Of a stretch of 64,000 bases of DNA, positions 1 through 64,000 are shown piece by piece. The translations under genes and the position numbers were made by a program. Positions within the stretch are counted from its first letter, which is position 1; each line of letters opens with the position of its first letter. The notes beneath the pieces were generated by a model. That model was given only the letters and a program-made list of their open reading frames with translations, was not told the origin of the DNA and made no database searches. The stretch is from the sequence record NC_016163.1; one strand, 5' to 3'.

Positions 1-849
1 CAATTATCTAGAAAAACTTCTTGTAGATAATCTTTTAGATAAAGACTATTATTGGTTGGAGGAGTATACGAGTGATAATAAATACAAACATCTGATATTC
101 CATAAAGTTTGTGGGGAAAGATCTCTCATTAGACCTAATGATATTCAACAAGGTTATTTACCTTGTACTTGTGAAGGTAGTAAATACGAAGTTAGATTTA
201 AAAATCTACTTATTAAGTATAAAATACCTTTTGTAAGAGAATTCAAGTTAGGTAATTCAATGCGAGTAGATTTTGTAGTTCAATGTAAATCTTCTAAAAT
301 CTTTATTGAAATTGATGGCGAATTTCATGGTCTTCCAGAAAAGAAACCGGTAGATAAGCGTAAAGAAGATTTAATTAAAGAACTATTCCCAAATGATTAC
401 TTCTTTAGAGTAAATTATAATGATGATTTTGAAAATATCGTTAAAGAAATAAAGTTTAATTTAGATGAAATATAAATTATATTGCCATCTTTAAACTCCT
501 TTAATTGCTGGAACACCCTTAGAGCCATATAAACTACAACATAATCTGAAAAGATAAGTGTGAATGTTTAAAAATTATATGGATTGGGAAATCAGCAGCG
601 AAGCTTATACTATTAAACAACTTATAAAGGATTATAAGTGGTATAAGTGTGTTCAACGACTATCGAAAGTATCTATACATTGTATAGAGTAAATGAGTAG
701 AGTAGTGCCAAGTGGTAGGTATCATAATGACAATAGTTATGAATAATTCCTTTAAAGCGAAATGGGGAGCAATGGATTGAAGATATAGTCTGGGCTATAT
801 GGAAACATATAGAAGGTTCTATTTGACGAATAGAATCGTAACATAACTG
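1..849 (+). mobile_element. Group I intron (IA2-like), 5' part outside the window
   Basis: Core elements in order: P AATTGCTGGAA 503-513, Q AATCAGCAG 590-598, R TTCAACGACTA 652-662, S AAGATATAGTCT 780-791. P3 is CTCC 496-499 / GGAG 766-769. P9 hairpin CTATATG-GAAA-CATATAG. Terminal G at 849. Confidence 0.92.
2..475 (+). CDS. Intron-encoded homing endonuclease, Vsr/DUF559-like PD-(D/E)xK (5'-truncated)
   Basis: Frame is open from base 2 (the TTG at 56 is internal). Motifs RVDF...FIEIDGEFH...DKRKE...RVNY; lies inside the intron. Confidence 0.82.
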   Translation, partial: NYLEKLLVDNLLDKDYYWLEEYTSDNKYKHLIFHKVCGERSLIRPNDIQQGYLPCTCEGSKYEVRFKNLLIKYKIPFVREFKLGNSMRVDFVVQCKSSKIFIEIDGEFHGLPEKKPVDKRKEDLIKELFPNDYFFRVNYNDDFENIVKEIKFNLDEI

Positions 850-1008
850 GATACATTCCGATTAATTGGTCTTTTCTCTGATGAGGCTAATAGAGAAGCT
901 GAACGTATTATGGATGCACCTATGAACTTTGTAGATACTTCCGGCTCATTAATTCGTAACATTGACCGTGAATCTGGTATCAGTTTGTATATGATGACTA
1001 GAGACTAA
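850..1008 (+). CDS. rpoC: 3' exon of a split RNA polymerase beta-prime subunit
   Basis: Translates DTFRLIGLFSDEANREAERIMDAPMNFVDTSGSLIRNIDRESGISLYMMTRD*. This aligns with the segment after NADFDGD in bacterial beta-prime (...EAQLEARALM...LGLYYMTRD). Confidence 0.88.
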   Translation, partial: DTFRLIGLFSDEANREAERIMDAPMNFVDTSGSLIRNIDRESGISLYMMTRD

Positions 1009-1015
1009 AACTAAA

Positions 1016-1043
1016 CCTATATCCTTCTTTTGAGGGATATAGG
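1016..1043. terminator. Hairpin, CCYWTATCC family
   Basis: CCTATATCC-TTCTTTTGAG-GGATATAGG just after the exon stop. Confidence 0.8.
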
Positions 1044-1062
1044 GTTTAATTTTGTTTTAAAG

Positions 1063-1079
1063 ATATATTATAATAATGA
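1063..1079 (+). promoter_or_regulatory. Putative early (virion RNAP) promoter
   Basis: ATATATTATAATAATGA. Confidence 0.7.
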
Positions 1080-1090
1080 TAACTTAAGAG

Positions 1091-1465
1091 GTGATTATGA
1101 ATATTATACAAATTAAAGAGAACGAATTTAACGTTGATATCCCTCTCACAAATTTGAGCTTTATAGAAGTTTGTTGGGATTTTATTTTAACTAGCTTAAA
1201 TATTGAAGAACTTTATAAGATTATAGATGATGGTAGAGATATGGCTGCGCTGGATGTAACTTATGATTGGCGGCACCAAGTAAAATCTATGATATCTGAA
1301 GTATCTTGCAACTATCATCCATATGCGCAATTAACTTATTACCTTCCCGTACTAGTTGATAAAAATGCCCCTATTTCATACAGACAAGATATGGCATGTA
1401 GAGTAACTATTATCCGAAGTAGATATTATGGATTCAAAAGCTTAAGGAAGATATTTGAATGCTAA
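1091..1465 (+). CDS. Hypothetical protein
   Basis: 124-aa ORF, AAGAGG RBS, first gene of an overlap-coupled array. Confidence 0.65.
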   Translation: MIMNIIQIKENEFNVDIPLTNLSFIEVCWDFILTSLNIEELYKIIDDGRDMAALDVTYDWRHQVKSMISEVSCNYHPYAQLTYYLPVLVDKNAPISYRQDMACRVTIIRSRYYGFKSLRKIFEC

Positions 1466-1848
1466 GAATACAAATAGACCCATTTGATCTTGAAGAAATA
1501 AAAGAAAGATTTAAAAAGAGAACTATAATAACTGAAATAACTTTACGATCCCGATTTGATATGATTGAAGACTATTTACAATTCTATACTATTAGACAAT
1601 TAGATGTAATACTTTCTAAATATATTATCGACGATACAGAGGTTCAAGCCTTTCTAGTATTAAATATTCATGATACTAGAGAAAATTATATAGTGAATGG
1701 TACACGAAATATTTTCGATGGTTATTTAACAATTAAAGGTCTAGGTATAAAAGAAGAACGTCTTTTAAAATTCACTCTAGATGGATTTGACTATCATATT
1801 TTTATATTTAAAAACTTTGTTAAAGGTTTTATAGGTGCAGCTATATGA
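1459..1848 (+). CDS. Hypothetical protein
   Basis: 129-aa ORF overlapping its neighbours. Confidence 0.65.
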   Translation: MLRIQIDPFDLEEIKERFKKRTIITEITLRSRFDMIEDYLQFYTIRQLDVILSKYIIDDTEVQAFLVLNIHDTRENYIVNGTRNIFDGYLTIKGLGIKEERLLKFTLDGFDYHIFIFKNFVKGFIGAAI

Positions 1849-2165
1849 AAATTAATTCTTTCTTAACTTCCACTGAAGATTACATAGTAGGGTTTTTTAG
1901 TATAGAATGTTTCTTTAGGAACTTATCGGTAGCTATTTCCATTATTAATGGTGATGTAATAATGGGAAGACAGGAATTAATGGCTTTAGGTAGAGCAATT
2001 AATAAGAAACGCTTTATGTACTTTAGAAAAGAAGTTAAAAATTCTTTATTCGTCTTAGATAAAAAGAATCGTATGGAATTGCTTAGTATGAGTCTATCTT
2101 CCAAACCAAGGTATAAATTCGATACATATAACATAGTTAGTATAAGTTTTAAGAATGGTATTTAG
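1845..2165 (+). CDS. Hypothetical protein
   Basis: 106-aa ORF, ATGA overlap. Confidence 0.6.
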   Translation: MKINSFLTSTEDYIVGFFSIECFFRNLSVAISIINGDVIMGRQELMALGRAINKKRFMYFRKEVKNSLFVLDKKNRMELLSMSLSSKPRYKFDTYNIVSISFKNGI

Positions 2166-2517
2166 CTATATGAAGATAAATAAATTAAATATAAGAGAGT
2201 TAAGCAATCAGATAAATATTAATATTGCTGGTAGTGTAAGTCATGATAGGTTTTTTGATATAACCTACAGAGGTATAAAAGGTTTCCTATTAATGAATAT
2301 AGGAAAAAAGATAGCATTTTGTGAGATGAATGTATTTTTTGCCCATTATTCATATAATACTATTCAGTCCAATAAACAAACTAGATGGTATGAATTAAAT
2401 ATAAGAGATCGTTTCCAACGTGCAGCAATCAATCATTTTGAAGGTGTGAATATAGAACGATATGAAGAACCTTTATTTATAAAAACTTATTATAAATATA
2501 AGGAAAGAATAATATGA
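2155..2517 (+). CDS. Hypothetical protein
   Basis: 120-aa ORF in the coupled array. Confidence 0.6.
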   Translation: MVFSYMKINKLNIRELSNQININIAGSVSHDRFFDITYRGIKGFLLMNIGKKIAFCEMNVFFAHYSYNTIQSNKQTRWYELNIRDRFQRAAINHFEGVNIERYEEPLFIKTYYKYKERII

Positions 2518-2885
2518 AAATCTTTAAGAATCCTTATGATCTGCGTAAAGATACTTTATCGGTATTTAATGACTTTGATGTAGCCACAACTAGATTATTT
2601 CTTTTCCATATGAAATTAATCACTTTAATTCGCTGTCAATATCATAAAGAACCATATCCACCTGATGAAAGGATAGATGTAGATGAACTATATGATATAA
2701 GTATAAATGATGATAGTATAGCTATGGCTATATTTCCTTCTACAAATAAAAAATTGTACGAAAGGAGTAAAGAATCTACTGGTGATAAGCTATTCCAACT
2801 TTATAATTTATTTCATTTAAATTATGAATCATCTATACTAGTTTTTGGTAGTTGTAGAGGTAATAACTATTCATATTTATTATAA
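2514..2885 (+). CDS. Hypothetical protein
   Basis: 123-aa ORF, ATGA overlap, AAGGA RBS. Confidence 0.65.
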   Translation: MKIFKNPYDLRKDTLSVFNDFDVATTRLFLFHMKLITLIRCQYHKEPYPPDERIDVDELYDISINDDSIAMAIFPSTNKKLYERSKESTGDKLFQLYNLFHLNYESSILVFGSCRGNNYSYLL

Positions 2886-2894
2886 GGAAAAATA

Positions 2895-3506
2895 ATGAGT
2901 GAACTTATTGTAAAACGTCAATTACAGCATAATCGATATGGTGCCGCCGACTGGCATATTGGTCATAAGAAGATATGGAAGCCTAGAGGTTTCAATTCTT
3001 TAGAAGAGCATGATATGGGTGTACTTCTTCCAGTATTTATGGAACTAGAAAGTAAAGATACTATGATTGTAGCAGGGGATGTATTCTTTGGTTCTCCTGA
3101 AGAATTTGCTGAAACTTTAAGAAAAGCTTTAGCACTTTCTATGAAGCTAAAGTTTAATGCTAAACGAATCAGACCTGATGAACGGCCCACTTTTAATATT
3201 AAAGTGGTTAATGGTAATCATGACTCTAATGCGAAATTAGAGTATCTGAAACAAGAACGTTGGATTACTTCTTATCAGATGCATATGGAAGAATATATTC
3301 ATGGTCATCCAGTGGTTATTTCTCATTTTCCAGTTCATCCTATTTGCCTTGATAGGTGGCATGCAAATGGTCATGGTCACATTCATTCAGATTTCTGTAA
3401 AGATCCTTTAGATGAAACTAAAGAAGATCCAAGATATCGTTGCATGTCATGGGAACGTTATAGAAAACCTATGAAACTTACTGATATCTTTGCTCATTTA
3501 GCGTAA
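2895..3506 (+). CDS. Calcineurin-like metallophosphoesterase
   Basis: Motifs DWHIGH, GDV, GNHD, SHFP, HGHIH. Confidence 0.88.
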   Translation: MSELIVKRQLQHNRYGAADWHIGHKKIWKPRGFNSLEEHDMGVLLPVFMELESKDTMIVAGDVFFGSPEEFAETLRKALALSMKLKFNAKRIRPDERPTFNIKVVNGNHDSNAKLEYLKQERWITSYQMHMEEYIHGHPVVISHFPVHPICLDRWHANGHGHIHSDFCKDPLDETKEDPRYRCMSWERYRKPMKLTDIFAHLA

Positions 3507-3523
3507 TTAGTCACCTCTTATTG

Positions 3524-3540
3524 ATATATTATTTTAATGA
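3524..3540 (+). promoter_or_regulatory. Putative early promoter
   Basis: ATATATTATTTTAATGA. Confidence 0.7.
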
Positions 3541-3607
3541 ATAGTCGGATGTAAAGTCCTAGTATGTACTATATAATTCAATAATAATTTGATAAAGGAA
3601 TTTTAAA

Positions 3608-3694
3608 ATGGCTACTAAAAAATTAGGCGTTAAACGTTGGGAACTTATTGCTGTATCAGTTATTCTGTTCGCATCAATGTTTATGTGTAACTAA
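3608..3694 (+). CDS. 28-aa single-TM peptide (not in the ORF track)
   Basis: MATKKLGVKRWELIAVSVILFASMFMCN; AAAGGA RBS, promoter upstream, terminator downstream. Confidence 0.6.
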   Translation: MATKKLGVKRWELIAVSVILFASMFMCN

Positions 3695-3702
3695 TTCATA
3701 AG

Positions 3703-3730
3703 AAAGAGCATCTAACAATGCTCTTTTTTT
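3703..3730 (+). terminator. Intrinsic terminator
   Basis: AAAGAGCAT-CTAACA-ATGCTCTTT followed by a T-run. Confidence 0.75.
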
Positions 3731-3796
3731 GATTGTGGAACATAGAAAAAAGTAAAAACTTTCATTAAACAAACATGTATTTGATAAGGAATTGAA

Positions 3797-3976
3797 ATGT
3801 CTGATAAAGAATCTAAACCATCTGAAGAACAACTTCGTAAAGAATTTGAAGAGCATATGAAAGATATGTTCCCTAGTGTTGGTTTGGAAATGCAGGAGAA
3901 TACTAATTACTATTATTCAACTGCTGCCAATGTCGGTTGGGCGTTTTATCGTAATATGCGTCTCGGTTCTCTTTAA
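3797..3976 (+). CDS. 59-aa hypothetical protein (not in the ORF track)
   Basis: MSDKESKPSEEQLRKEFEEHMKDMF...RLGSL; AAGGA RBS. Confidence 0.7.
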   Translation: MSDKESKPSEEQLRKEFEEHMKDMFPSVGLEMQENTNYYYSTAANVGWAFYRNMRLGSL

Positions 3977-4017
3977 TATTTCCCTTTCTACTAATAAACA
4001 AATGGAGTAATACTCAT

Positions 4018-5202
4018 ATGACCGCAACTGCCGTAATTTCTAATGCTTCTTCAAATGCTGTTAAATACCTTGAGCAAGGTCTTCAGAATTTGAAGAATGC
4101 GGCGATTGTAGTAAATAAAGATACTACTTTAGAAGCATCTACTAGTGCTTTGGTATCTAAAGTAGCTGAGTATGATCAAAACAATGCGATTACTATTTCT
4201 CGTATTCTGAGCTATAGCTCTACTTTCAACGAAATGATTCGTACTCAACTAAGTAATATGGATGTAGCTAACCGTTACAATCAGATTACTTCTCTGTTTG
4301 ATAGTATCCGTGAAGATACTAAAAAACAAGTAGTTTTGGCTGAATCCGGCAAGGTATCCATCTTTGATAAACTCGGTTTATGGTTTGGTGATTTCCGCCG
4401 TGGCTCAGTAGCGAAACGTTTCGGCAATATTAAGCGTATTTATTCCGATGTTTCTTCAGCTCTCAAAGATCAACTTGACCGTGAGCAAGTAATCCTGGAT
4501 AGCTATCAATCTTTCCGTCTTTCAATGAAAGAAGCCGAATTAGCGGCATATGAGATCTTTCAAACAATCAGCGCTAAGCGTGAAGAAGCTAAACAACTGA
4601 TGGACACTGCAGATAATGCAGTAAATGCATCAACTGATGATGGTGCTGAAAAAGCATCATTGGTATTAGCCCGTGATAAAGCAGTCATGGATTACAAAAA
4701 GCTGGATAAAGACTATCAGATTGCTAAAGATCTGGCAGAAAATCTTAAAGTCGGCTATAATACATCTGAAGTAGTATTTGCCCGTATTGAGCAAGCTTCC
4801 GATGTTAAAGAGCGCATCTTCCAGCAATCTGTAATGTTCTTCTCCACCAATGAGACTGTATTTACTGGTCTTACTTCCGCATTTGTAGTATTTAGTGGCC
4901 TGAATGAAGGTACAAATACTCTGAATGCTATGAAAGATGGTATGAATAAGGGTCTGGAAGATTTGGCTACTGTCGGTAATACTTCTTTAGAGCGTGGTAT
5001 TCAAGCTGGTTATGGCGCTACTATCGATGCTAAATCAGTTAAAATGCTCCTGGATGCAGTAGTAGATTATCAGGCTAATTCAGTTAAACTGATTAATGAA
5101 GCTCGTAAGTCTGCTACTGAGAATGCTAATGAGATTGAACGCCTTACCAATGAAGGTAAATCCCGTTTCATTGAGCTGTCTAATCAGGTAGCAACTGCTT
5201 AA
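4018..5202 (+). CDS. TelA-like helical protein (proteobacterial 'cell surface protein' family)
   Basis: All-helical 394 aa. Motifs YQIAKDLAENLKVGYNTSEVVFARI, FFSTNETVFT and GYGATIDAKSVK match a recalled bacterial family encoded upstream of DUF6384. Confidence 0.7.
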   Translation: MTATAVISNASSNAVKYLEQGLQNLKNAAIVVNKDTTLEASTSALVSKVAEYDQNNAITISRILSYSSTFNEMIRTQLSNMDVANRYNQITSLFDSIREDTKKQVVLAESGKVSIFDKLGLWFGDFRRGSVAKRFGNIKRIYSDVSSALKDQLDREQVILDSYQSFRLSMKEAELAAYEIFQTISAKREEAKQLMDTADNAVNASTDDGAEKASLVLARDKAVMDYKKLDKDYQIAKDLAENLKVGYNTSEVVFARIEQASDVKERIFQQSVMFFSTNETVFTGLTSAFVVFSGLNEGTNTLNAMKDGMNKGLEDLATVGNTSLERGIQAGYGATIDAKSVKMLLDAVVDYQANSVKLINEARKSATENANEIERLTNEGKSRFIELSNQVATA

Positions 5203-5208
5203 GACTGT

Positions 5209-5231
5209 AAAGGGGATGAAGTATCCCCTTT
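5209..5231 (+). terminator. Intra-operon hairpin
   Basis: AAAGGGGAT-GAAGT-ATCCCCTTT. Confidence 0.65.
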
Positions 5232-5260
5232 ATTTTTAATACTAATAATGGAGAAAAAGA

Positions 5261-6583
5261 ATGTCTAATCAGGCAGTCTTAGATGTAATCAATAAAATTG
5301 ATGCAGAAAGAAGTAAATACAAACCAACTATGGAAGAATTTCTGATTTCTTCTCAAAAGAATCAGGAAATCCGTACTCAGGTTATGAAATACTTCTCTCA
5401 AAACGGAATTGAGATTACTGATAAAGCGGTTGATAATGCGGTTAATGAATATCTATTTAAACGCTTCGACTATAAGGAAAGTAAAGTAGTTGGACTTCAG
5501 GACTTCATTAGTAAGTTCCTATTCTTCATGCTTGCGGCTAAAGAAAAACAGCGTCAGATCATCATTACTTTGTCAGCTATCATGATTGCAATTGTAATTG
5601 CTATTACTGGCAGTGTAATGATAAGTAATCATAAAGCTAAGCAAAACGAGGAAGCTTATGCTTTGATTCAATCTGACTCAGTCAATTTTGTAAAACGCAT
5701 TAAAGATATGCGTGTATACACTAATGGGTTATTCATCACACTTGCCGATAAGCTTGATGAGTTAGATCATCGAGTTAAGTCAGTAAATGAACTTACTAAA
5801 CCTGAAATTAAAGATAGTAAAGATTTCTATACCGCCAATTACCAACCTCTTAACGAGAAGATTTCTCATGTTGAACAAACTGTAGAAAGCTTTAAACGCT
5901 ATGGTACAGTAATTAATGGTAGCGATTATAAGAAGCTTCAAGATAATCCTACGGTCATTGAAGCTAACGATAAAGCCTTGACTAGTATTCGTACATTTGC
6001 ATCTGATGCAAATTCTCAAGTAACTAATCTTGCAAAAGTTATTGACCGAGTATTAGTTTCTTATCAACTGGTAGCTCAGTTTGATTCAATTAAAGCACGT
6101 TATTCAGTTATGTTGAATGATCCTGCTGCAAAAGAATTCACTGAATCATCTTTGGCAACGATTAAGACTTATGCTGAAGCTGGTGATAAATCCAGTATGC
6201 AGAGTGCAGTAGATAGGCTTAACAGCTATTACACTTTATTCAAATCTCCTGCTAAAATGGAAATCTATGTAGGTAACGATAACAAATCAGGTGTAGAACG
6301 TACATTTGATAGCAGTGGTAGTAAAAAATGGTATCTGATAGTTCAGGTTAAAGGTTATGATAACCACGTCATGAGCTATCCAGTCCTTGATCAAGAATCT
6401 GGTAAAGTAGTAAATGCTAAGATTTTTGGCATTGAAGTACCAAGAGCCGTTTATCAGAAAGTTGGTTCTGAGAAGAAATCAACTGGTATGATCAAACAAC
6501 GTATCGTAGCTACTAAAGATGCAAATACCATGCAGTTCAATAATAAAATTTCTGCAAACGACGGCTTTATTACTAATTGGTAA
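5261..6583 (+). CDS. DUF6384-like single-pass membrane protein
   Basis: N-terminal YFSQNGIEITDKAVDNAV...KRFDY, TM IIITLSAIMIAIVIAITGSVMI, long coiled coil, C-terminal WYLIVQV...FGIEVP...EKKSTGMI beta domain. Confidence 0.72.
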   Translation: MSNQAVLDVINKIDAERSKYKPTMEEFLISSQKNQEIRTQVMKYFSQNGIEITDKAVDNAVNEYLFKRFDYKESKVVGLQDFISKFLFFMLAAKEKQRQIIITLSAIMIAIVIAITGSVMISNHKAKQNEEAYALIQSDSVNFVKRIKDMRVYTNGLFITLADKLDELDHRVKSVNELTKPEIKDSKDFYTANYQPLNEKISHVEQTVESFKRYGTVINGSDYKKLQDNPTVIEANDKALTSIRTFASDANSQVTNLAKVIDRVLVSYQLVAQFDSIKARYSVMLNDPAAKEFTESSLATIKTYAEAGDKSSMQSAVDRLNSYYTLFKSPAKMEIYVGNDNKSGVERTFDSSGSKKWYLIVQVKGYDNHVMSYPVLDQESGKVVNAKIFGIEVPRAVYQKVGSEKKSTGMIKQRIVATKDANTMQFNNKISANDGFITNW

Positions 6584-6586
6584 GGA

Positions 6587-7849
6587 ATGAAAATAATGAG
6601 AATTCGTAACGACCGTGAAGCTCGTAATTATCTTAAGGGCTTGATTGATCAAACAGAAGCACTGATCAGAGAGAACCATGATGCATATCGGAAATTAGAA
6701 CAAAAAAAGACGAATATTAATGGTGAAATATCATCAGAAATTCGTAAAGTTGTTTCTGATTTTTTCAATAAAGGTGTTACACATTCGTCTCAGAGTGTAA
6801 TGACTATTCTTAATCGCCATAAAACACATGCTGAACTGATTAAATCTGATGCGGATAAAGCTTCTTTATCTTTAGCAACAACAAAAGCTCAACGTGAGGA
6901 AACTGCCGTTAAGCTTATTAATGAAAAACAGCGTGTAGCCAATGAAATCAGTTGTGATGATAAAATTGCTAAATTAGCTATCAGCATCCAAACTGTTAGT
7001 ACACTTAACAAAGAAATTGATCGCCGTATTTATATCTATGATAAAAATACTATCTTCAATACCCTTTCCAGATATCATAAAATGGGATATCATGATGTAG
7101 ATAAATATCCTATCATTGGTCGCTGTTTTGGTTTATTGAGTAAATGGTTCCATTTTGACGAGAACTTCTCTACTTATAAAACCATTTCAGAAATTAATGA
7201 TCAGGTAGATAGTACTGAAGCTTCTCTGGCTAAAGATATTGAAAGACGTACAAGATCTTTTGAAACTAATAGTGAAATTGATAACTTAACTTTTACTATT
7301 AGTGAACTGGATTCAAAAATCGACTCACTACGTTCTACTGCAAGTCGGTCTTACAATCCAGAGAGTGAAGCTTATAAAGAACTGTATGATGTATTTATGA
7401 GTCGTGCTGGTTGCTTTATTTCCAATTCTCTAAAAGATTTACTTTACAAGTATAACGAAGTAAGAAAAGAACTGGAAGTACTTTCTAGTGAAGCTTCCAA
7501 AATCCGTCAGCGTCATGAATCAGTACAGAAGACATATCGTACTGTAAATGGTCGCAGCAATAGCTATAATCGGGTAGTGGAAGTAAATGACATTAGTAAT
7601 ACTGTCATTACTTTAGCTTTACTTGATTCTTTGAGTAATTCTATCAATAGTATGAGCAGCTATTCTAATAGCGCTTACCGTGCAGCGGAAGAGGCTGCTG
7701 CTGAAGAAGCTCGTCGTAGTTCATATAGTTCTTCAAGCAGTTCTTCAAGTAGCTGGAGTTCTTCTTCCTCTTCATCATCTTCAAGTAGTTTTTCTTCATC
7801 TGATAGTTTTGGTGGTGGAGGTGGATTCTCATCTTCAGATAGCTTCTAA
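6587..7849 (+). CDS. Coiled-coil protein with poly-Ser / GGGGF C-terminal tail
   Basis: Heptad-rich; ends SSSDSFGGGGGFSSSDSF; starts 3 nt after the DUF6384-like gene. Confidence 0.8.
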   Translation: MKIMRIRNDREARNYLKGLIDQTEALIRENHDAYRKLEQKKTNINGEISSEIRKVVSDFFNKGVTHSSQSVMTILNRHKTHAELIKSDADKASLSLATTKAQREETAVKLINEKQRVANEISCDDKIAKLAISIQTVSTLNKEIDRRIYIYDKNTIFNTLSRYHKMGYHDVDKYPIIGRCFGLLSKWFHFDENFSTYKTISEINDQVDSTEASLAKDIERRTRSFETNSEIDNLTFTISELDSKIDSLRSTASRSYNPESEAYKELYDVFMSRAGCFISNSLKDLLYKYNEVRKELEVLSSEASKIRQRHESVQKTYRTVNGRSNSYNRVVEVNDISNTVITLALLDSLSNSINSMSSYSNSAYRAAEEAAAEEARRSSYSSSSSSSSSWSSSSSSSSSSSFSSSDSFGGGGGFSSSDSF

Positions 7850-7857
7850 ATAAATTT

Positions 7858-7885
7858 CCCCTATCCTTCTTTTGAGGGATAGGGG
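7858..7885. terminator. Hairpin, CCYWTATCC family
   Basis: CCCCTATCCTTC-TTTT-GAGGGATAGGGG. Confidence 0.8.
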
Positions 7886-7911
7886 TTATTAACTTTTTAT
7901 AGGAAATTAAA

Positions 7912-8889
7912 ATGTTAGTATTTCGTAATAATTATGATAAAGAAGCAAATGAATTTCTTTTTAGGTCATCAGATAAATTCCTTAAAGAGTTAGGTATTAT
8001 TAATATTTCTAAAATTAATAGAGATTTAGATTGCTTAGTAGCGTTTAAGTTATTTTTTAATACTCCTACGCTAGCTAATATGTCATCTGTATTTACTACA
8101 GCTATCAATTTCTCTTATTTTACTAAATACTCTAAAAAATTTGCTTCGACTTACAATGTTGATAATAATTATCTTATTCGTTTTATACTTAAAAAATTTT
8201 TCTCAATAATTTTATTTTGTGAACTTCCAAATTACTCCAGATTACATAAAAGGTTATCCGGCAATAAAGAAAAAAGTTTGCGAGATCAATTCGATACAAC
8301 TTATGCTAATAGGTTAAGAAATACTTTAGAATGTAGCACATTCATTTATACCTTTTTTGAAGATGAATTTAAATTTGTTTTCAAAGAAGAAGAAGTACAA
8401 GTTATTGCCGCTAAGATGAATGAGTTAGAAAAGGTATTTTCCATCTTAAATGCCAATACTGCCAAAATTTATCAAAGTATTAAAAGTAAGAGTAAAGGTA
8501 TTCGTACTTTTAAAAATACAGGTTTAAATTTTCCGTTTGATAGATATACATTTTCAAGGAAAATAAAGAAACCTTATAAAGTTAAAGATACAGATTTAGT
8601 AAAAAATCCTGTATTGTGTAATTATAGCTATGATCCAGGAAGATCAATAACTGTATCTGTGGGGATAAGTGAAACTTTAATAGGGTTTGGTAATAAGCTC
8701 CATTATCAACCTGAAAAGATGGTAGAAGAGACTGGTGAATTGAATAAGTATATTTTCAATCAACAATTACCTGATGGAAATATGCAAGGTCGATATAATC
8801 TTTTTAAAGATGAAGATATCTTAGATATTCTGACTTATACTGCTACAAGGAAAGATAAAGTAAGAGTATTTATCTCTAAGTCTTATTAA
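7912..8889 (+). CDS. Hypothetical protein
   Basis: 325-aa ORF, AGGA RBS. Confidence 0.75.
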   Translation: MLVFRNNYDKEANEFLFRSSDKFLKELGIINISKINRDLDCLVAFKLFFNTPTLANMSSVFTTAINFSYFTKYSKKFASTYNVDNNYLIRFILKKFFSIILFCELPNYSRLHKRLSGNKEKSLRDQFDTTYANRLRNTLECSTFIYTFFEDEFKFVFKEEEVQVIAAKMNELEKVFSILNANTAKIYQSIKSKSKGIRTFKNTGLNFPFDRYTFSRKIKKPYKVKDTDLVKNPVLCNYSYDPGRSITVSVGISETLIGFGNKLHYQPEKMVEETGELNKYIFNQQLPDGNMQGRYNLFKDEDILDILTYTATRKDKVRVFISKSY

Positions 8890-8903
8890 TACCATTTTGA
8901 TGA

Positions 8904-8920
8904 ATATATAATTAAAATGA
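8904..8920 (+). promoter_or_regulatory. Putative early promoter
   Basis: ATATATAATTAAAATGA. Confidence 0.62.
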
Positions 8921-8993
8921 TCTTTCATAGGGAGTTTAAAAACTCCCTATAGTTTAACAATTTTTTGTAACTAATAAACAAAGGGCACTGATA

Positions 8994-10544
8994 ATGATTG
9001 GCAAGCTCCAACGTCAGTTTATAGCGGCATTCCAAGAAGATAATCCGGAGAAATTTAATGAAGATCTGATCTTTATGCGTAATAAAGAATCAAAAGAACT
9101 TCATCACTATTTCTACGATGTCTTCAATTCCCTTAAGTTAAAAGGTATTACTTTCCTAAGTTCTGAGACTATTACAGACGAGACTGAATTCCATAAGTAT
9201 ATTCCTAAAAAGAGTATCCCAATTGAGAATAGTCGTCTTGAACTAGTAAGAGCTAAGTTTCGTTTAGAAGCGGATGGAGAGTCTAAAGAGATTGTAGTAC
9301 AAATCTTTTTCCCTAAGCTTATTGATAACTATTTCTATGAGATTAAAGGTTCTCGTTATCTTGCGGTATATCAAGTAACAGATAGAAACTTCTATACTTC
9401 TTCTGATGCATCCGTATATCTTAAATCTCTTTTAATGCCATTAGGTTTATATCTTAATAGCAAAGGTAATGCACCTATTGAGATTGTAGATGAAAATGAA
9501 GAAATTGTAACTCTTCCAAACAAAGAGTTTGTACTTGATTTCTTTAAATTAAAGAAAAAATCTACACATAAAAATGCTTTCTATTATTATTTCATCAAGT
9601 ATGAAGGTGTACAGAATGCGATTGATGTAATCTTTGGTAATACAGATGATCATAAATTTGTATTTATTACTGAAGAAAGAGAGAACTATGAAGGTTATTG
9701 CCGGATAGAAATTCGAAAAGATCTCTATATCTATTGCTGGAATAATTTCACAAATACCTATAAACATTTGGTAAGTACTTTATATCATGCATTAAAAGGT
9801 ATTCGTAAATCTTCTGTCATTGATTCTGTTGATTATTGGAAACGTAAGATTCTAAATAATGCTACGGCTAAGCTTGAAAAAGCTGATCGCACAATGATTA
9901 GTCTTGAACGTATCTTAGACAATCGTACTAAAAAGAATCTATCCAGAGAAATCGTTAACCCTGAATTACGTGAAGATTCATATGGTGTAGTTCGTTGGAT
10001 GATGTATAATTTTGACAATAGTGATCGTCCCGATTTTCCAGATGCGTCATTAGTCAATATTGATCCAGTAAATATCTATAATCGCCGTATTCGTTTGACA
10101 GAATATATGATTTATCCTTTGCTGACAAAGCTTAGCGACTCATCATATCGTATTCTAAATAGCCGTAATATCAATATTAAACGATTAGAGAATGTATTCA
10201 GTACTATTGGCCCGAATTACATTCTGAAGTTCCTTAGTGGTAATGAATTACTTCGTTACTATAATGCTACTAGTTCTTTAGATCTTTTCAGTACTCTTAA
10301 ATGGTCTGCCCGTGGTAATCAGGGGTTAGGTAAATCTTCTAGTACTGTAGCAACTAAGTTCCGTGGCCTACATCCAAGTTATCTTGGCGTAGTTTCACTT
10401 AATGCTGCATCTGCAAGTGATCCTGGATTAACGGGTACTTTCTGTCCATTGTCGAATAATTTCGGCGATATGGAATTTGTAGATCATTCTAATGAAATTC
10501 ATTATATTAATGATGTTTTAGATATCTACACTGAAGAAGACTAG
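8994..10544 (+). CDS. rpoB: Non-virion RNA polymerase beta subunit, N-terminal part (AR9 gp105 / phiKZ gp123-like)
   Basis: EKFNEDLI, FFPKLIDNY, SLERILD, RRIRLTEY and RGLHPSYLG...DPGLTG (equivalent to beta RDVHPTHYG). Confidence 0.92.
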   Translation: MIGKLQRQFIAAFQEDNPEKFNEDLIFMRNKESKELHHYFYDVFNSLKLKGITFLSSETITDETEFHKYIPKKSIPIENSRLELVRAKFRLEADGESKEIVVQIFFPKLIDNYFYEIKGSRYLAVYQVTDRNFYTSSDASVYLKSLLMPLGLYLNSKGNAPIEIVDENEEIVTLPNKEFVLDFFKLKKKSTHKNAFYYYFIKYEGVQNAIDVIFGNTDDHKFVFITEERENYEGYCRIEIRKDLYIYCWNNFTNTYKHLVSTLYHALKGIRKSSVIDSVDYWKRKILNNATAKLEKADRTMISLERILDNRTKKNLSREIVNPELREDSYGVVRWMMYNFDNSDRPDFPDASLVNIDPVNIYNRRIRLTEYMIYPLLTKLSDSSYRILNSRNINIKRLENVFSTIGPNYILKFLSGNELLRYYNATSSLDLFSTLKWSARGNQGLGKSSSTVATKFRGLHPSYLGVVSLNAASASDPGLTGTFCPLSNNFGDMEFVDHSNEIHYINDVLDIYTEED

Positions 10545-10609
10545 TAATTTTGACACAATACCTTGAACGGGTATTGTGTCTATTTATTTTTTATTGAGGA
10601 AGTAATCTC

Positions 10610-11653
10610 ATGAATGAGAATGCATTATTTATTTGTAATCTTGAAAAAATTAAATATACTGTATTAAGAGAAAATGTTTTAAACAATGCTCCGTTTGATA
10701 ATAAACGTATTAATCTCTATATTGATACAGATTATATTTTTAAAGCATTTAGAACCGAATACACTAAAGAAGCTACTAAGAAATTATCTTCTAAAGGTCA
10801 AATTAATGCTTTAATGGTAGAATTTATTAATTTTGTCTCCCACTACAAACATTTTTTGACAGATTTTTTTGAAGCTGAAGTTCGCACTTTTATTCTTCAT
10901 GGATATCATTCAGAGACTATTGGGTTCTATGACAAAGGTGAAGACTTTGATGAAGAAGATTTAGCATTCTTTGATAAAGTAATTGAAAGAATGAAAAAAC
11001 TTACTTCTTTTACTAGCGATGTATTCGTAGTAGAAAGTAAAGCTATCCCTAAATTCGCTATACCTTATTTATTTAGTAAAGAGCCTAATGTAAAAGGTAG
11101 AAGTGCTCCATTTAGAGCTAAGAAACCAATTAATCTGTTCATTACAAAGAATCCTAAGTTCTTGCAATATTCATTTTTAATGGATAATTTTTATTTACTT
11201 GATAAAAGTTTATATAATTCTCTTCATAGTATGCAACCATTGCATAAAAAGCTTAAATCTGTTACCAGTGTGGATCGTTACTATCTGGTTCCGTATTTAA
11301 CTATTTGCGGATTTGATAGACATGAAGGTTTAAGAAAAATTACCAATGCTAAGTTCTTTAGACCTAGTGATCTACAAAACTTCTTTACTTATGAAAATAG
11401 TAGCAATACTATGCATATTATAGATTTTGCAGAAAAAGAAATCTTCAAAGATAGTTTATCTCATGATGAAAAAATGTTGATATCTGACAGGGTTCAAATG
11501 GTAGATATCCCGCATTTAATTCGTTCTGCAAAAGAAAGCGATAAGTTAGAAGTGATTAACTCATTAAGTGGTCATATTGAAGACTCAGATGCTATCCATC
11601 GTCTGAATTCAGATAATTTCCGTAACTCTCTCAATATTGATTATCTCCTATAA
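10610..11653 (+). CDS. FEN/PIN-like 5'-3' nuclease fold protein, probably catalytically degenerate
   Basis: INLYIDTDYIF N-terminal strand; the usual acidic motifs appear replaced (ITKNPKFLQ where SxDxDxxQ is expected). Confidence 0.45.
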   Translation: MNENALFICNLEKIKYTVLRENVLNNAPFDNKRINLYIDTDYIFKAFRTEYTKEATKKLSSKGQINALMVEFINFVSHYKHFLTDFFEAEVRTFILHGYHSETIGFYDKGEDFDEEDLAFFDKVIERMKKLTSFTSDVFVVESKAIPKFAIPYLFSKEPNVKGRSAPFRAKKPINLFITKNPKFLQYSFLMDNFYLLDKSLYNSLHSMQPLHKKLKSVTSVDRYYLVPYLTICGFDRHEGLRKITNAKFFRPSDLQNFFTYENSSNTMHIIDFAEKEIFKDSLSHDEKMLISDRVQMVDIPHLIRSAKESDKLEVINSLSGHIEDSDAIHRLNSDNFRNSLNIDYLL

Positions 11654-11664
11654 CACGATATTAG
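11652..11664 (+). promoter_or_regulatory. Putative late (nvRNAP) promoter
   Basis: AACA-CGATAT-TAG. Confidence 0.75.
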
Positions 11665-11741
11665 TATGAATATAATTTCCTTAACGGCTTATACGGTCGT
11701 TAAGGATTATATTCTTTTTTTTTTGTTAATGGGTTATTAAA

Positions 11742-14294
11742 ATGGCAAATAATGACTTACAAGAAATGCTAAAACGTTTTAGATATCCGTTAAATTCAAC
11801 TTCTATGCAACCTATAACTGGTAAGCAAGAAGGCGCGGTATCTATGTGTAAGGCTAATCTAGTAACTTTACAAGAGTTACAAAGAGAGGCTGATTCAGCA
11901 TATACAAAATTTGATATAAGTGTAAAAGAAGCTAGATCTTCTGTAGGTAATACAATAAATCCTAATATACCCGCTTCTAGTGTTACAGCCCAATATTTAA
12001 TGGGTCGTATAGATATGGGTGTAAGTGTAGCCGTACGTCTTCAAAATGAAATAAATAAAGTACTAAATCCAAATCTACCGGATTATGTCAAGATGGCATA
12101 TACCCCAAGTGTAGTAGATTTTGGAGGAGTAACACAGGCTTTTAATACATATTATACAAAGCTTAAAGATATTGAGAAACGAGCAGCTAAGATAAAGGAA
12201 GATAACAAACCTGAAATCAAGGAAGCTACAGTTTCATCAGCTAATACTGAATATTCTCTAGAGAATAAGACTTTCCTGAAGTCTATGTATGATATTTCTA
12301 TACAAATGATTCTTCCAGACAATACTCAGAACGATATAACTCAATATATTACAGATATCCTATATTCATTTAATGCGGATAATATGGTAATGCCAATTTA
12401 TTCTGTAAAAATGAAGATGCCAGCAACGCTATATGATTCTATAAGAAAATATTTTGAAGGAATAAAATGGTATATTACTGTCAAATTATATACTAAAACT
12501 TCTGATACTAGTCAAGATCAATTCGCTATACCTTCTTTAATTAAAGATTTTGAAGAATTAGTAGCTATTGATCCTACATTTAGTCCCGGAAACGATGATT
12601 CCAATAGACCTGAAGGTGTTCTGCCTATTTATACCATGAAAATGGATTTTGTTTCTGCTAAGGGGAATGCATTAAACTCCATAGTAAAAGCGAGAGTATT
12701 TTCTAACTGTAAATTAATTGATGTTATTTCAGCCCTATGTAGTCAAGTCAAGCAGGAATATGAATCAACTGGTAATGTAGACTCAAGTAAAGAGATTAAG
12801 TATACTATTTCTCCTCCAGATAATACTCAAACTTATGAGCAAATCATAATAAAGCCTGGTAGTTTTACGGCTACTCTTCATGCTTTACAAAGAGAGTATG
12901 GAGTATATAAAACAGGTATTCAAGTACTATTTGATGGAAATCATAATATAAAAGATACTAATGGTGTTAAGCCAATTAGTTATTTAACTATTACGGATAA
13001 AGGTGGTACTGCTCCTGCTACAAATAATATAACTGATGCTTTATTTGAAGTAGTAGATCCTAAATATGTAAAAAATATGATTCATGAAACAGGTTACTTA
13101 ATCAATAATGATACAAGTAGTGTTACTGTTAGAACTTTTGAACCTTATCACCTTGTAAAAACTAACTCCGACAGGCTTAGTAGAGGTGATTCAGTAAGGG
13201 TAATGAGTACTTCTCAGAACTCAGCTTCTAGTACTGTATGTGACAATCCAAATGATTTTTCTACATACAATCAAAGATTTTATTATAGTAAATTTGATAA
13301 TCCGTATGCATTAACTCAGTTGCAAGATAACATCCGTGAAAGAAATCAGATGTTAACTATAGAAGCTAGAGACATAGATATTTTTACTTTTAATGCTAAT
13401 CTAAATTATCAAGTTAAATTTTATAGTAGAGACGATGAAACTGGATCAGGTGCATATAGACTCAAAAAATATGCGGCTTATTTCGGATTTACTCGTTCTG
13501 GTGTTAAGAGTAGGGTAGAAACATCTGCCGTTTTTGAATTCGGAAATATACCTGAATTGAGAGAAAATGGGGTAACAGCCCCTAGGAAGACTTACGCAGA
13601 GAAGGTTGGAAGCACTAATAAAAGTGCGTCAAATTCAACTACTCTAAAAGGTGCTACCTCTAGTGGTACAGGTGGTGGTTTTACTTCTAACTCATCTAAT
13701 ACTCCATCAGTTCCATTTAAAACTAACTTTAGAAATAAAAAAGACTATTTAGGTAATACCATTCCAGAAACTATACCTGCTAGTTACAAGATGTCTCAAC
13801 AAACTACGTTCGAAGATGTCTATGTAACTCAAACAGGTACTGATTTATATAAAGGTAATGGGTTAGCAAATAATTTTGCATATTTTATAAATGCTCAAAG
13901 GTTTGCATCAGAAATTCTAGATCCTTTATTTAATTCTGAAGGTAAATCTAAATTAGTTGATTTTTATAAGTATGAAACAGATGGTTCTTATGGCGCTAGT
14001 GCTCACTTAGTAGCTTTAGCTGCAGATGTATCATTCAATAAGAGTGGTGATGAATTAATCAAGTCATTTATCAAGATATCTAATATGGGTCTTGATTTTG
14101 ATCAGTTAATTCTTCAAGGCGATGGTAGTTCATGGAAGTACATTCATATTGGTAAGAATATGAATGAAACTAATCGTAAACAAGTAATACTATCACCTAC
14201 ATCAGTAAATAATGACTACAAAGTAATCAATAAAGCCTTAACTGAAGAAGATGTACCTAAACTTAAAATAACTGAATTTAGAAAATACTTTTAA
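11742..14294 (+). CDS. Virion baseplate hub-like protein with C-terminal M15-type peptidase domain
   Basis: 850 aa behind a late promoter; Ser/Thr/Gly linker, then SAHLVALAAD...FDQLIL...YIHIG. Confidence 0.65.
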   Translation: MANNDLQEMLKRFRYPLNSTSMQPITGKQEGAVSMCKANLVTLQELQREADSAYTKFDISVKEARSSVGNTINPNIPASSVTAQYLMGRIDMGVSVAVRLQNEINKVLNPNLPDYVKMAYTPSVVDFGGVTQAFNTYYTKLKDIEKRAAKIKEDNKPEIKEATVSSANTEYSLENKTFLKSMYDISIQMILPDNTQNDITQYITDILYSFNADNMVMPIYSVKMKMPATLYDSIRKYFEGIKWYITVKLYTKTSDTSQDQFAIPSLIKDFEELVAIDPTFSPGNDDSNRPEGVLPIYTMKMDFVSAKGNALNSIVKARVFSNCKLIDVISALCSQVKQEYESTGNVDSSKEIKYTISPPDNTQTYEQIIIKPGSFTATLHALQREYGVYKTGIQVLFDGNHNIKDTNGVKPISYLTITDKGGTAPATNNITDALFEVVDPKYVKNMIHETGYLINNDTSSVTVRTFEPYHLVKTNSDRLSRGDSVRVMSTSQNSASSTVCDNPNDFSTYNQRFYYSKFDNPYALTQLQDNIRERNQMLTIEARDIDIFTFNANLNYQVKFYSRDDETGSGAYRLKKYAAYFGFTRSGVKSRVETSAVFEFGNIPELRENGVTAPRKTYAEKVGSTNKSASNSTTLKGATSSGTGGGFTSNSSNTPSVPFKTNFRNKKDYLGNTIPETIPASYKMSQQTTFEDVYVTQTGTDLYKGNGLANNFAYFINAQRFASEILDPLFNSEGKSKLVDFYKYETDGSYGASAHLVALAADVSFNKSGDELIKSFIKISNMGLDFDQLILQGDGSSWKYIHIGKNMNETNRKQVILSPTSVNNDYKVINKALTEEDVPKLKITEFRKYF

Positions 14295-14300
14295 ATAAAC

Positions 14301-14329
14301 CCCTATATCCCCGAAAGAGGGATATAGGG
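14301..14329. terminator. Bidirectional hairpin terminator, CCYWTATCC family
   Basis: CCCTATATCC...GGATATAGGG between convergent genes. Confidence 0.82.
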
Positions 14330-14336
14330 AGTTTTA

Positions 14337-15185
14337 TTACTCTTTTCCTGATACTAGTTTAGATGAATAATCTGAATGAATCTTCAACCAATTATTCATA
14401 AACTTAGCAATTTCGCCTAAGAATGAAACATTATTAAATAATGCTTTAGTTCTTCTGGTAAGCATATCTAATGAAATTTGTTTACCATTCATCTTATAGA
14501 GTTTAAATAACTGTTCTATCTTAGCTTTCAACTCTTCTAAGTGAGAAATAGTCTTAAGGAGCTGTTCATTAGTAGAATTAAACTGACCCATAATCATTTG
14601 AAGCTTTTGTTTAAAGGCTTCAACTTCTTGAGCAGTATATTCATTTTCAGTTAAATCAGTAAATCTGGAAAGGTTATTTCCAAAAATCTCAGTTACTAAC
14701 TGTTTATCTTGAGCTGGAATGTCTTTCATACCATCAGCATTACCATTATAGGATAAACTCGCTTTAGCAGCTTCTGGAGACGTCTCTTGAGCAACAAACG
14801 AGATAATATTTGTCACACCGTTGGCAAATTTATCTGATTCTTCTACAAATTTTTCAAAATTAGCAAAGCCTTTAAGTTTTACTTTATCGCCTTTACTTTT
14901 TCTTTCAAACTTACCAAGGATTTTAGCAAAAATTTTCTTAGCAAAATCTCTTAGCTTAATCAGATATTTTCTAACAGTTTCTATGATCCGTTTAAGGAAT
15001 TTGATGATTTTTTCTTTAAACGATTCAGCGGCTTCAGAGTTTTCACCTTCAGGAGAATTTTCATCAGCTTCTTTTAAAATAATTGCACTATTAAATAATT
15101 CTTCTGCAAGAATTACAACTTTTTTAAATTGAGAACTTTCTTCTTCCATTAGGGAAAAAAGTTTATCAGAATAGATGAAGTCCAT
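14337..15185 (-). CDS. Putative internal head protein
   Basis: Acidic N-terminal propeptide ending ILKE, then amphipathic helix FKEKIIKFLKRIIETVRKYL. Confidence 0.65.
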   Translation of the reverse strand: MDFIYSDKLFSLMEEESSQFKKVVILAEELFNSAIILKEADENSPEGENSEAAESFKEKIIKFLKRIIETVRKYLIKLRDFAKKIFAKILGKFERKSKGDKVKLKGFANFEKFVEESDKFANGVTNIISFVAQETSPEAAKASLSYNGNADGMKDIPAQDKQLVTEIFGNNLSRFTDLTENEYTAQEVEAFKQKLQMIMGQFNSTNEQLLKTISHLEELKAKIEQLFKLYKMNGKQISLDMLTRRTKALFNNVSFLGEIAKFMNNWLKIHSDYSSKLVSGKE

Positions 15186-15186
15186 C

Positions 15187-15978
15187 TTAGAATCCTTGGT
15201 CTGAATACATTTTGGAATTACCTAAACCCTTATCGGACATCATGCGTACCATAGATTTAGAATTGGCGCTACCTCCAATTACTCTAAAGAAAGGACTTCT
15301 TATAGCAACTTTATTGACTAAAGCAATTACTACACTTACCAATCTTTCCATCTGATCTAAGAGACGAATATTGGGGGACTGAATATTATTGTCAACAAAT
15401 TGATGCTGTATTTCTTTAAGCTCTTTAATAAGCATAGGGAAAAACTTATCTATTATCCAAGAACAGCCTTGTCTTAAAGCTTGAAGATTAGTTCGTATTT
15501 GCTCTAAAAAGATAGTATTGTTACTATCAGTAGCATTACCATTAAGATACATATTAGCGTTATCTAATTGGTCGCATAGTTTAGAGATATGGTTATTTAC
15601 ACTCAAAATAGTACTAAATGAGTTATCAAAGTCAGAGATATTTACATCAAATAAGCTATGTAATACTCTTTCACCCATACTTAAGCATTCAATTCTACCA
15701 TTAAGTGATTTTAATGTAGATGCTAAATCATATTCATGTGATTGTGAATATCGATTTACTAATTCATTATGGCTAAAGAATATTTTATTGATACTATTAT
15801 CATTCAAGAAACCTTCTAATCTAGCAATAAGCTTATCTGGAACCGAATTAGTCAAAGCTGTTTGCATATCTTGAAGGTAAGTAGTTTCTGTAAGAATAGC
15901 TACCTTTAATGGGATAGAACATTCATGATGTTCTAGGAGATTATCAATCTCGTTAAATGTGTAATCTAGGTTATTCAT
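15187..15978 (-). CDS. Putative virion (head) protein
   Basis: 263 aa, AILTE motif, late gene block; near-match promoter TACA-N6-TAG upstream. Confidence 0.55.
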   Translation of the reverse strand: MNNLDYTFNEIDNLLEHHECSIPLKVAILTETTYLQDMQTALTNSVPDKLIARLEGFLNDNSINKIFFSHNELVNRYSQSHEYDLASTLKSLNGRIECLSMGERVLHSLFDVNISDFDNSFSTILSVNNHISKLCDQLDNANMYLNGNATDSNNTIFLEQIRTNLQALRQGCSWIIDKFFPMLIKELKEIQHQFVDNNIQSPNIRLLDQMERLVSVVIALVNKVAIRSPFFRVIGGSANSKSMVRMMSDKGLGNSKMYSDQGF

Positions 15979-16034
15979 TTTTACTTTATCCGTTAACGGT
16001 TACTAATAAATTGTACTAGAAAATAGAAAGAAAA

Positions 16035-16063
16035 CCCCATATCACCTTTAAGATGATATGGGG
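16035..16063. terminator. Hairpin, CCYWTAT family
   Basis: CCCCATATCA...TGATATGGGG. Confidence 0.78.
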
Positions 16064-16083
16064 AGATAACTAGCCTAAACTAA

Positions 16084-16863
16084 TTATTTTTTATCTGCTT
16101 CTTTAGCCGCTTTAGCTTCTGCTGCTTTATCAGCTGCTACACCACGAGCACCGTGGGTAGCTTTAAACAGAGCATGAACAAACTTGGAAGACAGAGAAGC
16201 AAGTTTAGAAGCTTGACGCTGAGCTTTGTTCAGAGTAGTAACAACAGCTGCATCACCGCCGCCAGCAGAGGCAGCTTTAGCCTTCAGGCTTTCTGCAACT
16301 TTCTTAACACGATCGTTAGCAGCTTTAGCCATAGTTTCTACTTTAGAAACATCAGTAGCCAGGAACTTAACGCCTTCACCTTTTTCAGCAGCGGCGCGAT
16401 AAGCAGCCAGACCTTCCTGATAAGCAGCATCGAATTCATCTTTACCAAGAGCATTGGCAGCTTTTTCGATAGCGGAAACCAGTTTAGGGGCATTTTTAAA
16501 GCTTTCTGGAAGTTCTAGAGTTTTAGCGCCCAGAGCAGCTTTCAGACGTACAACTTGTTTGCTAATGAAAGCAGAAACGGCATTGTACACTTTCATGATA
16601 GCTTCATAGGCACGTTGTGCCATAGCTTTCACTTTTTCTTTAACATTACCCAGGAAACCAGCTTTCTTATCTTCTTTAGCAGCGTCACCGCCTTCTTCTT
16701 CAGTCAGAGCAGAAAGTTGTTTTTCCAGTTTATAGTCAGCAACCATAATGGATTCATTCAGAATCGCGGAATCACTAATAACGTCAGTCAGCTCAGCAAG
16801 GGCTTCAAACAGGGAAGGTGCTTCTACTTTCTGGGTATTGGCGGATTCTAAAAACATAGCCAT
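16084..16863 (-). CDS. Abundant Ala/Lys-rich internal head protein
   Basis: Acidic propeptide with ILNE/ALTE, amphipathic helix, strongly biased codons. Confidence 0.7.
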   Translation of the reverse strand: MAMFLESANTQKVEAPSLFEALAELTDVISDSAILNESIMVADYKLEKQLSALTEEEGGDAAKEDKKAGFLGNVKEKVKAMAQRAYEAIMKVYNAVSAFISKQVVRLKAALGAKTLELPESFKNAPKLVSAIEKAANALGKDEFDAAYQEGLAAYRAAAEKGEGVKFLATDVSKVETMAKAANDRVKKVAESLKAKAASAGGGDAAVVTTLNKAQRQASKLASLSSKFVHALFKATHGARGVAADKAAEAKAAKEADKK

Positions 16864-16921
16864 GATTTATTTCCTTTATATAAAGATTTTTGATCTGTTG
16901 CAACAGAATATGACTTAATGA

Positions 16922-16934
16922 CTATCTTAATGTT
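16922..16934 (-). promoter_or_regulatory. Putative late promoter
   Basis: AACA-TTAAGA-TAG. Confidence 0.75.
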
Positions 16935-16971
16935 AGTGTAATTACAAAATAAAATTCGCAATTTGCTTTAT

Positions 16972-17774
16972 TTAGGCGATTCTAACATCTTGATTAAAGT
17001 TAACTAACATAGCGGCCATTCCTTTGGTAAGGAAAGTAGATAATTTTAATAGACTATTAATGGATTTCTCAGATTCATCATATATATCCATTTTTCTTGA
17101 AAAATCTCCATCCTTTAAATTTCCTGAAGAATTTTCTTCAATTCTTTTAAAGAGCATTATAGTACTTAATTGAATATCTTTAGATATTTCTTTAACTTTT
17201 TCTAAAAAAGATCAACGTTGTTTACATCCACTAAAGTACCTTTACCCATTAAGCTATCCCCACCAGTATTTTTAGATAAAAGTAATTCTATTCTATCTCT
17301 AGCATCGGAGCTTTTTAAAGTAGAATCGGATTGCAGGTCTGAAATAATTTTTGGTGCTATATTAATGAAATCATATAATCCTGAAGGAATATGCATCTGA
17401 ATTGTAATTTTTCCATTAATATTTTCAACACCCCCTTTACCATCAGAAGTATACTTTCCAATAATAACTTTTTCTACATCTACTTCCCGTTTGGATTTCT
17501 TAACAGTTTTTTCATTAACAAATACTTTATTTAAGTAAGTTCTTAATTTTTCTTTCATTTTAACTGCATAGATCAAGATATTCTGAGCAGCCTTAAGTAA
17601 ATAAGTCTTTAACTTGAGAATCACTTTCCTGAAATCACCTTTAGCTTCACTTAGGGTTTCATAAGTTTCGGTATTCTCAAGTAAACTATCTAAATTATCA
17701 AAAGATGCTTCCAAAAGAGATATATTAGGCTCTTTCATTACCTCATCTTTTATATAGGATTCTATAAATAACAT
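16972..17774 (-). pseudogene. Internal head protein paralog split by a -1 frameshift in a T6 run (ORFs 17202-17774 and 16972-17157)
   Basis: GAT CTT TTT TAG stop; one extra T continues LEKVKEISKDIQLSTIMLFKRIEE... into the downstream ORF, giving about 267 aa, like its paralogs. Confidence 0.7.
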
Positions 17775-17796
17775 GTGATTTTCCTTTATAAATTTT

Positions 17797-17809
17797 CTAA
17801 TTATGTGTT
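17797..17809 (-). promoter_or_regulatory. Putative late promoter
   Basis: AACA-CATAAT-TAG. Confidence 0.75.
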
Positions 17810-17846
17810 GAAATTACCCTATTCACCGAAATGAATAGGGTAATAA

Positions 17847-18593
17847 TTATTTATTGATAAGTAATGAATGGCTAACTAAATCAGATTTTAAGCCAGCTGC
17901 CATTAGAAATACATCTAATGTCTGTACCGCTTGACCGGATTTAGCTGTATCTACTTCCTCAATAGAAGCATTACCAAAGAGAGAAATATCTTGCAAGAAT
18001 TTATTCTTAGCCTCAATATTATCCCCTCTAGCACCTAATACTTCCTTGATAATTGGAGAGTAACCATTAGCATCTTCTTTACTAGGATCATCAAGAGTTA
18101 CTGAAAGTAGGGCTTGAGTATCATAGTCGGTAAATCTACCAGACTTATTATCCTGATTAAGAGAACCAGTTAATCTTGAACGAACATTACCAGAAGATAT
18201 ATCAACATTACTTTTAACTTTCTTAGAAAGTAATTGTTGCATACGTTTCATATGCACCCAAAGAACAGGTACTTTATAAGGTGTACGGATTACTTTACCA
18301 TCAGTAGTTTTGTGTCTAATATAGACATATTCTTCTAATGGTACATTGATATGCTTAGCAGCTTTTTCAATATTATCTAAAGTAATATCATTTTTACCGT
18401 ATAAATCCATTTCTACATAGAACTGATTATCTTCAGAAGATTTCATCTTTTTAAAGTATTCAACAAAATCTTTATCAGACATGGATTTAAATAATTCCTT
18501 ATATCGATTACTATTCATACCACTTGGATCCATAGCACTAATAGTATCAATAATAAGTTTCTCAGCTTTTTTACGATTCTTTGCAGTAATCAT
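17847..18593 (-). CDS. rpoB: Virion RNA polymerase beta subunit, C-terminal part (phiKZ gp149-like)
   Basis: MKRMQQLLSKK...RSRLTGSL...SGRFTDYDTQAL corresponds to the beta C-terminal HLVDDKMHARS...GQRFGEMEVWAL region. Confidence 0.78.
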   Translation of the reverse strand: MITAKNRKKAEKLIIDTISAMDPSGMNSNRYKELFKSMSDKDFVEYFKKMKSSEDNQFYVEMDLYGKNDITLDNIEKAAKHINVPLEEYVYIRHKTTDGKVIRTPYKVPVLWVHMKRMQQLLSKKVKSNVDISSGNVRSRLTGSLNQDNKSGRFTDYDTQALLSVTLDDPSKEDANGYSPIIKEVLGARGDNIEAKNKFLQDISLFGNASIEEVDTAKSGQAVQTLDVFLMAAGLKSDLVSHSLLINK

Positions 18594-18595
18594 AC

Positions 18596-20113
18596 TTATT
18601 TCTCTGTATTTGTACCCATAGCATCAGTAGTTACAGAACCAAGTTGCTTAAGGCCAGGGAACTTATTAGGTAGAGTCCAGATATCAGTAATCAACTCTTT
18701 AGCTATTTCGCCAAAGTTAGCTGTTTTAAATAGATATGAATAGATATTATCATTTACCATAGAGTCAATATCTTTCTTATCTTGAGGGAATATTGAGAAT
18801 TTGTTATTAGCAATTTCTTTGATATCCCTATCTATCTTAGCAATAATTACTGGATCTTTAGTCTTAGATTTAAGACGTTTCAATCCTTCAATAATATGCT
18901 TAGGTCTTGCTTTATTAGAGGGATGAGGATCAGCAATATTAATCAATTCTACAAAGCCTTCAAGAATATAATTAGATGTAAATGCCGCAATAAGAAGATA
19001 ATCATCCGAATTCAAAGGTTTATTCTTATTCAATTTATCCTGTACATCGACAAATGCACGTTTATCACGTACACCATACATACCTAATTTAGCAATACCG
19101 CTTGCTAATTCAGGGCCATACCCGTGCATTGCAGCAAAATCATCACAGAATTTTTCTTCAGCACTACCATCCATAGCTATCATACTCATAATTTTAGATG
19201 GTAAAGATACTACAAAACCGAGAATAGAAGTAATTTGCTGAGCTATATAGTTTATCAAGCTAGGAATAATTGATATCCCCATAATAGCTTCAAACTGCTT
19301 GGCTGTATTTACTGAGGTTTTACGAAAATTACCAATACCGTTGATAAATGCCATCATTACTTTATTAATACCACCGAATACTTTTTCATACATTTCGTCC
19401 GGCATATTATTTCTAAGAAGGTTTAGAAGCTTAGCTAGCAATACTACAGGAAAATCAAAAGCTGATTGACACGCAGATACTAATTTAGCTGAGTAAGAAC
19501 CTCTATAGAAATTATGTCCTATTTCATGTAAAATTACAGAAAGTATTTCACCTGATGTTAAAGCTGTATCAGCAAATAATGGTGTAGTAATAGTAATATC
19601 AAGAATACCTGCAACCATAGGGTTTTTATATTTGATTTGTTTACCAGTATTTTCAATTACTGAATTATCAAATGGGATAAACCTATTTACTTGAGACATT
19701 GATTTAAAAGTAAATGCATTAGGCATAAATGCCATAAGAGCCATTGGAAGCTCTTTAGTTTTACCTTTAGTCAGAGCATCATATACCAATATGGCTATAA
19801 AACCGGAGTCTAAAACCCCTAAGTTAATATTACAGCCAGCAAACCCAAAATATTTAGCAATTAAATTACCTAATTCACGAGTTTCTGAATGAAGTTTCTT
19901 AACGTTCTTCTCTTTTGAAATTTTAGTACGGATGTCATCAATAGCTTTCTCCATTTTAAGTAATTCAGGAGTTTTTGCAAAGTACACATCTTCAGTAAGT
20001 AAGGTCTTTCCAAGAATATTCTTTTCTAGAGTATTAAAATTGCATATTCCTTCTTCTAAAAAGAATTTCTCTAATGATTCTTTCAATTCATCTTGTTCTG
20101 CAAACGTAAGCAT
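18596..20113 (-). CDS. Virion-associated zinc metallopeptidase (M48-like)
   Basis: ILHEIGH, EEKFCDDFAAMHGYGPELASG, HPSNKAR. Confidence 0.75.
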   Translation of the reverse strand: MLTFAEQDELKESLEKFFLEEGICNFNTLEKNILGKTLLTEDVYFAKTPELLKMEKAIDDIRTKISKEKNVKKLHSETRELGNLIAKYFGFAGCNINLGVLDSGFIAILVYDALTKGKTKELPMALMAFMPNAFTFKSMSQVNRFIPFDNSVIENTGKQIKYKNPMVAGILDITITTPLFADTALTSGEILSVILHEIGHNFYRGSYSAKLVSACQSAFDFPVVLLAKLLNLLRNNMPDEMYEKVFGGINKVMMAFINGIGNFRKTSVNTAKQFEAIMGISIIPSLINYIAQQITSILGFVVSLPSKIMSMIAMDGSAEEKFCDDFAAMHGYGPELASGIAKLGMYGVRDKRAFVDVQDKLNKNKPLNSDDYLLIAAFTSNYILEGFVELINIADPHPSNKARPKHIIEGLKRLKSKTKDPVIIAKIDRDIKEIANNKFSIFPQDKKDIDSMVNDNIYSYLFKTANFGEIAKELITDIWTLPNKFPGLKQLGSVTTDAMGTNTEK

Positions 20114-20122
20114 TTTTTATCC

Positions 20123-21283
20123 TTACTTACAATGGTTTATAATTAGTATAAATACAAAGTATGAATACAGTGCATTTCGATAAGACATTTTAGTCGCTAA
20201 TCTTTGTGTCATAGCATATTTAGAAGAATATATAGAAAGTAATCTATCTAATTCATCTTTCAACGCAATAAGGTTTTGGTTGGAGGAGTTTGATACAGAT
20301 AACTGTTTTAAAGCGGTAATGGCAAAATCGGTAGTGCATACCCTGCCAATAAGTGCCGGATCAGCATCGTAAATAACTCCAACTAAGTGAGTCATAAACT
20401 CTTTAACAGTAGTAGGACTTTCATTCTTACGAATACTTGCTAAAGTCTGATATACTGTACTAGATGGGATAGAGTTCTTAGCGGCTACTTTCTGAACGAT
20501 ACTCAAATCCACATTACTAGACATGAAATACGTTACTGTTCCTTCTGCCAAGTTCTGGATAACACCTGTACTATTTTCATAGTCTAGTAAGTTACCAGAT
20601 TCATCATCATAGGTTTTTACAGTATTGAGATAGTTCTTTTTAGCACGGTTATTATAGTATTCTTTTGCAATATTCATAATGATTTTATTCAAACGAGAGA
20701 ATATCTGCGTTAAATAATCATTAAGCATCTCATCATTACCTTCAAGAAGTTTCTTCTCATAGTATTGATGTGAATTGAATACTACATCTTTAATAACCCC
20801 GTAGTTATTTTTGGCAGCTTTATATTTAAACTTATCTGAAAGATCATTCAGAGTAAATGCCATAATTTGCTGGTTAACACCATGCTTAAAGTATTTAGGG
20901 AAAAGACCAGAATAGATTTTCAAACTCATATACATGAGAATCAATTCTAAATCGGCTTGTCTTTTTTGTTTATCTAGATCACGAATCATATAACATGAAA
21001 GGATATAGAATGGGTTATTAAGTATCTGCCAGCTAGCTTTAATACTAGGTACTTGCTTAATAACTGCTTTAACTTCTGCCTCTGTTACGCCTACAAACTC
21101 AAGAATAACATCTTGGTCTCTATTAGTAAAGAGTAATCTAGTCATTGGCCCTTGAGCAAAAATTACTTCATGATTCTTATCCATATAGTTAATAATATGC
21201 TTTTTCAAATTAGCAAATTTAACTTTATCATTGATAGCATCATTAATCTTTTTCTCAAAGTTCTTTAAAATAAATGTGCTCAT
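20123..21283 (-). CDS. Putative virion structural protein
   Basis: Start reassigned to ATG 21283 (GAGGA RBS); late promoter upstream. Confidence 0.6.
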   Translation of the reverse strand: MSTFILKNFEKKINDAINDKVKFANLKKHIINYMDKNHEVIFAQGPMTRLLFTNRDQDVILEFVGVTEAEVKAVIKQVPSIKASWQILNNPFYILSCYMIRDLDKQKRQADLELILMYMSLKIYSGLFPKYFKHGVNQQIMAFTLNDLSDKFKYKAAKNNYGVIKDVVFNSHQYYEKKLLEGNDEMLNDYLTQIFSRLNKIIMNIAKEYYNNRAKKNYLNTVKTYDDESGNLLDYENSTGVIQNLAEGTVTYFMSSNVDLSIVQKVAAKNSIPSSTVYQTLASIRKNESPTTVKEFMTHLVGVIYDADPALIGRVCTTDFAITALKQLSVSNSSNQNLIALKDELDRLLSIYSSKYAMTQRLATKMSYRNALYSYFVFILIINHCK

Positions 21284-21303
21284 TTTAAAAATCCTCAATA
21301 ATT

Positions 21304-21316
21304 CTAATGAGTTGTT
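21304..21316 (-). promoter_or_regulatory. Putative late promoter
   Basis: AACA-ACTCAT-TAG. Confidence 0.75.
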
Positions 21317-21323
21317 AAAGAGT

Positions 21324-21351
21324 CCCCATATAGGAATGAACCTATATGGGG
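21324..21351. terminator. Hairpin, CCYWTAT family
   Basis: CCCCATATAGG-AATGAA-CCTATATGGGG. Confidence 0.78.
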
Positions 21352-21357
21352 AATATC

Positions 21358-22332
21358 TTAAATTAACTCAGTAGAGCTACGTTCCATGTACTCTTTACGA
21401 GCATTACGCATCTTCAGAGCAAACGTTTCGACGTTAGATTCTACCAGACCAAACATATTAAGAGTTTCGAGAATGGTCATATTCAGAACAGTTTCATTTA
21501 AGAAATCTTCTGGTTCACCAGAATTATGCTCATTCATAATTTTAACAGTAGAGAAAATTTCTCTTGTAATATTGTGAGCATTATTTTCTTTACGAATGCG
21601 TTCTTTAATATTTTTGGCAGCAATTGGATTCAGGCCTTCAGTCATTACATCTTCATTAAATGCAACTGAATTTTGAATACGCTGTACTTCGTTAGCATAG
21701 GATTTAACTACACGATCACGAATTGTCTCAGACATCTTACCAACCAATGACGCAGCAATACCTTCATTCATGTAGATATACTTCTCATCAGCCTTGCCGC
21801 CTCTAGCCGTTACAGTATCAACTACGTTAATAGCTTTAAAGACTTTCTCTACCTGACCTTCACCAGCATAATTAAAATGAGGATCATAGTCAACACGCAT
21901 AGCTGCAACTTTGTTGATTAAATCAGCAGGAGTACTTTTGTTAGCTCCACCAATTTCAACTACACGATAATGAGAAGATTGTTCACGTAGAGTTTCAAAT
22001 GGATTAGATACAACTACACTACGGAAATTATCAACACATTCATTAATAGCTTGTACTACTCTATCAATAGGAGTCTCTTTAATACCATCAATAGGACATG
22101 CGTTTCTAACGATATCTGCTACCGACTCTTTAAGAGCTTGAATATGTTTATTTCTTTTTTCGGCAATCTTAGATTGCTTTTTAGAACGAGAGGATTTAAA
22201 AGGGGAGAAGGAACGTTGAGTTACTTCTTCTTTAAGAATTTTTTCAGATTCTTCTCTTTTAGCAGCTCGCTGTTCAGCAAGAGTGCGAAAAGCACTTGAT
22301 CTCTGCTGTGATTTTTTAACGTGCTTAAGCAT
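21358..22332 (-). CDS. Putative virion (head) protein
   Basis: 324 aa, several L-x-E motifs, late promoter. Confidence 0.6.
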   Translation of the reverse strand: MLKHVKKSQQRSSAFRTLAEQRAAKREESEKILKEEVTQRSFSPFKSSRSKKQSKIAEKRNKHIQALKESVADIVRNACPIDGIKETPIDRVVQAINECVDNFRSVVVSNPFETLREQSSHYRVVEIGGANKSTPADLINKVAAMRVDYDPHFNYAGEGQVEKVFKAINVVDTVTARGGKADEKYIYMNEGIAASLVGKMSETIRDRVVKSYANEVQRIQNSVAFNEDVMTEGLNPIAAKNIKERIRKENNAHNITREIFSTVKIMNEHNSGEPEDFLNETVLNMTILETLNMFGLVESNVETFALKMRNARKEYMERSSTELI

Positions 22333-22368
22333 TTTTTAACATTCCTTAAGGATTCTTACAACAGTTAA

Positions 22369-22381
22369 CTAAAACCTTGTT
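22369..22381 (-). promoter_or_regulatory. Putative late promoter
   Basis: AACA-AGGTTT-TAG. Confidence 0.75.
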
Positions 22382-22386
22382 ATATA

Positions 22387-24978
22387 TTAAATATAAGTGA
22401 TATCAATACCGTAGTCAAAATCTTGAGTAGTATTAATAGATGGTAAGACTTTAGTTACAGTTAAATATTCTGGAACGTAATCGTATGGAAGGTTCTCTGT
22501 CTTAGCACTAGTATATGCAGTTTTTTCAATATTCTGAATATTTGCACCGTTTACTGAGAAGAACTTAATGAACCTAATAGTACTAAAATTAGTTTCCAGA
22601 TGTGTTATCATATTAGATATTGAGAAACGTTTATCTGATTGATTATTGCAAGCTTCTATAAATGATACAACTTCAGCTTTAATCTCTTTATCTATAGCTT
22701 CTGTAGCTGTTGTAGTTAGGGCTATACTCATCTTAATTCTTAAATCAATAGTATCAGAACTGAAATATCTAGATACACCATAACTATTAAAGAATTTAGT
22801 ATCGATTGAGGTATTATTTTCTAACTGAGCAGTAACACTTCGAATTGCAGTAAGGTTATCTACAAAGTCATTCATAATTTCGTTATTCTGGAATTGGTTC
22901 ATGTAGAACAATGCACCGATTACAGGAACTTTAGAGATAGAGATTTTACTAGTACTAGTATCAATAATAGTTTCATGATACATGATATCAGATAAATCAT
23001 CTGCAAATGAAATCTTATCAATGCCATCTACATCACAAATGAATGCATAATTATTTAAATCAGCCATTCTTTCATATACTGTACCAGTTTTAGCTGCATC
23101 AATAGTCGTATCATTGATCAATACTGCTAAACGAATAGTATATGTAGTTTCAATCGGGAAATCTTCATAAGTGGTGAAGTTATCTGGATTGATAATGAAA
23201 TCTTTAATAATGTAATATCCATCACTAGTAAAAGTATCTTCTGTATTAACTTTAGCAGAAAATACAGTAGTTTTATCTTCTCTAGTTAAATCAAAGTATC
23301 CTTTAAGAATAGTACCGTCATAAATCAGAGCACGTACTTTCAAATTAGCGGGATCAGCCGAATCGGTATTAACGTTACATGATACAGTAAAATCATTAAT
23401 ATCAGTTAAAGGATTACGAGCTATGTCAATGGTATTAATGATAGCTTGATAAGGGGAACGAATATTATAAGAATTATATTCCGTTGTAATGCTTTTATCA
23501 TAATTGGTATGATAGACATTTGTCTTAGGAAACTCTTTAAAATCAATATTCATTAAGAATGGAATAGCGTAAATGAAGTTATCATTATTTGATAAGTAAA
23601 CATCTGGATATTCATCATCTGATAGTAATCGGTATTTACTTGTGACTCTATCATAAATTACCAAAGTTCCAGGCTTAATACTATAATTCATATTCTCTAA
23701 TTCAGATAAAGAGAATTCTAAATCTACAGTATTAGTAGGAATAGTTACACCATCACTATTTTTACCTAGTACATACAAAGTAAACTGACGTCTAAAGATG
23801 TCATCCCGTAATTTAACTATCTGGTACTCGGAATTAGATGAAAGATTTTCTCTTTTAAACTTATCAAAATAAGTTTCCAAATCATAAGTAGTAGTATAGT
23901 TATCACGGGTTCTTAACTGTTGAATAAGGGCTAATTTAGTCTCTTGGAAAGACTTAATAGCCTCACCACCAGTAGATTTACCAGTAGTAGCCGATACTTT
24001 AACTGTAATATTATCAAGACGTGTATCTTTTATATTAATACTGCCAGAATAGCTAAAATTACCTTCTTCTGCCTTAGTAGTGTATACGCTAATTTTTACT
24101 TTAGAATTATAATCAGGTCTAAATCCAGCTGATTCAGAACTGAAGTATATACGTAATGTATCATCCCCTACAAAGGTGTAGTAACAATATTGAGATGTAG
24201 TAGGTTGATCGATTTCGTTAAAAATTAATTCTAAATCAGAATATGATGAAGTAGTAGTATTATTGGCATTGTAAGAAGCTTGGAAAGAAGCTATATTGGA
24301 GCCGTAATTTACTTCAATTATACCTGCATCAAGAATATCATTACTTGAAATAGTAAAGATAAAGTCTTGCTTAGTTAACTGGTAGATTTCTGCTGAAATA
24401 GTAATATAATCAACGCCGCCCTCAGTACTAACAAAACTCTTAAGATATGGGGTTTGAATACTAATAGGCTTATAACTATATGATTCAAAGTCGTAGTAAG
24501 CATTTACTGCAAGCTTACTTGATGTTGAACGATAAAAGTTAATTACTAAATCATATGGTAATAAGAAACTATATCCTGAGACATCAAATTTAATATCTTT
24601 AGATATAGTAAATGTCTTAGTGGCGTTGCCAGAAGAGCTATCTGTAGCAATTTTCTCAATCTCATTGACTGGAAGTTTGATAGCAATTGGCATTTTAGAA
24701 GGAACAGCTAAACTAATATCATAATTTAACGTCTTAGCCCAATTATATAAAGTACCATTTAAGTTTGCATTAATAAGAAAGAATTCATTAAAAAGTACGT
24801 CTCTATGGAACGCACTATCTCTCATTGCATGAGCATTAAGGGCAGTAGTATATCCAAACATACCCGTTTTTAGTAATGAAATGTCATTAATGCTATAGAA
24901 TTTTTGAGCAAGTCTAAGAGACTTCTCCTGAAACAGATATTCTGATTCAGTAATACTAGTTGTAGTGGAAGTTGCCAT
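22387..24978 (-). CDS. Baseplate wedge protein (T4 gp6 / P2 gpJ-like)
   Basis: 863 aa; LYNWAKTLNYDISLAVPS, YTTKAEEGN, STGGEA, TTTYDLETYF resemble gp6/gpJ motifs. Confidence 0.7.
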   Translation of the reverse strand: MATSTTTSITESEYLFQEKSLRLAQKFYSINDISLLKTGMFGYTTALNAHAMRDSAFHRDVLFNEFFLINANLNGTLYNWAKTLNYDISLAVPSKMPIAIKLPVNEIEKIATDSSSGNATKTFTISKDIKFDVSGYSFLLPYDLVINFYRSTSSKLAVNAYYDFESYSYKPISIQTPYLKSFVSTEGGVDYITISAEIYQLTKQDFIFTISSNDILDAGIIEVNYGSNIASFQASYNANNTTTSSYSDLELIFNEIDQPTTSQYCYYTFVGDDTLRIYFSSESAGFRPDYNSKVKISVYTTKAEEGNFSYSGSINIKDTRLDNITVKVSATTGKSTGGEAIKSFQETKLALIQQLRTRDNYTTTYDLETYFDKFKRENLSSNSEYQIVKLRDDIFRRQFTLYVLGKNSDGVTIPTNTVDLEFSLSELENMNYSIKPGTLVIYDRVTSKYRLLSDDEYPDVYLSNNDNFIYAIPFLMNIDFKEFPKTNVYHTNYDKSITTEYNSYNIRSPYQAIINTIDIARNPLTDINDFTVSCNVNTDSADPANLKVRALIYDGTILKGYFDLTREDKTTVFSAKVNTEDTFTSDGYYIIKDFIINPDNFTTYEDFPIETTYTIRLAVLINDTTIDAAKTGTVYERMADLNNYAFICDVDGIDKISFADDLSDIMYHETIIDTSTSKISISKVPVIGALFYMNQFQNNEIMNDFVDNLTAIRSVTAQLENNTSIDTKFFNSYGVSRYFSSDTIDLRIKMSIALTTTATEAIDKEIKAEVVSFIEACNNQSDKRFSISNMITHLETNFSTIRFIKFFSVNGANIQNIEKTAYTSAKTENLPYDYVPEYLTVTKVLPSINTTQDFDYGIDITYI

Positions 24979-24979
24979 G

Positions 24980-25990
24980 TTAGCTCCAGTTATTATTCAC
25001 ACCATTAGGGTATCTAGGATCTTTAGTCTCACCCATTCTGAGTGAATAAATCGGCATACCATTCTCATTAACTTGCTCTTTCTGTATAGACGGGTTAACG
25101 TCACTGGCAGCTAAGTTAACTGAGTTTTCATAGAAGTATTTACCAGTAAAGTCCATTATCTGTGATTTACTATCACTGCTTCCTAATAGATTAAAATCAT
25201 TAAGAATAGCAATATTCATTTCCTCCTTATAGGAGAATTTAAATGAACATTGTACACTATCTATAATTGAGCCTTGTCCATCCTGAGATTGGAAAACGTC
25301 ATATGGAATATTTCCTGGATAAATACCAGTATATTTAGCCCAATATATTAAAGTCTTACCATCTGGTCTGGTTACAAAATGATACATTGAAGACATATAG
25401 TCAAAGTATGAAGTCTGAGAAGAACCCATATTGGACGAAGCAGCTACAGCTGACATTATATCACCTAAGAATGCACCTTCAATATATTCACTCCATAACT
25501 TCATGCTTTTAAGAACAGTAATATTCTGATCTTCTAAGAATGCCATTTCAAACTCACCGCCAATACGTGAGTCTTTTGCAGTAGTACCCATTAGAATTTT
25601 ATATTTATTCCATGTTTCTGCATAGTCTTGGCTATCTAATACTACTGGAGAAGCAGGAAAAGATGTAGCTCGGTTAGTTAATAGTGGCATAAATATACCA
25701 CTCCTACCCGCTAACATATTCACAATATTCGTTGAATAAATACTATCGCCATATCCAGGAAGTTTTAAGAAATTTGAATTATTCTTCAATAATACTTCCG
25801 TGTTTATCCCTGCCCCAACTCCACTAAAATTACCAGAAGTTAAAGATAGATCAGGCGATGTAAAGAAAACGTAATTGTATAAATTAGTTGCAGGGTCATA
25901 AGTAGGACGTCTGTCAAGAAAGAATTCTCCAAACTCTCTATCAGTTCTTTCGACAGCAACATCTATTGATTTTACTTCTTCGTAACTCAT
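24980..25990 (-). CDS. Tail-tube-fold baseplate/tube junction protein (gp48/gp54-like)
   Basis: KLWSEYI...LIYWAKYTGIYP...CSFKFSY tube-like pattern. Confidence 0.55.
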   Translation of the reverse strand: MSYEEVKSIDVAVERTDREFGEFFLDRRPTYDPATNLYNYVFFTSPDLSLTSGNFSGVGAGINTEVLLKNNSNFLKLPGYGDSIYSTNIVNMLAGRSGIFMPLLTNRATSFPASPVVLDSQDYAETWNKYKILMGTTAKDSRIGGEFEMAFLEDQNITVLKSMKLWSEYIEGAFLGDIMSAVAASSNMGSSQTSYFDYMSSMYHFVTRPDGKTLIYWAKYTGIYPGNIPYDVFQSQDGQGSIIDSVQCSFKFSYKEEMNIAILNDFNLLGSSDSKSQIMDFTGKYFYENSVNLAASDVNPSIQKEQVNENGMPIYSLRMGETKDPRYPNGVNNNWS

Positions 25991-26011
25991 GATATTTACC
26001 CTAATTAGAAT

Positions 26012-26024
26012 CTAAACTTTTGTT
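26012..26024 (-). promoter_or_regulatory. Putative late promoter
   Basis: AACA-AAAGTT-TAG. Confidence 0.75.
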
Positions 26025-26083
26025 CCATATAAGTAAATATTAATAAATTTCAATTAATATTAAAAGAATAAATCTAATTATAG

Positions 26084-26096
26084 AACAAGTGTTTAG
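26084..26096 (+). promoter_or_regulatory. Putative late promoter (divergent partner)
   Basis: AACA-AGTGTT-TAG. Confidence 0.75.
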
Positions 26097-26144
26097 TTCT
26101 ATAGAAACTAATAAGCTTATTTGTTTATATGAAGGAATCTCTAT

Positions 26145-27269
26145 ATGTTTGAAGATAATCAAACTTCAAATCTTTTAAATGAGGAATCTGTTGTCGAAGC
26201 TATTTTAGGTACCATTTCTAAAGTAGGTAATTTTGCAATTGACAAATTCTCCTCCTCCAAAGGCTTTGATGACCTTAATAAAAAAGCTAAAGAGAATAGT
26301 CTTACTCTTTATGCTCTTGTCAGCTCCAATGTACCAGCCGACTATTACAAATTAATCTCTGGTGGTCTGGAAGCGAAGATTGCTACTCTTATTGAAGTTA
26401 TTGCTAAGAATGAGATTTCTAAAGATGTGGCATCTGCTAAGGAATTCATCCAGAAATCCCTTACCAATACTACTATGGATTCACTTATTAATTTAGGTAA
26501 AACTCAGGCTAATAAAGCTTTAGGATTATCTGAAGATGTGAAAACTCCACGTAGAAAAGTAAGCGCTGATATGAATTCTCCTATCGTTAATCGTAAGATT
26601 GATGTCAAGACTTCAGAATTAGCTGGTAGAGATAAACCATTTATTTCTCCAGGAAGACTCTTTACCTTTGATATTCGTGCAACTAATGCCCGTGGTGATG
26701 TAGTGAGTCTTACTTATAGCATCTTTGTGAAAGTTAACTTGATCGTTATTGATAGCGATATGTTACTGGTAGCAATGTCTGATGCTAAAGAAAGTTCCAC
26801 TCTCTACCAATATATCAAACACCGTGCATCTGGTGGTGGTTTCGGTAGCTTCTTTAAAGATGTTATCCTTAATCTGAAAACTCTAGACCGTAAAGTAGCT
26901 AGAGCTACTTCTAATAGTCTGGAAGATCGTATTTTAAATGACCTTATTCGTAATAAAGGTTTAGTTGCACCTAATACTACTATGGTCAGCGATTACCTCC
27001 CTGAATTGAAGAAGTTCATGGTTGTAATTGATAAATCTGATGCAGATAGATTGGGTTCAGAGTTTAATTCTACTCTGACTAGTGGCTCTAATCTTAAAGC
27101 TTTCTTTGGTAACATGAACATGCTTTCTCTGTGTGTTATTGATACCGCTAGAGATAAAGCAACCATGTTTGACTCAGACAAACCTACTGAAATGATGGTA
27201 GTTTCTTTACGTGATGTATCACAAGATAAGAAAATTGCTGAAGTCTTCTCCAAAATCTATTCTCGCTAA
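26145..27269 (+). CDS. Putative virion structural protein
   Basis: 374 aa, LLNE/GLSE motifs, late promoter. Confidence 0.62.
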   Translation: MFEDNQTSNLLNEESVVEAILGTISKVGNFAIDKFSSSKGFDDLNKKAKENSLTLYALVSSNVPADYYKLISGGLEAKIATLIEVIAKNEISKDVASAKEFIQKSLTNTTMDSLINLGKTQANKALGLSEDVKTPRRKVSADMNSPIVNRKIDVKTSELAGRDKPFISPGRLFTFDIRATNARGDVVSLTYSIFVKVNLIVIDSDMLLVAMSDAKESSTLYQYIKHRASGGGFGSFFKDVILNLKTLDRKVARATSNSLEDRILNDLIRNKGLVAPNTTMVSDYLPELKKFMVVIDKSDADRLGSEFNSTLTSGSNLKAFFGNMNMLSLCVIDTARDKATMFDSDKPTEMMVVSLRDVSQDKKIAEVFSKIYSR

Positions 27270-27283
27270 GGTAGGATATAGAA

Positions 27284-28375
27284 ATGTCAAATGTATCAAA
27301 CTTTATCAATGAAAAGACTAAAGCTTTCTACCAGAATGATTTGCTTAGTGAACAGGCTTATAATCGTCTGAATACTACAGATAAGAATTCGGCTAAACTT
27401 CAAGCAGTATTGACGGAATATGTCAATATGAAAGAAGTTTTCAAAGATTTCTTTGGCGGTAAAGTAGATTCTTCTGAAAAAGAATTAAAAGCTTTGTCTA
27501 ATGCAAAAGCTCCTCTTTTCCAACAGATTTCTAAGTCTGCTGGCGATATTCGTAAAGTTCAAGATGCTGCTAATGTACGTGAATTGCTGAGATTTGCTAT
27601 CTCTACTAATAATTCATATACTGGTAGTGCATCTAAGAGTGATTTGTATAGCTTCATTAATGTGGCTAACAATATCACTGATCTTTTTGATAAGATGGCT
27701 GCTTCTGCCAATGATTTTAAGAAAGCCATGATTCGTGAAGCATCTGTTGCTTCGGATAAGCGTTTTGTAACTAATCTATACATGTCTCTGGCATATTTGA
27801 TTACTGTTACTGGTTCTGTGGTCTATTCATCTTCTTTGGAAGCTGATTTTGACTATACTAGTGCTAAGCCTATCGTTAAGAATCTGTATTTTTCCTATAA
27901 ATCTGACGCGGTTCCAGAACAAGTCAAGTATATTGGCTTTGCTGCTGATCAATTCCGTAAAGGCTCTCAGAAGAAAATTCTTCAGGGTATGCTCAATGAG
28001 GAATTTGAATTTGCTGAAGAACGTATTGCATTAAATGAAAACATTTTTGATGTTATTGTTGGTCTGGTAGCTAAATCAGATCTCCTGTCAGACCTGTTCT
28101 TAATGCCTGTATATCTTCTGCGTTGGGTAGTATTCTCAATCAAATATCTGGTAGGTAGCATTAAATCTGTCTCCGATAATATTGCTGAGTCTATTGCTCT
28201 TCAGAAACAGCAGCTAGTAACCAAAGATCAATTTGACGACTATAAGCAGCGTTCTAACAAACTGGCATTCAGTATGAACCAGACTGCTATGAAAGCTGAT
28301 TCAGCCGTTGAATTAGAAGCCAGTAAAGACAAGAAGACTTTAAATAATCTTCGGTCTCAAGGTTTAGTACTTTAA
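27284..28375 (+). CDS. Putative virion protein with hydrophobic C-terminal segment
   Basis: 363 aa; MLNE/ALNE then LFLMPVYLLRWVVFSIKYLVG. Confidence 0.6.
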   Translation: MSNVSNFINEKTKAFYQNDLLSEQAYNRLNTTDKNSAKLQAVLTEYVNMKEVFKDFFGGKVDSSEKELKALSNAKAPLFQQISKSAGDIRKVQDAANVRELLRFAISTNNSYTGSASKSDLYSFINVANNITDLFDKMAASANDFKKAMIREASVASDKRFVTNLYMSLAYLITVTGSVVYSSSLEADFDYTSAKPIVKNLYFSYKSDAVPEQVKYIGFAADQFRKGSQKKILQGMLNEEFEFAEERIALNENIFDVIVGLVAKSDLLSDLFLMPVYLLRWVVFSIKYLVGSIKSVSDNIAESIALQKQQLVTKDQFDDYKQRSNKLAFSMNQTAMKADSAVELEASKDKKTLNNLRSQGLVL

Positions 28376-28381
28376 TATACT

Positions 28382-28409
28382 CCCATATCCTCTATCAAGG
28401 GGATATGGG
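28382..28409. terminator. Hairpin, CCYWTATCC family
   Basis: CCCATATCC...GGATATGGG. Confidence 0.8.
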
Positions 28410-28430
28410 GTATTTACTCTTTTTTCGTTA

Positions 28431-28447
28431 ATATATTATTAAAGTGA
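28431..28447 (+). promoter_or_regulatory. Putative early promoter
   Basis: ATATATTATTAAAGTGA. Confidence 0.7.
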
Positions 28448-28505
28448 AAGTAAAATTAGTATTAAAATATAATATTTTACCATAAACTCATCAAGGCTAA
28501 AAACT

Positions 28506-29150
28506 ATGAATATCAAATTTTCAGAAAGTACTATCAATTACTTTGGTCAGGATAAACTTGATTCTGCATTAAAAGATATCAAAAAGAAATTCGGAGATAT
28601 TGATTGCTTTATTCCAATCAGTGTCTCTATAAGTGAGTGCCTCTACGTCAATGGTAGCCCAGTATTAAACAATGCAGGGCATACTTCATTAGTACGTGGT
28701 TTGTTTGACAGCCTTACTGTTAAAGTACAGCTTAATGAAATCTATCTTTGTGATAGCAAATTGTCTTATGAAACACTGTTACATGAAATGTTTCATGCAG
28801 TTGAAATGAGTGCTCTTCTTCTTCAGATGTGGTATGATGAAGAAGCTAAAGAGATCTTAGTTAAAGATCTCGTATCCAATACTACAACTGTTATTGACAA
28901 AAAATACCGTAAATCTGTTAAGTACCATGATTCATTGACATTTGAATCAAGAGCTATTAGTTTTGCAAAAGAACATGCCCCTCAACGTTCCTTTATGGAA
29001 AAAATTAAAGGTTCTTATGAAGTCCTTAAAGCTGTCTTTAAAAAATCAGCTGTTGGGTTTGGTATTTCATTCAGCTTAGAAAGTGAAGTTGCATTTACGT
29101 CAGAAGACAATGTAATGGCTGTAGCTTCACTAACTCCGTTTAAACTATAA
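28506..29150 (+). CDS. HEXXH (zincin-like) domain protein
   Basis: ETLLHEMFHAVE plus downstream FESRA. Confidence 0.55.
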   Translation: MNIKFSESTINYFGQDKLDSALKDIKKKFGDIDCFIPISVSISECLYVNGSPVLNNAGHTSLVRGLFDSLTVKVQLNEIYLCDSKLSYETLLHEMFHAVEMSALLLQMWYDEEAKEILVKDLVSNTTTVIDKKYRKSVKYHDSLTFESRAISFAKEHAPQRSFMEKIKGSYEVLKAVFKKSAVGFGISFSLESEVAFTSEDNVMAVASLTPFKL

Positions 29151-29273
29151 TACCATGTATTCATACCCCTTAATCGGGGTATGAGTATTTGATTATTTTT
29201 GTATGTTCCGATAAAACTCATTACTGTAAAATACAATTATTTAGTAATGAATAAAAATAAGTAGGAAAGAGTA

Positions 29274-29555
29274 ATGTTTTCTATTGATGGTGAGGATTTT
29301 AAAGAATTTGAATTATGGTGTACGGAAAACTTTAAAGATAAGTTTACTATATCCATAGATTTAGATTCATTTAAGCTGTTATCCCATCGATTCTATAATC
29401 TCAATGGAATTTTATCTAACTATAACAAGTATGATATTTTCATTGTTTATCGCTTTTTCTCAATGGTTAAAGAATCAACAATAAGTCTTTATATCTTAAC
29501 TCATATTAAGAATAAGTATAAAGAAACCCTAGAATCTTTCAAGGAGTTTAAATGA
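29274..29555 (+). CDS. Hypothetical protein
   Basis: 93 aa, AGGA RBS, overlaps the RNase H start. Confidence 0.65.
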   Translation: MFSIDGEDFKEFELWCTENFKDKFTISIDLDSFKLLSHRFYNLNGILSNYNKYDIFIVYRFFSMVKESTISLYILTHIKNKYKETLESFKEFK

Positions 29556-30241
29556 GTAAGTCATCATATCGTCTGGAAATTTATAGTGATGGTGGAGCTA
29601 ATCAGAAACACGCTAAATATCCAGATATTGGTGGTACAGGTACTGCTCTCAGACTGGTGAATAACTATACTAAAGAGTACACTAACCTGATAGCGATGCA
29701 GTTCACTACTCATCCTACCACTAACAATCAAATGGAGCTATTTGCTGCCATTATGGGGCTACAGATCGCTAATGAATTACTCGATACTGAAGAGTATGAA
29801 ATTACCGATATCTTCTGGGCTACTGATAGTCAATATACTTTAAAAGGTATTACGGACTGGATTAAAAACTGGAAGAAGAATAAATGGCGTACTTCTGATA
29901 GAAAACCTGTTAAAAATAAACCTTTATGGGTTTATTTTGATAAACTTTATACAGGTATTACTACTGAACAGCGTCAGAAAATTGTTCATAAATGGGTTAA
30001 AGGTCATAATGGTCATGAAATGAATGAATTTTGTGATAAATTGGCCAACTTAGCCTATATTAATGAACGTTGGGAAGGTAAAGCAGATCTTAAGTCAGTA
30101 CAAAGGATTGCAGAACGTTTTAATTTTACGAATCCAGTATTAGGATTCATGACGCTAAATTTAAGGGATTTCCCTACAGCGTTTAATACTGCAGAATCTA
30201 TGGAAGATTTTGTACAATCATTAGTTGAACAAGTAGCTTAA
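29552..30241 (+). CDS. rnhA: Ribonuclease HI
   Basis: IYSDGGA, TTNNQMELFAAI, TDSQYTLKGIT.WIKNWKKNKW, WVKGHNGHEMNEFCDKLA. Confidence 0.95.
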   Translation: MSKSSYRLEIYSDGGANQKHAKYPDIGGTGTALRLVNNYTKEYTNLIAMQFTTHPTTNNQMELFAAIMGLQIANELLDTEEYEITDIFWATDSQYTLKGITDWIKNWKKNKWRTSDRKPVKNKPLWVYFDKLYTGITTEQRQKIVHKWVKGHNGHEMNEFCDKLANLAYINERWEGKADLKSVQRIAERFNFTNPVLGFMTLNLRDFPTAFNTAESMEDFVQSLVEQVA

Positions 30242-30248
30242 ATAACAT

Positions 30249-30276
30249 CCTATATCCTTCTTTTGAGGGATATAGG
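30249..30276. terminator. Hairpin, CCYWTATCC family
   Basis: CCTATATCC-TTCTTTTGAG-GGATATAGG, identical to 1016-1043. Confidence 0.8.
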
Positions 30277-30314
30277 GTTTATACTACTTATATTAATTTT
30301 AAGAGGTAATTAGT

Positions 30315-30635
30315 ATGGCATCTTTTGTAACTCAACCTTTCCATATTGCAACTCCCGGTAATGAGATTGCTGAGGAAATTCGTGATAACCTTGATGAAAA
30401 CTTCCGTGGTACTCCCTCCTTCCAAACAGATGCTGATTTATCTGGTCTGAATAAACAGGAAATTGAAACCATTGAGCAATGTCTCACTGAGCAATTACAA
30501 ACTGAAATTGATAATCATTTCGGTAAGGGTGTGCGTAATCATGAAATGGTTATCCACATTTATCCTGAAAGTAATACTGTTGAGGTAGAGGTTAATGATT
30601 TCTCTACCCCCTTTGATAACTACGACGAGTTTTAA
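30315..30635 (+). CDS. Highly acidic small protein
   Basis: 106 aa, 22 D/E versus 5 K/R; GAGG RBS; hairpins on both sides. Confidence 0.8.
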   Translation: MASFVTQPFHIATPGNEIAEEIRDNLDENFRGTPSFQTDADLSGLNKQEIETIEQCLTEQLQTEIDNHFGKGVRNHEMVIHIYPESNTVEVEVNDFSTPFDNYDEF

Positions 30636-30647
30636 TTTTTAAATAAC

Positions 30648-30675
30648 CCCATATCCTTCTAAAGAGGGATATGGG
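30648..30675. terminator. Hairpin, CCYWTATCC family
   Basis: CCCATATCC...GGATATGGG. Confidence 0.8.
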
Positions 30676-30695
30676 TTTCTAATAAGGAAAATAAA

Positions 30696-31067
30696 GTGAT
30701 TGACAATATTAAATTTTTAGCAATGAATGACACTGCTGGTTTTATTTTGATTCAATTTCTAACAGCAATATTTGCGGCTTATATCGTCTTTCAGGGCAAT
30801 ACAATACTTAAAAGTAAAGGTAAAAAAATTGACCCTAAAACACTATTTGTGATAGCAGCTTTAATTCAAATACTTTCTACATATTTTTTCGGAGCTTATA
30901 TTGGTGGGCAATCTAAAGTAATGCTAGATGATAAAAAGATCATTTGCAGTTCTATAAAAGATTCCACATTTGACCCCTCTAGTAGAAACTGTTACATACC
31001 AGTTATTGTAGACGGTAAATCTGTTAAAGCTCGCATTGAAAATTATTATCTCATGGAGAGTAAATAA
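30696..31067 (+). CDS. 2-TM membrane protein with C-terminal Cys pair (paralog 1)
   Basis: Two hydrophobic segments, basic loop, C-x14-C. Confidence 0.75.
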   Translation: MIDNIKFLAMNDTAGFILIQFLTAIFAAYIVFQGNTILKSKGKKIDPKTLFVIAALIQILSTYFFGAYIGGQSKVMLDDKKIICSSIKDSTFDPSSRNCYIPVIVDGKSVKARIENYYLMESK

Positions 31068-31447
31068 TGTTTATTAATACTACATATCTTTTGTCACATG
31101 CACCTGGAATTTCATTCTTATGTGTAGTACTAGCTATTTTAGTACTAGGTGTAGTAGGTATTTTAATGTCCTTAATTAAGGTCAAACATCCCGTACTAGT
31201 AGTGGTAGTATTAATTTTAGTATTTGCTGGTACGTTTATCAGTTCTACTTCTTTATTTGGTAAGTTAGAGCGTATAAAAGATGATCTTCATAAAAAGATC
31301 TGTTTAGACGTTTATACTTTGTCAAATTATGATGAACCTACCAGAACTTGCTATATCAGAGCCATTTCTAAATCTGGTAAACCAATTGAAATCCCTATTA
31401 AAGAACCTTCATTCAAGGTTATTGATACAAACAAATTCATAAAATAA
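31067..31447 (+). CDS. 2-TM membrane protein with C-terminal Cys pair (paralog 2)
   Basis: Two hydrophobic segments, C-x15-C. Confidence 0.75.
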   Translation: MFINTTYLLSHAPGISFLCVVLAILVLGVVGILMSLIKVKHPVLVVVVLILVFAGTFISSTSLFGKLERIKDDLHKKICLDVYTLSNYDEPTRTCYIRAISKSGKPIEIPIKEPSFKVIDTNKFIK

Positions 31448-31459
31448 AGATAAATACTC

Positions 31460-31549
31460 ATGCTAAAAGACATACTGAGAACTTTATTCAAATCCTTAGT
31501 ATGTCTTCTTATTTTAATAACCTATTGTATAGCCGTATATATGTGGTAA
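31460..31549 (+). CDS. 29-aa hydrophobic peptide
   Basis: MLKDILRTLFKSLVCLLILITYCIAVYMW; fills the gap between paralogs. Confidence 0.4.
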   Translation: MLKDILRTLFKSLVCLLILITYCIAVYMW

Positions 31550-31553
31550 GTTT

Positions 31554-31646
31554 ATGTCTAAAGCTAATTTAGTTCTATTTACGCTATTTATAATACTTTT
31601 TTGTCTGTATTCAGTTTACTCATACACACCATTAAGAGAACTATAA
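31554..31646 (+). CDS. 30-aa hydrophobic peptide
   Basis: MSKANLVLFTLFYNTFCLYSVYSYTPLREL; stop is 1 nt before the next ATG. Confidence 0.35.
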   Translation: MSKANLVLFTLFIILFCLYSVYSYTPLREL

Positions 31647-31647
31647 A

Positions 31648-32049
31648 ATGGATGATTTACAATATTATTCATCGATGGATACATTAGATTACGCAGTTAG
31701 CGGGGTATTCCCATTCCTAAAATTCTTAGGGTGTTTAATAGGGGGATTCAGTTTAGGGTGGGTAGCATTTAATAGCATTATTCCACGTATTTTCAAAAGA
31801 CCTATACAGGACAATAATACCGCAGCATTTTTAACAGTCTTCTTTACTTGGACTCTAACATATACAGTGATGAAGTATAATAGAGATACCGTAGTAGAAA
31901 TACTAGTGGGATGTTCACATATACCTAATGCTGAATTCATTAAACCATTAGAAATGTGTACGTTCCCTGTAGAAACTGAATCAGGTACAATAAAAGTCAG
32001 TGTAGATAAGAGTTATAACTTTATCCTTCCAATAGAAATGGGGAAATAG
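31648..32049 (+). CDS. 2-TM membrane protein with C-terminal Cys pair (paralog 3)
   Basis: Two hydrophobic segments, basic loop, C-x14-C. Confidence 0.75.
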   Translation: MDDLQYYSSMDTLDYAVSGVFPFLKFLGCLIGGFSLGWVAFNSIIPRIFKRPIQDNNTAAFLTVFFTWTLTYTVMKYNRDTVVEILVGCSHIPNAEFIKPLEMCTFPVETESGTIKVSVDKSYNFILPIEMGK

Positions 32050-32052
32050 CTA

Positions 32053-32412
32053 ATGAAAATAGAAAAAGTATGGGTAGATGACTTAAGAGACCCAAATAAC
32101 TTTGTAAGTGATAAAAGCTATCTGGATTATCTTATTTGGGTGAAGACGTATAGTGTATCTATCGACGTTATAAATACCCATGAGAGTACTATTACTACAA
32201 TTCATCTTGATAATGACTTAGGTGAAGAGAAAGAGGGTAGGCATGTATTTAATCATATAGAGGAACTACTTCATGAGGGTAAGTTAGGTTCTCTTAAGAC
32301 AATTATTATTCATAGTAGTAATTATGGAGCTGTAGACCTTATGATGTCAGCCAAAGATATCATAAAGGGGAAATACGGTATAACTCTTACTAAACGGACA
32401 TATAATATCTAA
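32053..32412 (+). CDS. Cyclic-phosphate-processing receiver domain protein
   Basis: VWVDDLRDP...IHLDNDLG...G..V...IEE...IHSSN..A..M. Confidence 0.78.
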   Translation: MKIEKVWVDDLRDPNNFVSDKSYLDYLIWVKTYSVSIDVINTHESTITTIHLDNDLGEEKEGRHVFNHIEELLHEGKLGSLKTIIIHSSNYGAVDLMMSAKDIIKGKYGITLTKRTYNI

Positions 32413-32660
32413 TGAAAACTTGGAAGCTTCCAGGATATAGAGTAGTTAATGGGTTTCCTACTCTATTAACTGATTTTAGTAGTAAAAAGTTGCAAATGAC
32501 TCTCTATTTCACCTTATTTATGGAGTCATATGGTGAAATAAGTAGAGATCTAAATGATAATGGCGATTTACCCCTATTTATCCGTAGAAATGTTCCTCCA
32601 ATGAACTTCATAGGTATTCAACTTAGAGAATATAATGCATGGAGACCTAAAAGGTTATGA
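32412..32660 (+). CDS. Hypothetical protein
   Basis: 82 aa, coupled start. Confidence 0.55.
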   Translation: MKTWKLPGYRVVNGFPTLLTDFSSKKLQMTLYFTLFMESYGEISRDLNDNGDLPLFIRRNVPPMNFIGIQLREYNAWRPKRL

Positions 32661-32926
32661 AACATATTAAACGACTACATGATATCGTATCAATAAGTAA
32701 TTATCCTAGAGACTATCATCTGTTCTTAGAAATGACTATTAGAGAAATAGCTGAGTTTACTCTTATTAGTCATTTTACAAGCAGTAAGTCATTTCCTCTT
32801 ATTAATGAAGAAACTTGTTATTGTATGGAGCTTCCAGTAGGAGTTATACGAAGTATACCATTAAGTTTTATTGATATATGGGAGAATAGAGGTGAAGATA
32901 TTCTCTTTAGAGACCGCATTAAATAG
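32657..32926 (+). CDS. Hypothetical protein
   Basis: 89 aa, ATGA overlap. Confidence 0.55.
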   Translation: MKHIKRLHDIVSISNYPRDYHLFLEMTIREIAEFTLISHFTSSKSFPLINEETCYCMELPVGVIRSIPLSFIDIWENRGEDILFRDRIK

Positions 32927-33104
32927 AAAGAAACCTATACGTGAAAGTGTGAAATTTAAAGTGATAACGGAGATATATTATATCATTAGAGAAGGAGATC
33001 CTGATTATCTTCCGTATTATTGGACTGGACACGAGCTGATACCAGATCACATATCATTTAAATTGTGGTACAGGGTAAATATGTATGAGAATAGTAAGAT
33101 TTGA
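32871..33104 (+). CDS. Hypothetical protein (start uncertain)
   Basis: 77-aa ORF in the array. Confidence 0.4.
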   Translation: MIYGRIEVKIFSLETALNRKKPIRESVKFKVITEIYYIIREGDPDYLPYYWTGHELIPDHISFKLWYRVNMYENSKI

Positions 33105-33291
33105 AATAACTCATAGTCTTTCTTCAGTGAGGCATAACCGATATAATCATATTTATTATTCATTATTATCTATAATTCAAAGAGCTAATTCAGAATTAAG
33201 TATAGATTTCAATAATACTTTGGTAGATAAGGATAAATGGATACCGCTTTCTAATCTATCATTTAAATTATACACATATAAACTAATTTGA
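33085..33291 (+). CDS. Hypothetical protein
   Basis: 68-aa ORF in the array. Confidence 0.45.
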   Translation: MRIVRFEITHSLSSVRHNRYNHIYYSLLSIIQRANSELSIDFNNTLVDKDKWIPLSNLSFKLYTYKLI

Positions 33292-33299
33292 GAATTAAA

Positions 33300-33800
33300 A
33301 TGATTATTTATCGAGTTGAATTAGGGTTTTCTCTATTAGAATATCATTCTGACGGTACATATTATGCCCATAAGAACTTAGGGCCATATACTGGTCGTTG
33401 GGTAACAAGTAAGCTATTAGGATATGAAGTTAATCTTAATGGTACTAATTTAATCAATGCGCCTGAACCAGAGAATGATAATCTACTAGGGTGTAGCCAT
33501 CGTCAATTCGGGTTCAAAGATCTACGTAGTTTAGGTAATTGGTTCCATAGCTGTTGGCGTAGTATGGAAAAATGCGGATATCATATCGGTGTATATGAGT
33601 GTCCAGATAAGTACGTTAAAGAAGGTGGTAGACAGGTAGCATTTTATTTAGATAAAGCTACCCCAATACAATCTATTTCGTTTAAGGAGTTTATTCGAGA
33701 AAGGATGTATTTTATGAAGGATTTAAGTGAAATTAAGACCGTTTCTACTGAAAAATCCTTAAAAAATGATCGAGATTTAATGTCAATTGTATTTAACTGA
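33300..33800 (+). CDS. Conserved-looking phage protein (YRVE...GPY...FGF...WF...GxxQVxF family)
   Basis: Motif pattern seen in many phage hypotheticals; start moved to ATG 33300. Confidence 0.6.
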   Translation: MIIYRVELGFSLLEYHSDGTYYAHKNLGPYTGRWVTSKLLGYEVNLNGTNLINAPEPENDNLLGCSHRQFGFKDLRSLGNWFHSCWRSMEKCGYHIGVYECPDKYVKEGGRQVAFYLDKATPIQSISFKEFIRERMYFMKDLSEIKTVSTEKSLKNDRDLMSIVFN

Positions 33801-33818
33801 TAAAAGGTATAAAAAATA

Positions 33819-34550
33819 ATGACTACTGCTAAGAAAACTAAAAAAGAGAAAGACAATTTCCTGAATACTATTACTAAATGTGGTACCGGAGAGCGGCGTC
33901 CTTTCTTTGGTAGTATTGAATTAGCTATGTTTGAGAAACTTCATAATAAAATTATGAAGACTAAGCTCGAACTCTGTTTTGAGTATGATAAGCTTAAAAA
34001 TAAGTTTATTGCCGATATTCATGATAGCAGTCAGGAGCATCTTACTAAGCTTTTCAGGATGATCAAGGAAGCTAAACATTTAGCTTCAATCTACCAGGAA
34101 ATGTATAACCAGGATCCTAAATATTTCCATTCCTTCCAGTTCTTTAAAAATGAAGAATTGGAGGCGTGGATGAATAAACGTCTTAATGATATTAATGAAA
34201 TTAATGATAATTATCATTTTGATGAAGTTGAAGGTAAGCTTTTCGTACGTATGTCGTTATCAAATGAAAAATATAGTGTAAGTAAAGAAAATATTGTATT
34301 TTTCAATAAGCCCGTACCAGAAGGTGAAGAGAGTACCGAAACTTCTATCACATTCTCTATTGGTGAAAACTTTGAATTAACTACCACCACTAATATTGTG
34401 CGTATGGCAAATACTCTTTATCGTACGGTTTATGCGTTAAATCCACACAAGTTAGAAATGTGTGATTCTACCCCTATTGATCATGCCAAGCTTAATATTG
34501 ATTTTAAGAATCCAATTAATAATAAGCTTGTAATTGAATTAGAAAACTAA
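33819..34550 (+). CDS. Hypothetical protein
   Basis: 243 aa, AAAGG RBS. Confidence 0.75.
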   Translation: MTTAKKTKKEKDNFLNTITKCGTGERRPFFGSIELAMFEKLHNKIMKTKLELCFEYDKLKNKFIADIHDSSQEHLTKLFRMIKEAKHLASIYQEMYNQDPKYFHSFQFFKNEELEAWMNKRLNDINEINDNYHFDEVEGKLFVRMSLSNEKYSVSKENIVFFNKPVPEGEESTETSITFSIGENFELTTTTNIVRMANTLYRTVYALNPHKLEMCDSTPIDHAKLNIDFKNPINNKLVIELEN

Positions 34551-34609
34551 TCTTTCAAAAGGGAGTAATTTTACTCCCTTTATCTTATATATTAATAAGG
34601 GATAAAAAA

Positions 34610-35215
34610 GTGGAAAAGATTTGTAAAAAATTATTGTCTTACTCATTAGCAAAATCTTCTCGTAATGGTTTGTCATTTACCTATAATGGTGAAAAATTTG
34701 TATCTTCCGAAGATTGGTTATCTGAAAATCAACCAGAAGAAATGTCATATTATCGTTTCTTTGAGTATCTTCGCCGTTACATGGATTTAAATATTGATAT
34801 GTTTGAAGAACATGAGTTGTTAGTACAAAATATTACTAATAAAATCATCAAACATATCCATTTTGATGCAGATCTATATCATTATCATAAAGATCACTTG
34901 ATTTTTGCCATTCGTCATAATGTTTATCATTCATATTTAGATGCTAGTGTTACTGATAACAGAACTACTAGTATTGCATCTACAAGTGCTTTCTTTGATA
35001 AAGAAGGTATTACTATTAATGATAAGCTATTCCTGGAAAACTTTATGTTTGCCCACAATGTCAATGAACTACGTATGAATTTGGTGGTTCAAGATATTGA
35101 GAATGAACCAGTAATTATCATGACTATTAAACCGTATAATTATGGTTTGCTTAGTGATGAAGAATCAAGCATGTCAGATGAAGAATTAGAAATTCCTATG
35201 CCGCTTAAAAAGTAA
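34610..35215 (+). CDS. Hypothetical protein
   Basis: 201 aa, GTG start with AAGGA RBS. Confidence 0.75.
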   Translation: MEKICKKLLSYSLAKSSRNGLSFTYNGEKFVSSEDWLSENQPEEMSYYRFFEYLRRYMDLNIDMFEEHELLVQNITNKIIKHIHFDADLYHYHKDHLIFAIRHNVYHSYLDASVTDNRTTSIASTSAFFDKEGITINDKLFLENFMFAHNVNELRMNLVVQDIENEPVIIMTIKPYNYGLLSDEESSMSDEELEIPMPLKK

Positions 35216-35227
35216 AGGTGTAAAATA

Positions 35228-35497
35228 ATGAGTGAATATTCCGGTTGTTTTACTTGGTCAGATTTGGATAAGAAACATAAGCTTAAATTGATTAGTAAAA
35301 AGTTTCTTGAAAAATACCCTTATCTATCTAAAAAAGTTTGCATTGGAGACTCATTCACAATTATCAAAATGGGAGGTCAAGAAGACTTCACTTATGGTAA
35401 TTCAATGTGGGCACACATTAAACACAATCATCTAGGTATTGAAATTATGATTACTCGTGATGATTCTGATTTCTTCTATCATAAATACAGCCGATAA
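35228..35497 (+). CDS. Hypothetical protein
   Basis: 89 aa, AAGGTG RBS. Confidence 0.7.
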   Translation: MSEYSGCFTWSDLDKKHKLKLISKKFLEKYPYLSKKVCIGDSFTIIKMGGQEDFTYGNSMWAHIKHNHLGIEIMITRDDSDFFYHKYSR

Positions 35498-35511
35498 GTT
35501 GTAATAAAACT

Positions 35512-35540
35512 CCCTATACCCTCTTTATGAAGGTATAGGG
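35512..35540. terminator. Bidirectional hairpin terminator, CCYWTAT family
   Basis: CCCTATACC...GGTATAGGG between convergent genes. Confidence 0.8.
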
Positions 35541-35554
35541 AATTATTTTTTTTT

Positions 35555-35857
35555 TTATGAAAGTTGTCTTACTCTACCAAATTCAAACTCTCTTTCCTCG
35601 ATATAATCGGAAGATTCAGAGAAATAGGTAGTTAATACTTGTTCAGCAAAGCCTACTACTTGACCATCAAGTTCCATGTTATTTCTCATAGCACGAACTC
35701 TTTTAGCTGCATCTTTGAAGTCTTTACCATAGAAGTTGATACCAAATTTCTTACCATCTTCATCAAAATATTCAGCTGCAAAGAGATGCCATTCTTCATT
35801 GTCCACTACTACTGTAGTAGGATTAGCTCTAGCATTGGTAACTTTTACGTCGGTCAT
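35555..35857 (-). CDS. Hypothetical protein
   Basis: 100 aa, AAGG RBS. Confidence 0.7.
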   Translation of the reverse strand: MTDVKVTNARANPTTVVVDNEEWHLFAAEYFDEDGKKFGINFYGKDFKDAAKRVRAMRNNMELDGQVVGFAEQVLTTYFSESSDYIEEREFEFGRVRQLS

Positions 35858-35869
35858 ATTAAACCTTAC

Positions 35870-36277
35870 TTAGTTTTTTGCTAATTTAGCCTTAGCTTTA
35901 CCAAGGAACTCGTTATTGAGTTGAGTAGTGATAGTAATAATAGCCTGATTGTAATTCTTAATATCAGCTGCATCACCACTAGTATTAGCGATACGTTTTA
36001 AACCACCTGCAGCTTTAATCCATTTTTCCAGTTTAGACACTAAACCTTCCAGAGAGGATTTATCATCTGCTGCATCAAGCATACCCTGAAGTTTGTCAGT
36101 ATGCATTTTCTTAAATAGTTCTTTTTTCTCACTATCAGGGAAGTTAGAAATGCCTAAAGAATGCATTGCTTTTCTAAAAGTAAAAGTACTATTAGTTTTA
36201 AAGTTACCCTTAGCTTCTTCCCAACCAACACCTTCCAATAGCTGGCATACTAATTCATTATTACCCATGATTTTCAT
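35870..36277 (-). CDS. Putative small virion protein
   Basis: 135 aa, QLLE motif, late promoter. Confidence 0.6.
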   Translation of the reverse strand: MKIMGNNELVCQLLEGVGWEEAKGNFKTNSTFTFRKAMHSLGISNFPDSEKKELFKKMHTDKLQGMLDAADDKSSLEGLVSKLEKWIKAAGGLKRIANTSGDAADIKNYNQAIITITTQLNNEFLGKAKAKLAKN

Positions 36278-36294
36278 CCAAAGTGATTAAATTT

Positions 36295-36307
36295 CTATGA
36301 AAATGTT
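36295..36307 (-). promoter_or_regulatory. Putative late promoter
   Basis: AACA-TTTTCA-TAG. Confidence 0.75.
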
Positions 36308-36309
36308 CA

Positions 36310-37719
36310 CTAGATTGATAAAGTAAATAATAAATTACCACAGTCATAAATTATACCATATCCATTATTGAGCATATTCTGTTGCTCTGATAATGATTCA
36401 TCAAAATTTTCTAATTTTTCACTAAGTAATCTCTTCTGGAAATTTGCTCTATGAAAAACTTGGCCGTAAAACTTATCCGTATACCAGTATCCTGGATTAG
36501 ATACTGATGTTAATTCGAAACCATTTTTAATATAAACTTCACCAAAAGAATATCTGAGATTAGCATAAGAAATAATAGAATTTATATTCAAGTTAGATTC
36601 TTTAAAATCTTTTATGGCGAAATTAAGCAATTTACTAAAACCACCAACTATATTAATATCTGAAATAGAAGCAAATCTTAATAATTCTAATGTATTTTCA
36701 TCATTTCTATTAAGTAATTTTCTAGTTTTGGAGAAGGTTATTACTGCACATAACTCATCTTCAAAGAATAATCCATAATTGAAGGATGCGTTACATTTAC
36801 CTTGCATATGATATGTATCTAAGAATACATTTGATTCTTTAGGGGTAATCTTTTTAACTGCACATTTGCGAGCAAAAATTTTATATGAATTGGCTTGTAA
36901 AAGGCTTTTTAGTCTAGATTTTAATTTTTTTCTAGTCCTAGCCCATTCACAGTCAAAAATATTATAAATTCTTATACCTTGATCATAAGCCTCCTCCATT
37001 TTTTCAAAAATATGATATTTTTTTCTAGCCCTATTAGTTTTATTTATACTATGCCAAAATATACCATTTACTTCTATACCAATCTTCATAGATGGTATGT
37101 ATATATCAATTTCTTTCCGTTTATCACTAGGAAGTAATCCTTTAACATTTTTTAAGATTTCAATATCATTTGGTAGAATTTTACGAATAAACATATAAAT
37201 TTCATTTTCTACTTTTGAATCACCATTACTTTTATTTTGATGGTGTAAATGAGGGGATCCATTACCCATCATCAGCTCTCTAGGTCGGATAAAAAATGGT
37301 TTACCAGTAGTTTTGCATATTACTTCAATTTTTGTATTTGTATCTTTATATTTAGATAGGCTAAAATCCATTTTGTCTTTTACAGAAGGATATTTAGCTT
37401 CTAATTTACTTACAAACGTTTCTAAAGAGAAACGTTGAGTATCAGCAGCTTTTTTATAACGGCAATGAGGGCATCCTGTTTTGATTTCTTTTTTACGTAC
37501 AGCTATAAGATTAGTAGGAGTCATCAAAAAAGATTTTTTACATTTATTGTGGATTACTTCTATTTTATCTTGTACCGATTTATATTTTATTGTAGGTGAT
37601 AAAGAGTATTCATTATTAATATTACACTCATTAAAGCTATCAATAAACTTATTCAAATTATTGATATAAATTTTTGATGAACTACCATCAGTTAATTCAT
37701 CAAATTTAGAAATTTGCAT
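36310..37719 (-). mobile_element. Free-standing homing endonuclease gene (DUF723-like repeats, Vsr-like nuclease, GNAT-like C-terminal domain)
   Basis: KIEVIHNKC...GCPHC and KIEVICK repeats; EIDIYIP...GIEVNGIFWH; FLDTYHMQG...ELLRFAS...SYANLRYS. Confidence 0.8.
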
Positions 37720-37724
37720 AAAAA

Positions 37725-37765
37725 CCTCTCATGAACAATTTAACTAATTTTATGTTCATGAGAGG
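37725..37765 (-). promoter_or_regulatory. RBS-sequestering hairpin with a late promoter overlapping it
   Basis: 13-bp perfect arms CCTCTCATGAACA / TGTTCATGAGAGG; AACA-TAAAAT-TAG at 37756-37744; GAGAGG RBS in the 3' arm. Confidence 0.8.
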
Positions 37766-37792
37766 AGTTCATTAAGAAAATTTATGGAAATA

Positions 37793-39067
37793 TTATTTTG
37801 AGTTTATATCTTCTATATGATCAAAAATATCAAACTCTTTACCTTGTACTGACAAGTCATGGAAAGACTTCATCGAAAGGTTCATAATACGAGCCGAAAT
37901 ACGAGATACATGAAGACCGATATTTTTTACACCTAAACGATAGAACATATCACCTAAACAGTGGTGGCAATAATGTTTATTTTGACATAGTAAAGGTGTA
38001 CGCATCTTAACCGTTTTACCAACATACTTCTCTAGCAATGCAGGAGTTAGACATACTAATTCATTCTTATCGTAGATGTAACGGTAGCGATATTCACGCT
38101 TATTGTCACCAGTAAGCTCTACGTTAATAGTTTTAGTAGTTCCGCAATCACTATCAGGTTTATCGGCAATAATACCACTAAATGCAGCGTTAAACAGCTT
38201 GGTTAAGTAACCACCTTTTTGGGTATCAACTGCACGTCCAGCAGCACCTAATACTGCTAGGTCAGCATGAGGAGCAATATCTTCTTTAGCTACACCATCC
38301 ATAAGGTTAGAAGTAACGATACTAAAGGATGTAGGGTCATCAGATTTAGGGGCAATTCCACGGAAAATAGAGTTTACTTTAAAGTTGTTATTCCATGAAC
38401 CGTTAAACCCGCTATCATAGATCATTTTACCTGTAGCACCTATTTCTTCTAGGTCTTTTTTGGCAAAATCAATCATTTCATTCTCTAGTTTACCAAATGC
38501 CATCACATCATTACTTTCAATAACCTCACGGTTATCTTTAAGCATCTGATCACGTTTTTTCTTAACTTTCTCAGAAGGATGAATTGTTTTAATATCTAGA
38601 CTAGGAATAGAATAAATAGCGGAAGTGTAGCCTAACCATTGCATTCTATCAATGAAATCTTTAACGACATCGGATAAAATGTATTTATCTACATATGCAT
38701 CAGAGATAACACGGTTTAACCCACCAATCACACCAGCAGTGGTAGGTTTATTGATATATTCTAGAATAGTCGCCAAATGAGAATTCTCAATGCCGTTAAT
38801 TGTACCTTTTGCAGAGCCAATAAAAACGTTAAAAACGATTCTACCAGCATTGGTCTCGGTACCTACAATATCTTTCCAGTTTTTAAACTTTCTAAGAATT
38901 GAATCGGCGGGAACTAGAGATTCTTCGATTTTGATACGAGTACGACTATCCATGACAGGTTTATTTGTGGCTGCATCAACCGCAAATACATTTAGGAGAA
39001 AACTTTTAGTAATATCTTCTTCAGTAATCCCTAAAATTGTCTTTTCTGGATCATTTATATCAAACAT
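37793..39067 (-). CDS. rpoC: Virion RNA polymerase beta-prime subunit, C-terminal part (phiKZ gp80-like)
   Basis: Bridge helix GAAGRAVDTQKGGYLTKL...DCGT, Zn site RTPLLC...CHHCLG, trigger loop MNLSMKSFH. Confidence 0.92.
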   Translation of the reverse strand: MFDINDPEKTILGITEEDITKSFLLNVFAVDAATNKPVMDSRTRIKIEESLVPADSILRKFKNWKDIVGTETNAGRIVFNVFIGSAKGTINGIENSHLATILEYINKPTTAGVIGGLNRVISDAYVDKYILSDVVKDFIDRMQWLGYTSAIYSIPSLDIKTIHPSEKVKKKRDQMLKDNREVIESNDVMAFGKLENEMIDFAKKDLEEIGATGKMIYDSGFNGSWNNNFKVNSIFRGIAPKSDDPTSFSIVTSNLMDGVAKEDIAPHADLAVLGAAGRAVDTQKGGYLTKLFNAAFSGIIADKPDSDCGTTKTINVELTGDNKREYRYRYIYDKNELVCLTPALLEKYVGKTVKMRTPLLCQNKHYCHHCLGDMFYRLGVKNIGLHVSRISARIMNLSMKSFHDLSVQGKEFDIFDHIEDINSK

Positions 39068-39084
39068 TTTCTATGTTCCGAAGA

Positions 39085-39328
39085 AAAAGAAATAAATACG
39101 CCTATGACCGTGAAGATCATAGGCGCAGGACTTTATTTTCTATCAGTGATCCAATGAAAGTATTTCTTAGTATTAATCGTCGTCAGAATCTCCACCACCT
39201 ACAGGGAGAAATGAGTCAAACCATGAGATAAGATTTTTATTTTCATTGGAAGAGATAGAGTTATTCATTCTTATTAGCCTGAGTTGATGCTTGGTAATAA
39301 GAACAGATTGATCTACAACGAGACCGCA
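39085..39328 (-). ncRNA. Candidate structured RNA of about 240 nt (or 31-aa ORF 39268-39173)
   Basis: Bounded by an early-type promoter (39342-39326) and a terminator CGCCTATGA...TCATAGGCG plus U-tract; long-range stems TCCAATGAAA/TTTCATTGGA, TCTATC/GATAGA, TTCTTATTA/TAATAAGAA. Confidence 0.5.
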
Positions 39329-39342
39329 TTAAAATAATATAT
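39326..39342 (-). promoter_or_regulatory. Putative early promoter
   Basis: ATATATTATTTTAATGC on the minus strand. Confidence 0.65.
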
Positions 39343-39351
39343 CTTTGAAGA

Positions 39352-40038
39352 TTATGCGTATACGTAGTATTCTACAATCAGACCTTTACCAGTTTCTGCT
39401 GATAGAGGTTCTGTTTCAAAGGTAATACGGGAGAAGATTTTAATGTCGTTATAAGTATTATCTGAAGGCACTACTGCGGAGAATAGGCCAAGTTCAGAAA
39501 TACGTGAACCACGGGCATCTTTCTCGTTAATAGTCAGAGTAGCTTTAACGTAGTAGTCATCTTTAACTGTATCAGTAATCAATTCAACCTTAGTAAAGGT
39601 TTTCTTCATATACTGAGTATCGGAACCACTAACCTTAGTATCGGTATAGAAGTTAGCATCTTCTGAAGGCATAGGGTTAGCAGTGTTAGCAATACGGAAT
39701 GGCACTGCAGTGTTAAGCTGAGTATCTGCTGAAGTAGGAGTGATAGGGTTGAATGGATCAGATACAGGAGCACCGCCACTACCGATACCGAACAGACATA
39801 CATAGCGATTATGTAGAAGAGTTTCGTTCTCTGAGCTATAAGGAAGCTTAAACAGTTTACGCAGAGTGAATTCACGACCAGTCTGAACTACAAGGTTTCT
39901 TTTAACTTGCAAAATATTATTAGTGACGGGATCACGAATAACAATAAAGTTTTCACGAGCCTTATTAGCACGAACAGCATCCTGAATCAGTAATTTTTCA
40001 TCGTGTGTCATGACACGCTGAGAATCAATTTCAAACAT
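39352..40038 (-). CDS. Baseplate / tail-fibre attachment protein (DUF3751-like fold)
   Basis: LFGIGSGG...TLTI...ISELGLF...FSRITF pattern of fibre N-terminal domains. Confidence 0.6.
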   Translation of the reverse strand: MFEIDSQRVMTHDEKLLIQDAVRANKARENFIVIRDPVTNNILQVKRNLVVQTGREFTLRKLFKLPYSSENETLLHNRYVCLFGIGSGGAPVSDPFNPITPTSADTQLNTAVPFRIANTANPMPSEDANFYTDTKVSGSDTQYMKKTFTKVELITDTVKDDYYVKATLTINEKDARGSRISELGLFSAVVPSDNTYNDIKIFSRITFETEPLSAETGKGLIVEYYVYA

Positions 40039-40065
40039 TGTTAAATTCCTATTTATGATATAGAA

Positions 40066-40078
40066 CTAAAAGTTTGTT
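40066..40078 (-). promoter_or_regulatory. Putative late promoter
   Basis: AACA-AACTTT-TAG. Confidence 0.75.
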
Positions 40079-40088
40079 GAGGAAGATC

Positions 40089-42683
40089 TTAATCTTCACC
40101 AGTAACCGTTATTACAAAATTATCCTGCATTAACATTTTAGATTTAACTGGTAATGAGGTAATGGGAACGGCTTTCTCTGAGCCAAAATCTGGTAGAGCG
40201 TCTATATAAAAGTTACCTTTTGTAGATTTAATAACTTCTTTCAATACATTGTATTCCTTAATAGAGTAATTAGCTAATTTCTTTTTAAATACGTCATTAA
40301 AGTTAATTTTATTCACACTATCCATAAATGACGAATAAGTCTGGAAATCTCTTAATTTAGCATTTTTATCATAGATGTGATATGTGGAATTAGGAACAAA
40401 ATTGTCATCAATTTCTAAGGTATCTGTAGAGAAATCATTATTATGGTAAGTAGTGTTAATTACCGGATAATCTCTTACAAATACAGTATCAAACTGATTA
40501 AAATATGAATTAGCTACCTTGATTTGATCGTACATATTGAACTTAATACTATCTTTCATAGTAAAAGTACCGTACCTTACCAAATCATCATGAATATTCA
40601 CTCTATCAAAGAGGTTAAACCATTTATTACTGTAAATGAAATCATAGAAGTAATCACCTTTAGGAATATAATCTCTTAATGGTAATACACTTATATTACG
40701 GAAACTATCTCGAAGATGTAAAATTTCTTTATAATGGAAATCGGCATTAAATACTTGCTTATCCTTGAAATAAATCCAGTCAGTAGTAACCTGTTTACCT
40801 AAGTAAGTAAAGATACTAGTAATATCATGTAAATGAACTTTATCATAATAATGGAAATTTCCTAAGAATACATATCTATCCCAAGTAGCACCAGTAACAT
40901 GGTCTTCAATGGGAATAATACTATCCATAGATTCCACACCGTCGAATATACGACCGTCTAGTTCTTCTTTAAGCACCATGAAAAAACTAAGTTCTCTAAG
41001 AGTTACAGTAAATGACTTAAATACTTCGATTACGTCTCTAAGATAACTGGAAAGGATATCTACAGATGTAGAACCAAAGAATAAATCCATATCATTGAGA
41101 TATGACTTAACTACATCAGTTACATACGTAATTTCACGTTCTATCTCAATTTGTCTTTCTTCAGGGTCTTCAATATTGCGAATAGCGTTAATGAAATTAT
41201 AAATGTCAATATTACGACTTAAAATGTAGTCTGTATAGGTTTCAGCTTTATTGAAGAGAGAATAATTAAGTTTTTGAGTAAAACGGGCATAATAAATCTG
41301 TTTTAACTGTTTATAGCGTTTATAATCAGTTTCAGTATGCAAAGCATCTTTGATATTAGAGTGGATACCAATATTGTAATCAAATACCTCTAAAGTTTTT
41401 TCCTTATCAAAAGAAGTTTCTTTAGTCATATCCTTAACTGGATATAAGTTAGGGTCTACTGGCTTGGTATTAACTATATCTACTGGATAGGTTATAGTAC
41501 CACTTCTATCTTTAAATTGATAGATGGATACAATATTCTCTAAATCATATTCAATGGTATCTACTACACCTTGATAATCGAGAGTCAAGATTTGTAAAAG
41601 AACTAAAGTATCTTCTAGAGTAATTGGATCCAAAGATATCTTAGATGCAGTAAAAGTCATGAATTCTTTACTACTATAACTTTCACGAATTTTACGTAAT
41701 AAATTTAAGAGATAAACTGTATTGAGACCTTCTTTAGCTAATTCAAAGCCTGACTCAATGGAGAAGTATTTAGATTGGACATAATCAAAATTGTATCTAG
41801 CAATTTCTGTATTAGTCGTTCTCCAAGTATCATCTCCAAGAGTTACATCAGCAATGGTGTTATCATTATAATCACCAGCTTTAATAGCTTTAGATAATGA
41901 ATCAATACGGATATTATGAGAGATAAAACGAGGGTTATTGATGATAGTGTTTGTACCATCAGTTTCCTTACGAGTCTCATCTCTTACTAAATAGTATTTA
42001 AAAATATTAATATTATCGAAATTAAAAATATCAAGAATATTAATAATAACTTTATCAGTACCCTTGTTTCTTATAAGCGAATTGATATTTTTTGCAATTT
42101 TCTGCTTATACTGTAAAGGTACTGATTTAAAATAACTGATACCGAATGACAAGATAAAATCATCAATCATTGATTCATTCATCATATCAATATCATATGG
42201 ATACTTCAACCAGTTATCAATGTAGTTAATTAATGCCATGATATTAATTGACATTAAACAGAAGTTTCTATAATTCTCTTCCGTTTCCATTGATTTAGCA
42301 TAGTTGGTAGCGTAGAAGTACGTTAAACACTTCTTATAAATTGGCCCATACTGACTTAGGTATGGATATGTAGTTTCCATATCACTATCAGTATAGATAA
42401 TATCTAAGTCTTTTGCTCTTCGACTAGTATAATATGGAATCTGATAAGTATCAAAAAGATTCTTATAGTAAGGGTTTAATTCTACATAATCATTGATGAT
42501 CTGCTGTCGTTCAGCTTCTGTATGATTATCCATTTTTAAATAAGCTGCCATATATTCTGAAGAGGCTTTCATAGAATTTTCAGTCTCTTGAGAATCAGCA
42601 GATAATTCATCTTTAAATACCATCTTGATAATATATTGAACTAGATTTTCAATATACTCAAGGGTATTATCATTTATTTTCAT
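40089..42683 (-). CDS. Baseplate wedge protein (T4 gp7 / P2 gpI-like) with C-terminal repeats
   Basis: LIRNKGTDKVIINILDIF (gpI-like KGT motif); degenerate 18-20-aa repeats in the last third. Confidence 0.62.
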   Translation of the reverse strand: MKINDNTLEYIENLVQYIIKMVFKDELSADSQETENSMKASSEYMAAYLKMDNHTEAERQQIINDYVELNPYYKNLFDTYQIPYYTSRRAKDLDIIYTDSDMETTYPYLSQYGPIYKKCLTYFYATNYAKSMETEENYRNFCLMSINIMALINYIDNWLKYPYDIDMMNESMIDDFILSFGISYFKSVPLQYKQKIAKNINSLIRNKGTDKVIINILDIFNFDNINIFKYYLVRDETRKETDGTNTIINNPRFISHNIRIDSLSKAIKAGDYNDNTIADVTLGDDTWRTTNTEIARYNFDYVQSKYFSIESGFELAKEGLNTVYLLNLLRKIRESYSSKEFMTFTASKISLDPITLEDTLVLLQILTLDYQGVVDTIEYDLENIVSIYQFKDRSGTITYPVDIVNTKPVDPNLYPVKDMTKETSFDKEKTLEVFDYNIGIHSNIKDALHTETDYKRYKQLKQIYYARFTQKLNYSLFNKAETYTDYILSRNIDIYNFINAIRNIEDPEERQIEIEREITYVTDVVKSYLNDMDLFFGSTSVDILSSYLRDVIEVFKSFTVTLRELSFFMVLKEELDGRIFDGVESMDSIIPIEDHVTGATWDRYVFLGNFHYYDKVHLHDITSIFTYLGKQVTTDWIYFKDKQVFNADFHYKEILHLRDSFRNISVLPLRDYIPKGDYFYDFIYSNKWFNLFDRVNIHDDLVRYGTFTMKDSIKFNMYDQIKVANSYFNQFDTVFVRDYPVINTTYHNNDFSTDTLEIDDNFVPNSTYHIYDKNAKLRDFQTYSSFMDSVNKINFNDVFKKKLANYSIKEYNVLKEVIKSTKGNFYIDALPDFGSEKAVPITSLPVKSKMLMQDNFVITVTGED

Positions 42684-43032
42684 TACTAGAACCCTTTTCT
42701 AATTCTGCAGCCATTCCATCATAAATCTTAAAGGTGGAACCTAAAGATTTATAGCAACCAATATGACCTTTCTGAAGACTATTAATTGCAGATAATAATT
42801 CTTGCTCAGGAATATTTACATTCTGAGGGTCGGCTTTATACTTGGCTAATGACGGAATAAGTTCATATAGAGATTTAGGTTTAGGGCAGCTTTGTTTAAT
42901 ATTTTCTTTATCTAGCTTAGGAACTACAATTTCAGTTTTGGTAACTACTCGATCTACATATTCAACCTTTGGAGCACAACCAGCTAATACGATAAAAGAA
43001 GTTAATGCTAGTGCTTTAATAATGGTTTTCAT
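42670..43032 (-). CDS. Rz1: o-spanin (outer membrane lipoprotein)
   Basis: Signal peptide with lipobox LAGC; Pro-rich with further Cys; directly follows the i-spanin. Confidence 0.78.
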   Translation of the reverse strand: MKTIIKALALTSFIVLAGCAPKVEYVDRVVTKTEIVVPKLDKENIKQSCPKPKSLYELIPSLAKYKADPQNVNIPEQELLSAINSLQKGHIGCYKSLGSTFKIYDGMAAELEKGSSNENK

Positions 43033-43464
43033 TTACAGATCCTCAAGATTATCAACTACAGTATCAAAATTATCAGCGATTTTTACTAAAGCTTTGGAAG
43101 ACTCTTTACTGATTACTTTATCAGCTGGAACTTCTTTGATAATAACTTCAACATTTGATTTGTCGATGTCATTAAGTTTATTGTCTTCTGCTTTTAAGTT
43201 AGCAATCTCTGTCTGTTGAATGGCATTTGCAGCCTCTAATTTTTTATTCTTATCTTGCTCAGCTTTTAGTGCAGCTTCTAATTGGTCTGATACAAGTTTC
43301 TGAGCAGTGTACTTACCTTCCCACTCAGTTGATGCTTTTGCGTTATCTGCAATGCCGTTTAAAAATAAACCAATAACTACCACTACGATAGCTATGCAGA
43401 TTGCAAGGATAATATTCTTATATGAGGACACAAAATTATTTAGTATACTGTCCATTCTCTTCAC
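43033..43464 (-). CDS. Rz: i-spanin
   Basis: N-terminal TM IILAICIAIVVVVIGLFL followed by a coiled coil. Confidence 0.75.
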   Translation of the reverse strand: MKRMDSILNNFVSSYKNIILAICIAIVVVVIGLFLNGIADNAKASTEWEGKYTAQKLVSDQLEAALKAEQDKNKKLEAANAIQQTEIANLKAEDNKLNDIDKSNVEVIIKEVPADKVISKESSKALVKIADNFDTVVDNLEDL

Positions 43465-43499
43465 CTTTAAGGTATATGATTCGTTATTTTATTGAAAAA

Positions 43500-43525
43500 C
43501 TATATAGATGTTAACATGAATATAG
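43500..43525. promoter_or_regulatory. Back-to-back divergent late promoters
   Basis: Minus AACA-TCTATA-TAG (43512-43500) and plus AACA-TGAATA-TAG (43513-43525), joined as the palindrome TGTTAACA. Confidence 0.78.
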
Positions 43526-43556
43526 TTTAACTTATAGAAAATATAGGCATCTTATA

Positions 43557-44267
43557 ATGAGTTCTAAACAATTTGTCTTTCCCTTAGACAAAAAGAAATT
43601 TTCTTCTAAGCCACTTATGTATGCTTACATTGAAGAAAATTATTCGAATATGCTAAGCGAAGAAATGTCTCCAGCGAGATTATATTTTAATCTTAAATAT
43701 AATAAAACTCATGGTAAATCAGTTATATCTGGAAAACCTACTCCTTGGAATGAGGTCACTGAAAGATATGAACGTTTTGCTAATGAAGAAGAACGTAAAG
43801 AATATCGTCAGATGTTCAGATCTAGAATGATTAAAAAGTATGGTAAGGATCATATTCTGGATGAGCCTGAGCAGCAAAAGGTAATGCTTCAAAATCGTTC
43901 TATTTCTAAAGAGTATAAATGGTGTGATGGAAGTATTTCTGTAGTTAATAGTCAGTATGAATATGATTTTCTTAACTTTGTGGAAAGCGTATATCGTTTT
44001 GATAAGAATTGCTTTACTGAACCACCTACAATTTACTACAAAGATGGTAGTAATATGAACTTTTACCTTCCAGATTTTTACATTCCTTCATTGAATTTAA
44101 TTATCGAAGTAAAAGGTTCTAATGGCCATTATCAGAATAGAGACTCTTACAAAGAGAAACTCAAAGCTGAAGCTACTATCAAAGAAGGTTTTAATTTTAT
44201 TCAGTTAAATGATAGAAATTATACACCATTCAATATATTTTTCAAAAAACAAGTTCTAGATAACTAA
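43557..44267 (+). CDS. PD-(D/E)xK nuclease (TnsA / T4 gp4-like)
   Basis: YEYDF...FYLPDFYIPSLNLIIEVKG. Confidence 0.7.
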   Translation: MSSKQFVFPLDKKKFSSKPLMYAYIEENYSNMLSEEMSPARLYFNLKYNKTHGKSVISGKPTPWNEVTERYERFANEEERKEYRQMFRSRMIKKYGKDHILDEPEQQKVMLQNRSISKEYKWCDGSISVVNSQYEYDFLNFVESVYRFDKNCFTEPPTIYYKDGSNMNFYLPDFYIPSLNLIIEVKGSNGHYQNRDSYKEKLKAEATIKEGFNFIQLNDRNYTPFNIFFKKQVLDN

Positions 44268-44299
44268 GTTTTAGAAAAATTACACACAAGGTTCTACCA

Positions 44300-44971
44300 A
44301 TGACCAAAGTATCTTACTCCGACATTAAAAGATTACTTACTACAGGTAGTTTAGAATTTAATATTTCTGATGATATTTATTTCATTAAAGATAATGTATA
44401 TAATAATTTAATTAATAATTTAAATAAAATAAATAAATATTCTTATCCTGTTATTGATAATGAAAAAGTATTAGATAAAGCTTCTTATACTAATAGAATT
44501 ATTCAAATGGATAGATTTATTAGAAATCACTTCTTTGATGGATGTTTAATTGATTTTAGTGAAAATAACTATCATATTTTAGATAAAAGATTTATATTTA
44601 ATGGTATTATCGGTTTAAAACCTAGATTCATCAGTAAATTTTATACAATTAATGAAAATAGTGATAATTTTTTAAAGAAATTATACAAAAACACTATGAA
44701 TCTTATTTGTAGAAGAAGAATGTTAACTTCCAAACAAGGTGATACTAAAGTATTAGATTTAGCTATTAAAATTAAGTCTAATGTGGATACTCACCTAGCC
44801 TGTATAATCTCAATTAAAGATCGTTATAAAGATTGTGGAGCAGTTATTGTAAATAATATAACTTTTTTAAGAGCTGGCACTGAAATTGACTCAGTAATAG
44901 TTCACATGAAAGAAACAAAACCGCTATACAATTTAATAGATATGATCGATATCGAATTTGTTATTTTATAG
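44300..44971 (+). CDS. Hypothetical protein
   Basis: 223 aa. Confidence 0.7.
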   Translation: MTKVSYSDIKRLLTTGSLEFNISDDIYFIKDNVYNNLINNLNKINKYSYPVIDNEKVLDKASYTNRIIQMDRFIRNHFFDGCLIDFSENNYHILDKRFIFNGIIGLKPRFISKFYTINENSDNFLKKLYKNTMNLICRRRMLTSKQGDTKVLDLAIKIKSNVDTHLACIISIKDRYKDCGAVIVNNITFLRAGTEIDSVIVHMKETKPLYNLIDMIDIEFVIL

Positions 44972-44980
44972 GAAACAATC

Positions 44981-45376
44981 ATGCCATTTTTCTTAAAAGA
45001 AAATCTTGATGAAGAACCTACCGAAGTATTTACTGAAGAAGAAGTAGATACTATCTTTGGTAACTTCATTGCTTATGCTGAACGTAAACTCAAGGGTTAT
45101 TCTACTAAGGAAATTGATATCTTAGCTAATAGAGCTAAGAAATTAAATTCCGAAGAAGTTAAGCGTGACCTTTTATCAAGAATCGATGCTGCTAAAAAAG
45201 CTGCTAATGAAGCTCTTCAAAAAGCCGAATCTGGTAGCGATAAGTATCGTGAATTGCGTCTTCAAATTCAGGTTTTAGGTGAATTAAACTCTAAGGTTAA
45301 GTCCTTTAAGATTACTAAATATGATGAACCTGAGAAAAAAGACGACCGTGACGTAATTGACCTTGATCACAACTAA
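44981..45376 (+). CDS. Putative small virion protein
   Basis: 131 aa, FLKE/NLDE acidic N-terminus, helical. Confidence 0.55.
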   Translation: MPFFLKENLDEEPTEVFTEEEVDTIFGNFIAYAERKLKGYSTKEIDILANRAKKLNSEEVKRDLLSRIDAAKKAANEALQKAESGSDKYRELRLQIQVLGELNSKVKSFKITKYDEPEKKDDRDVIDLDHN

Positions 45377-45387
45377 AAGGTAGTGAA

Positions 45388-45855
45388 ATGGATAACGTAG
45401 AAGTAGAAGGACTAGATTTCGTTAGTGCTACTGCAGAATCTACCAAAATCGAAACTACTTTGACATTAAATGCCTTTGGTACTACTCAAAACTATACGGA
45501 ATTACAAGCATTAGCTAAACGAATCCAATCACTCATCTTACTGGAACCTGGAACTAATCCAGCTAATATTGAGATGGGTGTCGGAATCCGTAATTACGTT
45601 ACTGAGTTTATGGATGATATTACTTTAACTAGATTAAGTAGAGTAACTCTAGATCAAGTTAATAAGTTTATCCCAACTCAGTTAGTAAAAGATATTACCT
45701 ATGGTAGAGGTAGTGGTGTCTACAGTAGCTTTGTATTTTGTTATGTATACATAAATATGACTAGTCAAGAGTTTCAGAAAAATATTTTAGCAATTTCTTT
45801 CAACTCTTCTAGTCCTGCATACACAACTACAATTGAAAGCGAAATCTTCATATAA
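45388..45855 (+). CDS. Baseplate wedge protein, T4 gp25-like
   Basis: RIQSLILLEPGT.P...MGVGI. Confidence 0.7.
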   Translation: MDNVEVEGLDFVSATAESTKIETTLTLNAFGTTQNYTELQALAKRIQSLILLEPGTNPANIEMGVGIRNYVTEFMDDITLTRLSRVTLDQVNKFIPTQLVKDITYGRGSGVYSSFVFCYVYINMTSQEFQKNILAISFNSSSPAYTTTIESEIFI

Positions 45856-45946
45856 ATCATAAATCTTTTTATAAAATGAGATAGTCTAAACTTTAAATTA
45901 GACTATCTCATATTCTTTTTACTAGTAAAAATAAGGAATACTTTTC

Positions 45947-47374
45947 ATGTCCGATATGAAATCTATCGAAGAATTGGCACAGGGTGGCGATTTAGCTGCC
46001 ATGTTGCAGCAGCAACCTATTGAATCTTTCTCACAAGATGCTACTTCAGCTCCAGTTAATACTGTCAATCAACCTGCTCAAGAAGCCCCACAAGAGCTTT
46101 CAGTAGAGCAACCAGTACAAACTGAAATTTCAGCTCCAGAAGAAGCTGTAGAAATTCCTAACCTCAATGAGAGTCTTTCTGAATCAGTAGCTAATCCAGA
46201 AAGTAATATTGAAGCTCCTACTACTGTTGCTACTAATGTAGCTGAAGATAATGCCAATGAAATCATTATTGAAGCATCTTTGATCGAATTTGATAAAGAT
46301 GATGACGATTATACTTCAGAGAAAAATATTCTCCGTGGTAAACCAGTTACTAAATCAACTGACAATGGCAATCGTATTAAAGAATTGCTTAAAAATGCTG
46401 TGGTTAGTAGCCTTGATAGCATTAATGTAATTCCTAAGTCAACTACGGCAAACAATCCTATGGCCGCGATGAATAATATGAACATGATTCATCAAGCTAG
46501 CGTCCATGTCACCTCTCCTGTAATCGCACTTAAAAGCGGTTATAGGGCTTTTATGAGCGCCTTGACAAACAATGAAAAGATTGCTGTTCGTAACATTTCT
46601 GGCTCTATCTACGAGCAAACTTCAAAGCTGGTCAATCTGGTCTATAGCAAGATCGCTGAAACCTCTTATGGAAGTAAGATGTCGTATGAAGAGTTTCTCC
46701 GCTTCACCGCTGAAGACGATTTCCAAACTTTAGCTTTCGGTATCTATGAAGCTACCTTCCCTAATAAGACTGAGTATTCTTTCCGCTGCCCACATTGTGG
46801 TACACAGCTTAAAGTGCCTCTGTTCCCTAAAGATATTATTCAGGTAGTCGATTATAAGCGTGGTCAGACTTACGTAGCAGAATTGCTGCGTAACTATGAA
46901 AAAGGTGCTGCGTTTATGCAGGAATCCCTGCTTAATAAACGTATTCGCATTCAGCTTCCAGACTCTATGTTTGTTGTAGAACTGAAAATTAACTCTATGG
47001 CTGAGTACTTAGAAGCTCTGCGTTTCATTGATAGCTATAAGGGTAAAGCTACTACTGAAATGCTGCATGTCGTGCGTCATATTCAGAAGCTTTACGTTCC
47101 AGATGTAGCTCTGTTGGAAAGTGGTTCTCTTGCATTTATCGAGATTACCGATCGTGGTCAGATTCTGACTGAACTGGATCGTCTTTCCGGTGATGATATG
47201 AAGAGTATCAATAAAGGTATCAGCGGAATGAATAACATGTTCCAAGTTGAATACCGTCTTCCTAAGATCAAAGCTTGCCCAGGCAAAGATTGTGGTAAAC
47301 CAATTGATACTGTAGGAGTTGATATTATTCAGATTCTTTTTACCGCTTCAATCGGGGAACTGATGGGCGAATAA
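45947..47374 (+). CDS. T4 gp26-like baseplate hub / tail assembly chaperone with acidic disordered N-terminus
   Basis: LTNNEK..., DFQTLAFGIY...FRCPHCG...CPGKDCG. Confidence 0.6.
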   Translation: MSDMKSIEELAQGGDLAAMLQQQPIESFSQDATSAPVNTVNQPAQEAPQELSVEQPVQTEISAPEEAVEIPNLNESLSESVANPESNIEAPTTVATNVAEDNANEIIIEASLIEFDKDDDDYTSEKNILRGKPVTKSTDNGNRIKELLKNAVVSSLDSINVIPKSTTANNPMAAMNNMNMIHQASVHVTSPVIALKSGYRAFMSALTNNEKIAVRNISGSIYEQTSKLVNLVYSKIAETSYGSKMSYEEFLRFTAEDDFQTLAFGIYEATFPNKTEYSFRCPHCGTQLKVPLFPKDIIQVVDYKRGQTYVAELLRNYEKGAAFMQESLLNKRIRIQLPDSMFVVELKINSMAEYLEALRFIDSYKGKATTEMLHVVRHIQKLYVPDVALLESGSLAFIEITDRGQILTELDRLSGDDMKSINKGISGMNNMFQVEYRLPKIKACPGKDCGKPIDTVGVDIIQILFTASIGELMGE

Positions 47375-47616
47375 TAGCTCAATCAGATAGTAAGTTTACC
47401 GAAGTAAATAAGTCCTATAAATTACAGCTTCAAGAACTTTGTGGATTATTGGATTTATTTGGCGGTAAAGTTAGTTTAAAAGATCTTTGTGATCTCCCGA
47501 TACCTTTCTTGAATGATATAAAAGATGCTCAAATTGAGTATCTTAAAGATAAGGCTGAAGCTGAAAAAGCCCTTATCGAAGCAGAAAAAAGAAAGAGCCA
47601 AAAACCGAAAAAGTAA
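47374..47616 (+). CDS. gp51-like short chaperone domain lacking an ATG (frameshift or non-AUG start)
   Basis: -1 frame open 47323-47616: IAQSDSKF...LFGGKVSLKDLCDLPIPFLNDIKDAQIEYLKDKAEAEK... Confidence 0.6.
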   Translation: MAQSDSKFTEVNKSYKLQLQELCGLLDLFGGKVSLKDLCDLPIPFLNDIKDAQIEYLKDKAEAEKALIEAEKRKSQKPKK

Positions 47617-47680
47617 ATTATAGTCGCTAATATCTAATTAAAAGGTATTAGCGGCTTTTTATTTCCATAGGAATAAAGAA

Positions 47681-49405
47681 ATGACGGATAAAACCGAAAA
47701 TGAATTCAAGACAAACGTCCGTGACGGTCAATTCTTAAATTCTTTAGTACACAATACCTTTAAAGAAATTAGAGATATTGTGAGTAAATCATATGGCCCT
47801 TTAGGTGCTAACACAATCATTGCAGATGTAAATAAGCCTAAAGTTACTAAAGATGGCTTCACTATTTTAAATTCAATCCGCTTTAACAAAGTTGAAGAAA
47901 TGTATATCTTCAATCTAATTAGGGCTATCTCTACCAAACTAGTGGATAAAGTTGGTGATGGTTCAACATCAGCTATTATGGCAGGTTATAATCTTTATGA
48001 TGAATTAGCTGATTTTGCATGTACCAACGACCAATATCGTATTAATGATGTTAAAAATGGTCTAACCAAGATTCAGGACATGTTAATTGACATCATTCAA
48101 AAAGAATTTAAAGTGTCTTATGATGAATTGTCAGAAGAGAGAAAACTTGAAGTTCTTAAACATGTGGCTACAGTCTCAAATAATAATGATGCCGATATTG
48201 GCGAGCAAATTGCAGATATCATGTATTCTTTATATAATGATAGCTGTCAGGTAGAATTAAAAGTTAACCCTAAAGACAATGCACCATTAATTGATTTTGA
48301 TGTCAAAAATGGATATAGTGAGAAGTCCTATCGTTTAGCCTCTCCAATAATCCTTTCTAAAATCGAAAAAGTAACTATTGAAGAACCATTTATTATTCAG
48401 TGTGACGGTATTCATGAACGTGAATATGCTAACATTGCAGTAATGCGCAACCAGTTAACTACTGAATATGGTAGTAATAAAGTATTGATTGTAATTTGCC
48501 AGTATATTGATCAAGATGTGTATAAAGAATATGTAAAATTCTTGGTTAAATCTACTGGAGGGAGTAGTAATACTATTCCTAATCTAATCATCATTGAATC
48601 CGGTATGCTATCATCTGCTGCAGATGTAGAGAAATTTAATGATCTTTCGGTATATTTGAATACATCTACTACTAAGGCTAACATGGCACTGTCTTACGTA
48701 GAAGATGATGAAAAAGACGATCCAATTCCAGAGAGTTCAAGCTATGTCGGTATGAGTAGAGAAGTGATCCTGATGAAAGATGCAGGTATTACTTTTGTAG
48801 GTGGATTTGGTGAGACTCAGAACAGAGAACGTTTTGATTCTCATATCAAAGAATTAGAAGAAAAGCTGGAAGAACTAAATTCTATTGAAACTGCTTCTCC
48901 AGAACGTGGTCGTATTAAGAACCGCCTAATGCGCCTAAATGGTTCTCTTATCCGAGTATTTGTAGGTGGACGTACTTTTGATGAGAAAGAGAATAATAAG
49001 TATCTAGTAGAAGATTCAATTTATGCATGTAAATCCGTTATTCAGGAAGGTTTTACTATTGGTAGTAATACTACTCCATTATATGCAACATGGATTCTTT
49101 TATCTAAAAGCGGCGCAGAAACAGATTTTAGTAGCCTAGAGCTAGATCTCTTATTAGGTGTACATAACGCATATACTAATCTGGTCAAAAGTAATGGTAA
49201 ATTGCTTGAAAGTAATATTCTTAGATCAGAAAATGTTGTAAATGCCCCTAAAGATAATCTTTATGTATATAACTTAGTAACTGATAAAGTTGAGAATATC
49301 AAAGATACTAAGATTCTTGCCCCTGTCAATACAGATATTGAAATTCTCAAGACCTCTTTCTCAATCATTACATTACTTCTTACTAGCAACCAAATTATTA
49401 TTTAA
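47681..49405 (+). CDS. groEL: Phage GroEL-like chaperonin
   Basis: SYGPLG, TKDGFTIL, KVGDGSTSA, VFVGG...EDS..ACKS. Confidence 0.93.
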   Translation: MTDKTENEFKTNVRDGQFLNSLVHNTFKEIRDIVSKSYGPLGANTIIADVNKPKVTKDGFTILNSIRFNKVEEMYIFNLIRAISTKLVDKVGDGSTSAIMAGYNLYDELADFACTNDQYRINDVKNGLTKIQDMLIDIIQKEFKVSYDELSEERKLEVLKHVATVSNNNDADIGEQIADIMYSLYNDSCQVELKVNPKDNAPLIDFDVKNGYSEKSYRLASPIILSKIEKVTIEEPFIIQCDGIHEREYANIAVMRNQLTTEYGSNKVLIVICQYIDQDVYKEYVKFLVKSTGGSSNTIPNLIIIESGMLSSAADVEKFNDLSVYLNTSTTKANMALSYVEDDEKDDPIPESSSYVGMSREVILMKDAGITFVGGFGETQNRERFDSHIKELEEKLEELNSIETASPERGRIKNRLMRLNGSLIRVFVGGRTFDEKENNKYLVEDSIYACKSVIQEGFTIGSNTTPLYATWILLSKSGAETDFSSLELDLLLGVHNAYTNLVKSNGKLLESNILRSENVVNAPKDNLYVYNLVTDKVENIKDTKILAPVNTDIEILKTSFSIITLLLTSNQIII

Positions 49406-49414
49406 GGAATACAC

Positions 49415-50287
49415 ATGGCCACTTTAGATGCTATGGAAGATTCTGCTTTAGAAAAAGAATTTACAGTAGAGTCTTTTTTAAATAACCCTATGGGTGACAA
49501 AGGTAGTTCAGTAATGGGCAAAGCTGCCATGCTGAGTAAACTTCATAAAGATTATCAAACTTTGTTGGCTATGAAACGTCCATTCAAAGTAGGCTACTTT
49601 AATATTAAGAAAGATACATATATTAAAATTAAGGTACCATCCGAATCTTATGAAACTTTGTATTACGATGTAGTAATTAAGTTCAAAGGTACTAATGGGC
49701 ATTTACCTAGTTCTCTTAATCCATATAAAATAGAGTTCTTTAGTAATGCCCCATCATTTACTTTTACATATGCTCATGCCTTTGATGCATATGGTTGTCT
49801 TATCCCTGAACTTAAAAAGTTATTTGATAAGAAAGTTTTCCAAGATCTTCCAATTAACCGTAACCCGGATCTTATTACTTTCTATGAAAAAACTATTACT
49901 TTTGCATTATTCTATATTAAAGAAAAAGGTTATCTTAATACAAATAATGCAATAGCTAGAGATTCGGCAGTTACCACTACTCTTCAAAAATTAATAGCAG
50001 TAGTACCAACTGCTGATGAAAAACTAGCGGAACATAAGAAAGCTTCAGATGCTGCTGTAGCTACCCGTAAACAGGAACGTGCTAAGAAGAAAGCTGAGAA
50101 AATGAAAGAAGATAAAAAATCTAAAGAATCATCTGCGGACTTTAAGAATTATATCAATCGTGTTCCAGAAGCTCCTAAGAAACGTGCTGGACGTAAGCCT
50201 GGAAGTAAAAACAAAGTCAATAATACAGTAAATAATCAAGTTAAGAGTACTGTTAAGTCAAAAGTTGACAATAAAGTTAAATCTTGA
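49415..50287 (+). CDS. Hypothetical protein with Lys-rich C-terminal tail
   Basis: 290 aa; PKKRAGRKPGSK and VKSTVKSKVDNKVKS tail. Confidence 0.75.
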   Translation: MATLDAMEDSALEKEFTVESFLNNPMGDKGSSVMGKAAMLSKLHKDYQTLLAMKRPFKVGYFNIKKDTYIKIKVPSESYETLYYDVVIKFKGTNGHLPSSLNPYKIEFFSNAPSFTFTYAHAFDAYGCLIPELKKLFDKKVFQDLPINRNPDLITFYEKTITFALFYIKEKGYLNTNNAIARDSAVTTTLQKLIAVVPTADEKLAEHKKASDAAVATRKQERAKKKAEKMKEDKKSKESSADFKNYINRVPEAPKKRAGRKPGSKNKVNNTVNNQVKSTVKSKVDNKVKS

Positions 50288-50294
50288 TTGAAAA

Positions 50295-50311
50295 ATATAT
50301 TATTAACTTGA
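50295..50311 (+). promoter_or_regulatory. Putative early promoter
   Basis: ATATATTATTAACTTGA. Confidence 0.7.
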
Positions 50312-50369
50312 ATGACCCCTATAGTTACTTAAACTATAGGGGAACCTAACAATATGGTGAGAGAAAGCA

Positions 50370-51872
50370 ATGAGTAAAGACTCTTTATTCACTCTTAGTG
50401 GAAATGATATAGAGATCAATACATCTAGTACCTTATTTAAGAATGCGTTGAAGGTACTTGACAAGGATGATAAAGATACCCTCAAGAATATGGATACGAT
50501 CATCAATATGAGTAAACGTCGTATTTTTCATAAAGGTATCGAATTATTCTTAGACGATATGAATAAGATCGTAAATGCAGCTCCAGAGATTGTTGTAACT
50601 TTCTTAATGCTTAAAGCATATATCGATGAAGAATATTTTGATGATTATAAACCAACTGGTTACAATGACGAGTCTGGTAATATCATTTTAATCAATCATC
50701 TGGTAGATGAAATTGCTTTGAATGGAGAAGTATTAGATTTTACCCGTGATGTTATTCATAAATCATATAATATTACTATCGAAAGTAATGATAAGGATAA
50801 TCATCTTCAATTTACAGATGATTACGCTAAATCTATTCTTCAAGTGGCTATGCTACTTCGTTTAGTTATTCCCTTGATTGCACACTATATGTTTAAACAA
50901 AATGTAAAACGTGACGATAATCTCTTCTTAGAAGTGGTAGGTCGCCTGTTTAACTATTTTGATAAAGAAGATAAAAAGAATCCTATTGATTTAGGTATGA
51001 AGATCCAAAAATTCGTAGAAACCGCTGTTCTGCGTACTTCATATTCTGATCAGGTTATTTGGCGGTATCTAGCTAACAAGGCTGAAAATGAAAAAACGGT
51101 TGCAATTGAAATTCAGCGTAATCTTATTTGTTATATCATTCCTAAGCTTCAGCCTAATAAGTCTATTGTATCATTCTTCCATGTCGTTATTCGCAACCAA
51201 TTAGATTTTCAATTCACGTCTAAATTTAAAGTAGAATATAAACCAATTTCTACTCTGCGTATTGATAGCGAATCTTCAAGCAATCCATTCTCACGTCTTG
51301 AACAGAAGTTGGTCAAATCTAACTCTGAAATTCATAATCAGATGTATAAAGAAGATATTGCAGACTTCATCAGTAATAATGAAGATGAAATTGATGAAGT
51401 AGAGTTAGAATACTATATGGAAAATTTAGTATGTCATACTGGACAGCATAAATTACTAACTTTCTTTATACATCGTAATATCGGTCGTATTCCTGCATTC
51501 TCTATGAGTAAGATTCAGTATGTTAAAATGTGTCTTATTGCAAGAGATTGGTTTAATAGTAAGAAATTTCCTTTCTTAGCTTATATTCTTTTAGCTAAGC
51601 CTGTTCCTCGTAAAAAACAAAATAAGAATTTCAGAAAGGGTAAAACTCTTAATGAAATTGTTAGCAGTAAATTATTTGCTCAAATTCATGAGCAGTATAA
51701 ATTCATCAGCCCTAGTGTAGAAGATTCTGCAGCACTAAGATTCATTGGTGAAATTATGTGTACTGATTTTGAATCCTATATCTTATGGGATGGAACAGAA
51801 TACGTTCCAGAAGCCAATGTAGATTACAAATCTGCTGTTGTTGAATTAATGAAATTCTTAGCTTACATCTAA
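50370..51872 (+). CDS. nvRNAP promoter-specificity (sigma-like) subunit, AR9 gp226 / phiKZ gp68-like
   Basis: LQFTDD...LLRLVIP, TSYSDQVIWRYL and IPKLQPNKSIVSFFHVVIRNQL...YKPI match the recalled gp226 segments LQVTDN...MRILIP, TKYSDVVIWTYL and FPKLKHNSSVISYLDVVI...YKPL. Confidence 0.85.
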   Translation: MSKDSLFTLSGNDIEINTSSTLFKNALKVLDKDDKDTLKNMDTIINMSKRRIFHKGIELFLDDMNKIVNAAPEIVVTFLMLKAYIDEEYFDDYKPTGYNDESGNIILINHLVDEIALNGEVLDFTRDVIHKSYNITIESNDKDNHLQFTDDYAKSILQVAMLLRLVIPLIAHYMFKQNVKRDDNLFLEVVGRLFNYFDKEDKKNPIDLGMKIQKFVETAVLRTSYSDQVIWRYLANKAENEKTVAIEIQRNLICYIIPKLQPNKSIVSFFHVVIRNQLDFQFTSKFKVEYKPISTLRIDSESSSNPFSRLEQKLVKSNSEIHNQMYKEDIADFISNNEDEIDEVELEYYMENLVCHTGQHKLLTFFIHRNIGRIPAFSMSKIQYVKMCLIARDWFNSKKFPFLAYILLAKPVPRKKQNKNFRKGKTLNEIVSSKLFAQIHEQYKFISPSVEDSAALRFIGEIMCTDFESYILWDGTEYVPEANVDYKSAVVELMKFLAYI

Positions 51873-51882
51873 AGGTAGAAAA

Positions 51883-52455
51883 ATGGTTAGCCGATTAATG
51901 CAATATGGTTATGAAACAAGTAAAGTGTATTTCCTCCTGCCAAAAAATGCAAAGAATGAAAAATTGTATGATGATGTAAATGTAGAAATGTTTAAGGAAC
52001 CATTTTTAGTTCTCGAAAATATTAAAACTGATTTAGTTGATGCTAGAAATCGTAAATTACATGCTCCTAAGAAAATTCAATTTAACCGTAATGGTGTATT
52101 GGTTGATGTAGAGGTAAGTTGTCCTGAAGCTTATATTCATGGAGCACCTCTTGAAGTAGTTGGTAGCAAATGTTTAGGTAAACATAATCCTTCTAGTTTC
52201 AAGAAGGGTAGAACTTATAAGTCGTATTGGGATCACACTGAAGAATATCTCAGAACTATTGGTAGCTTTGACGCTAATCAAAAATGTTGTGCATTCCGTA
52301 ATTTTATCCAACATTATGGAAACTACTTTACAGTATTAAAAGTAGATAATATCGGCATTGTTGAAGCAATTGGTAGTCAAGGTCGAATTTATACTCGCCC
52401 TGATGCTTCAGCATTTGTTTATCATAGTTCTGCATGGTTCTTTACGGAAATCTAA
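51883..52455 (+). CDS. Hypothetical protein
   Basis: 190 aa, AAGG RBS. Confidence 0.7.
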   Translation: MVSRLMQYGYETSKVYFLLPKNAKNEKLYDDVNVEMFKEPFLVLENIKTDLVDARNRKLHAPKKIQFNRNGVLVDVEVSCPEAYIHGAPLEVVGSKCLGKHNPSSFKKGRTYKSYWDHTEEYLRTIGSFDANQKCCAFRNFIQHYGNYFTVLKVDNIGIVEAIGSQGRIYTRPDASAFVYHSSAWFFTEI

Positions 52456-53517
52456 ATGGATAATCTTATAGAAGAACTCTATAACGACTTCCAAAGTAAG
52501 AAAAAGGTGGCATATTTCAACACATCTAAGACAGAATTAGCTGTACGCTGTCCTTATTGTGGTGACTCTACTAATGACTTAACACATGCCCACTTTTATA
52601 TTCAAACTGTTGCACCATTTAAGTATTTTTGTCAACGTTGTAACGTTAAGGGTTATATCTCAAATAAGACTCTTAACGATTTTGACAGTGAAAATGCTGA
52701 ACTTGGAAGAGAGTTTGAAAGAACAGTACGCCACCATCTAAAAGATACAACTGTAGGTGGTGAATCTTTACTTTCTCAGTTAGGTAAGAAAAAATCTCTA
52801 GATTTGTATAAAGAAGATTCTAAAGCTTTTGCATTCAAAAAGAGATATATGGAAAATCGTTTAGGTGTTGAGTTAAGTACTGAAGATTTGATGGATATGC
52901 GGGTAATAATGAATTATACTCGCTTTATCAAGTCTAATAATTGCAAAAACTTGATGAATCATTACGATAATCCAAAATATTCCAATAGGCTCGATTTACT
53001 AAGTCATTTGAATAAATTTTCTGTAGGTTTTCTATCGTCAGATAGTAATTTTGTAACTTTCCGTCATGGAAAACCTTATACTAATGGGAAAGTAGAACGT
53101 CGTTATTTTACTGAAAATTTAAATATGCCAATTGAAATAGGTGAACGTACTTATTTCATTAAAAATGATATTGATATCTTAACGCCTGTTTTAGATGTCA
53201 TAATGACCGAAGGTATTATAGATCTTCAAAGCGTTTATCATAATTTGTATGATGGAATTCAAAGCCCGAATATGGCTTTCCTTGCTGTATGTGGTAAATC
53301 CTATAATTTACCATTATTTAATCTAAGGCGATTAGGCTTCTTAAAGATGAATCTGCATATTTATTCGGATTCAGATGTCCATCTCAATTATTATAAGAAA
53401 GTACTAGACCCTCGTTTCTTTGATAAGATTCTAGTATCATATAATGAAATGGAAGGAGAAAAGGATTTCGGTGTACCTATTAATAAGATCAAAAAACGTA
53501 CTAAAAAAATAAAATAG
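52456..53517 (+). CDS. DNA primase-like protein (Zn finger plus TOPRIM)
   Basis: RCPYCGDS...CQRC; TEGIIDLQS; YSDSD; KDFG. Confidence 0.75.
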   Translation: MDNLIEELYNDFQSKKKVAYFNTSKTELAVRCPYCGDSTNDLTHAHFYIQTVAPFKYFCQRCNVKGYISNKTLNDFDSENAELGREFERTVRHHLKDTTVGGESLLSQLGKKKSLDLYKEDSKAFAFKKRYMENRLGVELSTEDLMDMRVIMNYTRFIKSNNCKNLMNHYDNPKYSNRLDLLSHLNKFSVGFLSSDSNFVTFRHGKPYTNGKVERRYFTENLNMPIEIGERTYFIKNDIDILTPVLDVIMTEGIIDLQSVYHNLYDGIQSPNMAFLAVCGKSYNLPLFNLRRLGFLKMNLHIYSDSDVHLNYYKKVLDPRFFDKILVSYNEMEGEKDFGVPINKIKKRTKKIK

Positions 53518-53527
53518 TATAATAATG

Positions 53528-53544
53528 ATATATTATTTTATTGA
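53528..53544 (+). promoter_or_regulatory. Putative early promoter
   Basis: ATATATTATTTTATTGA. Confidence 0.7.
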
Positions 53545-53571
53545 AGTAAACTAAAATAAGAGGAAATAAAA

Positions 53572-54129
53572 ATGAGTCAGCTGTTGGAATTGGAAGTAAT
53601 CAAGAAAATGATGTTAGACTTTGCTGAGGACGAAAGTTTTGTAGCAGATAGTATTATTACTCTTGATTATCTTGAAAAACAAGTTTATCCGGTATTGGAA
53701 AAGAATGCATACCTCGTAGATAACTTGAAAGAATTCTTTGACTCTGAGAACCTATCGGAAGTCCTTACTTTCATTGGTCAAAAAGATAATCTTAAATTCT
53801 TCATTGAGCTTGTCACTTATATTCGTAAAACATGGACTGATGATAAGACTATGGACTATCATCATGCTATTCTCCGTGGTGAATTGAATACTTTTTATGC
53901 TCATGAAATTAATACAAATTCATATAATGTTCGTATTGACTATACGTTAAATGTTCTTAGAGAAGAATTTGGTGAAGAATCTACCTCTCCAGATTTGAGT
54001 TTAGAACAACTACTATCATTTATGCTTTTCCAAGTTGTAAACGATAGTAATGCGTTTATTAAGTTTGAAAATATCAAGGATGTACTGGTTACTCCAGAGC
54101 AATTTGTTGATGCATTGGAGGAATTCTAA
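53572..54129 (+). CDS. Acidic hypothetical protein
   Basis: 185 aa, about 36 D/E versus 15 K/R. Confidence 0.75.
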   Translation: MSQLLELEVIKKMMLDFAEDESFVADSIITLDYLEKQVYPVLEKNAYLVDNLKEFFDSENLSEVLTFIGQKDNLKFFIELVTYIRKTWTDDKTMDYHHAILRGELNTFYAHEINTNSYNVRIDYTLNVLREEFGEESTSPDLSLEQLLSFMLFQVVNDSNAFIKFENIKDVLVTPEQFVDALEEF

Positions 54130-54584
54130 TGGTTACTGGTATTGTTCCTACTTTTTCTAATGATGCAATTCATAATTCTAATACAATTACTTTGTCTCAT
54201 GATGAAACTAAATATGGGCTTAAGCTCCATGTAAAATACAATACTAAGTATTTTAAAGCTGGATTCATGTTGCCAAAAGGGAAGTATTCGATATCTGGTA
54301 ACATGAATATTTACTGTCTTTCTAAAGATCATCAATTTTCTCAGAATGACTCTTCCAGCTTTAATAAAGAAATTGAAGTCGTAGAAGATCTAGATGTGCA
54401 TAAGATTGAATCGTTTTGGCAAAACGTATTTAATACTCTTCCTTTACTTGATCAAAAAATCGGAGTAATGCAACATAGAGATAGTACTGGAGAATTAACT
54501 GTACATATCGATTTTGAACTTTTTAGTGATAATGACATGTATCTTACTACTCCTCTTCTAAGACTTCAGACCACTGCCAAATAA
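54129..54584 (+). CDS. Hypothetical protein
   Basis: 151 aa, TAATG coupling. Confidence 0.72.
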   Translation: MVTGIVPTFSNDAIHNSNTITLSHDETKYGLKLHVKYNTKYFKAGFMLPKGKYSISGNMNIYCLSKDHQFSQNDSSSFNKEIEVVEDLDVHKIESFWQNVFNTLPLLDQKIGVMQHRDSTGELTVHIDFELFSDNDMYLTTPLLRLQTTAK

Positions 54585-54595
54585 GGACACATTTA

Positions 54596-55819
54596 ATGGG
54601 TGTTTTAACGAAAAGCTTGCAGAAAGAATCAGCTAAGACTAACAAGCGTGATGATTATTCTGCTGCCGATCTCATGCACGTTCCGACTGGTTTTGATGCA
54701 ATCGACTATGAAGGTGGTACGATTGTAGAAGATATTGATGGTGATCCGATGCTTAATATCGGTTTACCTATGGGTAAAATTATTCTATGTTGTGGTAACT
54801 CTCAGGCTGGTAAAACTACTGGTGCTCTGCAGTTTGCTAATGGCATGGCTTCTCATTTAGATGGTGACGTTGTTATCTTTGACTTTGAACGTGGCATTCT
54901 TGATCCTCGTTCACGTATTCGTAACCTTTGCCGTTTATCTAATGACGAATATGATAACCGTTTTACCATTTATAAAAATGCTGGTATGTCAGTCGAGTTC
55001 TTTAAAAAGCAAATCTTCAAGATTGTAGAACTTAAAGAAAAACTGGCTAAAGCTGATATGGTTGACTGGTATATGCTTAACGGTGCTCCTGTTAAGATTT
55101 ACCCACCAACGTATGTACTTCTTGACTCAATTCCGTCTATGAAGCCGGAAGATGTTCTGAATGACTCTTCTCTCGACAATAACATGGTATTCAGTAAAAT
55201 GGCTGCCGCAAATAGCGCCATGCTTACTAGTATCGTTAACGTTCTTGAAAAATACAATATCACTTTGATTTGTATTAACCATATCACCACCAAAATCATT
55301 ATCAATGCTTATGGGCCTCGTAAAGTTCTTCTTCCAGGTATGGAACCTGAAGAAAACCTGCCAGGTGGTAACAAATTTGTTTACCTCCCTTCTTATGTAT
55401 TGAAATTTGCTTCTGGTAAAGCTTTAAATAAAGATAAAGACTTTAAAGTAAATGGTCGTGTTACCAACTGTACCTTCCTTAAGTCTCGTTCTAGCTTTAA
55501 CGGTGCTAAGCTACCTCTGGCAGTAACTGAAAAGCATGGCTTTAGTAATGTCATGACTAACATCCTTGCTATGAAAGAAGAAAAGATGTTAAAAGGTACT
55601 GGTCAGGGTGGATTCTGGTTTGAAGGTCATGAAGATATGAAATTCAAACAAAGTGAATTTATTAAAAAATATAATAAAGACACTGAGTTCCAGGAAATGT
55701 TCGATGAAGTATCATCTGAATTCTGGCAGGGTCGTCTTGAAGATCGCTTTGGCGATGAATACGATAGTGTTGAGAAGTCTAAAGGTAATGACTTCGATGA
55801 CGATGATGATGATGAATAA
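54596..55819 (+). CDS. recA: RecA/UvsX-like recombinase
   Basis: PTGFDAID, Walker A GNSQAGKT, DFERG, Walker B VLLDSI, INH, PGG. Confidence 0.88.
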   Translation: MGVLTKSLQKESAKTNKRDDYSAADLMHVPTGFDAIDYEGGTIVEDIDGDPMLNIGLPMGKIILCCGNSQAGKTTGALQFANGMASHLDGDVVIFDFERGILDPRSRIRNLCRLSNDEYDNRFTIYKNAGMSVEFFKKQIFKIVELKEKLAKADMVDWYMLNGAPVKIYPPTYVLLDSIPSMKPEDVLNDSSLDNNMVFSKMAAANSAMLTSIVNVLEKYNITLICINHITTKIIINAYGPRKVLLPGMEPEENLPGGNKFVYLPSYVLKFASGKALNKDKDFKVNGRVTNCTFLKSRSSFNGAKLPLAVTEKHGFSNVMTNILAMKEEKMLKGTGQGGFWFEGHEDMKFKQSEFIKKYNKDTEFQEMFDEVSSEFWQGRLEDRFGDEYDSVEKSKGNDFDDDDDDE

Positions 55820-55828
55820 TTAAATACT

Positions 55829-55856
55829 CCCCTATAAGGTTAATTCCTTATAGGGG
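55829..55856. terminator. Hairpin, CCYWTAT family
   Basis: CCCCTATAAGG...CCTTATAGGGG. Confidence 0.8.
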
Positions 55857-55890
55857 ATCTTTTTTTTACGTATTTGTTAGACTATCAAGT

Positions 55891-55907
55891 ATATATTATT
55901 TTAGTGA
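55891..55907 (+). promoter_or_regulatory. Putative early promoter
   Basis: ATATATTATTTTAGTGA. Confidence 0.7.
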
Positions 55908-55964
55908 AAAGATAGTTAAATCAATTATCTTTTATAATAATTTAAATATTGGAGTTAACAGAAT

Positions 55965-56288
55965 ATGACCGCATTAGTTGGAACTGAAGTTAAAGTACAT
56001 TTCAAATCATCAAATGGTGAAACTACTTCTTTTGATATTGAAATTACTGAAGAGGAAATTGGTAAAAGCTGGATTTGGACTAAGATTTCTTATACCAATG
56101 GTTTAACTGCTGTCAGTGCTACTGAAAAGCGTAAAGGTATGATCTGCTGGAATAAGAAAACTGGTAAACGACGTTGGCAAGCCGCTAATGAAGATTTATG
56201 GAATTACTACTGGATTAGTCCGTCTGATTTCAAGACTAATATGCCAGTAACACGCTTAGGTTTAGCGAAAATTTACGGGAATATGTAA
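55965..56288 (+). CDS. Hypothetical protein
   Basis: 107 aa, GGAG RBS. Confidence 0.78.
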   Translation: MTALVGTEVKVHFKSSNGETTSFDIEITEEEIGKSWIWTKISYTNGLTAVSATEKRKGMICWNKKTGKRRWQAANEDLWNYYWISPSDFKTNMPVTRLGLAKIYGNM

Positions 56289-56391
56289 CTTTTTATATGT
56301 TCCACTAATAATTATATACATACTGATCAAAAGCCACTACTCTCCGACATGAGAGTTTTTGATGAGAAAGCTCAGGGGCATTATTTCCCTA

Positions 56392-56423
56392 CCCGCCTAT
56401 AGATTTAGGCGGGATTTTTTTTT
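56392..56423 (+). terminator. Intrinsic terminator
   Basis: CCCGCCTA-TAGATT-TAGGCGGG plus T-run. Confidence 0.8.
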
Positions 56424-56447
56424 ATCGTATAATAGCAAATTTCATTA

Positions 56448-56464
56448 ATATATTATAATGATGA
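56448..56464 (+). promoter_or_regulatory. Putative early promoter
   Basis: ATATATTATAATGATGA. Confidence 0.68.
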
Positions 56465-56490
56465 TATCAATTATACTAACAAGGTACAAT

Positions 56491-56736
56491 ATGGAAATTC
56501 TTTCATTAGTAATCTTAAAGACTAATGGGTTTCAAATTCCTCCAGAAATTACTGTGGTAAGTAATTATGGAAGAGAGACTCTCGTTATTAATGATGAGCA
56601 TACTAACCGTGTATCTGGCACGTCAATGCTTGTTAAAGGTACAGCCGAAAATCTGAAAAAGATGATCGAAATTAATAAAGGTGTTTGGACTTCAAGTAAC
56701 CCAATGTTTGGTGGTTGGGATTTCCGAACTGTATAA
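56491..56736 (+). CDS. Hypothetical protein
   Basis: Start moved to ATG 56491 (AAGG RBS). Confidence 0.7.
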   Translation: MEILSLVILKTNGFQIPPEITVVSNYGRETLVINDEHTNRVSGTSMLVKGTAENLKKMIEINKGVWTSSNPMFGGWDFRTV

Positions 56737-56777
56737 CTCTTAAGTAAAAAAAAAATAATTTTAATAAAGGTACTATT

Positions 56778-57353
56778 ATGAAAAACTCTCTCATCGAAAA
56801 ATTGTTTTCTGTAAAAGCTCCTGTTTCAAATAATGCAATCCAGACAGTAGTTGGTAAGGCTGAAGTACGGAAAATGATTTTCCATTATTATACAGAAGGT
56901 TCAATTAGTGAATCATTTGCTGAAATGATTTTGGGTATGAAAGTCACCAAGAAAGTTCCAATGGTAGGTAATTTCATACCTGAAGAGATTCTTCGTATTG
57001 AAGAACTTAATGCGAAAAACTTCTTTAAGTTGGTTGGTACCGATAAGGTATTCTTCTCTCCGGTAAAAAATACTGGCTTCTATGAAGTATATTATGCTTT
57101 CCAGTCAGATGTAGAAAATAAAGATGGTAATCTGGTACTACGCTCTAAAGAAGAGTCTACCAATACCAAAATCAGTTCTAAGGCCAAGTTTGAAAAAACT
57201 AAAGTAGAAAGTGCAGTGTATTTTGAAAAAGATACAATGTATATCTGCTTAGCTGATGAATTGATGTTACATTATCTCTCTCCTGAAGTATTCAGTTACA
57301 ATGAAGAAGAGCGAATTATCTATGACAGTAATCTGTCATTAGTAACCAGTTAA
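56778..57353 (+). CDS. Hypothetical protein
   Basis: 191 aa, AAAGG RBS. Confidence 0.78.
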   Translation: MKNSLIEKLFSVKAPVSNNAIQTVVGKAEVRKMIFHYYTEGSISESFAEMILGMKVTKKVPMVGNFIPEEILRIEELNAKNFFKLVGTDKVFFSPVKNTGFYEVYYAFQSDVENKDGNLVLRSKEESTNTKISSKAKFEKTKVESAVYFEKDTMYICLADELMLHYLSPEVFSYNEEERIIYDSNLSLVTS

Positions 57354-57375
57354 TTCTCTCTCTGTAAGCCCCTGT

Positions 57376-57768
57376 ATGGGGCTTTATTTTTATGGTGACT
57401 ATATGTTTATAGTAAAATATCCAGTAACTGAAAAAGATAGAAATGTGAATTTTTGGTCTGTAGGGAAATTATTCATTGCATATAATTTCTTTCTCCTGTT
57501 AGAAAACAGGAAAAGATATCCTTTTACTAGTTGGGATGACTATATCTACAAATATATTGCTCCTGACAGAGATCTTGAAAGATCTTTTAATATAATTTGT
57601 ATTGAGCGAATAAGAAAAGTAAAAAGAGCTACATTAGTAGATGAAGCTCTAGGATCACAACTTTATTCTATTTCCACTAACGTATTAAGAAGCGGGTTAT
57701 TTAGATTATGTTCACGTTCAAAAGGGACTCTGTATCAAGGGGTGATCAGGAACTGTATGACTTGGTAG
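57376..57768 (+). CDS. Hypothetical protein
   Basis: 130-aa ORF, first of an overlapping array. Confidence 0.55.
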   Translation: MGLYFYGDYMFIVKYPVTEKDRNVNFWSVGKLFIAYNFFLLLENRKRYPFTSWDDYIYKYIAPDRDLERSFNIICIERIRKVKRATLVDEALGSQLYSISTNVLRSGLFRLCSRSKGTLYQGVIRNCMTW

Positions 57769-57974
57769 CAACTCTTTCTACATTTCATTTGCAAGTTATA
57801 TTAGGTATGGAACGTTCTGATCAGTACACTTTTTATGAATTTATAACTAGTGGTCATTTTAGAAATTATTTGTTACTTGATCATCCGATAGATATGATGA
57901 TTAGAATACCTTTAACTAAACCGACAGCTAAGATATTGATATCTACTGGCAGGATAATACCATGTTACTTCTAG
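57708..57974 (+). CDS. Hypothetical protein (start uncertain)
   Basis: 88 aa. Confidence 0.5.
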   Translation: MFTFKRDSVSRGDQELYDLVATLSTFHLQVILGMERSDQYTFYEFITSGHFRNYLLLDHPIDMMIRIPLTKPTAKILISTGRIIPCYF

Positions 57975-58282
57975 TTCTTCATCCAGAATCAAGTACTGAT
58001 ATGAAAACATATGCCAATCTTTTGAAAATACCTTTTCATCGTTTAGGTGTATCAGGGCTATGTTTTAAATTTTTAGATCTAATTCATAAGCCCACTAGCG
58101 AAATTCATTTTATGAATAATGATGATTATCTTGAGGGGGCTAAAAATTTTGGACATTTTCAAGTGCTTCATAGACCTGCTGATTCAATAAATGCAATAAC
58201 ACCTTTACTGAATTATGTTTTGTATATTAATTCAGATGTTTTTTCGATATATTGTATGAGACCTTATCATGCGAATCTATAA
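57962..58282 (+). CDS. Hypothetical protein
   Basis: 106 aa, AGGA RBS. Confidence 0.6.
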   Translation: MLLLVLHPESSTDMKTYANLLKIPFHRLGVSGLCFKFLDLIHKPTSEIHFMNNDDYLEGAKNFGHFQVLHRPADSINAITPLLNYVLYINSDVFSIYCMRPYHANL

Positions 58283-58664
58283 AGTTAAGAAAATATATTA
58301 TGTTTCTTATATAATGAAACAAATGGTTTTTTCTCTTACAAATATTGATTCTCCTGGATTTAAATTAAGATTATGGCATTCTTTAATAATCTATAATGGC
58401 GGAATGCGCCTTATCCCAGGAGTGTATTATTTTGATGATACAACTCATCTTGATGAAATGGTTCAAATGTCAGCCATTTTTACCGAAAATAATACTACTA
58501 ACCATACTAATTATCTGGATGATGAACGTATGGTTAGGTCTGATAGTTTTTTGATATATGTTACTGGAGAAAACAATTCTACTAGAATTTCCACTCCTTA
58601 TTCTTATTTGCAAAGGGTACAAGATGTATTATGCTTAAACTTAAATGTGCAAATAACCGATTAA
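58269..58664 (+). CDS. Hypothetical protein
   Basis: 131 aa. Confidence 0.6.
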   Translation: MRIYKVKKIYYVSYIMKQMVFSLTNIDSPGFKLRLWHSLIIYNGGMRLIPGVYYFDDTTHLDEMVQMSAIFTENNTTNHTNYLDDERMVRSDSFLIYVTGENNSTRISTPYSYLQRVQDVLCLNLNVQITD

Positions 58665-59005
58665 GTATTGGTTATGTAAGATCAAGTAAAGATTTGGAGT
58701 TAGTTCGATTACATGGAAAGAAATTCATTAATAATAATAGACTGCTGGTAATGGATTTAAATTGTAATCATTCAGCAACTATAGATTATTTTAGTGATAG
58801 GGTGATAGTTACAAGTGTTTTTGATTTAGATACTCAGATGCTTAAAGTGCAAAGAGAATTAATGAATAATGGTATTAGCGGTGCTTATAGTTCTAGAAGC
58901 TTCAAAAGTATGGGTTCAGCTTTATTTGGCACAACAGACGGAAGAATAGAAACCATGCATATAGAAGAACATCAGTTATACATTGAAGGTAAAAAGTTAT
59001 GGTAA
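58631..59005 (+). CDS. Hypothetical protein
   Basis: 124 aa. Confidence 0.6.
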   Translation: MLKLKCANNRLSIGYVRSSKDLELVRLHGKKFINNNRLLVMDLNCNHSATIDYFSDRVIVTSVFDLDTQMLKVQRELMNNGISGAYSSRSFKSMGSALFGTTDGRIETMHIEEHQLYIEGKKLW

Positions 59006-59478
59006 TCCATCAAGTGCCTATACCTCATGAATATCATTTTTCAGAAAATTGGTTCTACCGAGCTTTAAGAGTTTTATCAATCAGTTTTATCGGGTTTCAG
59101 TTTCTGGAAGATGGAGAAGATTACTCTCCTTTTTATATGAAAGATTCTGACAATAAGACTATGAGTGATTATTTTAATACAGAACATGATTCTACTAAAT
59201 CTCGTAGATCTTGGTTTGATAGTGTGTCTGAATATATAACTGATATGGTTGATTGGTCTAGTGACGAAGATGAAAGAGTAGCCATTAAGTCTATAGTTAA
59301 AGAGGAATTCTTTAACTACTACCAGCGAATCGTGAATTCGGATATAATTAATTTAGAAGGTACCACTCTACATGGTTTACCTCCAAATAAAAATGGTATA
59401 ACTTCTAGTACTGTCATAATTTTACTCCATATTTTCTTTAAAACGGAAATAAAGTATGTTCAAAATCACATTTATTAA
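58999..59478 (+). CDS. Hypothetical protein
   Basis: 159 aa. Confidence 0.62.
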   Translation: MVIHQVPIPHEYHFSENWFYRALRVLSISFIGFQFLEDGEDYSPFYMKDSDNKTMSDYFNTEHDSTKSRRSWFDSVSEYITDMVDWSSDEDERVAIKSIVKEEFFNYYQRIVNSDIINLEGTTLHGLPPNKNGITSSTVIILLHIFFKTEIKYVQNHIY

Positions 59479-59998
59479 AGAAAGAATGAATTTATTTGCT
59501 GGTACACCATTATTAGGTTGCTTAGAAGCTTTCAATCCTTTATCAAGAATAGACACATTAGAAGGGTTAAAGCATAAAACTATTTCTAATACAGGAATAA
59601 AGTTTTTTGCAGCATTAGAAAAAGTACTTATTACCCCTCCAAAAAAATATCATAAAACTTTTGAAGAATTAGATATAGATTCTTTTAATACTTCATTAGA
59701 TAATTTTAAAAAATCTAATTCTGTTACTTTTCCATATCGCCGTCATCAGTTATATTCATCTACTCCTAGCGGTAAATCAAACTTTTCAGCATATATACTT
59801 GCTTCAAAAATGTCAAGTAGAGACTTAGATGAATTAGTCTTAGATAAAGACTTAATATTTTATATTAAGTATCCTGAAACCATTGCCCCGCTTAATCTAG
59901 CAAATATACCTAATTTAACAGGTCTACATTTACGAGCTAGACGATCAATTTCTCCTAATTATATACTAGATTCATTGTCTGGTATTGAAGATAACTAA
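59456..59998 (+). CDS. Hypothetical protein
   Basis: 180 aa. Confidence 0.62.
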   Translation: MFKITFIKERMNLFAGTPLLGCLEAFNPLSRIDTLEGLKHKTISNTGIKFFAALEKVLITPPKKYHKTFEELDIDSFNTSLDNFKKSNSVTFPYRRHQLYSSTPSGKSNFSAYILASKMSSRDLDELVLDKDLIFYIKYPETIAPLNLANIPNLTGLHLRARRSISPNYILDSLSGIEDN

Positions 59999-60057
59999 AA
60001 AATTGAGAAACTCTAACTAATCATTAGAGTTTCTCAAAGTTAATCTTTTTTTAACAC

Positions 60058-60074
60058 ATATATTATAATTGTGT
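60058..60074 (+). promoter_or_regulatory. Putative early promoter
   Basis: ATATATTATAATTGTGT. Confidence 0.65.
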
Positions 60075-60104
60075 ATAGTCCTAAAACAATGGAGAAAAAG
60101 TAGA

Positions 60105-62081
60105 ATGGCTTATCAAGGTAATATCCCTGATCATGAATTACATGACCATTCATTCTTAGGTGAAGAACTACTAATCCCTATGGTTAATCATTCGGATGGT
60201 GGTCGTATCAACATGTTCACTCAGCATCAGTCTCAGCTCACTACAATTAATCATGGTGAGCCTCCTTTGGTATTTACTCGCTTTGAAAAACAAATTGGAA
60301 AGTATTCATCTGGTCATCGTGATGTAGATGAAAAAGTTAAGATTAAGCGTATTTTTGAATTCAATGATAATCGTAAATTGATTCTTGTACATTATCCAGC
60401 AAGAAAAGAATATGATATTATTGAGTTTAATAGAGCTGTTAACCTTACTGAGTATTATGGTTATCAATCTATTCTCAATGATGAAGTAGAAGAAGGTGCA
60501 GTTATTGAACCAGATGGTGAAAAACCTTGGATTTTCAGAAACAATATGTTCGATGATGATTTGAATTTATGTTATGGTTTGAATCTCAATGCTGTTTATA
60601 TTCCACTAGAAGGTCTTACTTATGAAGATCCATGTGTAATTTCTGAATCTACTGCTAAAAAATTCTCACATACTGAAGTAAAAGTATATCGAGTAGTACT
60701 CAACCGAAACGACGTTCTCATCAATTTACTTGGTGACAGTGACCATTATATTCCATTCACTAAGATTGGTGAGAAAATTAAAGATGGTATTTTATGTGCT
60801 GTTCGTCGAATTGACTATAGCACTATAGTATCTGATTTTAAAGATAAAGAATTCTGCATCCCTCATCCAAACGATGATACTATCTATAATGGTAATGGTA
60901 CCTTAATGGATATTAAGGTGTACAGTAACATCATTGATGACTCCCTACCTTATAATAAACCAATTTTGGATATTCTGGCTAAGCAATTTGAAGTTTATTC
61001 AGATATCTTAGAAGTATGTACTGAAATTAAAAACTCTGGTAAAAAAGTAACTGATGACTTTAATCATTATTTACAAAAAGCTAGAGACCATTTGTCTATT
61101 AAAGATTCAAATAGTAATATTCCATTCTCTCAGGATAAAAGTACCTTTGAAGGTATTGTAATTGAATTTATTGTAGCCGAAACTAAACCATGTAATCCTG
61201 GAGATAAACTTACAGGACGCTATGGTAATAAGGGGGTTATCTCTCAAATTCGTCCTGATAATGAAATGCCTAAAGTTGAAGGTACAGATATGCATGCTGA
61301 TATCTGTCTAAACTTCTTAGGTGTATGTGGTCGTATGAATATCTCTCAGCTATTTGAGCAAGAATTAAACTTCATTGCTGATAATATTCGTTTTAAATAT
61401 ATTGATGATCCAGAAAATAAATCTAATCTTAAAAAGTTCTTTAAAGACCTTAAGAGTTTCTATGAAATTGCTTCTCCTAAGCTTTTAGAGTACATTGATG
61501 GTTGTGATTTGGATGATATAAAAGAGCTACTTGTTGAATTCATTAAGTATGGTATTCCTATTCATCAACCACCATTCTTTGGTAACGTTAATCATATCGG
61601 TTTAGAAGAATTATATAATCGTTTCCCTACGGAAAAATATAAGTTTGAAGGTATCCAGCAACCTTTAATTATGGGTAAACTGTATTTCGTTAAACTTAAG
61701 CACATGCCTAAAGGTAAATTCTCAGTACGTTCCGCTGAAATGACTAACCTCATGGATGTACCTTTCCGTAATAACGAATCTTATAAGAAACATAGTGCAT
61801 TGTTTAACAGTAATGCTATCAAGTTAGGTGAACAAGAAGCATTTAACCTTAATTTGATTGAAGACCCTGAAACAATTGCTAAGTTCTATAAATCTTATTC
61901 TTCTAGCCGTGTTCGTCGTCAAGACATGCTTCATCAAGCATTCATGGCTAAAAGTCCTGATGATATTGAATCATTTAATGATAATATTGATGAAGAATCT
62001 GGTCGAAGCAACCCTTCTCAAAGCGTAAGAGCCTTGCTTAAAGGTGCAGGTATGACCATCATTGATTCAGATGATGAATAA
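60105..62081 (+). CDS. rpoB: Non-virion RNA polymerase beta subunit, C-terminal part (AR9 gp089 / phiKZ gp71-73-like)
   Basis: GGRINMFTQHQSQL, TYEDPCVISES, GDKLTGRYGNKGVIS, GRMNISQL, YFVKLKH, KLGEQE; start at ATG 60105 with GGAG RBS. Confidence 0.94.
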   Translation: MAYQGNIPDHELHDHSFLGEELLIPMVNHSDGGRINMFTQHQSQLTTINHGEPPLVFTRFEKQIGKYSSGHRDVDEKVKIKRIFEFNDNRKLILVHYPARKEYDIIEFNRAVNLTEYYGYQSILNDEVEEGAVIEPDGEKPWIFRNNMFDDDLNLCYGLNLNAVYIPLEGLTYEDPCVISESTAKKFSHTEVKVYRVVLNRNDVLINLLGDSDHYIPFTKIGEKIKDGILCAVRRIDYSTIVSDFKDKEFCIPHPNDDTIYNGNGTLMDIKVYSNIIDDSLPYNKPILDILAKQFEVYSDILEVCTEIKNSGKKVTDDFNHYLQKARDHLSIKDSNSNIPFSQDKSTFEGIVIEFIVAETKPCNPGDKLTGRYGNKGVISQIRPDNEMPKVEGTDMHADICLNFLGVCGRMNISQLFEQELNFIADNIRFKYIDDPENKSNLKKFFKDLKSFYEIASPKLLEYIDGCDLDDIKELLVEFIKYGIPIHQPPFFGNVNHIGLEELYNRFPTEKYKFEGIQQPLIMGKLYFVKLKHMPKGKFSVRSAEMTNLMDVPFRNNESYKKHSALFNSNAIKLGEQEAFNLNLIEDPETIAKFYKSYSSSRVRRQDMLHQAFMAKSPDDIESFNDNIDEESGRSNPSQSVRALLKGAGMTIIDSDDE

Positions 62082-62137
62082 ATAGAATTCGGGTAATAGT
62101 GTAAAAGCTATTACCCGTATCTATCTTATTTTTCTTC

Positions 62138-62154
62138 ATATATTATTAAAATGA
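62138..62154 (+). promoter_or_regulatory. Putative early promoter
   Basis: ATATATTATTAAAATGA. Confidence 0.7.
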
Positions 62155-62184
62155 TAAATAATTTATAACAATAAGGAGTTTATA

Positions 62185-62433
62185 ATGTTGACTATTTATC
62201 ATTTTATCATTAATAAATTAAATTGCCTGTTTTTCGTTCTAGTTTGTTTTGTACTGTTCCTACTCAGTTTTAGTTTATACGATTTCCTTAAACCGCAAAT
62301 TGTCCTGATGCATCCTTTCTTAGCGGTTATTTCAAGTTTTGTTTTAATTGTGTTATATATTGGCTTTACTTTAAGTGCAGCTAAAACAGTTTCCGATTTC
62401 GTTTTATATTTTACTAGAAATAAAAGAAATTAA
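62185..62433 (+). CDS. Small 2-TM membrane protein
   Basis: Two hydrophobic segments, AAGGAG RBS. Confidence 0.72.
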   Translation: MLTIYHFIINKLNCLFFVLVCFVLFLLSFSLYDFLKPQIVLMHPFLAVISSFVLIVLYIGFTLSAAKTVSDFVLYFTRNKRN

Positions 62434-62504
62434 CAGATCTTTAGTAGTATCCCCCTAAGAAATTCTTAGGGGTTTTATAAATCTTTTTTTTCTGGATAAT
62501 AATT

Positions 62505-63080
62505 ATGAATTGGAAAAAATTTCTTCCTAAAGTGGCTCTTTGGCTGGTGATGGTACCTGTGGACTTTATTATGGTTCTTACGGCCTATCCGATGTCTCCT
62601 ATCATTGCTCTAATCTCTATGATTAAAGGTGAACCTCCTAAATGGGCTTGGTTGTGGCTAACTTATGATAACCCTATTGATGGTGATAGTGGACATCTAA
62701 AACGTTGGGCCGATTATGTGGCTAAGTATCCTAAATGGGGTGTGTATTGCCGTAGAACTGCTTGGCTCTGGCGTAATAAAGTGTACAACTTTGCGTATAC
62801 TTATGAAGGTATCAGTGTAGGTAAGATTGTTGTGGCTTCCGGTAATCCTAATACTGAATCTGGTAAACCTGGTAAAGAAGGTTATATCTGGTTAGTTGAT
62901 GAAAATGGGTATTGGTGTCTATTCCTATTCAAACATTATACTAAAAACCTAGCAGTGCGTATCTATATTGGATGGAAATTTAAAGGTCTGTTAAAAGACC
63001 CTAATGGTAAAATTGAACGTTCAATGTTTGCTAACTTCTTTAGTCCATTTAGAATCTGGACTGGAAGTGACGATAAATAA
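62505..63080 (+). CDS. Trp-rich phage membrane-associated protein
   Basis: N-terminal TM; WLWLTYDNPIDGD...WLWRN.VYNF...IGWK motif of a widespread phage family. Confidence 0.7.
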   Translation: MNWKKFLPKVALWLVMVPVDFIMVLTAYPMSPIIALISMIKGEPPKWAWLWLTYDNPIDGDSGHLKRWADYVAKYPKWGVYCRRTAWLWRNKVYNFAYTYEGISVGKIVVASGNPNTESGKPGKEGYIWLVDENGYWCLFLFKHYTKNLAVRIYIGWKFKGLLKDPNGKIERSMFANFFSPFRIWTGSDDK

Positions 63081-63090
63081 ATGAATTTAA

Positions 63091-63115
63091 CCCATATCCT
63101 CAAAAGGGATATGGG
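63091..63115. terminator. Hairpin, CCYWTATCC family
   Basis: CCCATATCC...GGATATGGG. Confidence 0.8.
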
Positions 63116-63137
63116 TTTCTTAATTTCTTTTTTAAAA

Positions 63138-63154
63138 ATATATAATTAAATAGA
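63138..63154 (+). promoter_or_regulatory. Putative early promoter
   Basis: ATATATAATTAAATAGA. Confidence 0.55.
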
Positions 63155-63178
63155 ATAATCAACTAGTAAGGAAATAAA

Positions 63179-63463
63179 ATGAATATCTATGTAAATGAAT
63201 CAAATGGTGATGTCTACCAGTTAAAACGTAAAACGGCTCATAATGTCCTCTTTGATATTCTTTCAAAAGGTGATAAAAAAGAAGCTACAGTTATTCCTCT
63301 ATTAGCTACTAAGCCTTTAAAAGAAATGTCTGAAAACGATTATGTAATTAAAGTTCTTAAGAAATATGAAAGTAATGCTGAAAGTATCACTGTTAAAGAA
63401 CTTAATACATTACATAATCTAGGGTACCAACGTTTAACTCATGTAATGGATATGGCGATATAA
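63179..63463 (+). CDS. Hypothetical protein
   Basis: 94 aa, AAGGA RBS. Confidence 0.75.
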   Translation: MNIYVNESNGDVYQLKRKTAHNVLFDILSKGDKKEATVIPLLATKPLKEMSENDYVIKVLKKYESNAESITVKELNTLHNLGYQRLTHVMDMAI

Positions 63464-63464
63464 T

Positions 63465-63965
63465 ATGGAAATCAAACGTTCTTCATGGCATTTTATGCTA
63501 AATGATATTTTTTATAGTAATCCTGAAAAATTTAATACTCTGTGCTCTTATTTCTGGAGGACTGTATTTTCTGTATTCATAGTAATTATAGCTTTCTTAG
63601 CAGTTATATCAGCAGGTATGTTATATGGAATAATGCTTACTGACTGGTATATTGATAGTCATCCTAATACTATGATAGCTGATATAAGTTTGATATATCG
63701 TCGCCTAATCCAGATTCCTCTAGGTTTGATTGGAGTGATTATTACATTCTTTACTATAAAGTATTTAGTAGCTGGTTGGATTAAATTTTTAGTAACTCTT
63801 GGTGGATTCTTTAAACTTCTGAGAAAAAGTATAAAGAAACTGACTACTAAGCCTTTAAAAACTACTGTTAGTGAAATTAAGAAAGAACCGTCTTTAATTA
63901 TTGAAATGATTAAAGCTAAAAAGAAAAAGTATTGCCCAACCATAGAGTTTAAAGGTAAAAGATAA
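63465..63965 (+). CDS. Membrane protein (SSWH...LCSYFW family)
   Basis: Two TM segments, basic C-terminus. Confidence 0.72.
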   Translation: MEIKRSSWHFMLNDIFYSNPEKFNTLCSYFWRTVFSVFIVIIAFLAVISAGMLYGIMLTDWYIDSHPNTMIADISLIYRRLIQIPLGLIGVIITFFTIKYLVAGWIKFLVTLGGFFKLLRKSIKKLTTKPLKTTVSEIKKEPSLIIEMIKAKKKKYCPTIEFKGKR

Positions 63966-64000
63966 AGATTCCATAACTTTTTATTAGTATTATATCAAAG

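Follow-up and report, generated by a model that had tools for sequence, protein, structure and literature searches.

Among the closest described systems to the locus reported here are the TelA-like proteins and the PspA/LiaH scaffolds. TelA (PF05816, 'toxic anion resistance protein'), a family that includes KlaB from the RK2 kilA operon, is tied to envelope-stress and tellurite phenotypes. The PspA/LiaH scaffolds, which are made under membrane stress, pair an abundant soluble helical protein with a membrane partner. The locus resembles the former in the predicted fold of its first protein and the latter in layout.

We analyzed a window of 64,000 nucleotides (NC_016163.1), in which positions 4018-7849 are 100% identical to positions 128018-131849 of Yersinia phage phiR1-37 (AJ972879.2). 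An initial annotation, made from the sequence alone, had described three tightly linked genes on one strand, and an ORF scan confirmed three closely spaced same-strand ORFs at 4018-5202 (394 aa), 5261-6583 (440 aa) and 6587/6596-7849. In the record they are g190, g191 and g192, all hypothetical and without a product name; the virion-protein flag is absent on them and present on their neighbours. We refer to their products as proteins A, B and C, and for two of the three there is no Pfam entry of any kind. The features of the locus, with the evidence used for each, are:

4018..5202, + strand: g190, protein A, 394 aa (ORF, homologues, AF2 model and Foldseek search of BFVD)
5207..5233, + strand: stem-loop followed by a T run, between g190 and g191 (scan, annotated terminator, conserved stem)
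5261..6583, + strand: g191, protein B, 440 aa, DUF6384 (Pfam PF19911, TM scan, alignment)
6596..7849, + strand: g192, protein C, 417 aa (translation, start codon, and tail, motif and alignment evidence)
7858..7885, + strand: hairpin 3' of g192, the end of the module (annotated rho-independent terminator, visible inverted repeat)

These genes are best explained as a rare bacterial module of three genes, self-contained and copied in full, that the phiR1-37 lineage acquired. Gene content, conservation, architecture and transcription level were established for the module, along with a likeness of the predicted fold of its first protein, whereas its topology, assembly and role in membrane maintenance are inferred. 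Using family profiles on 86 bacterial loci, we found B after A in 85 and C after B in 78, every missing B or C corresponding to a contig end. The order A-DUF6384-C hence holds in all bacterial loci checked whose contig is long enough, far beyond chance, and it is the order found on one strand of the window. This agrees with the initial annotation, which had placed the same three families in the same order in proteobacterial chromosomes under hypothetical or 'cell surface' names; bacterial copies are indeed named, for example, 'cell surface protein'. The bacterial genes are tightly spaced, with many 4- or 8-nt overlaps, and most copies are chromosomal, in ordinary genomes. Across Stappiaceae genera the genes around the module are stably conserved; upstream of it, Polymorphum gilvum (L003) has recA and alaS. 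Outside this synteny no conserved flanking gene was found, and the idea of a fourth conserved gene was dropped. With the PADLOC 2.0 defence models, the three phage proteins gave no match and their Pseudomonas counterparts gave noise only (E 0.03-0.05). Given this result and the stable Stappiaceae synteny, the module is not a typical defence island. Our searches for literature on the module and its NCBI names, and on DUF6384, found no description, as the initial annotation had supposed for the function of the module, and the phiR1-37 papers examined mention g190-g192 only in an RNA-seq table.

Three metagenomic relatives of phiR1-37 keep all three genes, intact and syntenic, while among 50,697 phage records the module was found in phiR1-37 only. 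The extrachromosomal carriers are this 262-kb phage and plasmids of 0.3-1.4 Mb. Pseudomonas megaplasmids carry the nearest copies of the first gene; phage A groups with these copies in the tree of protein A, where L033 falls within the smallest phage-containing group in 89 of 100 bootstrap replicates. A wider block common to phage and megaplasmids was considered and dropped, as A and B alone match; a tie between the phage phosphoesterase g187 and the metallophosphoesterase adjoining the pMPPla107 copy was likewise dropped. The IMG/VR 'viral' contigs L085-L088 were discarded as a second phage lineage after examining L085, with a GC content of 55-61%, in which the module probably belongs to the bacterial flank, since it lies beyond an integrase and a LysE gene.

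Protein A is all-helical, as had been predicted: DSSP assigned helices only in the AF2 model (pLDDT 68.6, pTM 0.61), in which residues 131-204 and 210-277 pair into one long hairpin. The best-conserved stretch, at about residues 270-335, is moderately hydrophobic; no hydrophobic segment of TM strength was found in g190, and no amphipathic or TM element could be demonstrated in the protein. More than 560 homologues were recovered, with identities of 41-46%, and the family comprises 669 cluster representatives among 1.84 billion. The designation 'TelA-like' is partly supported by the predicted fold and failed at the level of sequence. In a Foldseek search of the viral proteins of BFVD with the g190 model, ranks 1, 3 and 4 carried TelA-type names (E 5e-4 to 1.3e-3), with further such names at ranks 23 and 43, and the best match gave E 5e-4 and TM 0.55/0.59 from a model of medium confidence, in a class of long helical proteins prone to spurious matches. 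In contrast, the Pfam TelA model gave no match to g190 even at E up to 10, nor to any of 21 family members (g190 and 20 relatives) at E up to 1; KlaB, used as positive control for the model, was recovered at E 1.4e-86. By hhalign, an alignment of 116 protein A sequences compared with eight true TelA proteins reached a probability of 0.3% (E 0.21), and the protein A HMM scored at most 7.2 bits against TelA proteins, when shuffled sequences reach 8.2. A fold search of the PDB gave no match that reached E 1e-3, and the 50 matches listed included no protein named TelA. PDB sequence searches with g190 and with the profiles of A, B and C returned only noise from helical and coiled-coil proteins, and scans of g190 and g192 against Pfam, PHROGs, NCBIfam and PADLOC gave nothing usable. 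We regard g190 as the founder of a small family, as yet without a name, whose predicted fold resembles that of TelA.

The hairpin reported after the first gene is present: the scan found a 12-bp stem followed by a T run at 5207-5233, where the record annotates a terminator, and the stem is kept in two of the phage relatives (L091 and L092), with changes confined to the loop. The hairpin at 7858..7885 was missed by the scan and is visible by eye as an inverted repeat. In the published RNA-seq data of phiR1-37 (PMC4848604, Table S2), normalised reads were 32.7k-42.0k for g190, 13.9k-16.0k for g191 and 16.3k-24.4k for g192, against 0.9k-2.3k for the major capsid gene. The module, whose three genes are all classed as not temporally regulated, is thus constitutively read at 10-40 times the level of the capsid gene; its transcription is already present 2 minutes after infection, and it is among the more strongly transcribed parts of the phage genome (PMC4848604). 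Reads fall about 2.5-fold from g190 to g191 and about 3-fold from g192 to g193 (PMC4848604, Table S2). The ratio of about 2.5:1 between A and B is consistent with partial termination at 5207-5233, so this hairpin is likely a partial terminator that keeps A above B and C. Over-production of the first gene, which the initial annotation had ascribed to high-expression codons and the hairpin, is thus in line with the abundant transcripts and the conserved hairpin, whereas high-expression codons were not confirmed: the GC content of the g190 ORF (0.388) ranks 4th of 67 ORFs, its GC3 (0.289, median 0.241) is not among the six highest and its use of C-ending pyrimidine codons equals the median. As a promoter candidate, a short motif that precedes both g190 and g191 was rejected for lack of enrichment (6 matches, 3.1 expected).

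Protein B is a true DUF6384 member by sequence, as had been proposed, matching PF19911 with E 4.7e-26 and 92.1 bits (gathering cut-off 25), and all 22 aligned relatives also score above the curated cut-off. It comprises a conserved N-terminal domain (about aa 1-85) and a single hydrophobic helix (residues 100-118, nt 5558-5614), followed by a helical insert that is long and variable. The C-terminal domain (aa ~328-440) is again conserved, with an invariant final Trp. The insert, of about 130 residues, defines a long DUF6384 form common to Pseudomonas, Massilia and Enterobacteriaceae bacterium B14. The earlier picture of a single-pass protein with a long stalk and a terminal beta domain is borne out for the one helix; the helical middle and C-terminal strands appear only in a model of low confidence (pLDDT 51.6). 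One strongly hydrophobic helix is found in 69 of 79 relatives, with a modest positive-inside signal (45/69). What remains in Pseudoduganella is the N-terminal domain, a soluble protein 111-126 aa long, so that this domain probably acts in the cytoplasm. At four loci, the conserved C-terminal domain of B and the tail of C have been lost together.

Protein C starts at 6596, as in GenBank, since the alternative ATG at 6587 reads ATA in all three phage relatives; its length is therefore 417 aa rather than the 420 first given. The poly-Ser stretch and the distinctive tail were correctly described, and weak matches to coiled-coil families suggest that the protein is coiled-coil-like. A central non-coil motif lies at nt ~7010-7210, and the conserved C-terminal tail (nt ~7727-7846) ends in a repeated F-S-S-S-D-S-F unit. 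This tail is identical across the four phages, whose C bodies share as little as 56% identity. As members of the third family we defined proteins of ~400-550 aa with the central motif and a Gly/Ser tail carrying the terminal motif, ...G-G-F-x-[ST]-x-x-x-F, and g192 has all of these. Among the 3630 locus ORFs, 64 carry the terminal motif, each at position C, and g192 is the one ORF of 257 in the window to have it; the HMM of the central motif also ranks g192 first of 257, in register (E 0.046). Thus g192 and the bacterial third gene have in common gene position, size, central motif and a specific C-terminal motif, and they align collinearly. Direct comparisons by BLAST and HMM were not significant, and hhalign gave 96-97% with the low-complexity tails and ~1-6% without them; being tail-dependent, the higher value is not proof of homology of the coiled-coil body, for which the similarity is not significant on its own.

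What might the module do in the phage? The synteny kept in three relatives, together with a C tail that is invariant while the body diverges, points to selection on the module. A link to the membrane is suggested by the hydrophobic helix of B and the TelA-type fold matches of A, and infection appears to stress the inner membrane, as the published data show host pspABCD up-regulated during infection (values 2.1 to 3.5; PMC4848604). The initial annotation had conjectured that a cytoplasmic polymer, anchored by the membrane protein, might stabilise the infected cell, exclude other phages or shield uracil-DNA replication. Our leading reading, which we put forward tentatively, is that the module forms a membrane-anchored TelA-like assembly at the inner membrane that maintains the membrane during infection. 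B would lie in the inner membrane, its N-terminal domain facing the cytoplasm; the abundant A, with its TelA fold, would assemble on or under the membrane at B, and C would link or regulate the assembly through its flexible Gly/Ser tail with aromatic end-motifs. Such a complex may maintain or remodel the cytoplasmic membrane under stress, and the phage, by making it abundantly from the first minutes, could keep the membrane of the infected cell working through the 50-minute latent period. The analogy with TelA explains little in this respect, because the mechanism of TelA is itself obscure. The joint loss of the B C-terminal domain and the C tail counts against the simple form of this model: if the N terminus of B is inside, the B domain would be outside and C in the cytoplasm. 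The modest positive-inside signal of B, the lack of a demonstrable amphipathic or TM element in A and the negative sequence and profile comparisons with TelA count against the model as well. We also considered a broader proposal, which we regard as improbable, in which A-B-C is a previously unrecognised self-contained membrane scaffold of diderms, with a TelA-fold A assembling at the inner membrane and a bitopic DUF6384 anchor, the outer domain of which would work together with the Gly-rich, Phe-studded tail of C, and of which jumbo phage and megaplasmids would carry copies as a membrane platform for their own maintenance or development.

One could argue that the module organises a site for large replicons at the membrane, where C and A would scaffold, tether or compartmentalise the replication or assembly of phage or megaplasmid DNA. 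The very large replicons that carry the non-chromosomal copies, the grouping of phage A with megaplasmid copies, the early and constant expression and weak matches of bacterial C to SMC and JetC coiled-coil models would all fit this idea, but no DNA-binding or NTPase domain was found in any module protein, most copies are chromosomal, big replicons carry more cargo anyway and the SMC-type matches are coiled-coil noise (E 0.02-0.05), so that we consider it unlikely. We give similarly little credence to a role in conflict, be it superinfection exclusion, anti-phage defence or a shield against membrane-targeting abortive-infection effectors of the host. A membrane protein with an external domain, made from the start of infection, carried on mobile elements, patchily and rarely distributed and accompanied by some weak fold matches of A to ClyA-family pore formers would be in keeping with such a role; against it stand the stable Stappiaceae synteny, the lack of a PADLOC match, the weakness of the ClyA-type matches (E at least 0.1) and the early death of the host to be expected from a pore former made constitutively in excess. 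Less probable still is a control of envelope integrity with regard to lysis timing, by which the module would protect the cell from the phage's own early, highly expressed murein transglycosylase, and from its membrane proteins, until assembly has finished. The long latent period, the early lysis-type gene g331, among the most highly read (PMC4848604), and a weak similarity of B to the holin family PF09682 (E 0.002) speak for it, but the holin match is below cut-off and limited to the hydrophobic helix region, bacteria that carry the module do not face this problem, and no linkage to lysis genes exists within the window. Finally, that the phage carries the module as a mere passenger, a cassette gained by horizontal transfer and without a role, is very hard to believe. 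Its GC content of 0.35-0.39 against ~0.30 in the surroundings and its presence in a single phage of those on record speak for this reading, but four related phages keep all three genes unbroken and in the same order, the tail is invariant, the hairpin is conserved, and the genes are among the more highly transcribed.

Returning to the membrane-anchored assembly, the high early transcription suggests that the phage relies on a membrane function imported from bacteria, and the complex could be observed in phage infection as a natural setting of high expression. The joint losses at four loci give a checkable hint at which parts cooperate. A compact, strictly co-inherited three-gene unit, on which we found no publication in the literature searched, can now be named, and the TelA-like proteins, whose mechanism has long been obscure, would gain a new distant structural relative with fixed partners.

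Among known systems, the ClyA-family alpha-pore-forming toxins (AhlB/C, SmhB, XaxB, MakA, NheA) recur among the weak PDB fold matches of g190, with which they have in common elongated helical bundles with a hydrophobic element. These matches are not significant (E 0.1-0.6, TM 0.2-0.35), g190 differs in having no secretion signal, and its constitutive high expression in the infected cell makes it an unlikely lytic pore former. A relative of g192 (P0122) was named 'uncharacterized membrane protein YgcG' by JGI, evidently because of its tail, and the g192-type tail presumably resembles the Gly-rich, aromatic-ended tails of TPM-domain (YgcG-type) membrane proteins, which we take as a lead; unlike them, g192 lacks a TPM domain, a signal peptide and any TM helix. 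The analogy with PspA or ESCRT-III drawn in the initial annotation found no support, as PspA_IM30 and ESCRT-III were absent from the Pfam scans and from the matches listed in both fold searches, and the resemblance to PspA/LiaH in layout is conceptual only. With TelA there is no detectable sequence relationship, and the g190 family is tiny relative to the TelA family. The partners also differ, KlaA being a second TelA-domain protein and KlaC having four hydrophobic helices, where the module has DUF6384 and a coiled coil; neither matched the profiles of proteins B and C. KlaB (377 aa) and g190 (394 aa) are nonetheless alike in being soluble and all-helical, and both klaA-klaB-klaC and the g190 module are three-gene operons with an adjoining membrane protein.

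Positions 4018-7849 of the window are identical to positions 128018-131849 of AJ972879.2, the record of Yersinia phage phiR1-37, a 262-kb jumbo phage whose host is Yersinia enterocolitica. The segment contains three genes that the record leaves without a product name: g190, g191 and g192. We refer to these proteins, and to their bacterial counterparts at the same positions, as A, B and C, respectively. The locus is arranged as follows:

4018-5202, + strand: g190 (A), ORF of 394 aa
5207-5233, inside the 58-nt spacer between g190 and g191: stem-loop and T run, from a hairpin scan
5261-6583, + strand: g191 (B), ORF of 440 aa
start at 6596, 12 nt past g191, + strand: g192 (C), 417 aa
7858-7885: terminator hairpin closing the module, annotated in the record and present as an inverted repeat in the sequence

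The stem of the 5207-5233 hairpin is kept in two phage relatives, and its loop is variable. The initial annotation had placed the start of g192 at an ATG at 6587. All three phage relatives have ATA here, which puts the start at 6596, as in GenBank, and gives a protein of 417 aa; the ORF itself stands, and its translation contains the poly-Ser run as well as the tail quoted initially. Further along the window, g194 (8994-10544) has no product name in the record and no Pfam match, and its entire length is covered by a match to PHROG 2943 ‘polymerase’ (E 5.8e-102). The product of g196 (11742-14294) is an 850-aa virion protein with a weak endolysin-family match in its last ~85 residues (phrog_894, E 8.5e-5).

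Database searches gave more than 560 homologues of g190, at 41-46% identity; those with a name are annotated as ‘cell surface protein’ or ‘merozoite surface protein 3b’. Downstream of the A homologue, both Pseudomonas citronellolis and Polymorphum gilvum have a DUF6384 gene and, after it, a gene of 450-470 aa, for which we found no Pfam match in either species. Scanning one genome per species, we obtained at least 444 A relatives, of which the best 80 loci, together with a few others, were analyzed with family profiles. A DUF6384 ORF lies directly after A in 85 of the 86 loci and a C-type ORF comes next in 78 of them, every B or C miss corresponding to a contig that ends too early. The same three families thus occur in the same order in bacteria, as had been proposed initially. 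Their spacing is tight, with frequent overlaps of 4 or 8 nt. Flanking genes recur in Stappiaceae only, where the whole neighbourhood is syntenic (including recA and alaS in P. gilvum), so the module consists of three genes and nothing further. Its loci are distributed among alpha-, beta-, gamma- and delta-proteobacteria, Trueperaceae, Deinococcaceae and Nitrospirae, as well as Chthoniobacteraceae, Bdellovibrio and Sulfurovum. Against 1.84 billion cluster representatives, the A profile found 669 at E <=1e-3 and 261 at E <=1e-30; judged by sequence, the A family is small and sharply bounded. According to these results, the three-gene bacterial-type module recognized in the phage is real and complete.

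Among 50,697 phage records, phiR1-37 was the only one with a g190 homologue. Three metagenomic contigs are clear relatives of phiR1-37, and the module is syntenic in all of them. A was 93% and 88% identical to the window, B 88%, 81% and 95%, and C 76%, 56% and 93%, which indicates that C evolves faster than A and B; the last 19 residues of C are nevertheless identical in the four phages. The module is also present in eleven plasmid records of 0.3 to 1.4 Mb, mostly Pseudomonas megaplasmids, and the order A, DUF6384, C was found in both plasmids that we opened (pNY8709-IMP and pMPPla107). A neighbour-joining tree of A with bootstrap replicates places the phage beside two Pseudomonas megaplasmid copies: locus L033 belonged to the smallest phage-holding group in 89 of 100 replicates, and the pair of L033 and L090 (pMPPla107) did so in 67 of 100. 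Given that phage A is only 38-43% identical to the megaplasmid copies, the tree points either to an old transfer or to an unsampled donor. No window protein other than A and B matched those plasmid regions. The neighbours of the pMPPla107 copy (2677-14292 of L090) encode a StiP-type cysteine protease, a metallophosphoesterase, a peptidyl-tRNA hydrolase and a dCTP deaminase, and we found no relation between them and the phage neighbours of g190-g192. Four IMG/VR contigs, all filed as viral, also carry the module; in the one examined (L085), it lies at the contig end, past genes for a phage integrase and a LysE transporter, and so probably in host DNA beside a prophage. The four are probably prophage contigs running into bacterial flank.

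Regarding protein A, an AF2 model built from an alignment of 116 sequences (pLDDT 68.6, pTM 0.61) bears out the all-helical character noted previously, with helices throughout and a long hairpin (residues 131-204 and 210-277). A hydrophobicity scan gave no segment at transmembrane level. The proposed likeness to TelA fails by sequence and finds moderate support in the predicted fold. The Pfam TelA profile did not match g190 or 20 of its relatives at permissive thresholds, while KlaB of pUZ8002, a positive control from an RK2 relative (accession from PMC11261713), matched at E 1.4e-86. Comparison of the g190 family with eight plasmid TelA proteins in hhalign gave a probability of 0.3%, and the g190-family HMM scored TelA proteins inside the range of shuffled sequences. 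By sequence, g190 is hence outside PF05816. A Foldseek search of a viral structure library with the g190 model placed proteins named for tellurite or toxic-anion resistance at ranks 1, 3 and 4 (E 5e-4 to 1.3e-3), the best of them with TM 0.55/0.59 over 351 columns, and two further TelA-type proteins appeared lower in the list. Against solved structures there was no significant match; ClyA-family pore formers recur among the weak ones, with TM values of 0.2-0.35.

The DUF6384 assignment of g191 is confirmed by a Pfam match far over the cut-off (E 4.7e-26). A single strongly hydrophobic helix is predicted at residues 100-118, in agreement with the single membrane pass of the initial annotation; its stalk and terminal beta domain stay at the level of a low-confidence prediction because the model is poor (pLDDT 51.6). 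In the alignment, the N- and C-terminal domains of B are conserved, the latter with an invariant Trp as its last residue. Between these domains come the hydrophobic helix and a variable insert, also helical, which is long in the phage, in Pseudomonas and Massilia, and in a single enterobacterial genome. Lys and Arg are richer ahead of the helix in 45 of 69 B proteins, a bias that lends modest support to an N-in topology.

For g192, the putative coiled-coil body has diverged from bacterial C past detection by ordinary sequence comparison, and profile-profile scores were high only with the low-complexity tails included. Three independent features nonetheless link g192 with bacterial C. It matches by position, strand and size. 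Its central non-coil motif aligns in register with bacterial C, and an HMM of this motif ranked g192 first of the 257 six-frame ORFs of the window (E 0.046). Finally, a C-terminal motif (glycines, an aromatic, x, Ser/Thr, three residues and a terminal Phe, mostly repeated) occurs in 64 of 3630 ORFs from the bacterial loci, every one at position C, and in the window only in g192, whose last ten residues are the same as in the pMPPla107 copy.

Reduced forms connect B with C. In Pseudoduganella (L059 and L065), B is the N-terminal domain alone (111-126 aa), lacking the helix, which indicates that this domain acts in the cytoplasm; in Micavibrio (L007 and L020), B ends directly after the helix. 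C lacks its Gly-rich tail in exactly these four loci, and the remaining 67 of 67 complete loci have full B and tailed C. The four loci represent only two independent events, and they suggest that the tail of C goes with the part of B beyond the helix, a coupling that would be odd if the two lay on opposite membrane sides.

High expression of g190 had been proposed from its codons. Codon usage does not bear this out: neither its GC3 nor its share of C-ending codons stands out among the 67 ORFs of the window, where g190 ranks 4th in GC content; the highest GC belongs to a minus-strand ORF at 16084-16863 (0.438, median 0.324). The expression itself is supported by published RNA-seq (PMC4848604, Table S2), with 32.7k-42.0k normalised reads for g190, 13.9k-16.0k for g191 and 16.3k-24.4k for g192, early to late. 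The major capsid gene g135 gave 0.9k-2.3k, and g304, at about 300k reads, was the top value among the genes looked up. The three module genes are each classed as not temporally regulated (PMC4848604). The ~2.5-fold fall in reads past g190 fits a leaky terminator at 5207-5233. Upstream, reads rise from ~50 in g189 to ~33,000 in g190 over a 41-nt spacer (PMC4848604; window 3797-4017) with no annotated promoter. The nearest one annotated (~3520-3544) lies ahead of g188, a gene with almost no reads that is listed with the genes having none (PMC4848604). The g188 ORF (3609-3730) spans 28 aa that include a hydrophobic core, and a hairpin with a T run comes after it.

Taking gene content, conservation and architecture as established, together with the likeness in predicted fold and the transcript levels, we infer topology, assembly and role. 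Tentatively, the module may be a membrane-anchored A/B/C assembly that upholds or remodels the cytoplasmic membrane during infection. B would be the anchor in the inner membrane, at which over-produced TelA-fold A would assemble; C, with its coiled coil, flexible tail and aromatic end-motifs, would tether or regulate the assembly, and the complex would maintain or remodel the membrane. By importing it, the phage would keep the membrane functional through a long infection, in which host pspABCD are listed as up-regulated (values 2.1 to 3.5), as are cold-shock and osmotically inducible genes (PMC4848604). The initial observation is upheld and its interpretation supported in part. We consider it unlikely that the module is a membrane platform for large replicons. 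A role in exclusion, defence or anti-defence seems similarly improbable, being weakened by the lack of PADLOC matches and by the stably syntenic position that the module keeps in different genera of Stappiaceae. Control of lysis timing is more doubtful still, and neutral cargo, contradicted by conservation and expression, is very improbable.

We found no description of the module in the literature that could be searched, and two of its three proteins are without known relatives. With its striking expression and distribution, it is a clean, testable lead. Its sole tie to known biology would be the distant TelA-like predicted fold of A. In the classical TelA operon, kilA of pUZ8002 (L095, 15790-18664), KlaA also has a partial TelA domain (E 1.7e-10), and KlaC combines four hydrophobic helices with a TrbC/VirB2-pilin-like stretch, so that the kilA operon comprises two TelA-type proteins and a membrane protein.

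Follow-up and report, generated by a model that had tools for sequence, protein, structure and literature searches.

AACA-N6-TAG sites of Yersinia phage phiR1-37 as probable uracil-dependent late promoters of the non-virion RNA polymerase

The AACA-N6-TAG sites and the genes that follow them

The window analyzed here, a stretch of 64,000 nucleotides with an intergenic share of 7.8%, belongs to Yersinia phage phiR1-37 (NC_016163.1, record positions 124001-188000), whose genome carries 367 genes. No other sequenced jumbo phage with uracil-DNA and a Gram-negative host occurs in the phage collection searched, and the AR9 group named phiR1-37 the closest relative of AR9. The late-promoter consensus of phiR1-37 has been described as not findable, including in transcriptome work (PMC4848604, PMC5312081), and a review stated that the late promoters of such phages cannot be predicted bioinformatically (PMC7598289). 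AACA-N6-TAG was unreported for phiR1-37 in the literature searched, in which the 2012 genome paper (PMC3497697) was judged through later papers describing its content.

The initial annotation had listed twelve AACA-N6-TAG sites, each a short way before a gene for a virion protein, lysis or an endonuclease. All twelve are present at the places given, but '26096(+)' is the last base of its site, whereas the other two plus-strand sites were named by their first base. On the plus strand, the copy at 11652-11664 lies 77 nt before the ATG of virion gene g196 and is atypical, with a strong hairpin and U-tract (11679-11705) in between. On the minus strand, the copy at 16922-16934 is within the annotated micro-ORF g200, 58 nt 5' of virion gene g199 (sp24 precursor, class LATE), and the copy at 17797-17809 stands 22 nt 5' of g202 (class LATE, no family match) with an annotated terminator just upstream. 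The minus-strand copy at 21304-21316, also with a terminator just upstream, heads g205-g204-g203 and lies 20 nt 5' of the start annotated for virion gene g205; the next one, at 22369-22381 (-), is 36 nt 5' of virion gene g206. The copies at 26012-26024 (-) and 26084-26096 (+) form a divergent pair, the former 21 nt 5' of virion gene g208 at the head of g208-g207 and the latter 48 nt 5' of virion gene g209 at the head of g209-g210. Three further minus-strand copies lie at 36295-36307, 26 nt 5' of where virion gene g229 is annotated to start and heading g229-g228; at 37744-37756, 24 nt 5' of the HNH homing endonuclease gene g230 and within an annotated inverted repeat (37725-37765); and at 40066-40078, 27 nt 5' of virion gene g233 (class LATE). 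The last two abut each other: 43500-43512 (-) heads g236-g235-g234 at 44 nt from the start annotated for virion gene g236, and 43513-43525 (+), 31 nt 5' of virion gene g237, heads g237-g240. A mobile intron holding the copies around g230 was considered and rejected, as Rfam gave no match within the window and g229 matched no solved structure.

The association with virion genes thus holds for ten of the twelve sites, as judged by mass spectrometry, and that with an endonuclease holds for g230. As for lysis, g202 matches no family, and therefore no lysis gene was verified in the window. The list of sites was real but incomplete. A further copy at 62432-62444 (+) is intergenic, 60 nt 5' of g263 (DUF7338, class LATE), with a terminator hairpin (62452-62472) in between. 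The perfect copy at 54472-54484 (+) lies inside g249, 111 nt 5' of the RecA-like gene g250, and may be either an internal promoter or a product of chance, and the one at 31903-31915 (-) is antisense within g218, where no antisense RNA has been reported, and is probably a chance copy. Probable variants at position -8 were also missing. Candidate AACT-N6-TAG sites occur at 45889-45901 (+), 45 nt 5' of g241, which has the expression profile of motif-led genes; at 60015-60027 (+), 5' of g261, where an early promoter annotated at 60054-60078 stands in tandem with it; and, with low confidence, at 44262-44274 (+), 25 nt 5' of g238.

Placement and strictness of the motif

The window contains 15 perfect copies, and dinucleotide shuffles contain 14.0 ± 3.7, so the raw count does not exceed chance. 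Placement gave a different result: 13 of the 15 copies are intergenic, each on the same strand as the gene that follows (approximately 0.8 expected, P ~6e-12). Of the 69 copies in the whole genome, 54 are intergenic, compared with 3.8 ± 2.0 in shuffles (shuffle maximum 11), and 53 of these 54 are co-oriented with the adjacent gene, with the start codon at a median of 34 nt and a variable distance of 17-77 nt. Six more copies, 4-37 nt ahead of the next gene, overlap the preceding ORF at its 3' end only, and the promoter-positioned copies number about 59. Back-to-back divergent pairs occur five times in the genome, and the sites often directly follow the terminator of the preceding transcription unit. 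In a blind scan of intergenic DNA, AACA-N6-TAG was the top gapped 4+3 word (P ~1e-42).

Strong terminator-like hairpins separate the motif from its gene at approximately 7 of 53 sites, 11652 and 62432 among them, which counts against a promoter. Also on the negative side, the ten novel RNAs described in the literature all begin elsewhere than at a motif copy, as compared for the intragenic copies, and published RNA coordinates do not extend over these sites. Relative to synonymous-codon shuffles, intragenic copies were fewer in both orientations (antisense 1 vs 12.0 ± 2.9, sense 11 vs 16.9 ± 3.8), with control patterns deviating by similar factors. Relatives with more than 30% protein identity were absent from the phage collection by megablast and tblastn, and none was found in the viral contigs scanned with g245 and g209 or in the metagenome contigs scanned with g209.

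The motif is strict in spacing and in sequence. Only the 6-nt spacer is enriched (52 vs 2.2 expected), other spacers from 3 to 9 giving 0-3 sites, and all single substitutions are at background except at position -8. It had been claimed that every copy carries TAG and is thereby tighter than the AR9 consensus, and this was borne out. In upstream regions of phiR1-37, AACA-N6-T is followed by AG 52 times (2.3 expected), by AA 2 times (5.8) and by AT 5 times (5.6), and +1 is always A, whereas AR9 leaves +2 free, with AT 35 times (6.1 expected), AA 20 times (7.2) and AG 12 times (2.7). When 53 sites were aligned from -41 to +32, only A/T preferences at -2, +3 and +4 appeared beyond AACA and TAG, and the information content elsewhere upstream was at most 0.6 bit; because no further position is conserved in this range, a -35/-10 pair is absent. 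As a control, the same method applied to the whole AR9 genome recovered its published late promoter (68 vs 17.8 expected, spacer 6 only). In the blind gapped-word scan of a single 45-kb AR9 piece, the AR9 motif was not top-ranked because too little intergenic DNA is present there.

An invariant G at +2, as in phiR1-37, is lacking in AR9 and is structurally unexplained, and this too weighs against the promoter.

Expression, uracil DNA and the non-virion RNA polymerase

The gene-association tests cover the 21 sites, out of 53, to which a named gene was assigned. At fifteen of them the gene directly following is a virion gene known from mass spectrometry (P 3e-7), none precedes a gene of class EARLY (P 0.001), and just 5 of the 21 motif-led genes are of class LATE. 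A profile with a mid-infection dip and a late maximum was shared by all 13 motif-led genes of the window and by 16 of its 60 other genes, 12 of which are operon mates of motif-led genes. In the published phiR1-37 RNA-seq, RNA of virion genes was already present at 2-5 min and most of these genes were classed as 'constitutive', which counts against late promoters; Lavysh et al. interpreted this early RNA as the result of poor synchrony (PMC5312081).

The initial annotation had deduced from the motif that the DNA contains dU. This is correct and had been reported before: thymine is fully replaced by dU in phiR1-37 according to LC-MS/MS (Kiljunen 2005, as cited in PMC4848604 and PMC8150378), and the nucleoside analysis that it proposed had therefore already been done in 2005, as these later papers report. 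It had further proposed a search of the rest of the genome for dCTP deaminase and for a lack of dUTPase and thymidylate synthase. We found no dUTPase, ThyA or ThyX gene and one gene of the dCMP-deaminase family, located outside the window, and this predicted gene content is consistent with a dU genome.

Three subunits of the non-virion RNA polymerase (nvRNAP) are encoded in the window, and the polymerase comparison covered these three of the five subunits. The beta-N homolog of AR9 gp105 is g194 (8994-10544, +; E 3e-63), the beta-C homolog of gp089 is g261 (60069-62081, +; E 2e-120), and g245 (50370-51872, +) is the homolog of gp226, the sigma-like promoter-specificity subunit, aligning to PDB 7s01_A with E 6e-18. 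The sigma-like subunits of phiR1-37 and AR9 are less than 30% identical (tblastn). The 2.1bis helix of g245 reads YSDqVIWrYL and keeps V206, I207 and Y210 of gp226. Less favorably, F261 and Y263 are replaced by S and F, although their contacts in AR9 are made through the main chain. In g194, R363 of gp105 is kept and K375 is aligned to a basic residue. Studies have shown that AR9 nvRNAP transcribes phiR1-37 genomic DNA, though it was described as 'partially active', and does not transcribe phiKZ DNA (PMC5449584). This partial activity is the one experimental hint that recognition in phiR1-37 would be on the template strand and need U at -11 and -10.

We believe that the AACA-N6-TAG sites are very probably AR9-type, uracil-dependent late promoters read by the phage's own five-subunit nvRNAP. 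Placement, orientation, the 6-nt spacer, the virion genes, the expression profile, the identity with the AR9 element and a polymerase with the uracil-pocket residues all give indirect support to the late promoters proposed initially. From the homology with AR9 we infer the start site, the uracil dependence and the polymerase that reads the sites. On this basis, the polymerase would read the template strand, 3'-UUGU-N6-AUC-5'. The deoxyuridine at -10 would flip into a pocket formed by the 2.1bis helix of g245 (Val-Ile...Tyr) and an arginine of g194, and the U at -11 would stack on the G at -9. A thymine methyl would clash at -10 or -11, and therefore only the phage's own uracil-DNA would be transcribed. 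The first transcribed base would be the A of TAG. The sites head the transcription units of virion genes and mark the beginning of nearly all of them.

Four other readings were weighed against the late promoter. An RNA-level element for processing, stability or translation, within the 5' leaders of late mRNAs with start sites farther upstream, is improbable. The motif is strand-specific and lies 17-77 nt before start codons, sequence alone cannot tell a DNA signal from an RNA signal, and the AR9 promoter model leaves the fixed G at +2 unexplained. However, the divergent pairs leave no room for an upstream promoter, as at 43500-43525, where the abutting motifs lie in an intergenic region of 92 nt; many sites come directly after a terminator; and sequence and spacing match the experimentally defined promoter of the closest relative. 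To the same small degree, we would credit a separate phage late-gene regulator, activator or repressor, whose binding site is distinct from the recognition element of the polymerase. A fixed two-block site at a loose distance from genes could be an operator, and the stricter +2 could mean a second reader, but no candidate regulator was identified, the polymerase recognition residues are conserved, and the variable distance together with the perfect match to an element read by the AR9 polymerase favors direct recognition.

Slightly less probable still is that the sites are promoters of the host sigma-70 RNA polymerase, which would act unaided or, as on T4 late promoters, under redirection by a phage factor. 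In bacterial sigma-70 promoters, the -35 and -10 hexamers are separated by approximately 17 nt and keep a fixed distance to the start site. Neither hexamer is conserved around the aligned sites, and the two blocks, merely 6 nt apart, are incompatible with this geometry. The original annotation of the phage predicted divergent 'Sigma promoter' pairs at g081/g082, g094/g095, g208/g209 and g236/g237, one of them 'verified by RNA-seq' (PMC4848604, Table S2), and all four fall in intergenic regions with divergent motif pairs, an agreement that counts for the late promoter as well. Against this, the element is identical to that of the AR9 polymerase, whose activity on phiR1-37 DNA was noted above, and the phage encodes such a polymerase with its recognition residues. 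Chance in an A/T-rich intergenic background, which the raw count in the window would allow, is hardly credible and is refuted by the intergenic excess, the co-orientation with genes, and spacer and base controls that stay at background.

Returning to the nvRNAP promoter, we lean, with less confidence than for the promoter itself, towards a start-site requirement of the phiR1-37 enzyme stricter than that of AR9, with A at +1 and G at +2, which would make the promoter a signal of seven specified bases readable from the genome. If this is true, the promoter-positioned copies would constitute a near-complete map of late promoters that can be read from sequence. This map would fill the late-promoter gap of phiR1-37, recast the 'sigma-70' calls, and overturn the published view of 'constitutive' virion genes under sigma-70-like promoters. 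Template-strand, uracil-gated promoter recognition would then work in a Gram-negative host, and the sites are defined templates for asking whether it spans the Gram divide. The fixed +2 G would also offer a natural specificity difference for dissecting start-site recognition in this polymerase family. The late-promoter finding extends a known mechanism; the mechanism itself is not new.

Comparison with known promoters

The late promoter of AR9 and PBS2 is A-11ACA-N6-T-1 A/G+1, read as 3'-UUGU-N6-AU/C-5' on the template strand (PMC5312081, PMC5449584, PMC9209446), and -8 is its least constrained position (PMC9209446). The AACA block, the 6-nt spacer and the T-A at -1/+1 are common to AR9 and phiR1-37, and -8 is the most tolerant position in both. 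Both are jumbo phages with dU-DNA, carry the elements 5' of virion genes, and encode homologous five-subunit polymerases with a gp226-like subunit that has V206, I207 and Y210. In contrast, phiR1-37 fixes A at +1 and G at +2, whereas AR9 uses TAT > TAA > TAG and some TG starts; the host of phiR1-37 is Gram-negative, and the promoter function of the phiR1-37 sites is a deduced one.

The phiKZ late promoter (T-3ATG+1) is likewise a short element overlapping the start site, and the phage polymerase that serves it is a homologous one with split subunits, the fifth being of the gp68/gp226 type. The phiKZ promoter differs in having no upstream AACA block and in its thymine DNA, on which AR9 nvRNAP is inactive (PMC5449584, PMC7598289). 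The early 'PHIRE' promoters of phiR1-37, assigned to the virion RNA polymerase, are also phage-specific and intergenic in the same genome, but they have a long A/T-rich consensus (GATATATTATTTTAATG-like) before EARLY genes, distinct from AACA-N6-TAG in sequence and gene set. The two types coincide only in tandem, at g261 and at a doubtful annotation (26020-26044).

Placement and strictness of the AACA-N6-TAG motif

All words made of a 4-mer, a gap of 0–12 and a 3-mer were enumerated blindly in the intergenic DNA of Yersinia phage phiR1-37, and AACA-6-TAG ranked first (54 copies vs. 3.7 expected, P ~1e-42), followed by word families that are the stems of phage intrinsic terminators. The complete genome has 69 copies of AACA-N6-TAG. 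The intergenic 8.8% of the genome holds 54 of these, compared with 3.8 ± 2.0 (maximum 11) in dinucleotide shuffles of the intergenic segments. An adjacent downstream gene is faced by 53 of these 54 copies, and in co-oriented intergenic copies a median of 34 nt separates TAG from the start codon. Among the 15 "intragenic" copies, six reach into no more than the final codons of the ORF before them, 4–37 nt ahead of the next co-oriented gene; together with the intergenic ones, this puts approximately 59 of the 69 copies in promoter position.

The motif is strict (AACA at −11 to −8, T at −1, A at +1, G at +2). The exact form was found 52 times in co-oriented upstream regions, with 2.2 expected; in the same regions, spacers of 3, 4, 5, 7, 8 and 9 gave 0–3 copies each, and single-base substitutions were all at background, except at −8 (AACC, 4 vs. 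0.7; AACT, 6 vs. 2.2). In the structure of the polymerase of AR9, a Bacillus phage with dU-DNA, −8 shows almost no base preference (PMC9209446). Conservation beyond both blocks is limited to A/T preferences at −2, +3 and +4. The alignment of motif sites contains neither a −35 nor a −10 hexamer, which excludes a sigma-70 promoter.

The window contains 15 perfect copies. All 12 copies listed in the initial annotation were recovered, with one correction, namely that 26096(+) marks where its site ends, not where it starts; the other three are at 31903–31915 (−), 54472–54484 (+) and 62432–62444 (+). The raw count is uninformative by itself because dinucleotide-shuffled versions of the window have 14.0 ± 3.7 copies. 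The placement is informative: 13 of the 15 are intergenic, in 7.8% of the window (~0.8 expected), and all 13 share the strand of the next gene. The copy at 37744 sits within an inverted repeat.

No close relative of phiR1-37 was found in the phage, viral-contig or metagenome-contig collections searched. Of the 31-mers sampled from window 37700–43600, 23–39% are present in metatranscriptome and other runs from 2020–2025; therefore, close relatives seem to exist in recent samples, though not in those contig collections.

Genes behind the motif and their expression

The 13 promoter-positioned copies in the window precede ten genes whose products were detected in the virion by mass spectrometry (g196, g199, g205, g206, g208, g209, g229, g233, g236 and g237), the HNH endonuclease gene g230, g202, which has no family match, and g263, which encodes a DUF7338 protein. 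Outside the window, eight further sites were mapped to genes at genome 10–55 kb, namely the virion genes g045, g048, g081, g082 and g094, the muramoyl peptidase gene g084 (a lysis protein per Table S2 of PMC4848604), the RusA resolvase gene g086 (the first gene of a unit with virion genes g088 and g089) and g095, whose function is not assigned. The initial annotation had placed its copies before virion, lysis or endonuclease genes; the virion part holds for 10 of its 12 copies and the endonuclease part for g230, whereas no lysis gene could be verified in the window. Virion genes lie directly behind 15 of the 21 mapped sites, compared with 70 of 367 genes genome-wide (P 3e-7), and genes of class EARLY lie behind none of the 21, compared with 92 of 341 classified genes (P 0.001).

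In the published RNA-seq, most virion genes were assigned to the 'constitutive' class (PMC4848604), an outcome that Lavysh et al. ascribe to poor synchrony (PMC5312081). The temporal resolution of these data is weak, yet a signal is present in Table S2. All 13 motif-led window genes share a profile with a middle-phase dip and a late-phase maximum, compared with 16 of the 60 other window genes (Fisher P 8e-7). Twelve of those 16 are directly downstream in motif-led units, and among the remaining four, g241 and possibly the downstream g244 follow a −8 variant at 45889. The early > middle < late profile, with late highest, was thus seen in 29 window genes (range g196–g244) and its distribution matches that of the motif-led units almost exactly. 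Replication and polymerase genes behind early promoters (g245–g250, g261 and g264–g269) show a monotonic rise instead, a split that is masked by the published four-class scheme.

Table S2 also lists 'Sigma promoter' predictions, i.e., sigma-70-like calls, in both directions in the g081/g082, g094/g095, g208/g209 and g236/g237 regions, and the g094/g095 pair is flagged 'verified by RNA-seq'. These regions are four of the five loci with divergent motif pairs. In our reading, the divergent calls are late promoters that were misassigned.

The annotated 37-aa micro-ORF g200, window 16848–16961 (−), encloses the late motif 16922–16934, and its start codon would precede the position where the transcript is predicted to begin. 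Table S2 gives it almost no reads (3.5 / 2.3 / 0.3), and it is probably not a gene.

Hairpins, early promoters and terminators near the motif

At sites 11652 and 62432, a strong terminator hairpin with a U-tract lies between motif and gene (hairpins 11679–11705 and 62452–62472; −22.4 and −14.4 kcal/mol, respectively), and in each case the motif shares bases with the stop codon of the gene before it (TAA-CA). With a crude detector, such an interposed hairpin was found at approximately 7 of 53 sites. The genes behind these two sites, g196 and g263, have the motif-led profile, whereas their upstream neighbours do not; hence hairpin-interposed sites may work by read-through by the phage polymerase or with a hairpin-capped leader.

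An annotated early promoter of the 'PHIRE' type, read by the virion RNAP, at window 26020–26044 (−) overlaps the AACA of the late motif 26012–26024. Its fit to the early consensus (GATATATTATTTTAATG-like) is much poorer than that of the other five annotated early promoters of the window, and judged by its sequence it is probably a mis-call. The gene g261 is preceded by the −8 variant AACT-N6-TAG and, 27 nt downstream of this variant, by an annotated early promoter (window 60015–60078), an early and late tandem resembling the arrangement that gives 'continuous' expression of the non-virion RNA polymerase (nvRNAP) genes in AR9.

Many intrinsic terminators share a common stem, CCCATATCC - loop - GGATATGGG, followed by a U-tract (window 28382–28410, 30648–30676 and 63091–63116; about a dozen genome-wide). 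Among the enriched intergenic word families of the genome, this stem ranks second, and 22 of the 24 copies of its two arms are intergenic.

dU-DNA, polymerase and comparison with the AR9 promoter

The initial annotation took the genome to be dU-DNA, which is right but has been established since 2005 by LC-MS/MS, as cited in PMC4848604 and PMC8150378; the nucleoside analysis that it proposed is that very measurement. As it also predicted, the phiR1-37 genome has no dUTPase, ThyA or ThyX and has one gene of the dCMP-deaminase family, 66497–66823 (+), outside the window (PF00383, E 4e-20), which is likened to the AR9 dCMP deaminase g221. This gene content fits a dCMP-to-dUMP route into dU-DNA.

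The HNH homing endonuclease g230, window 36310–37719 (−) (phrog_559, E 3e-106), matches the Mom DNA-modification family at residues ~280–440 (PF25680, 33.8 bits, cut-off 27.1; phrog_1384, E 1e-8). Because the phage has modified DNA, such a Mom-like domain is possibly of interest.

The sigma-like subunit gp226 of the AR9 nvRNAP has one homolog in phiR1-37, g245 (window 50370–51872; phmmer E 8e-21; E 6e-18 vs. PDB 7s01_A). The promoter-reading 2.1bis helix is conserved (AR9 YSDvVIWtYL, phiR1-37 YSDqVIWrYL), with V206, I207 and Y210 retained; an AR9 enzyme with V206 changed to glycine accepts thymine. F261 and Y263, which touch the −9 G via the main chain in AR9, are S and F in g245. AR9 gp105 supplies the second wall of the −10 U pocket, and its homolog is g194 (window 8994–10544, E 3e-63), with R363 retained and K375 aligned with a basic residue. 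The homolog of the beta-C subunit gp089 is g261 (E 2e-120), so that the window encodes three of the polymerase's five subunits. Fraser et al. had pointed out that gp226 homologs of dU phages, for which they cite phiR1-37, retain the valine, and they suggested a shared mechanism (PMC9209446). According to Sokolova et al., the AR9 nvRNAP is 'partially active' when given phiR1-37 genomic DNA and inactive when given DNA of phiKZ (PMC5449584), as would be expected from shared promoters.

Earlier studies found no late consensus for phiR1-37 or called such promoters unpredictable (PMC4848604, PMC5312081, PMC7598289). No later report of the motif was found in full-text literature searches, which covered the content of the 2012 genome paper through later papers. 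The protein side, the conserved valine, is published; the DNA side, the motif, is unpublished as judged from these sources. We believe that the motif is useful for specialists and unsurprising after the 2022 prediction.

As a positive control, the identical procedure was run on the whole AR9 genome and recovered the published late promoter (AACA-N6-TA, 68 vs. 17.8 expected, spacer 6 only), a type of signal that has been called hard to predict de novo (bioRxiv 10.1101/2020.12.14.422802; PMC7598289). The two bases after AACA-N6-T were, observed / expected, AG 12 / 2.7, AT 35 / 6.1, AA 20 / 7.2, GT 6 / 2.3 and GA 5 / 2.7 in AR9, and AG 52 / 2.3, AT 5 / 5.6, AA 2 / 5.8, GT 5 / 2.2 and GA 1 / 2.3 in phiR1-37. 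These counts bear out the earlier remark that the phiR1-37 element is the tighter one, which is why it stands out in the scan. By motif, spacer, placement and cognate polymerase, the element belongs to the AR9-type late promoter class. Applied to phiR1-37 by analogy, the AR9-type model would also predict where transcripts start, that the template strand is read and that recognition depends on uracil. Unlike AR9, phiR1-37 has a Gram-negative host, and its putative promoter fixes +1 as A and +2 as G; the invariant +2 G is not accounted for by the AR9 model.
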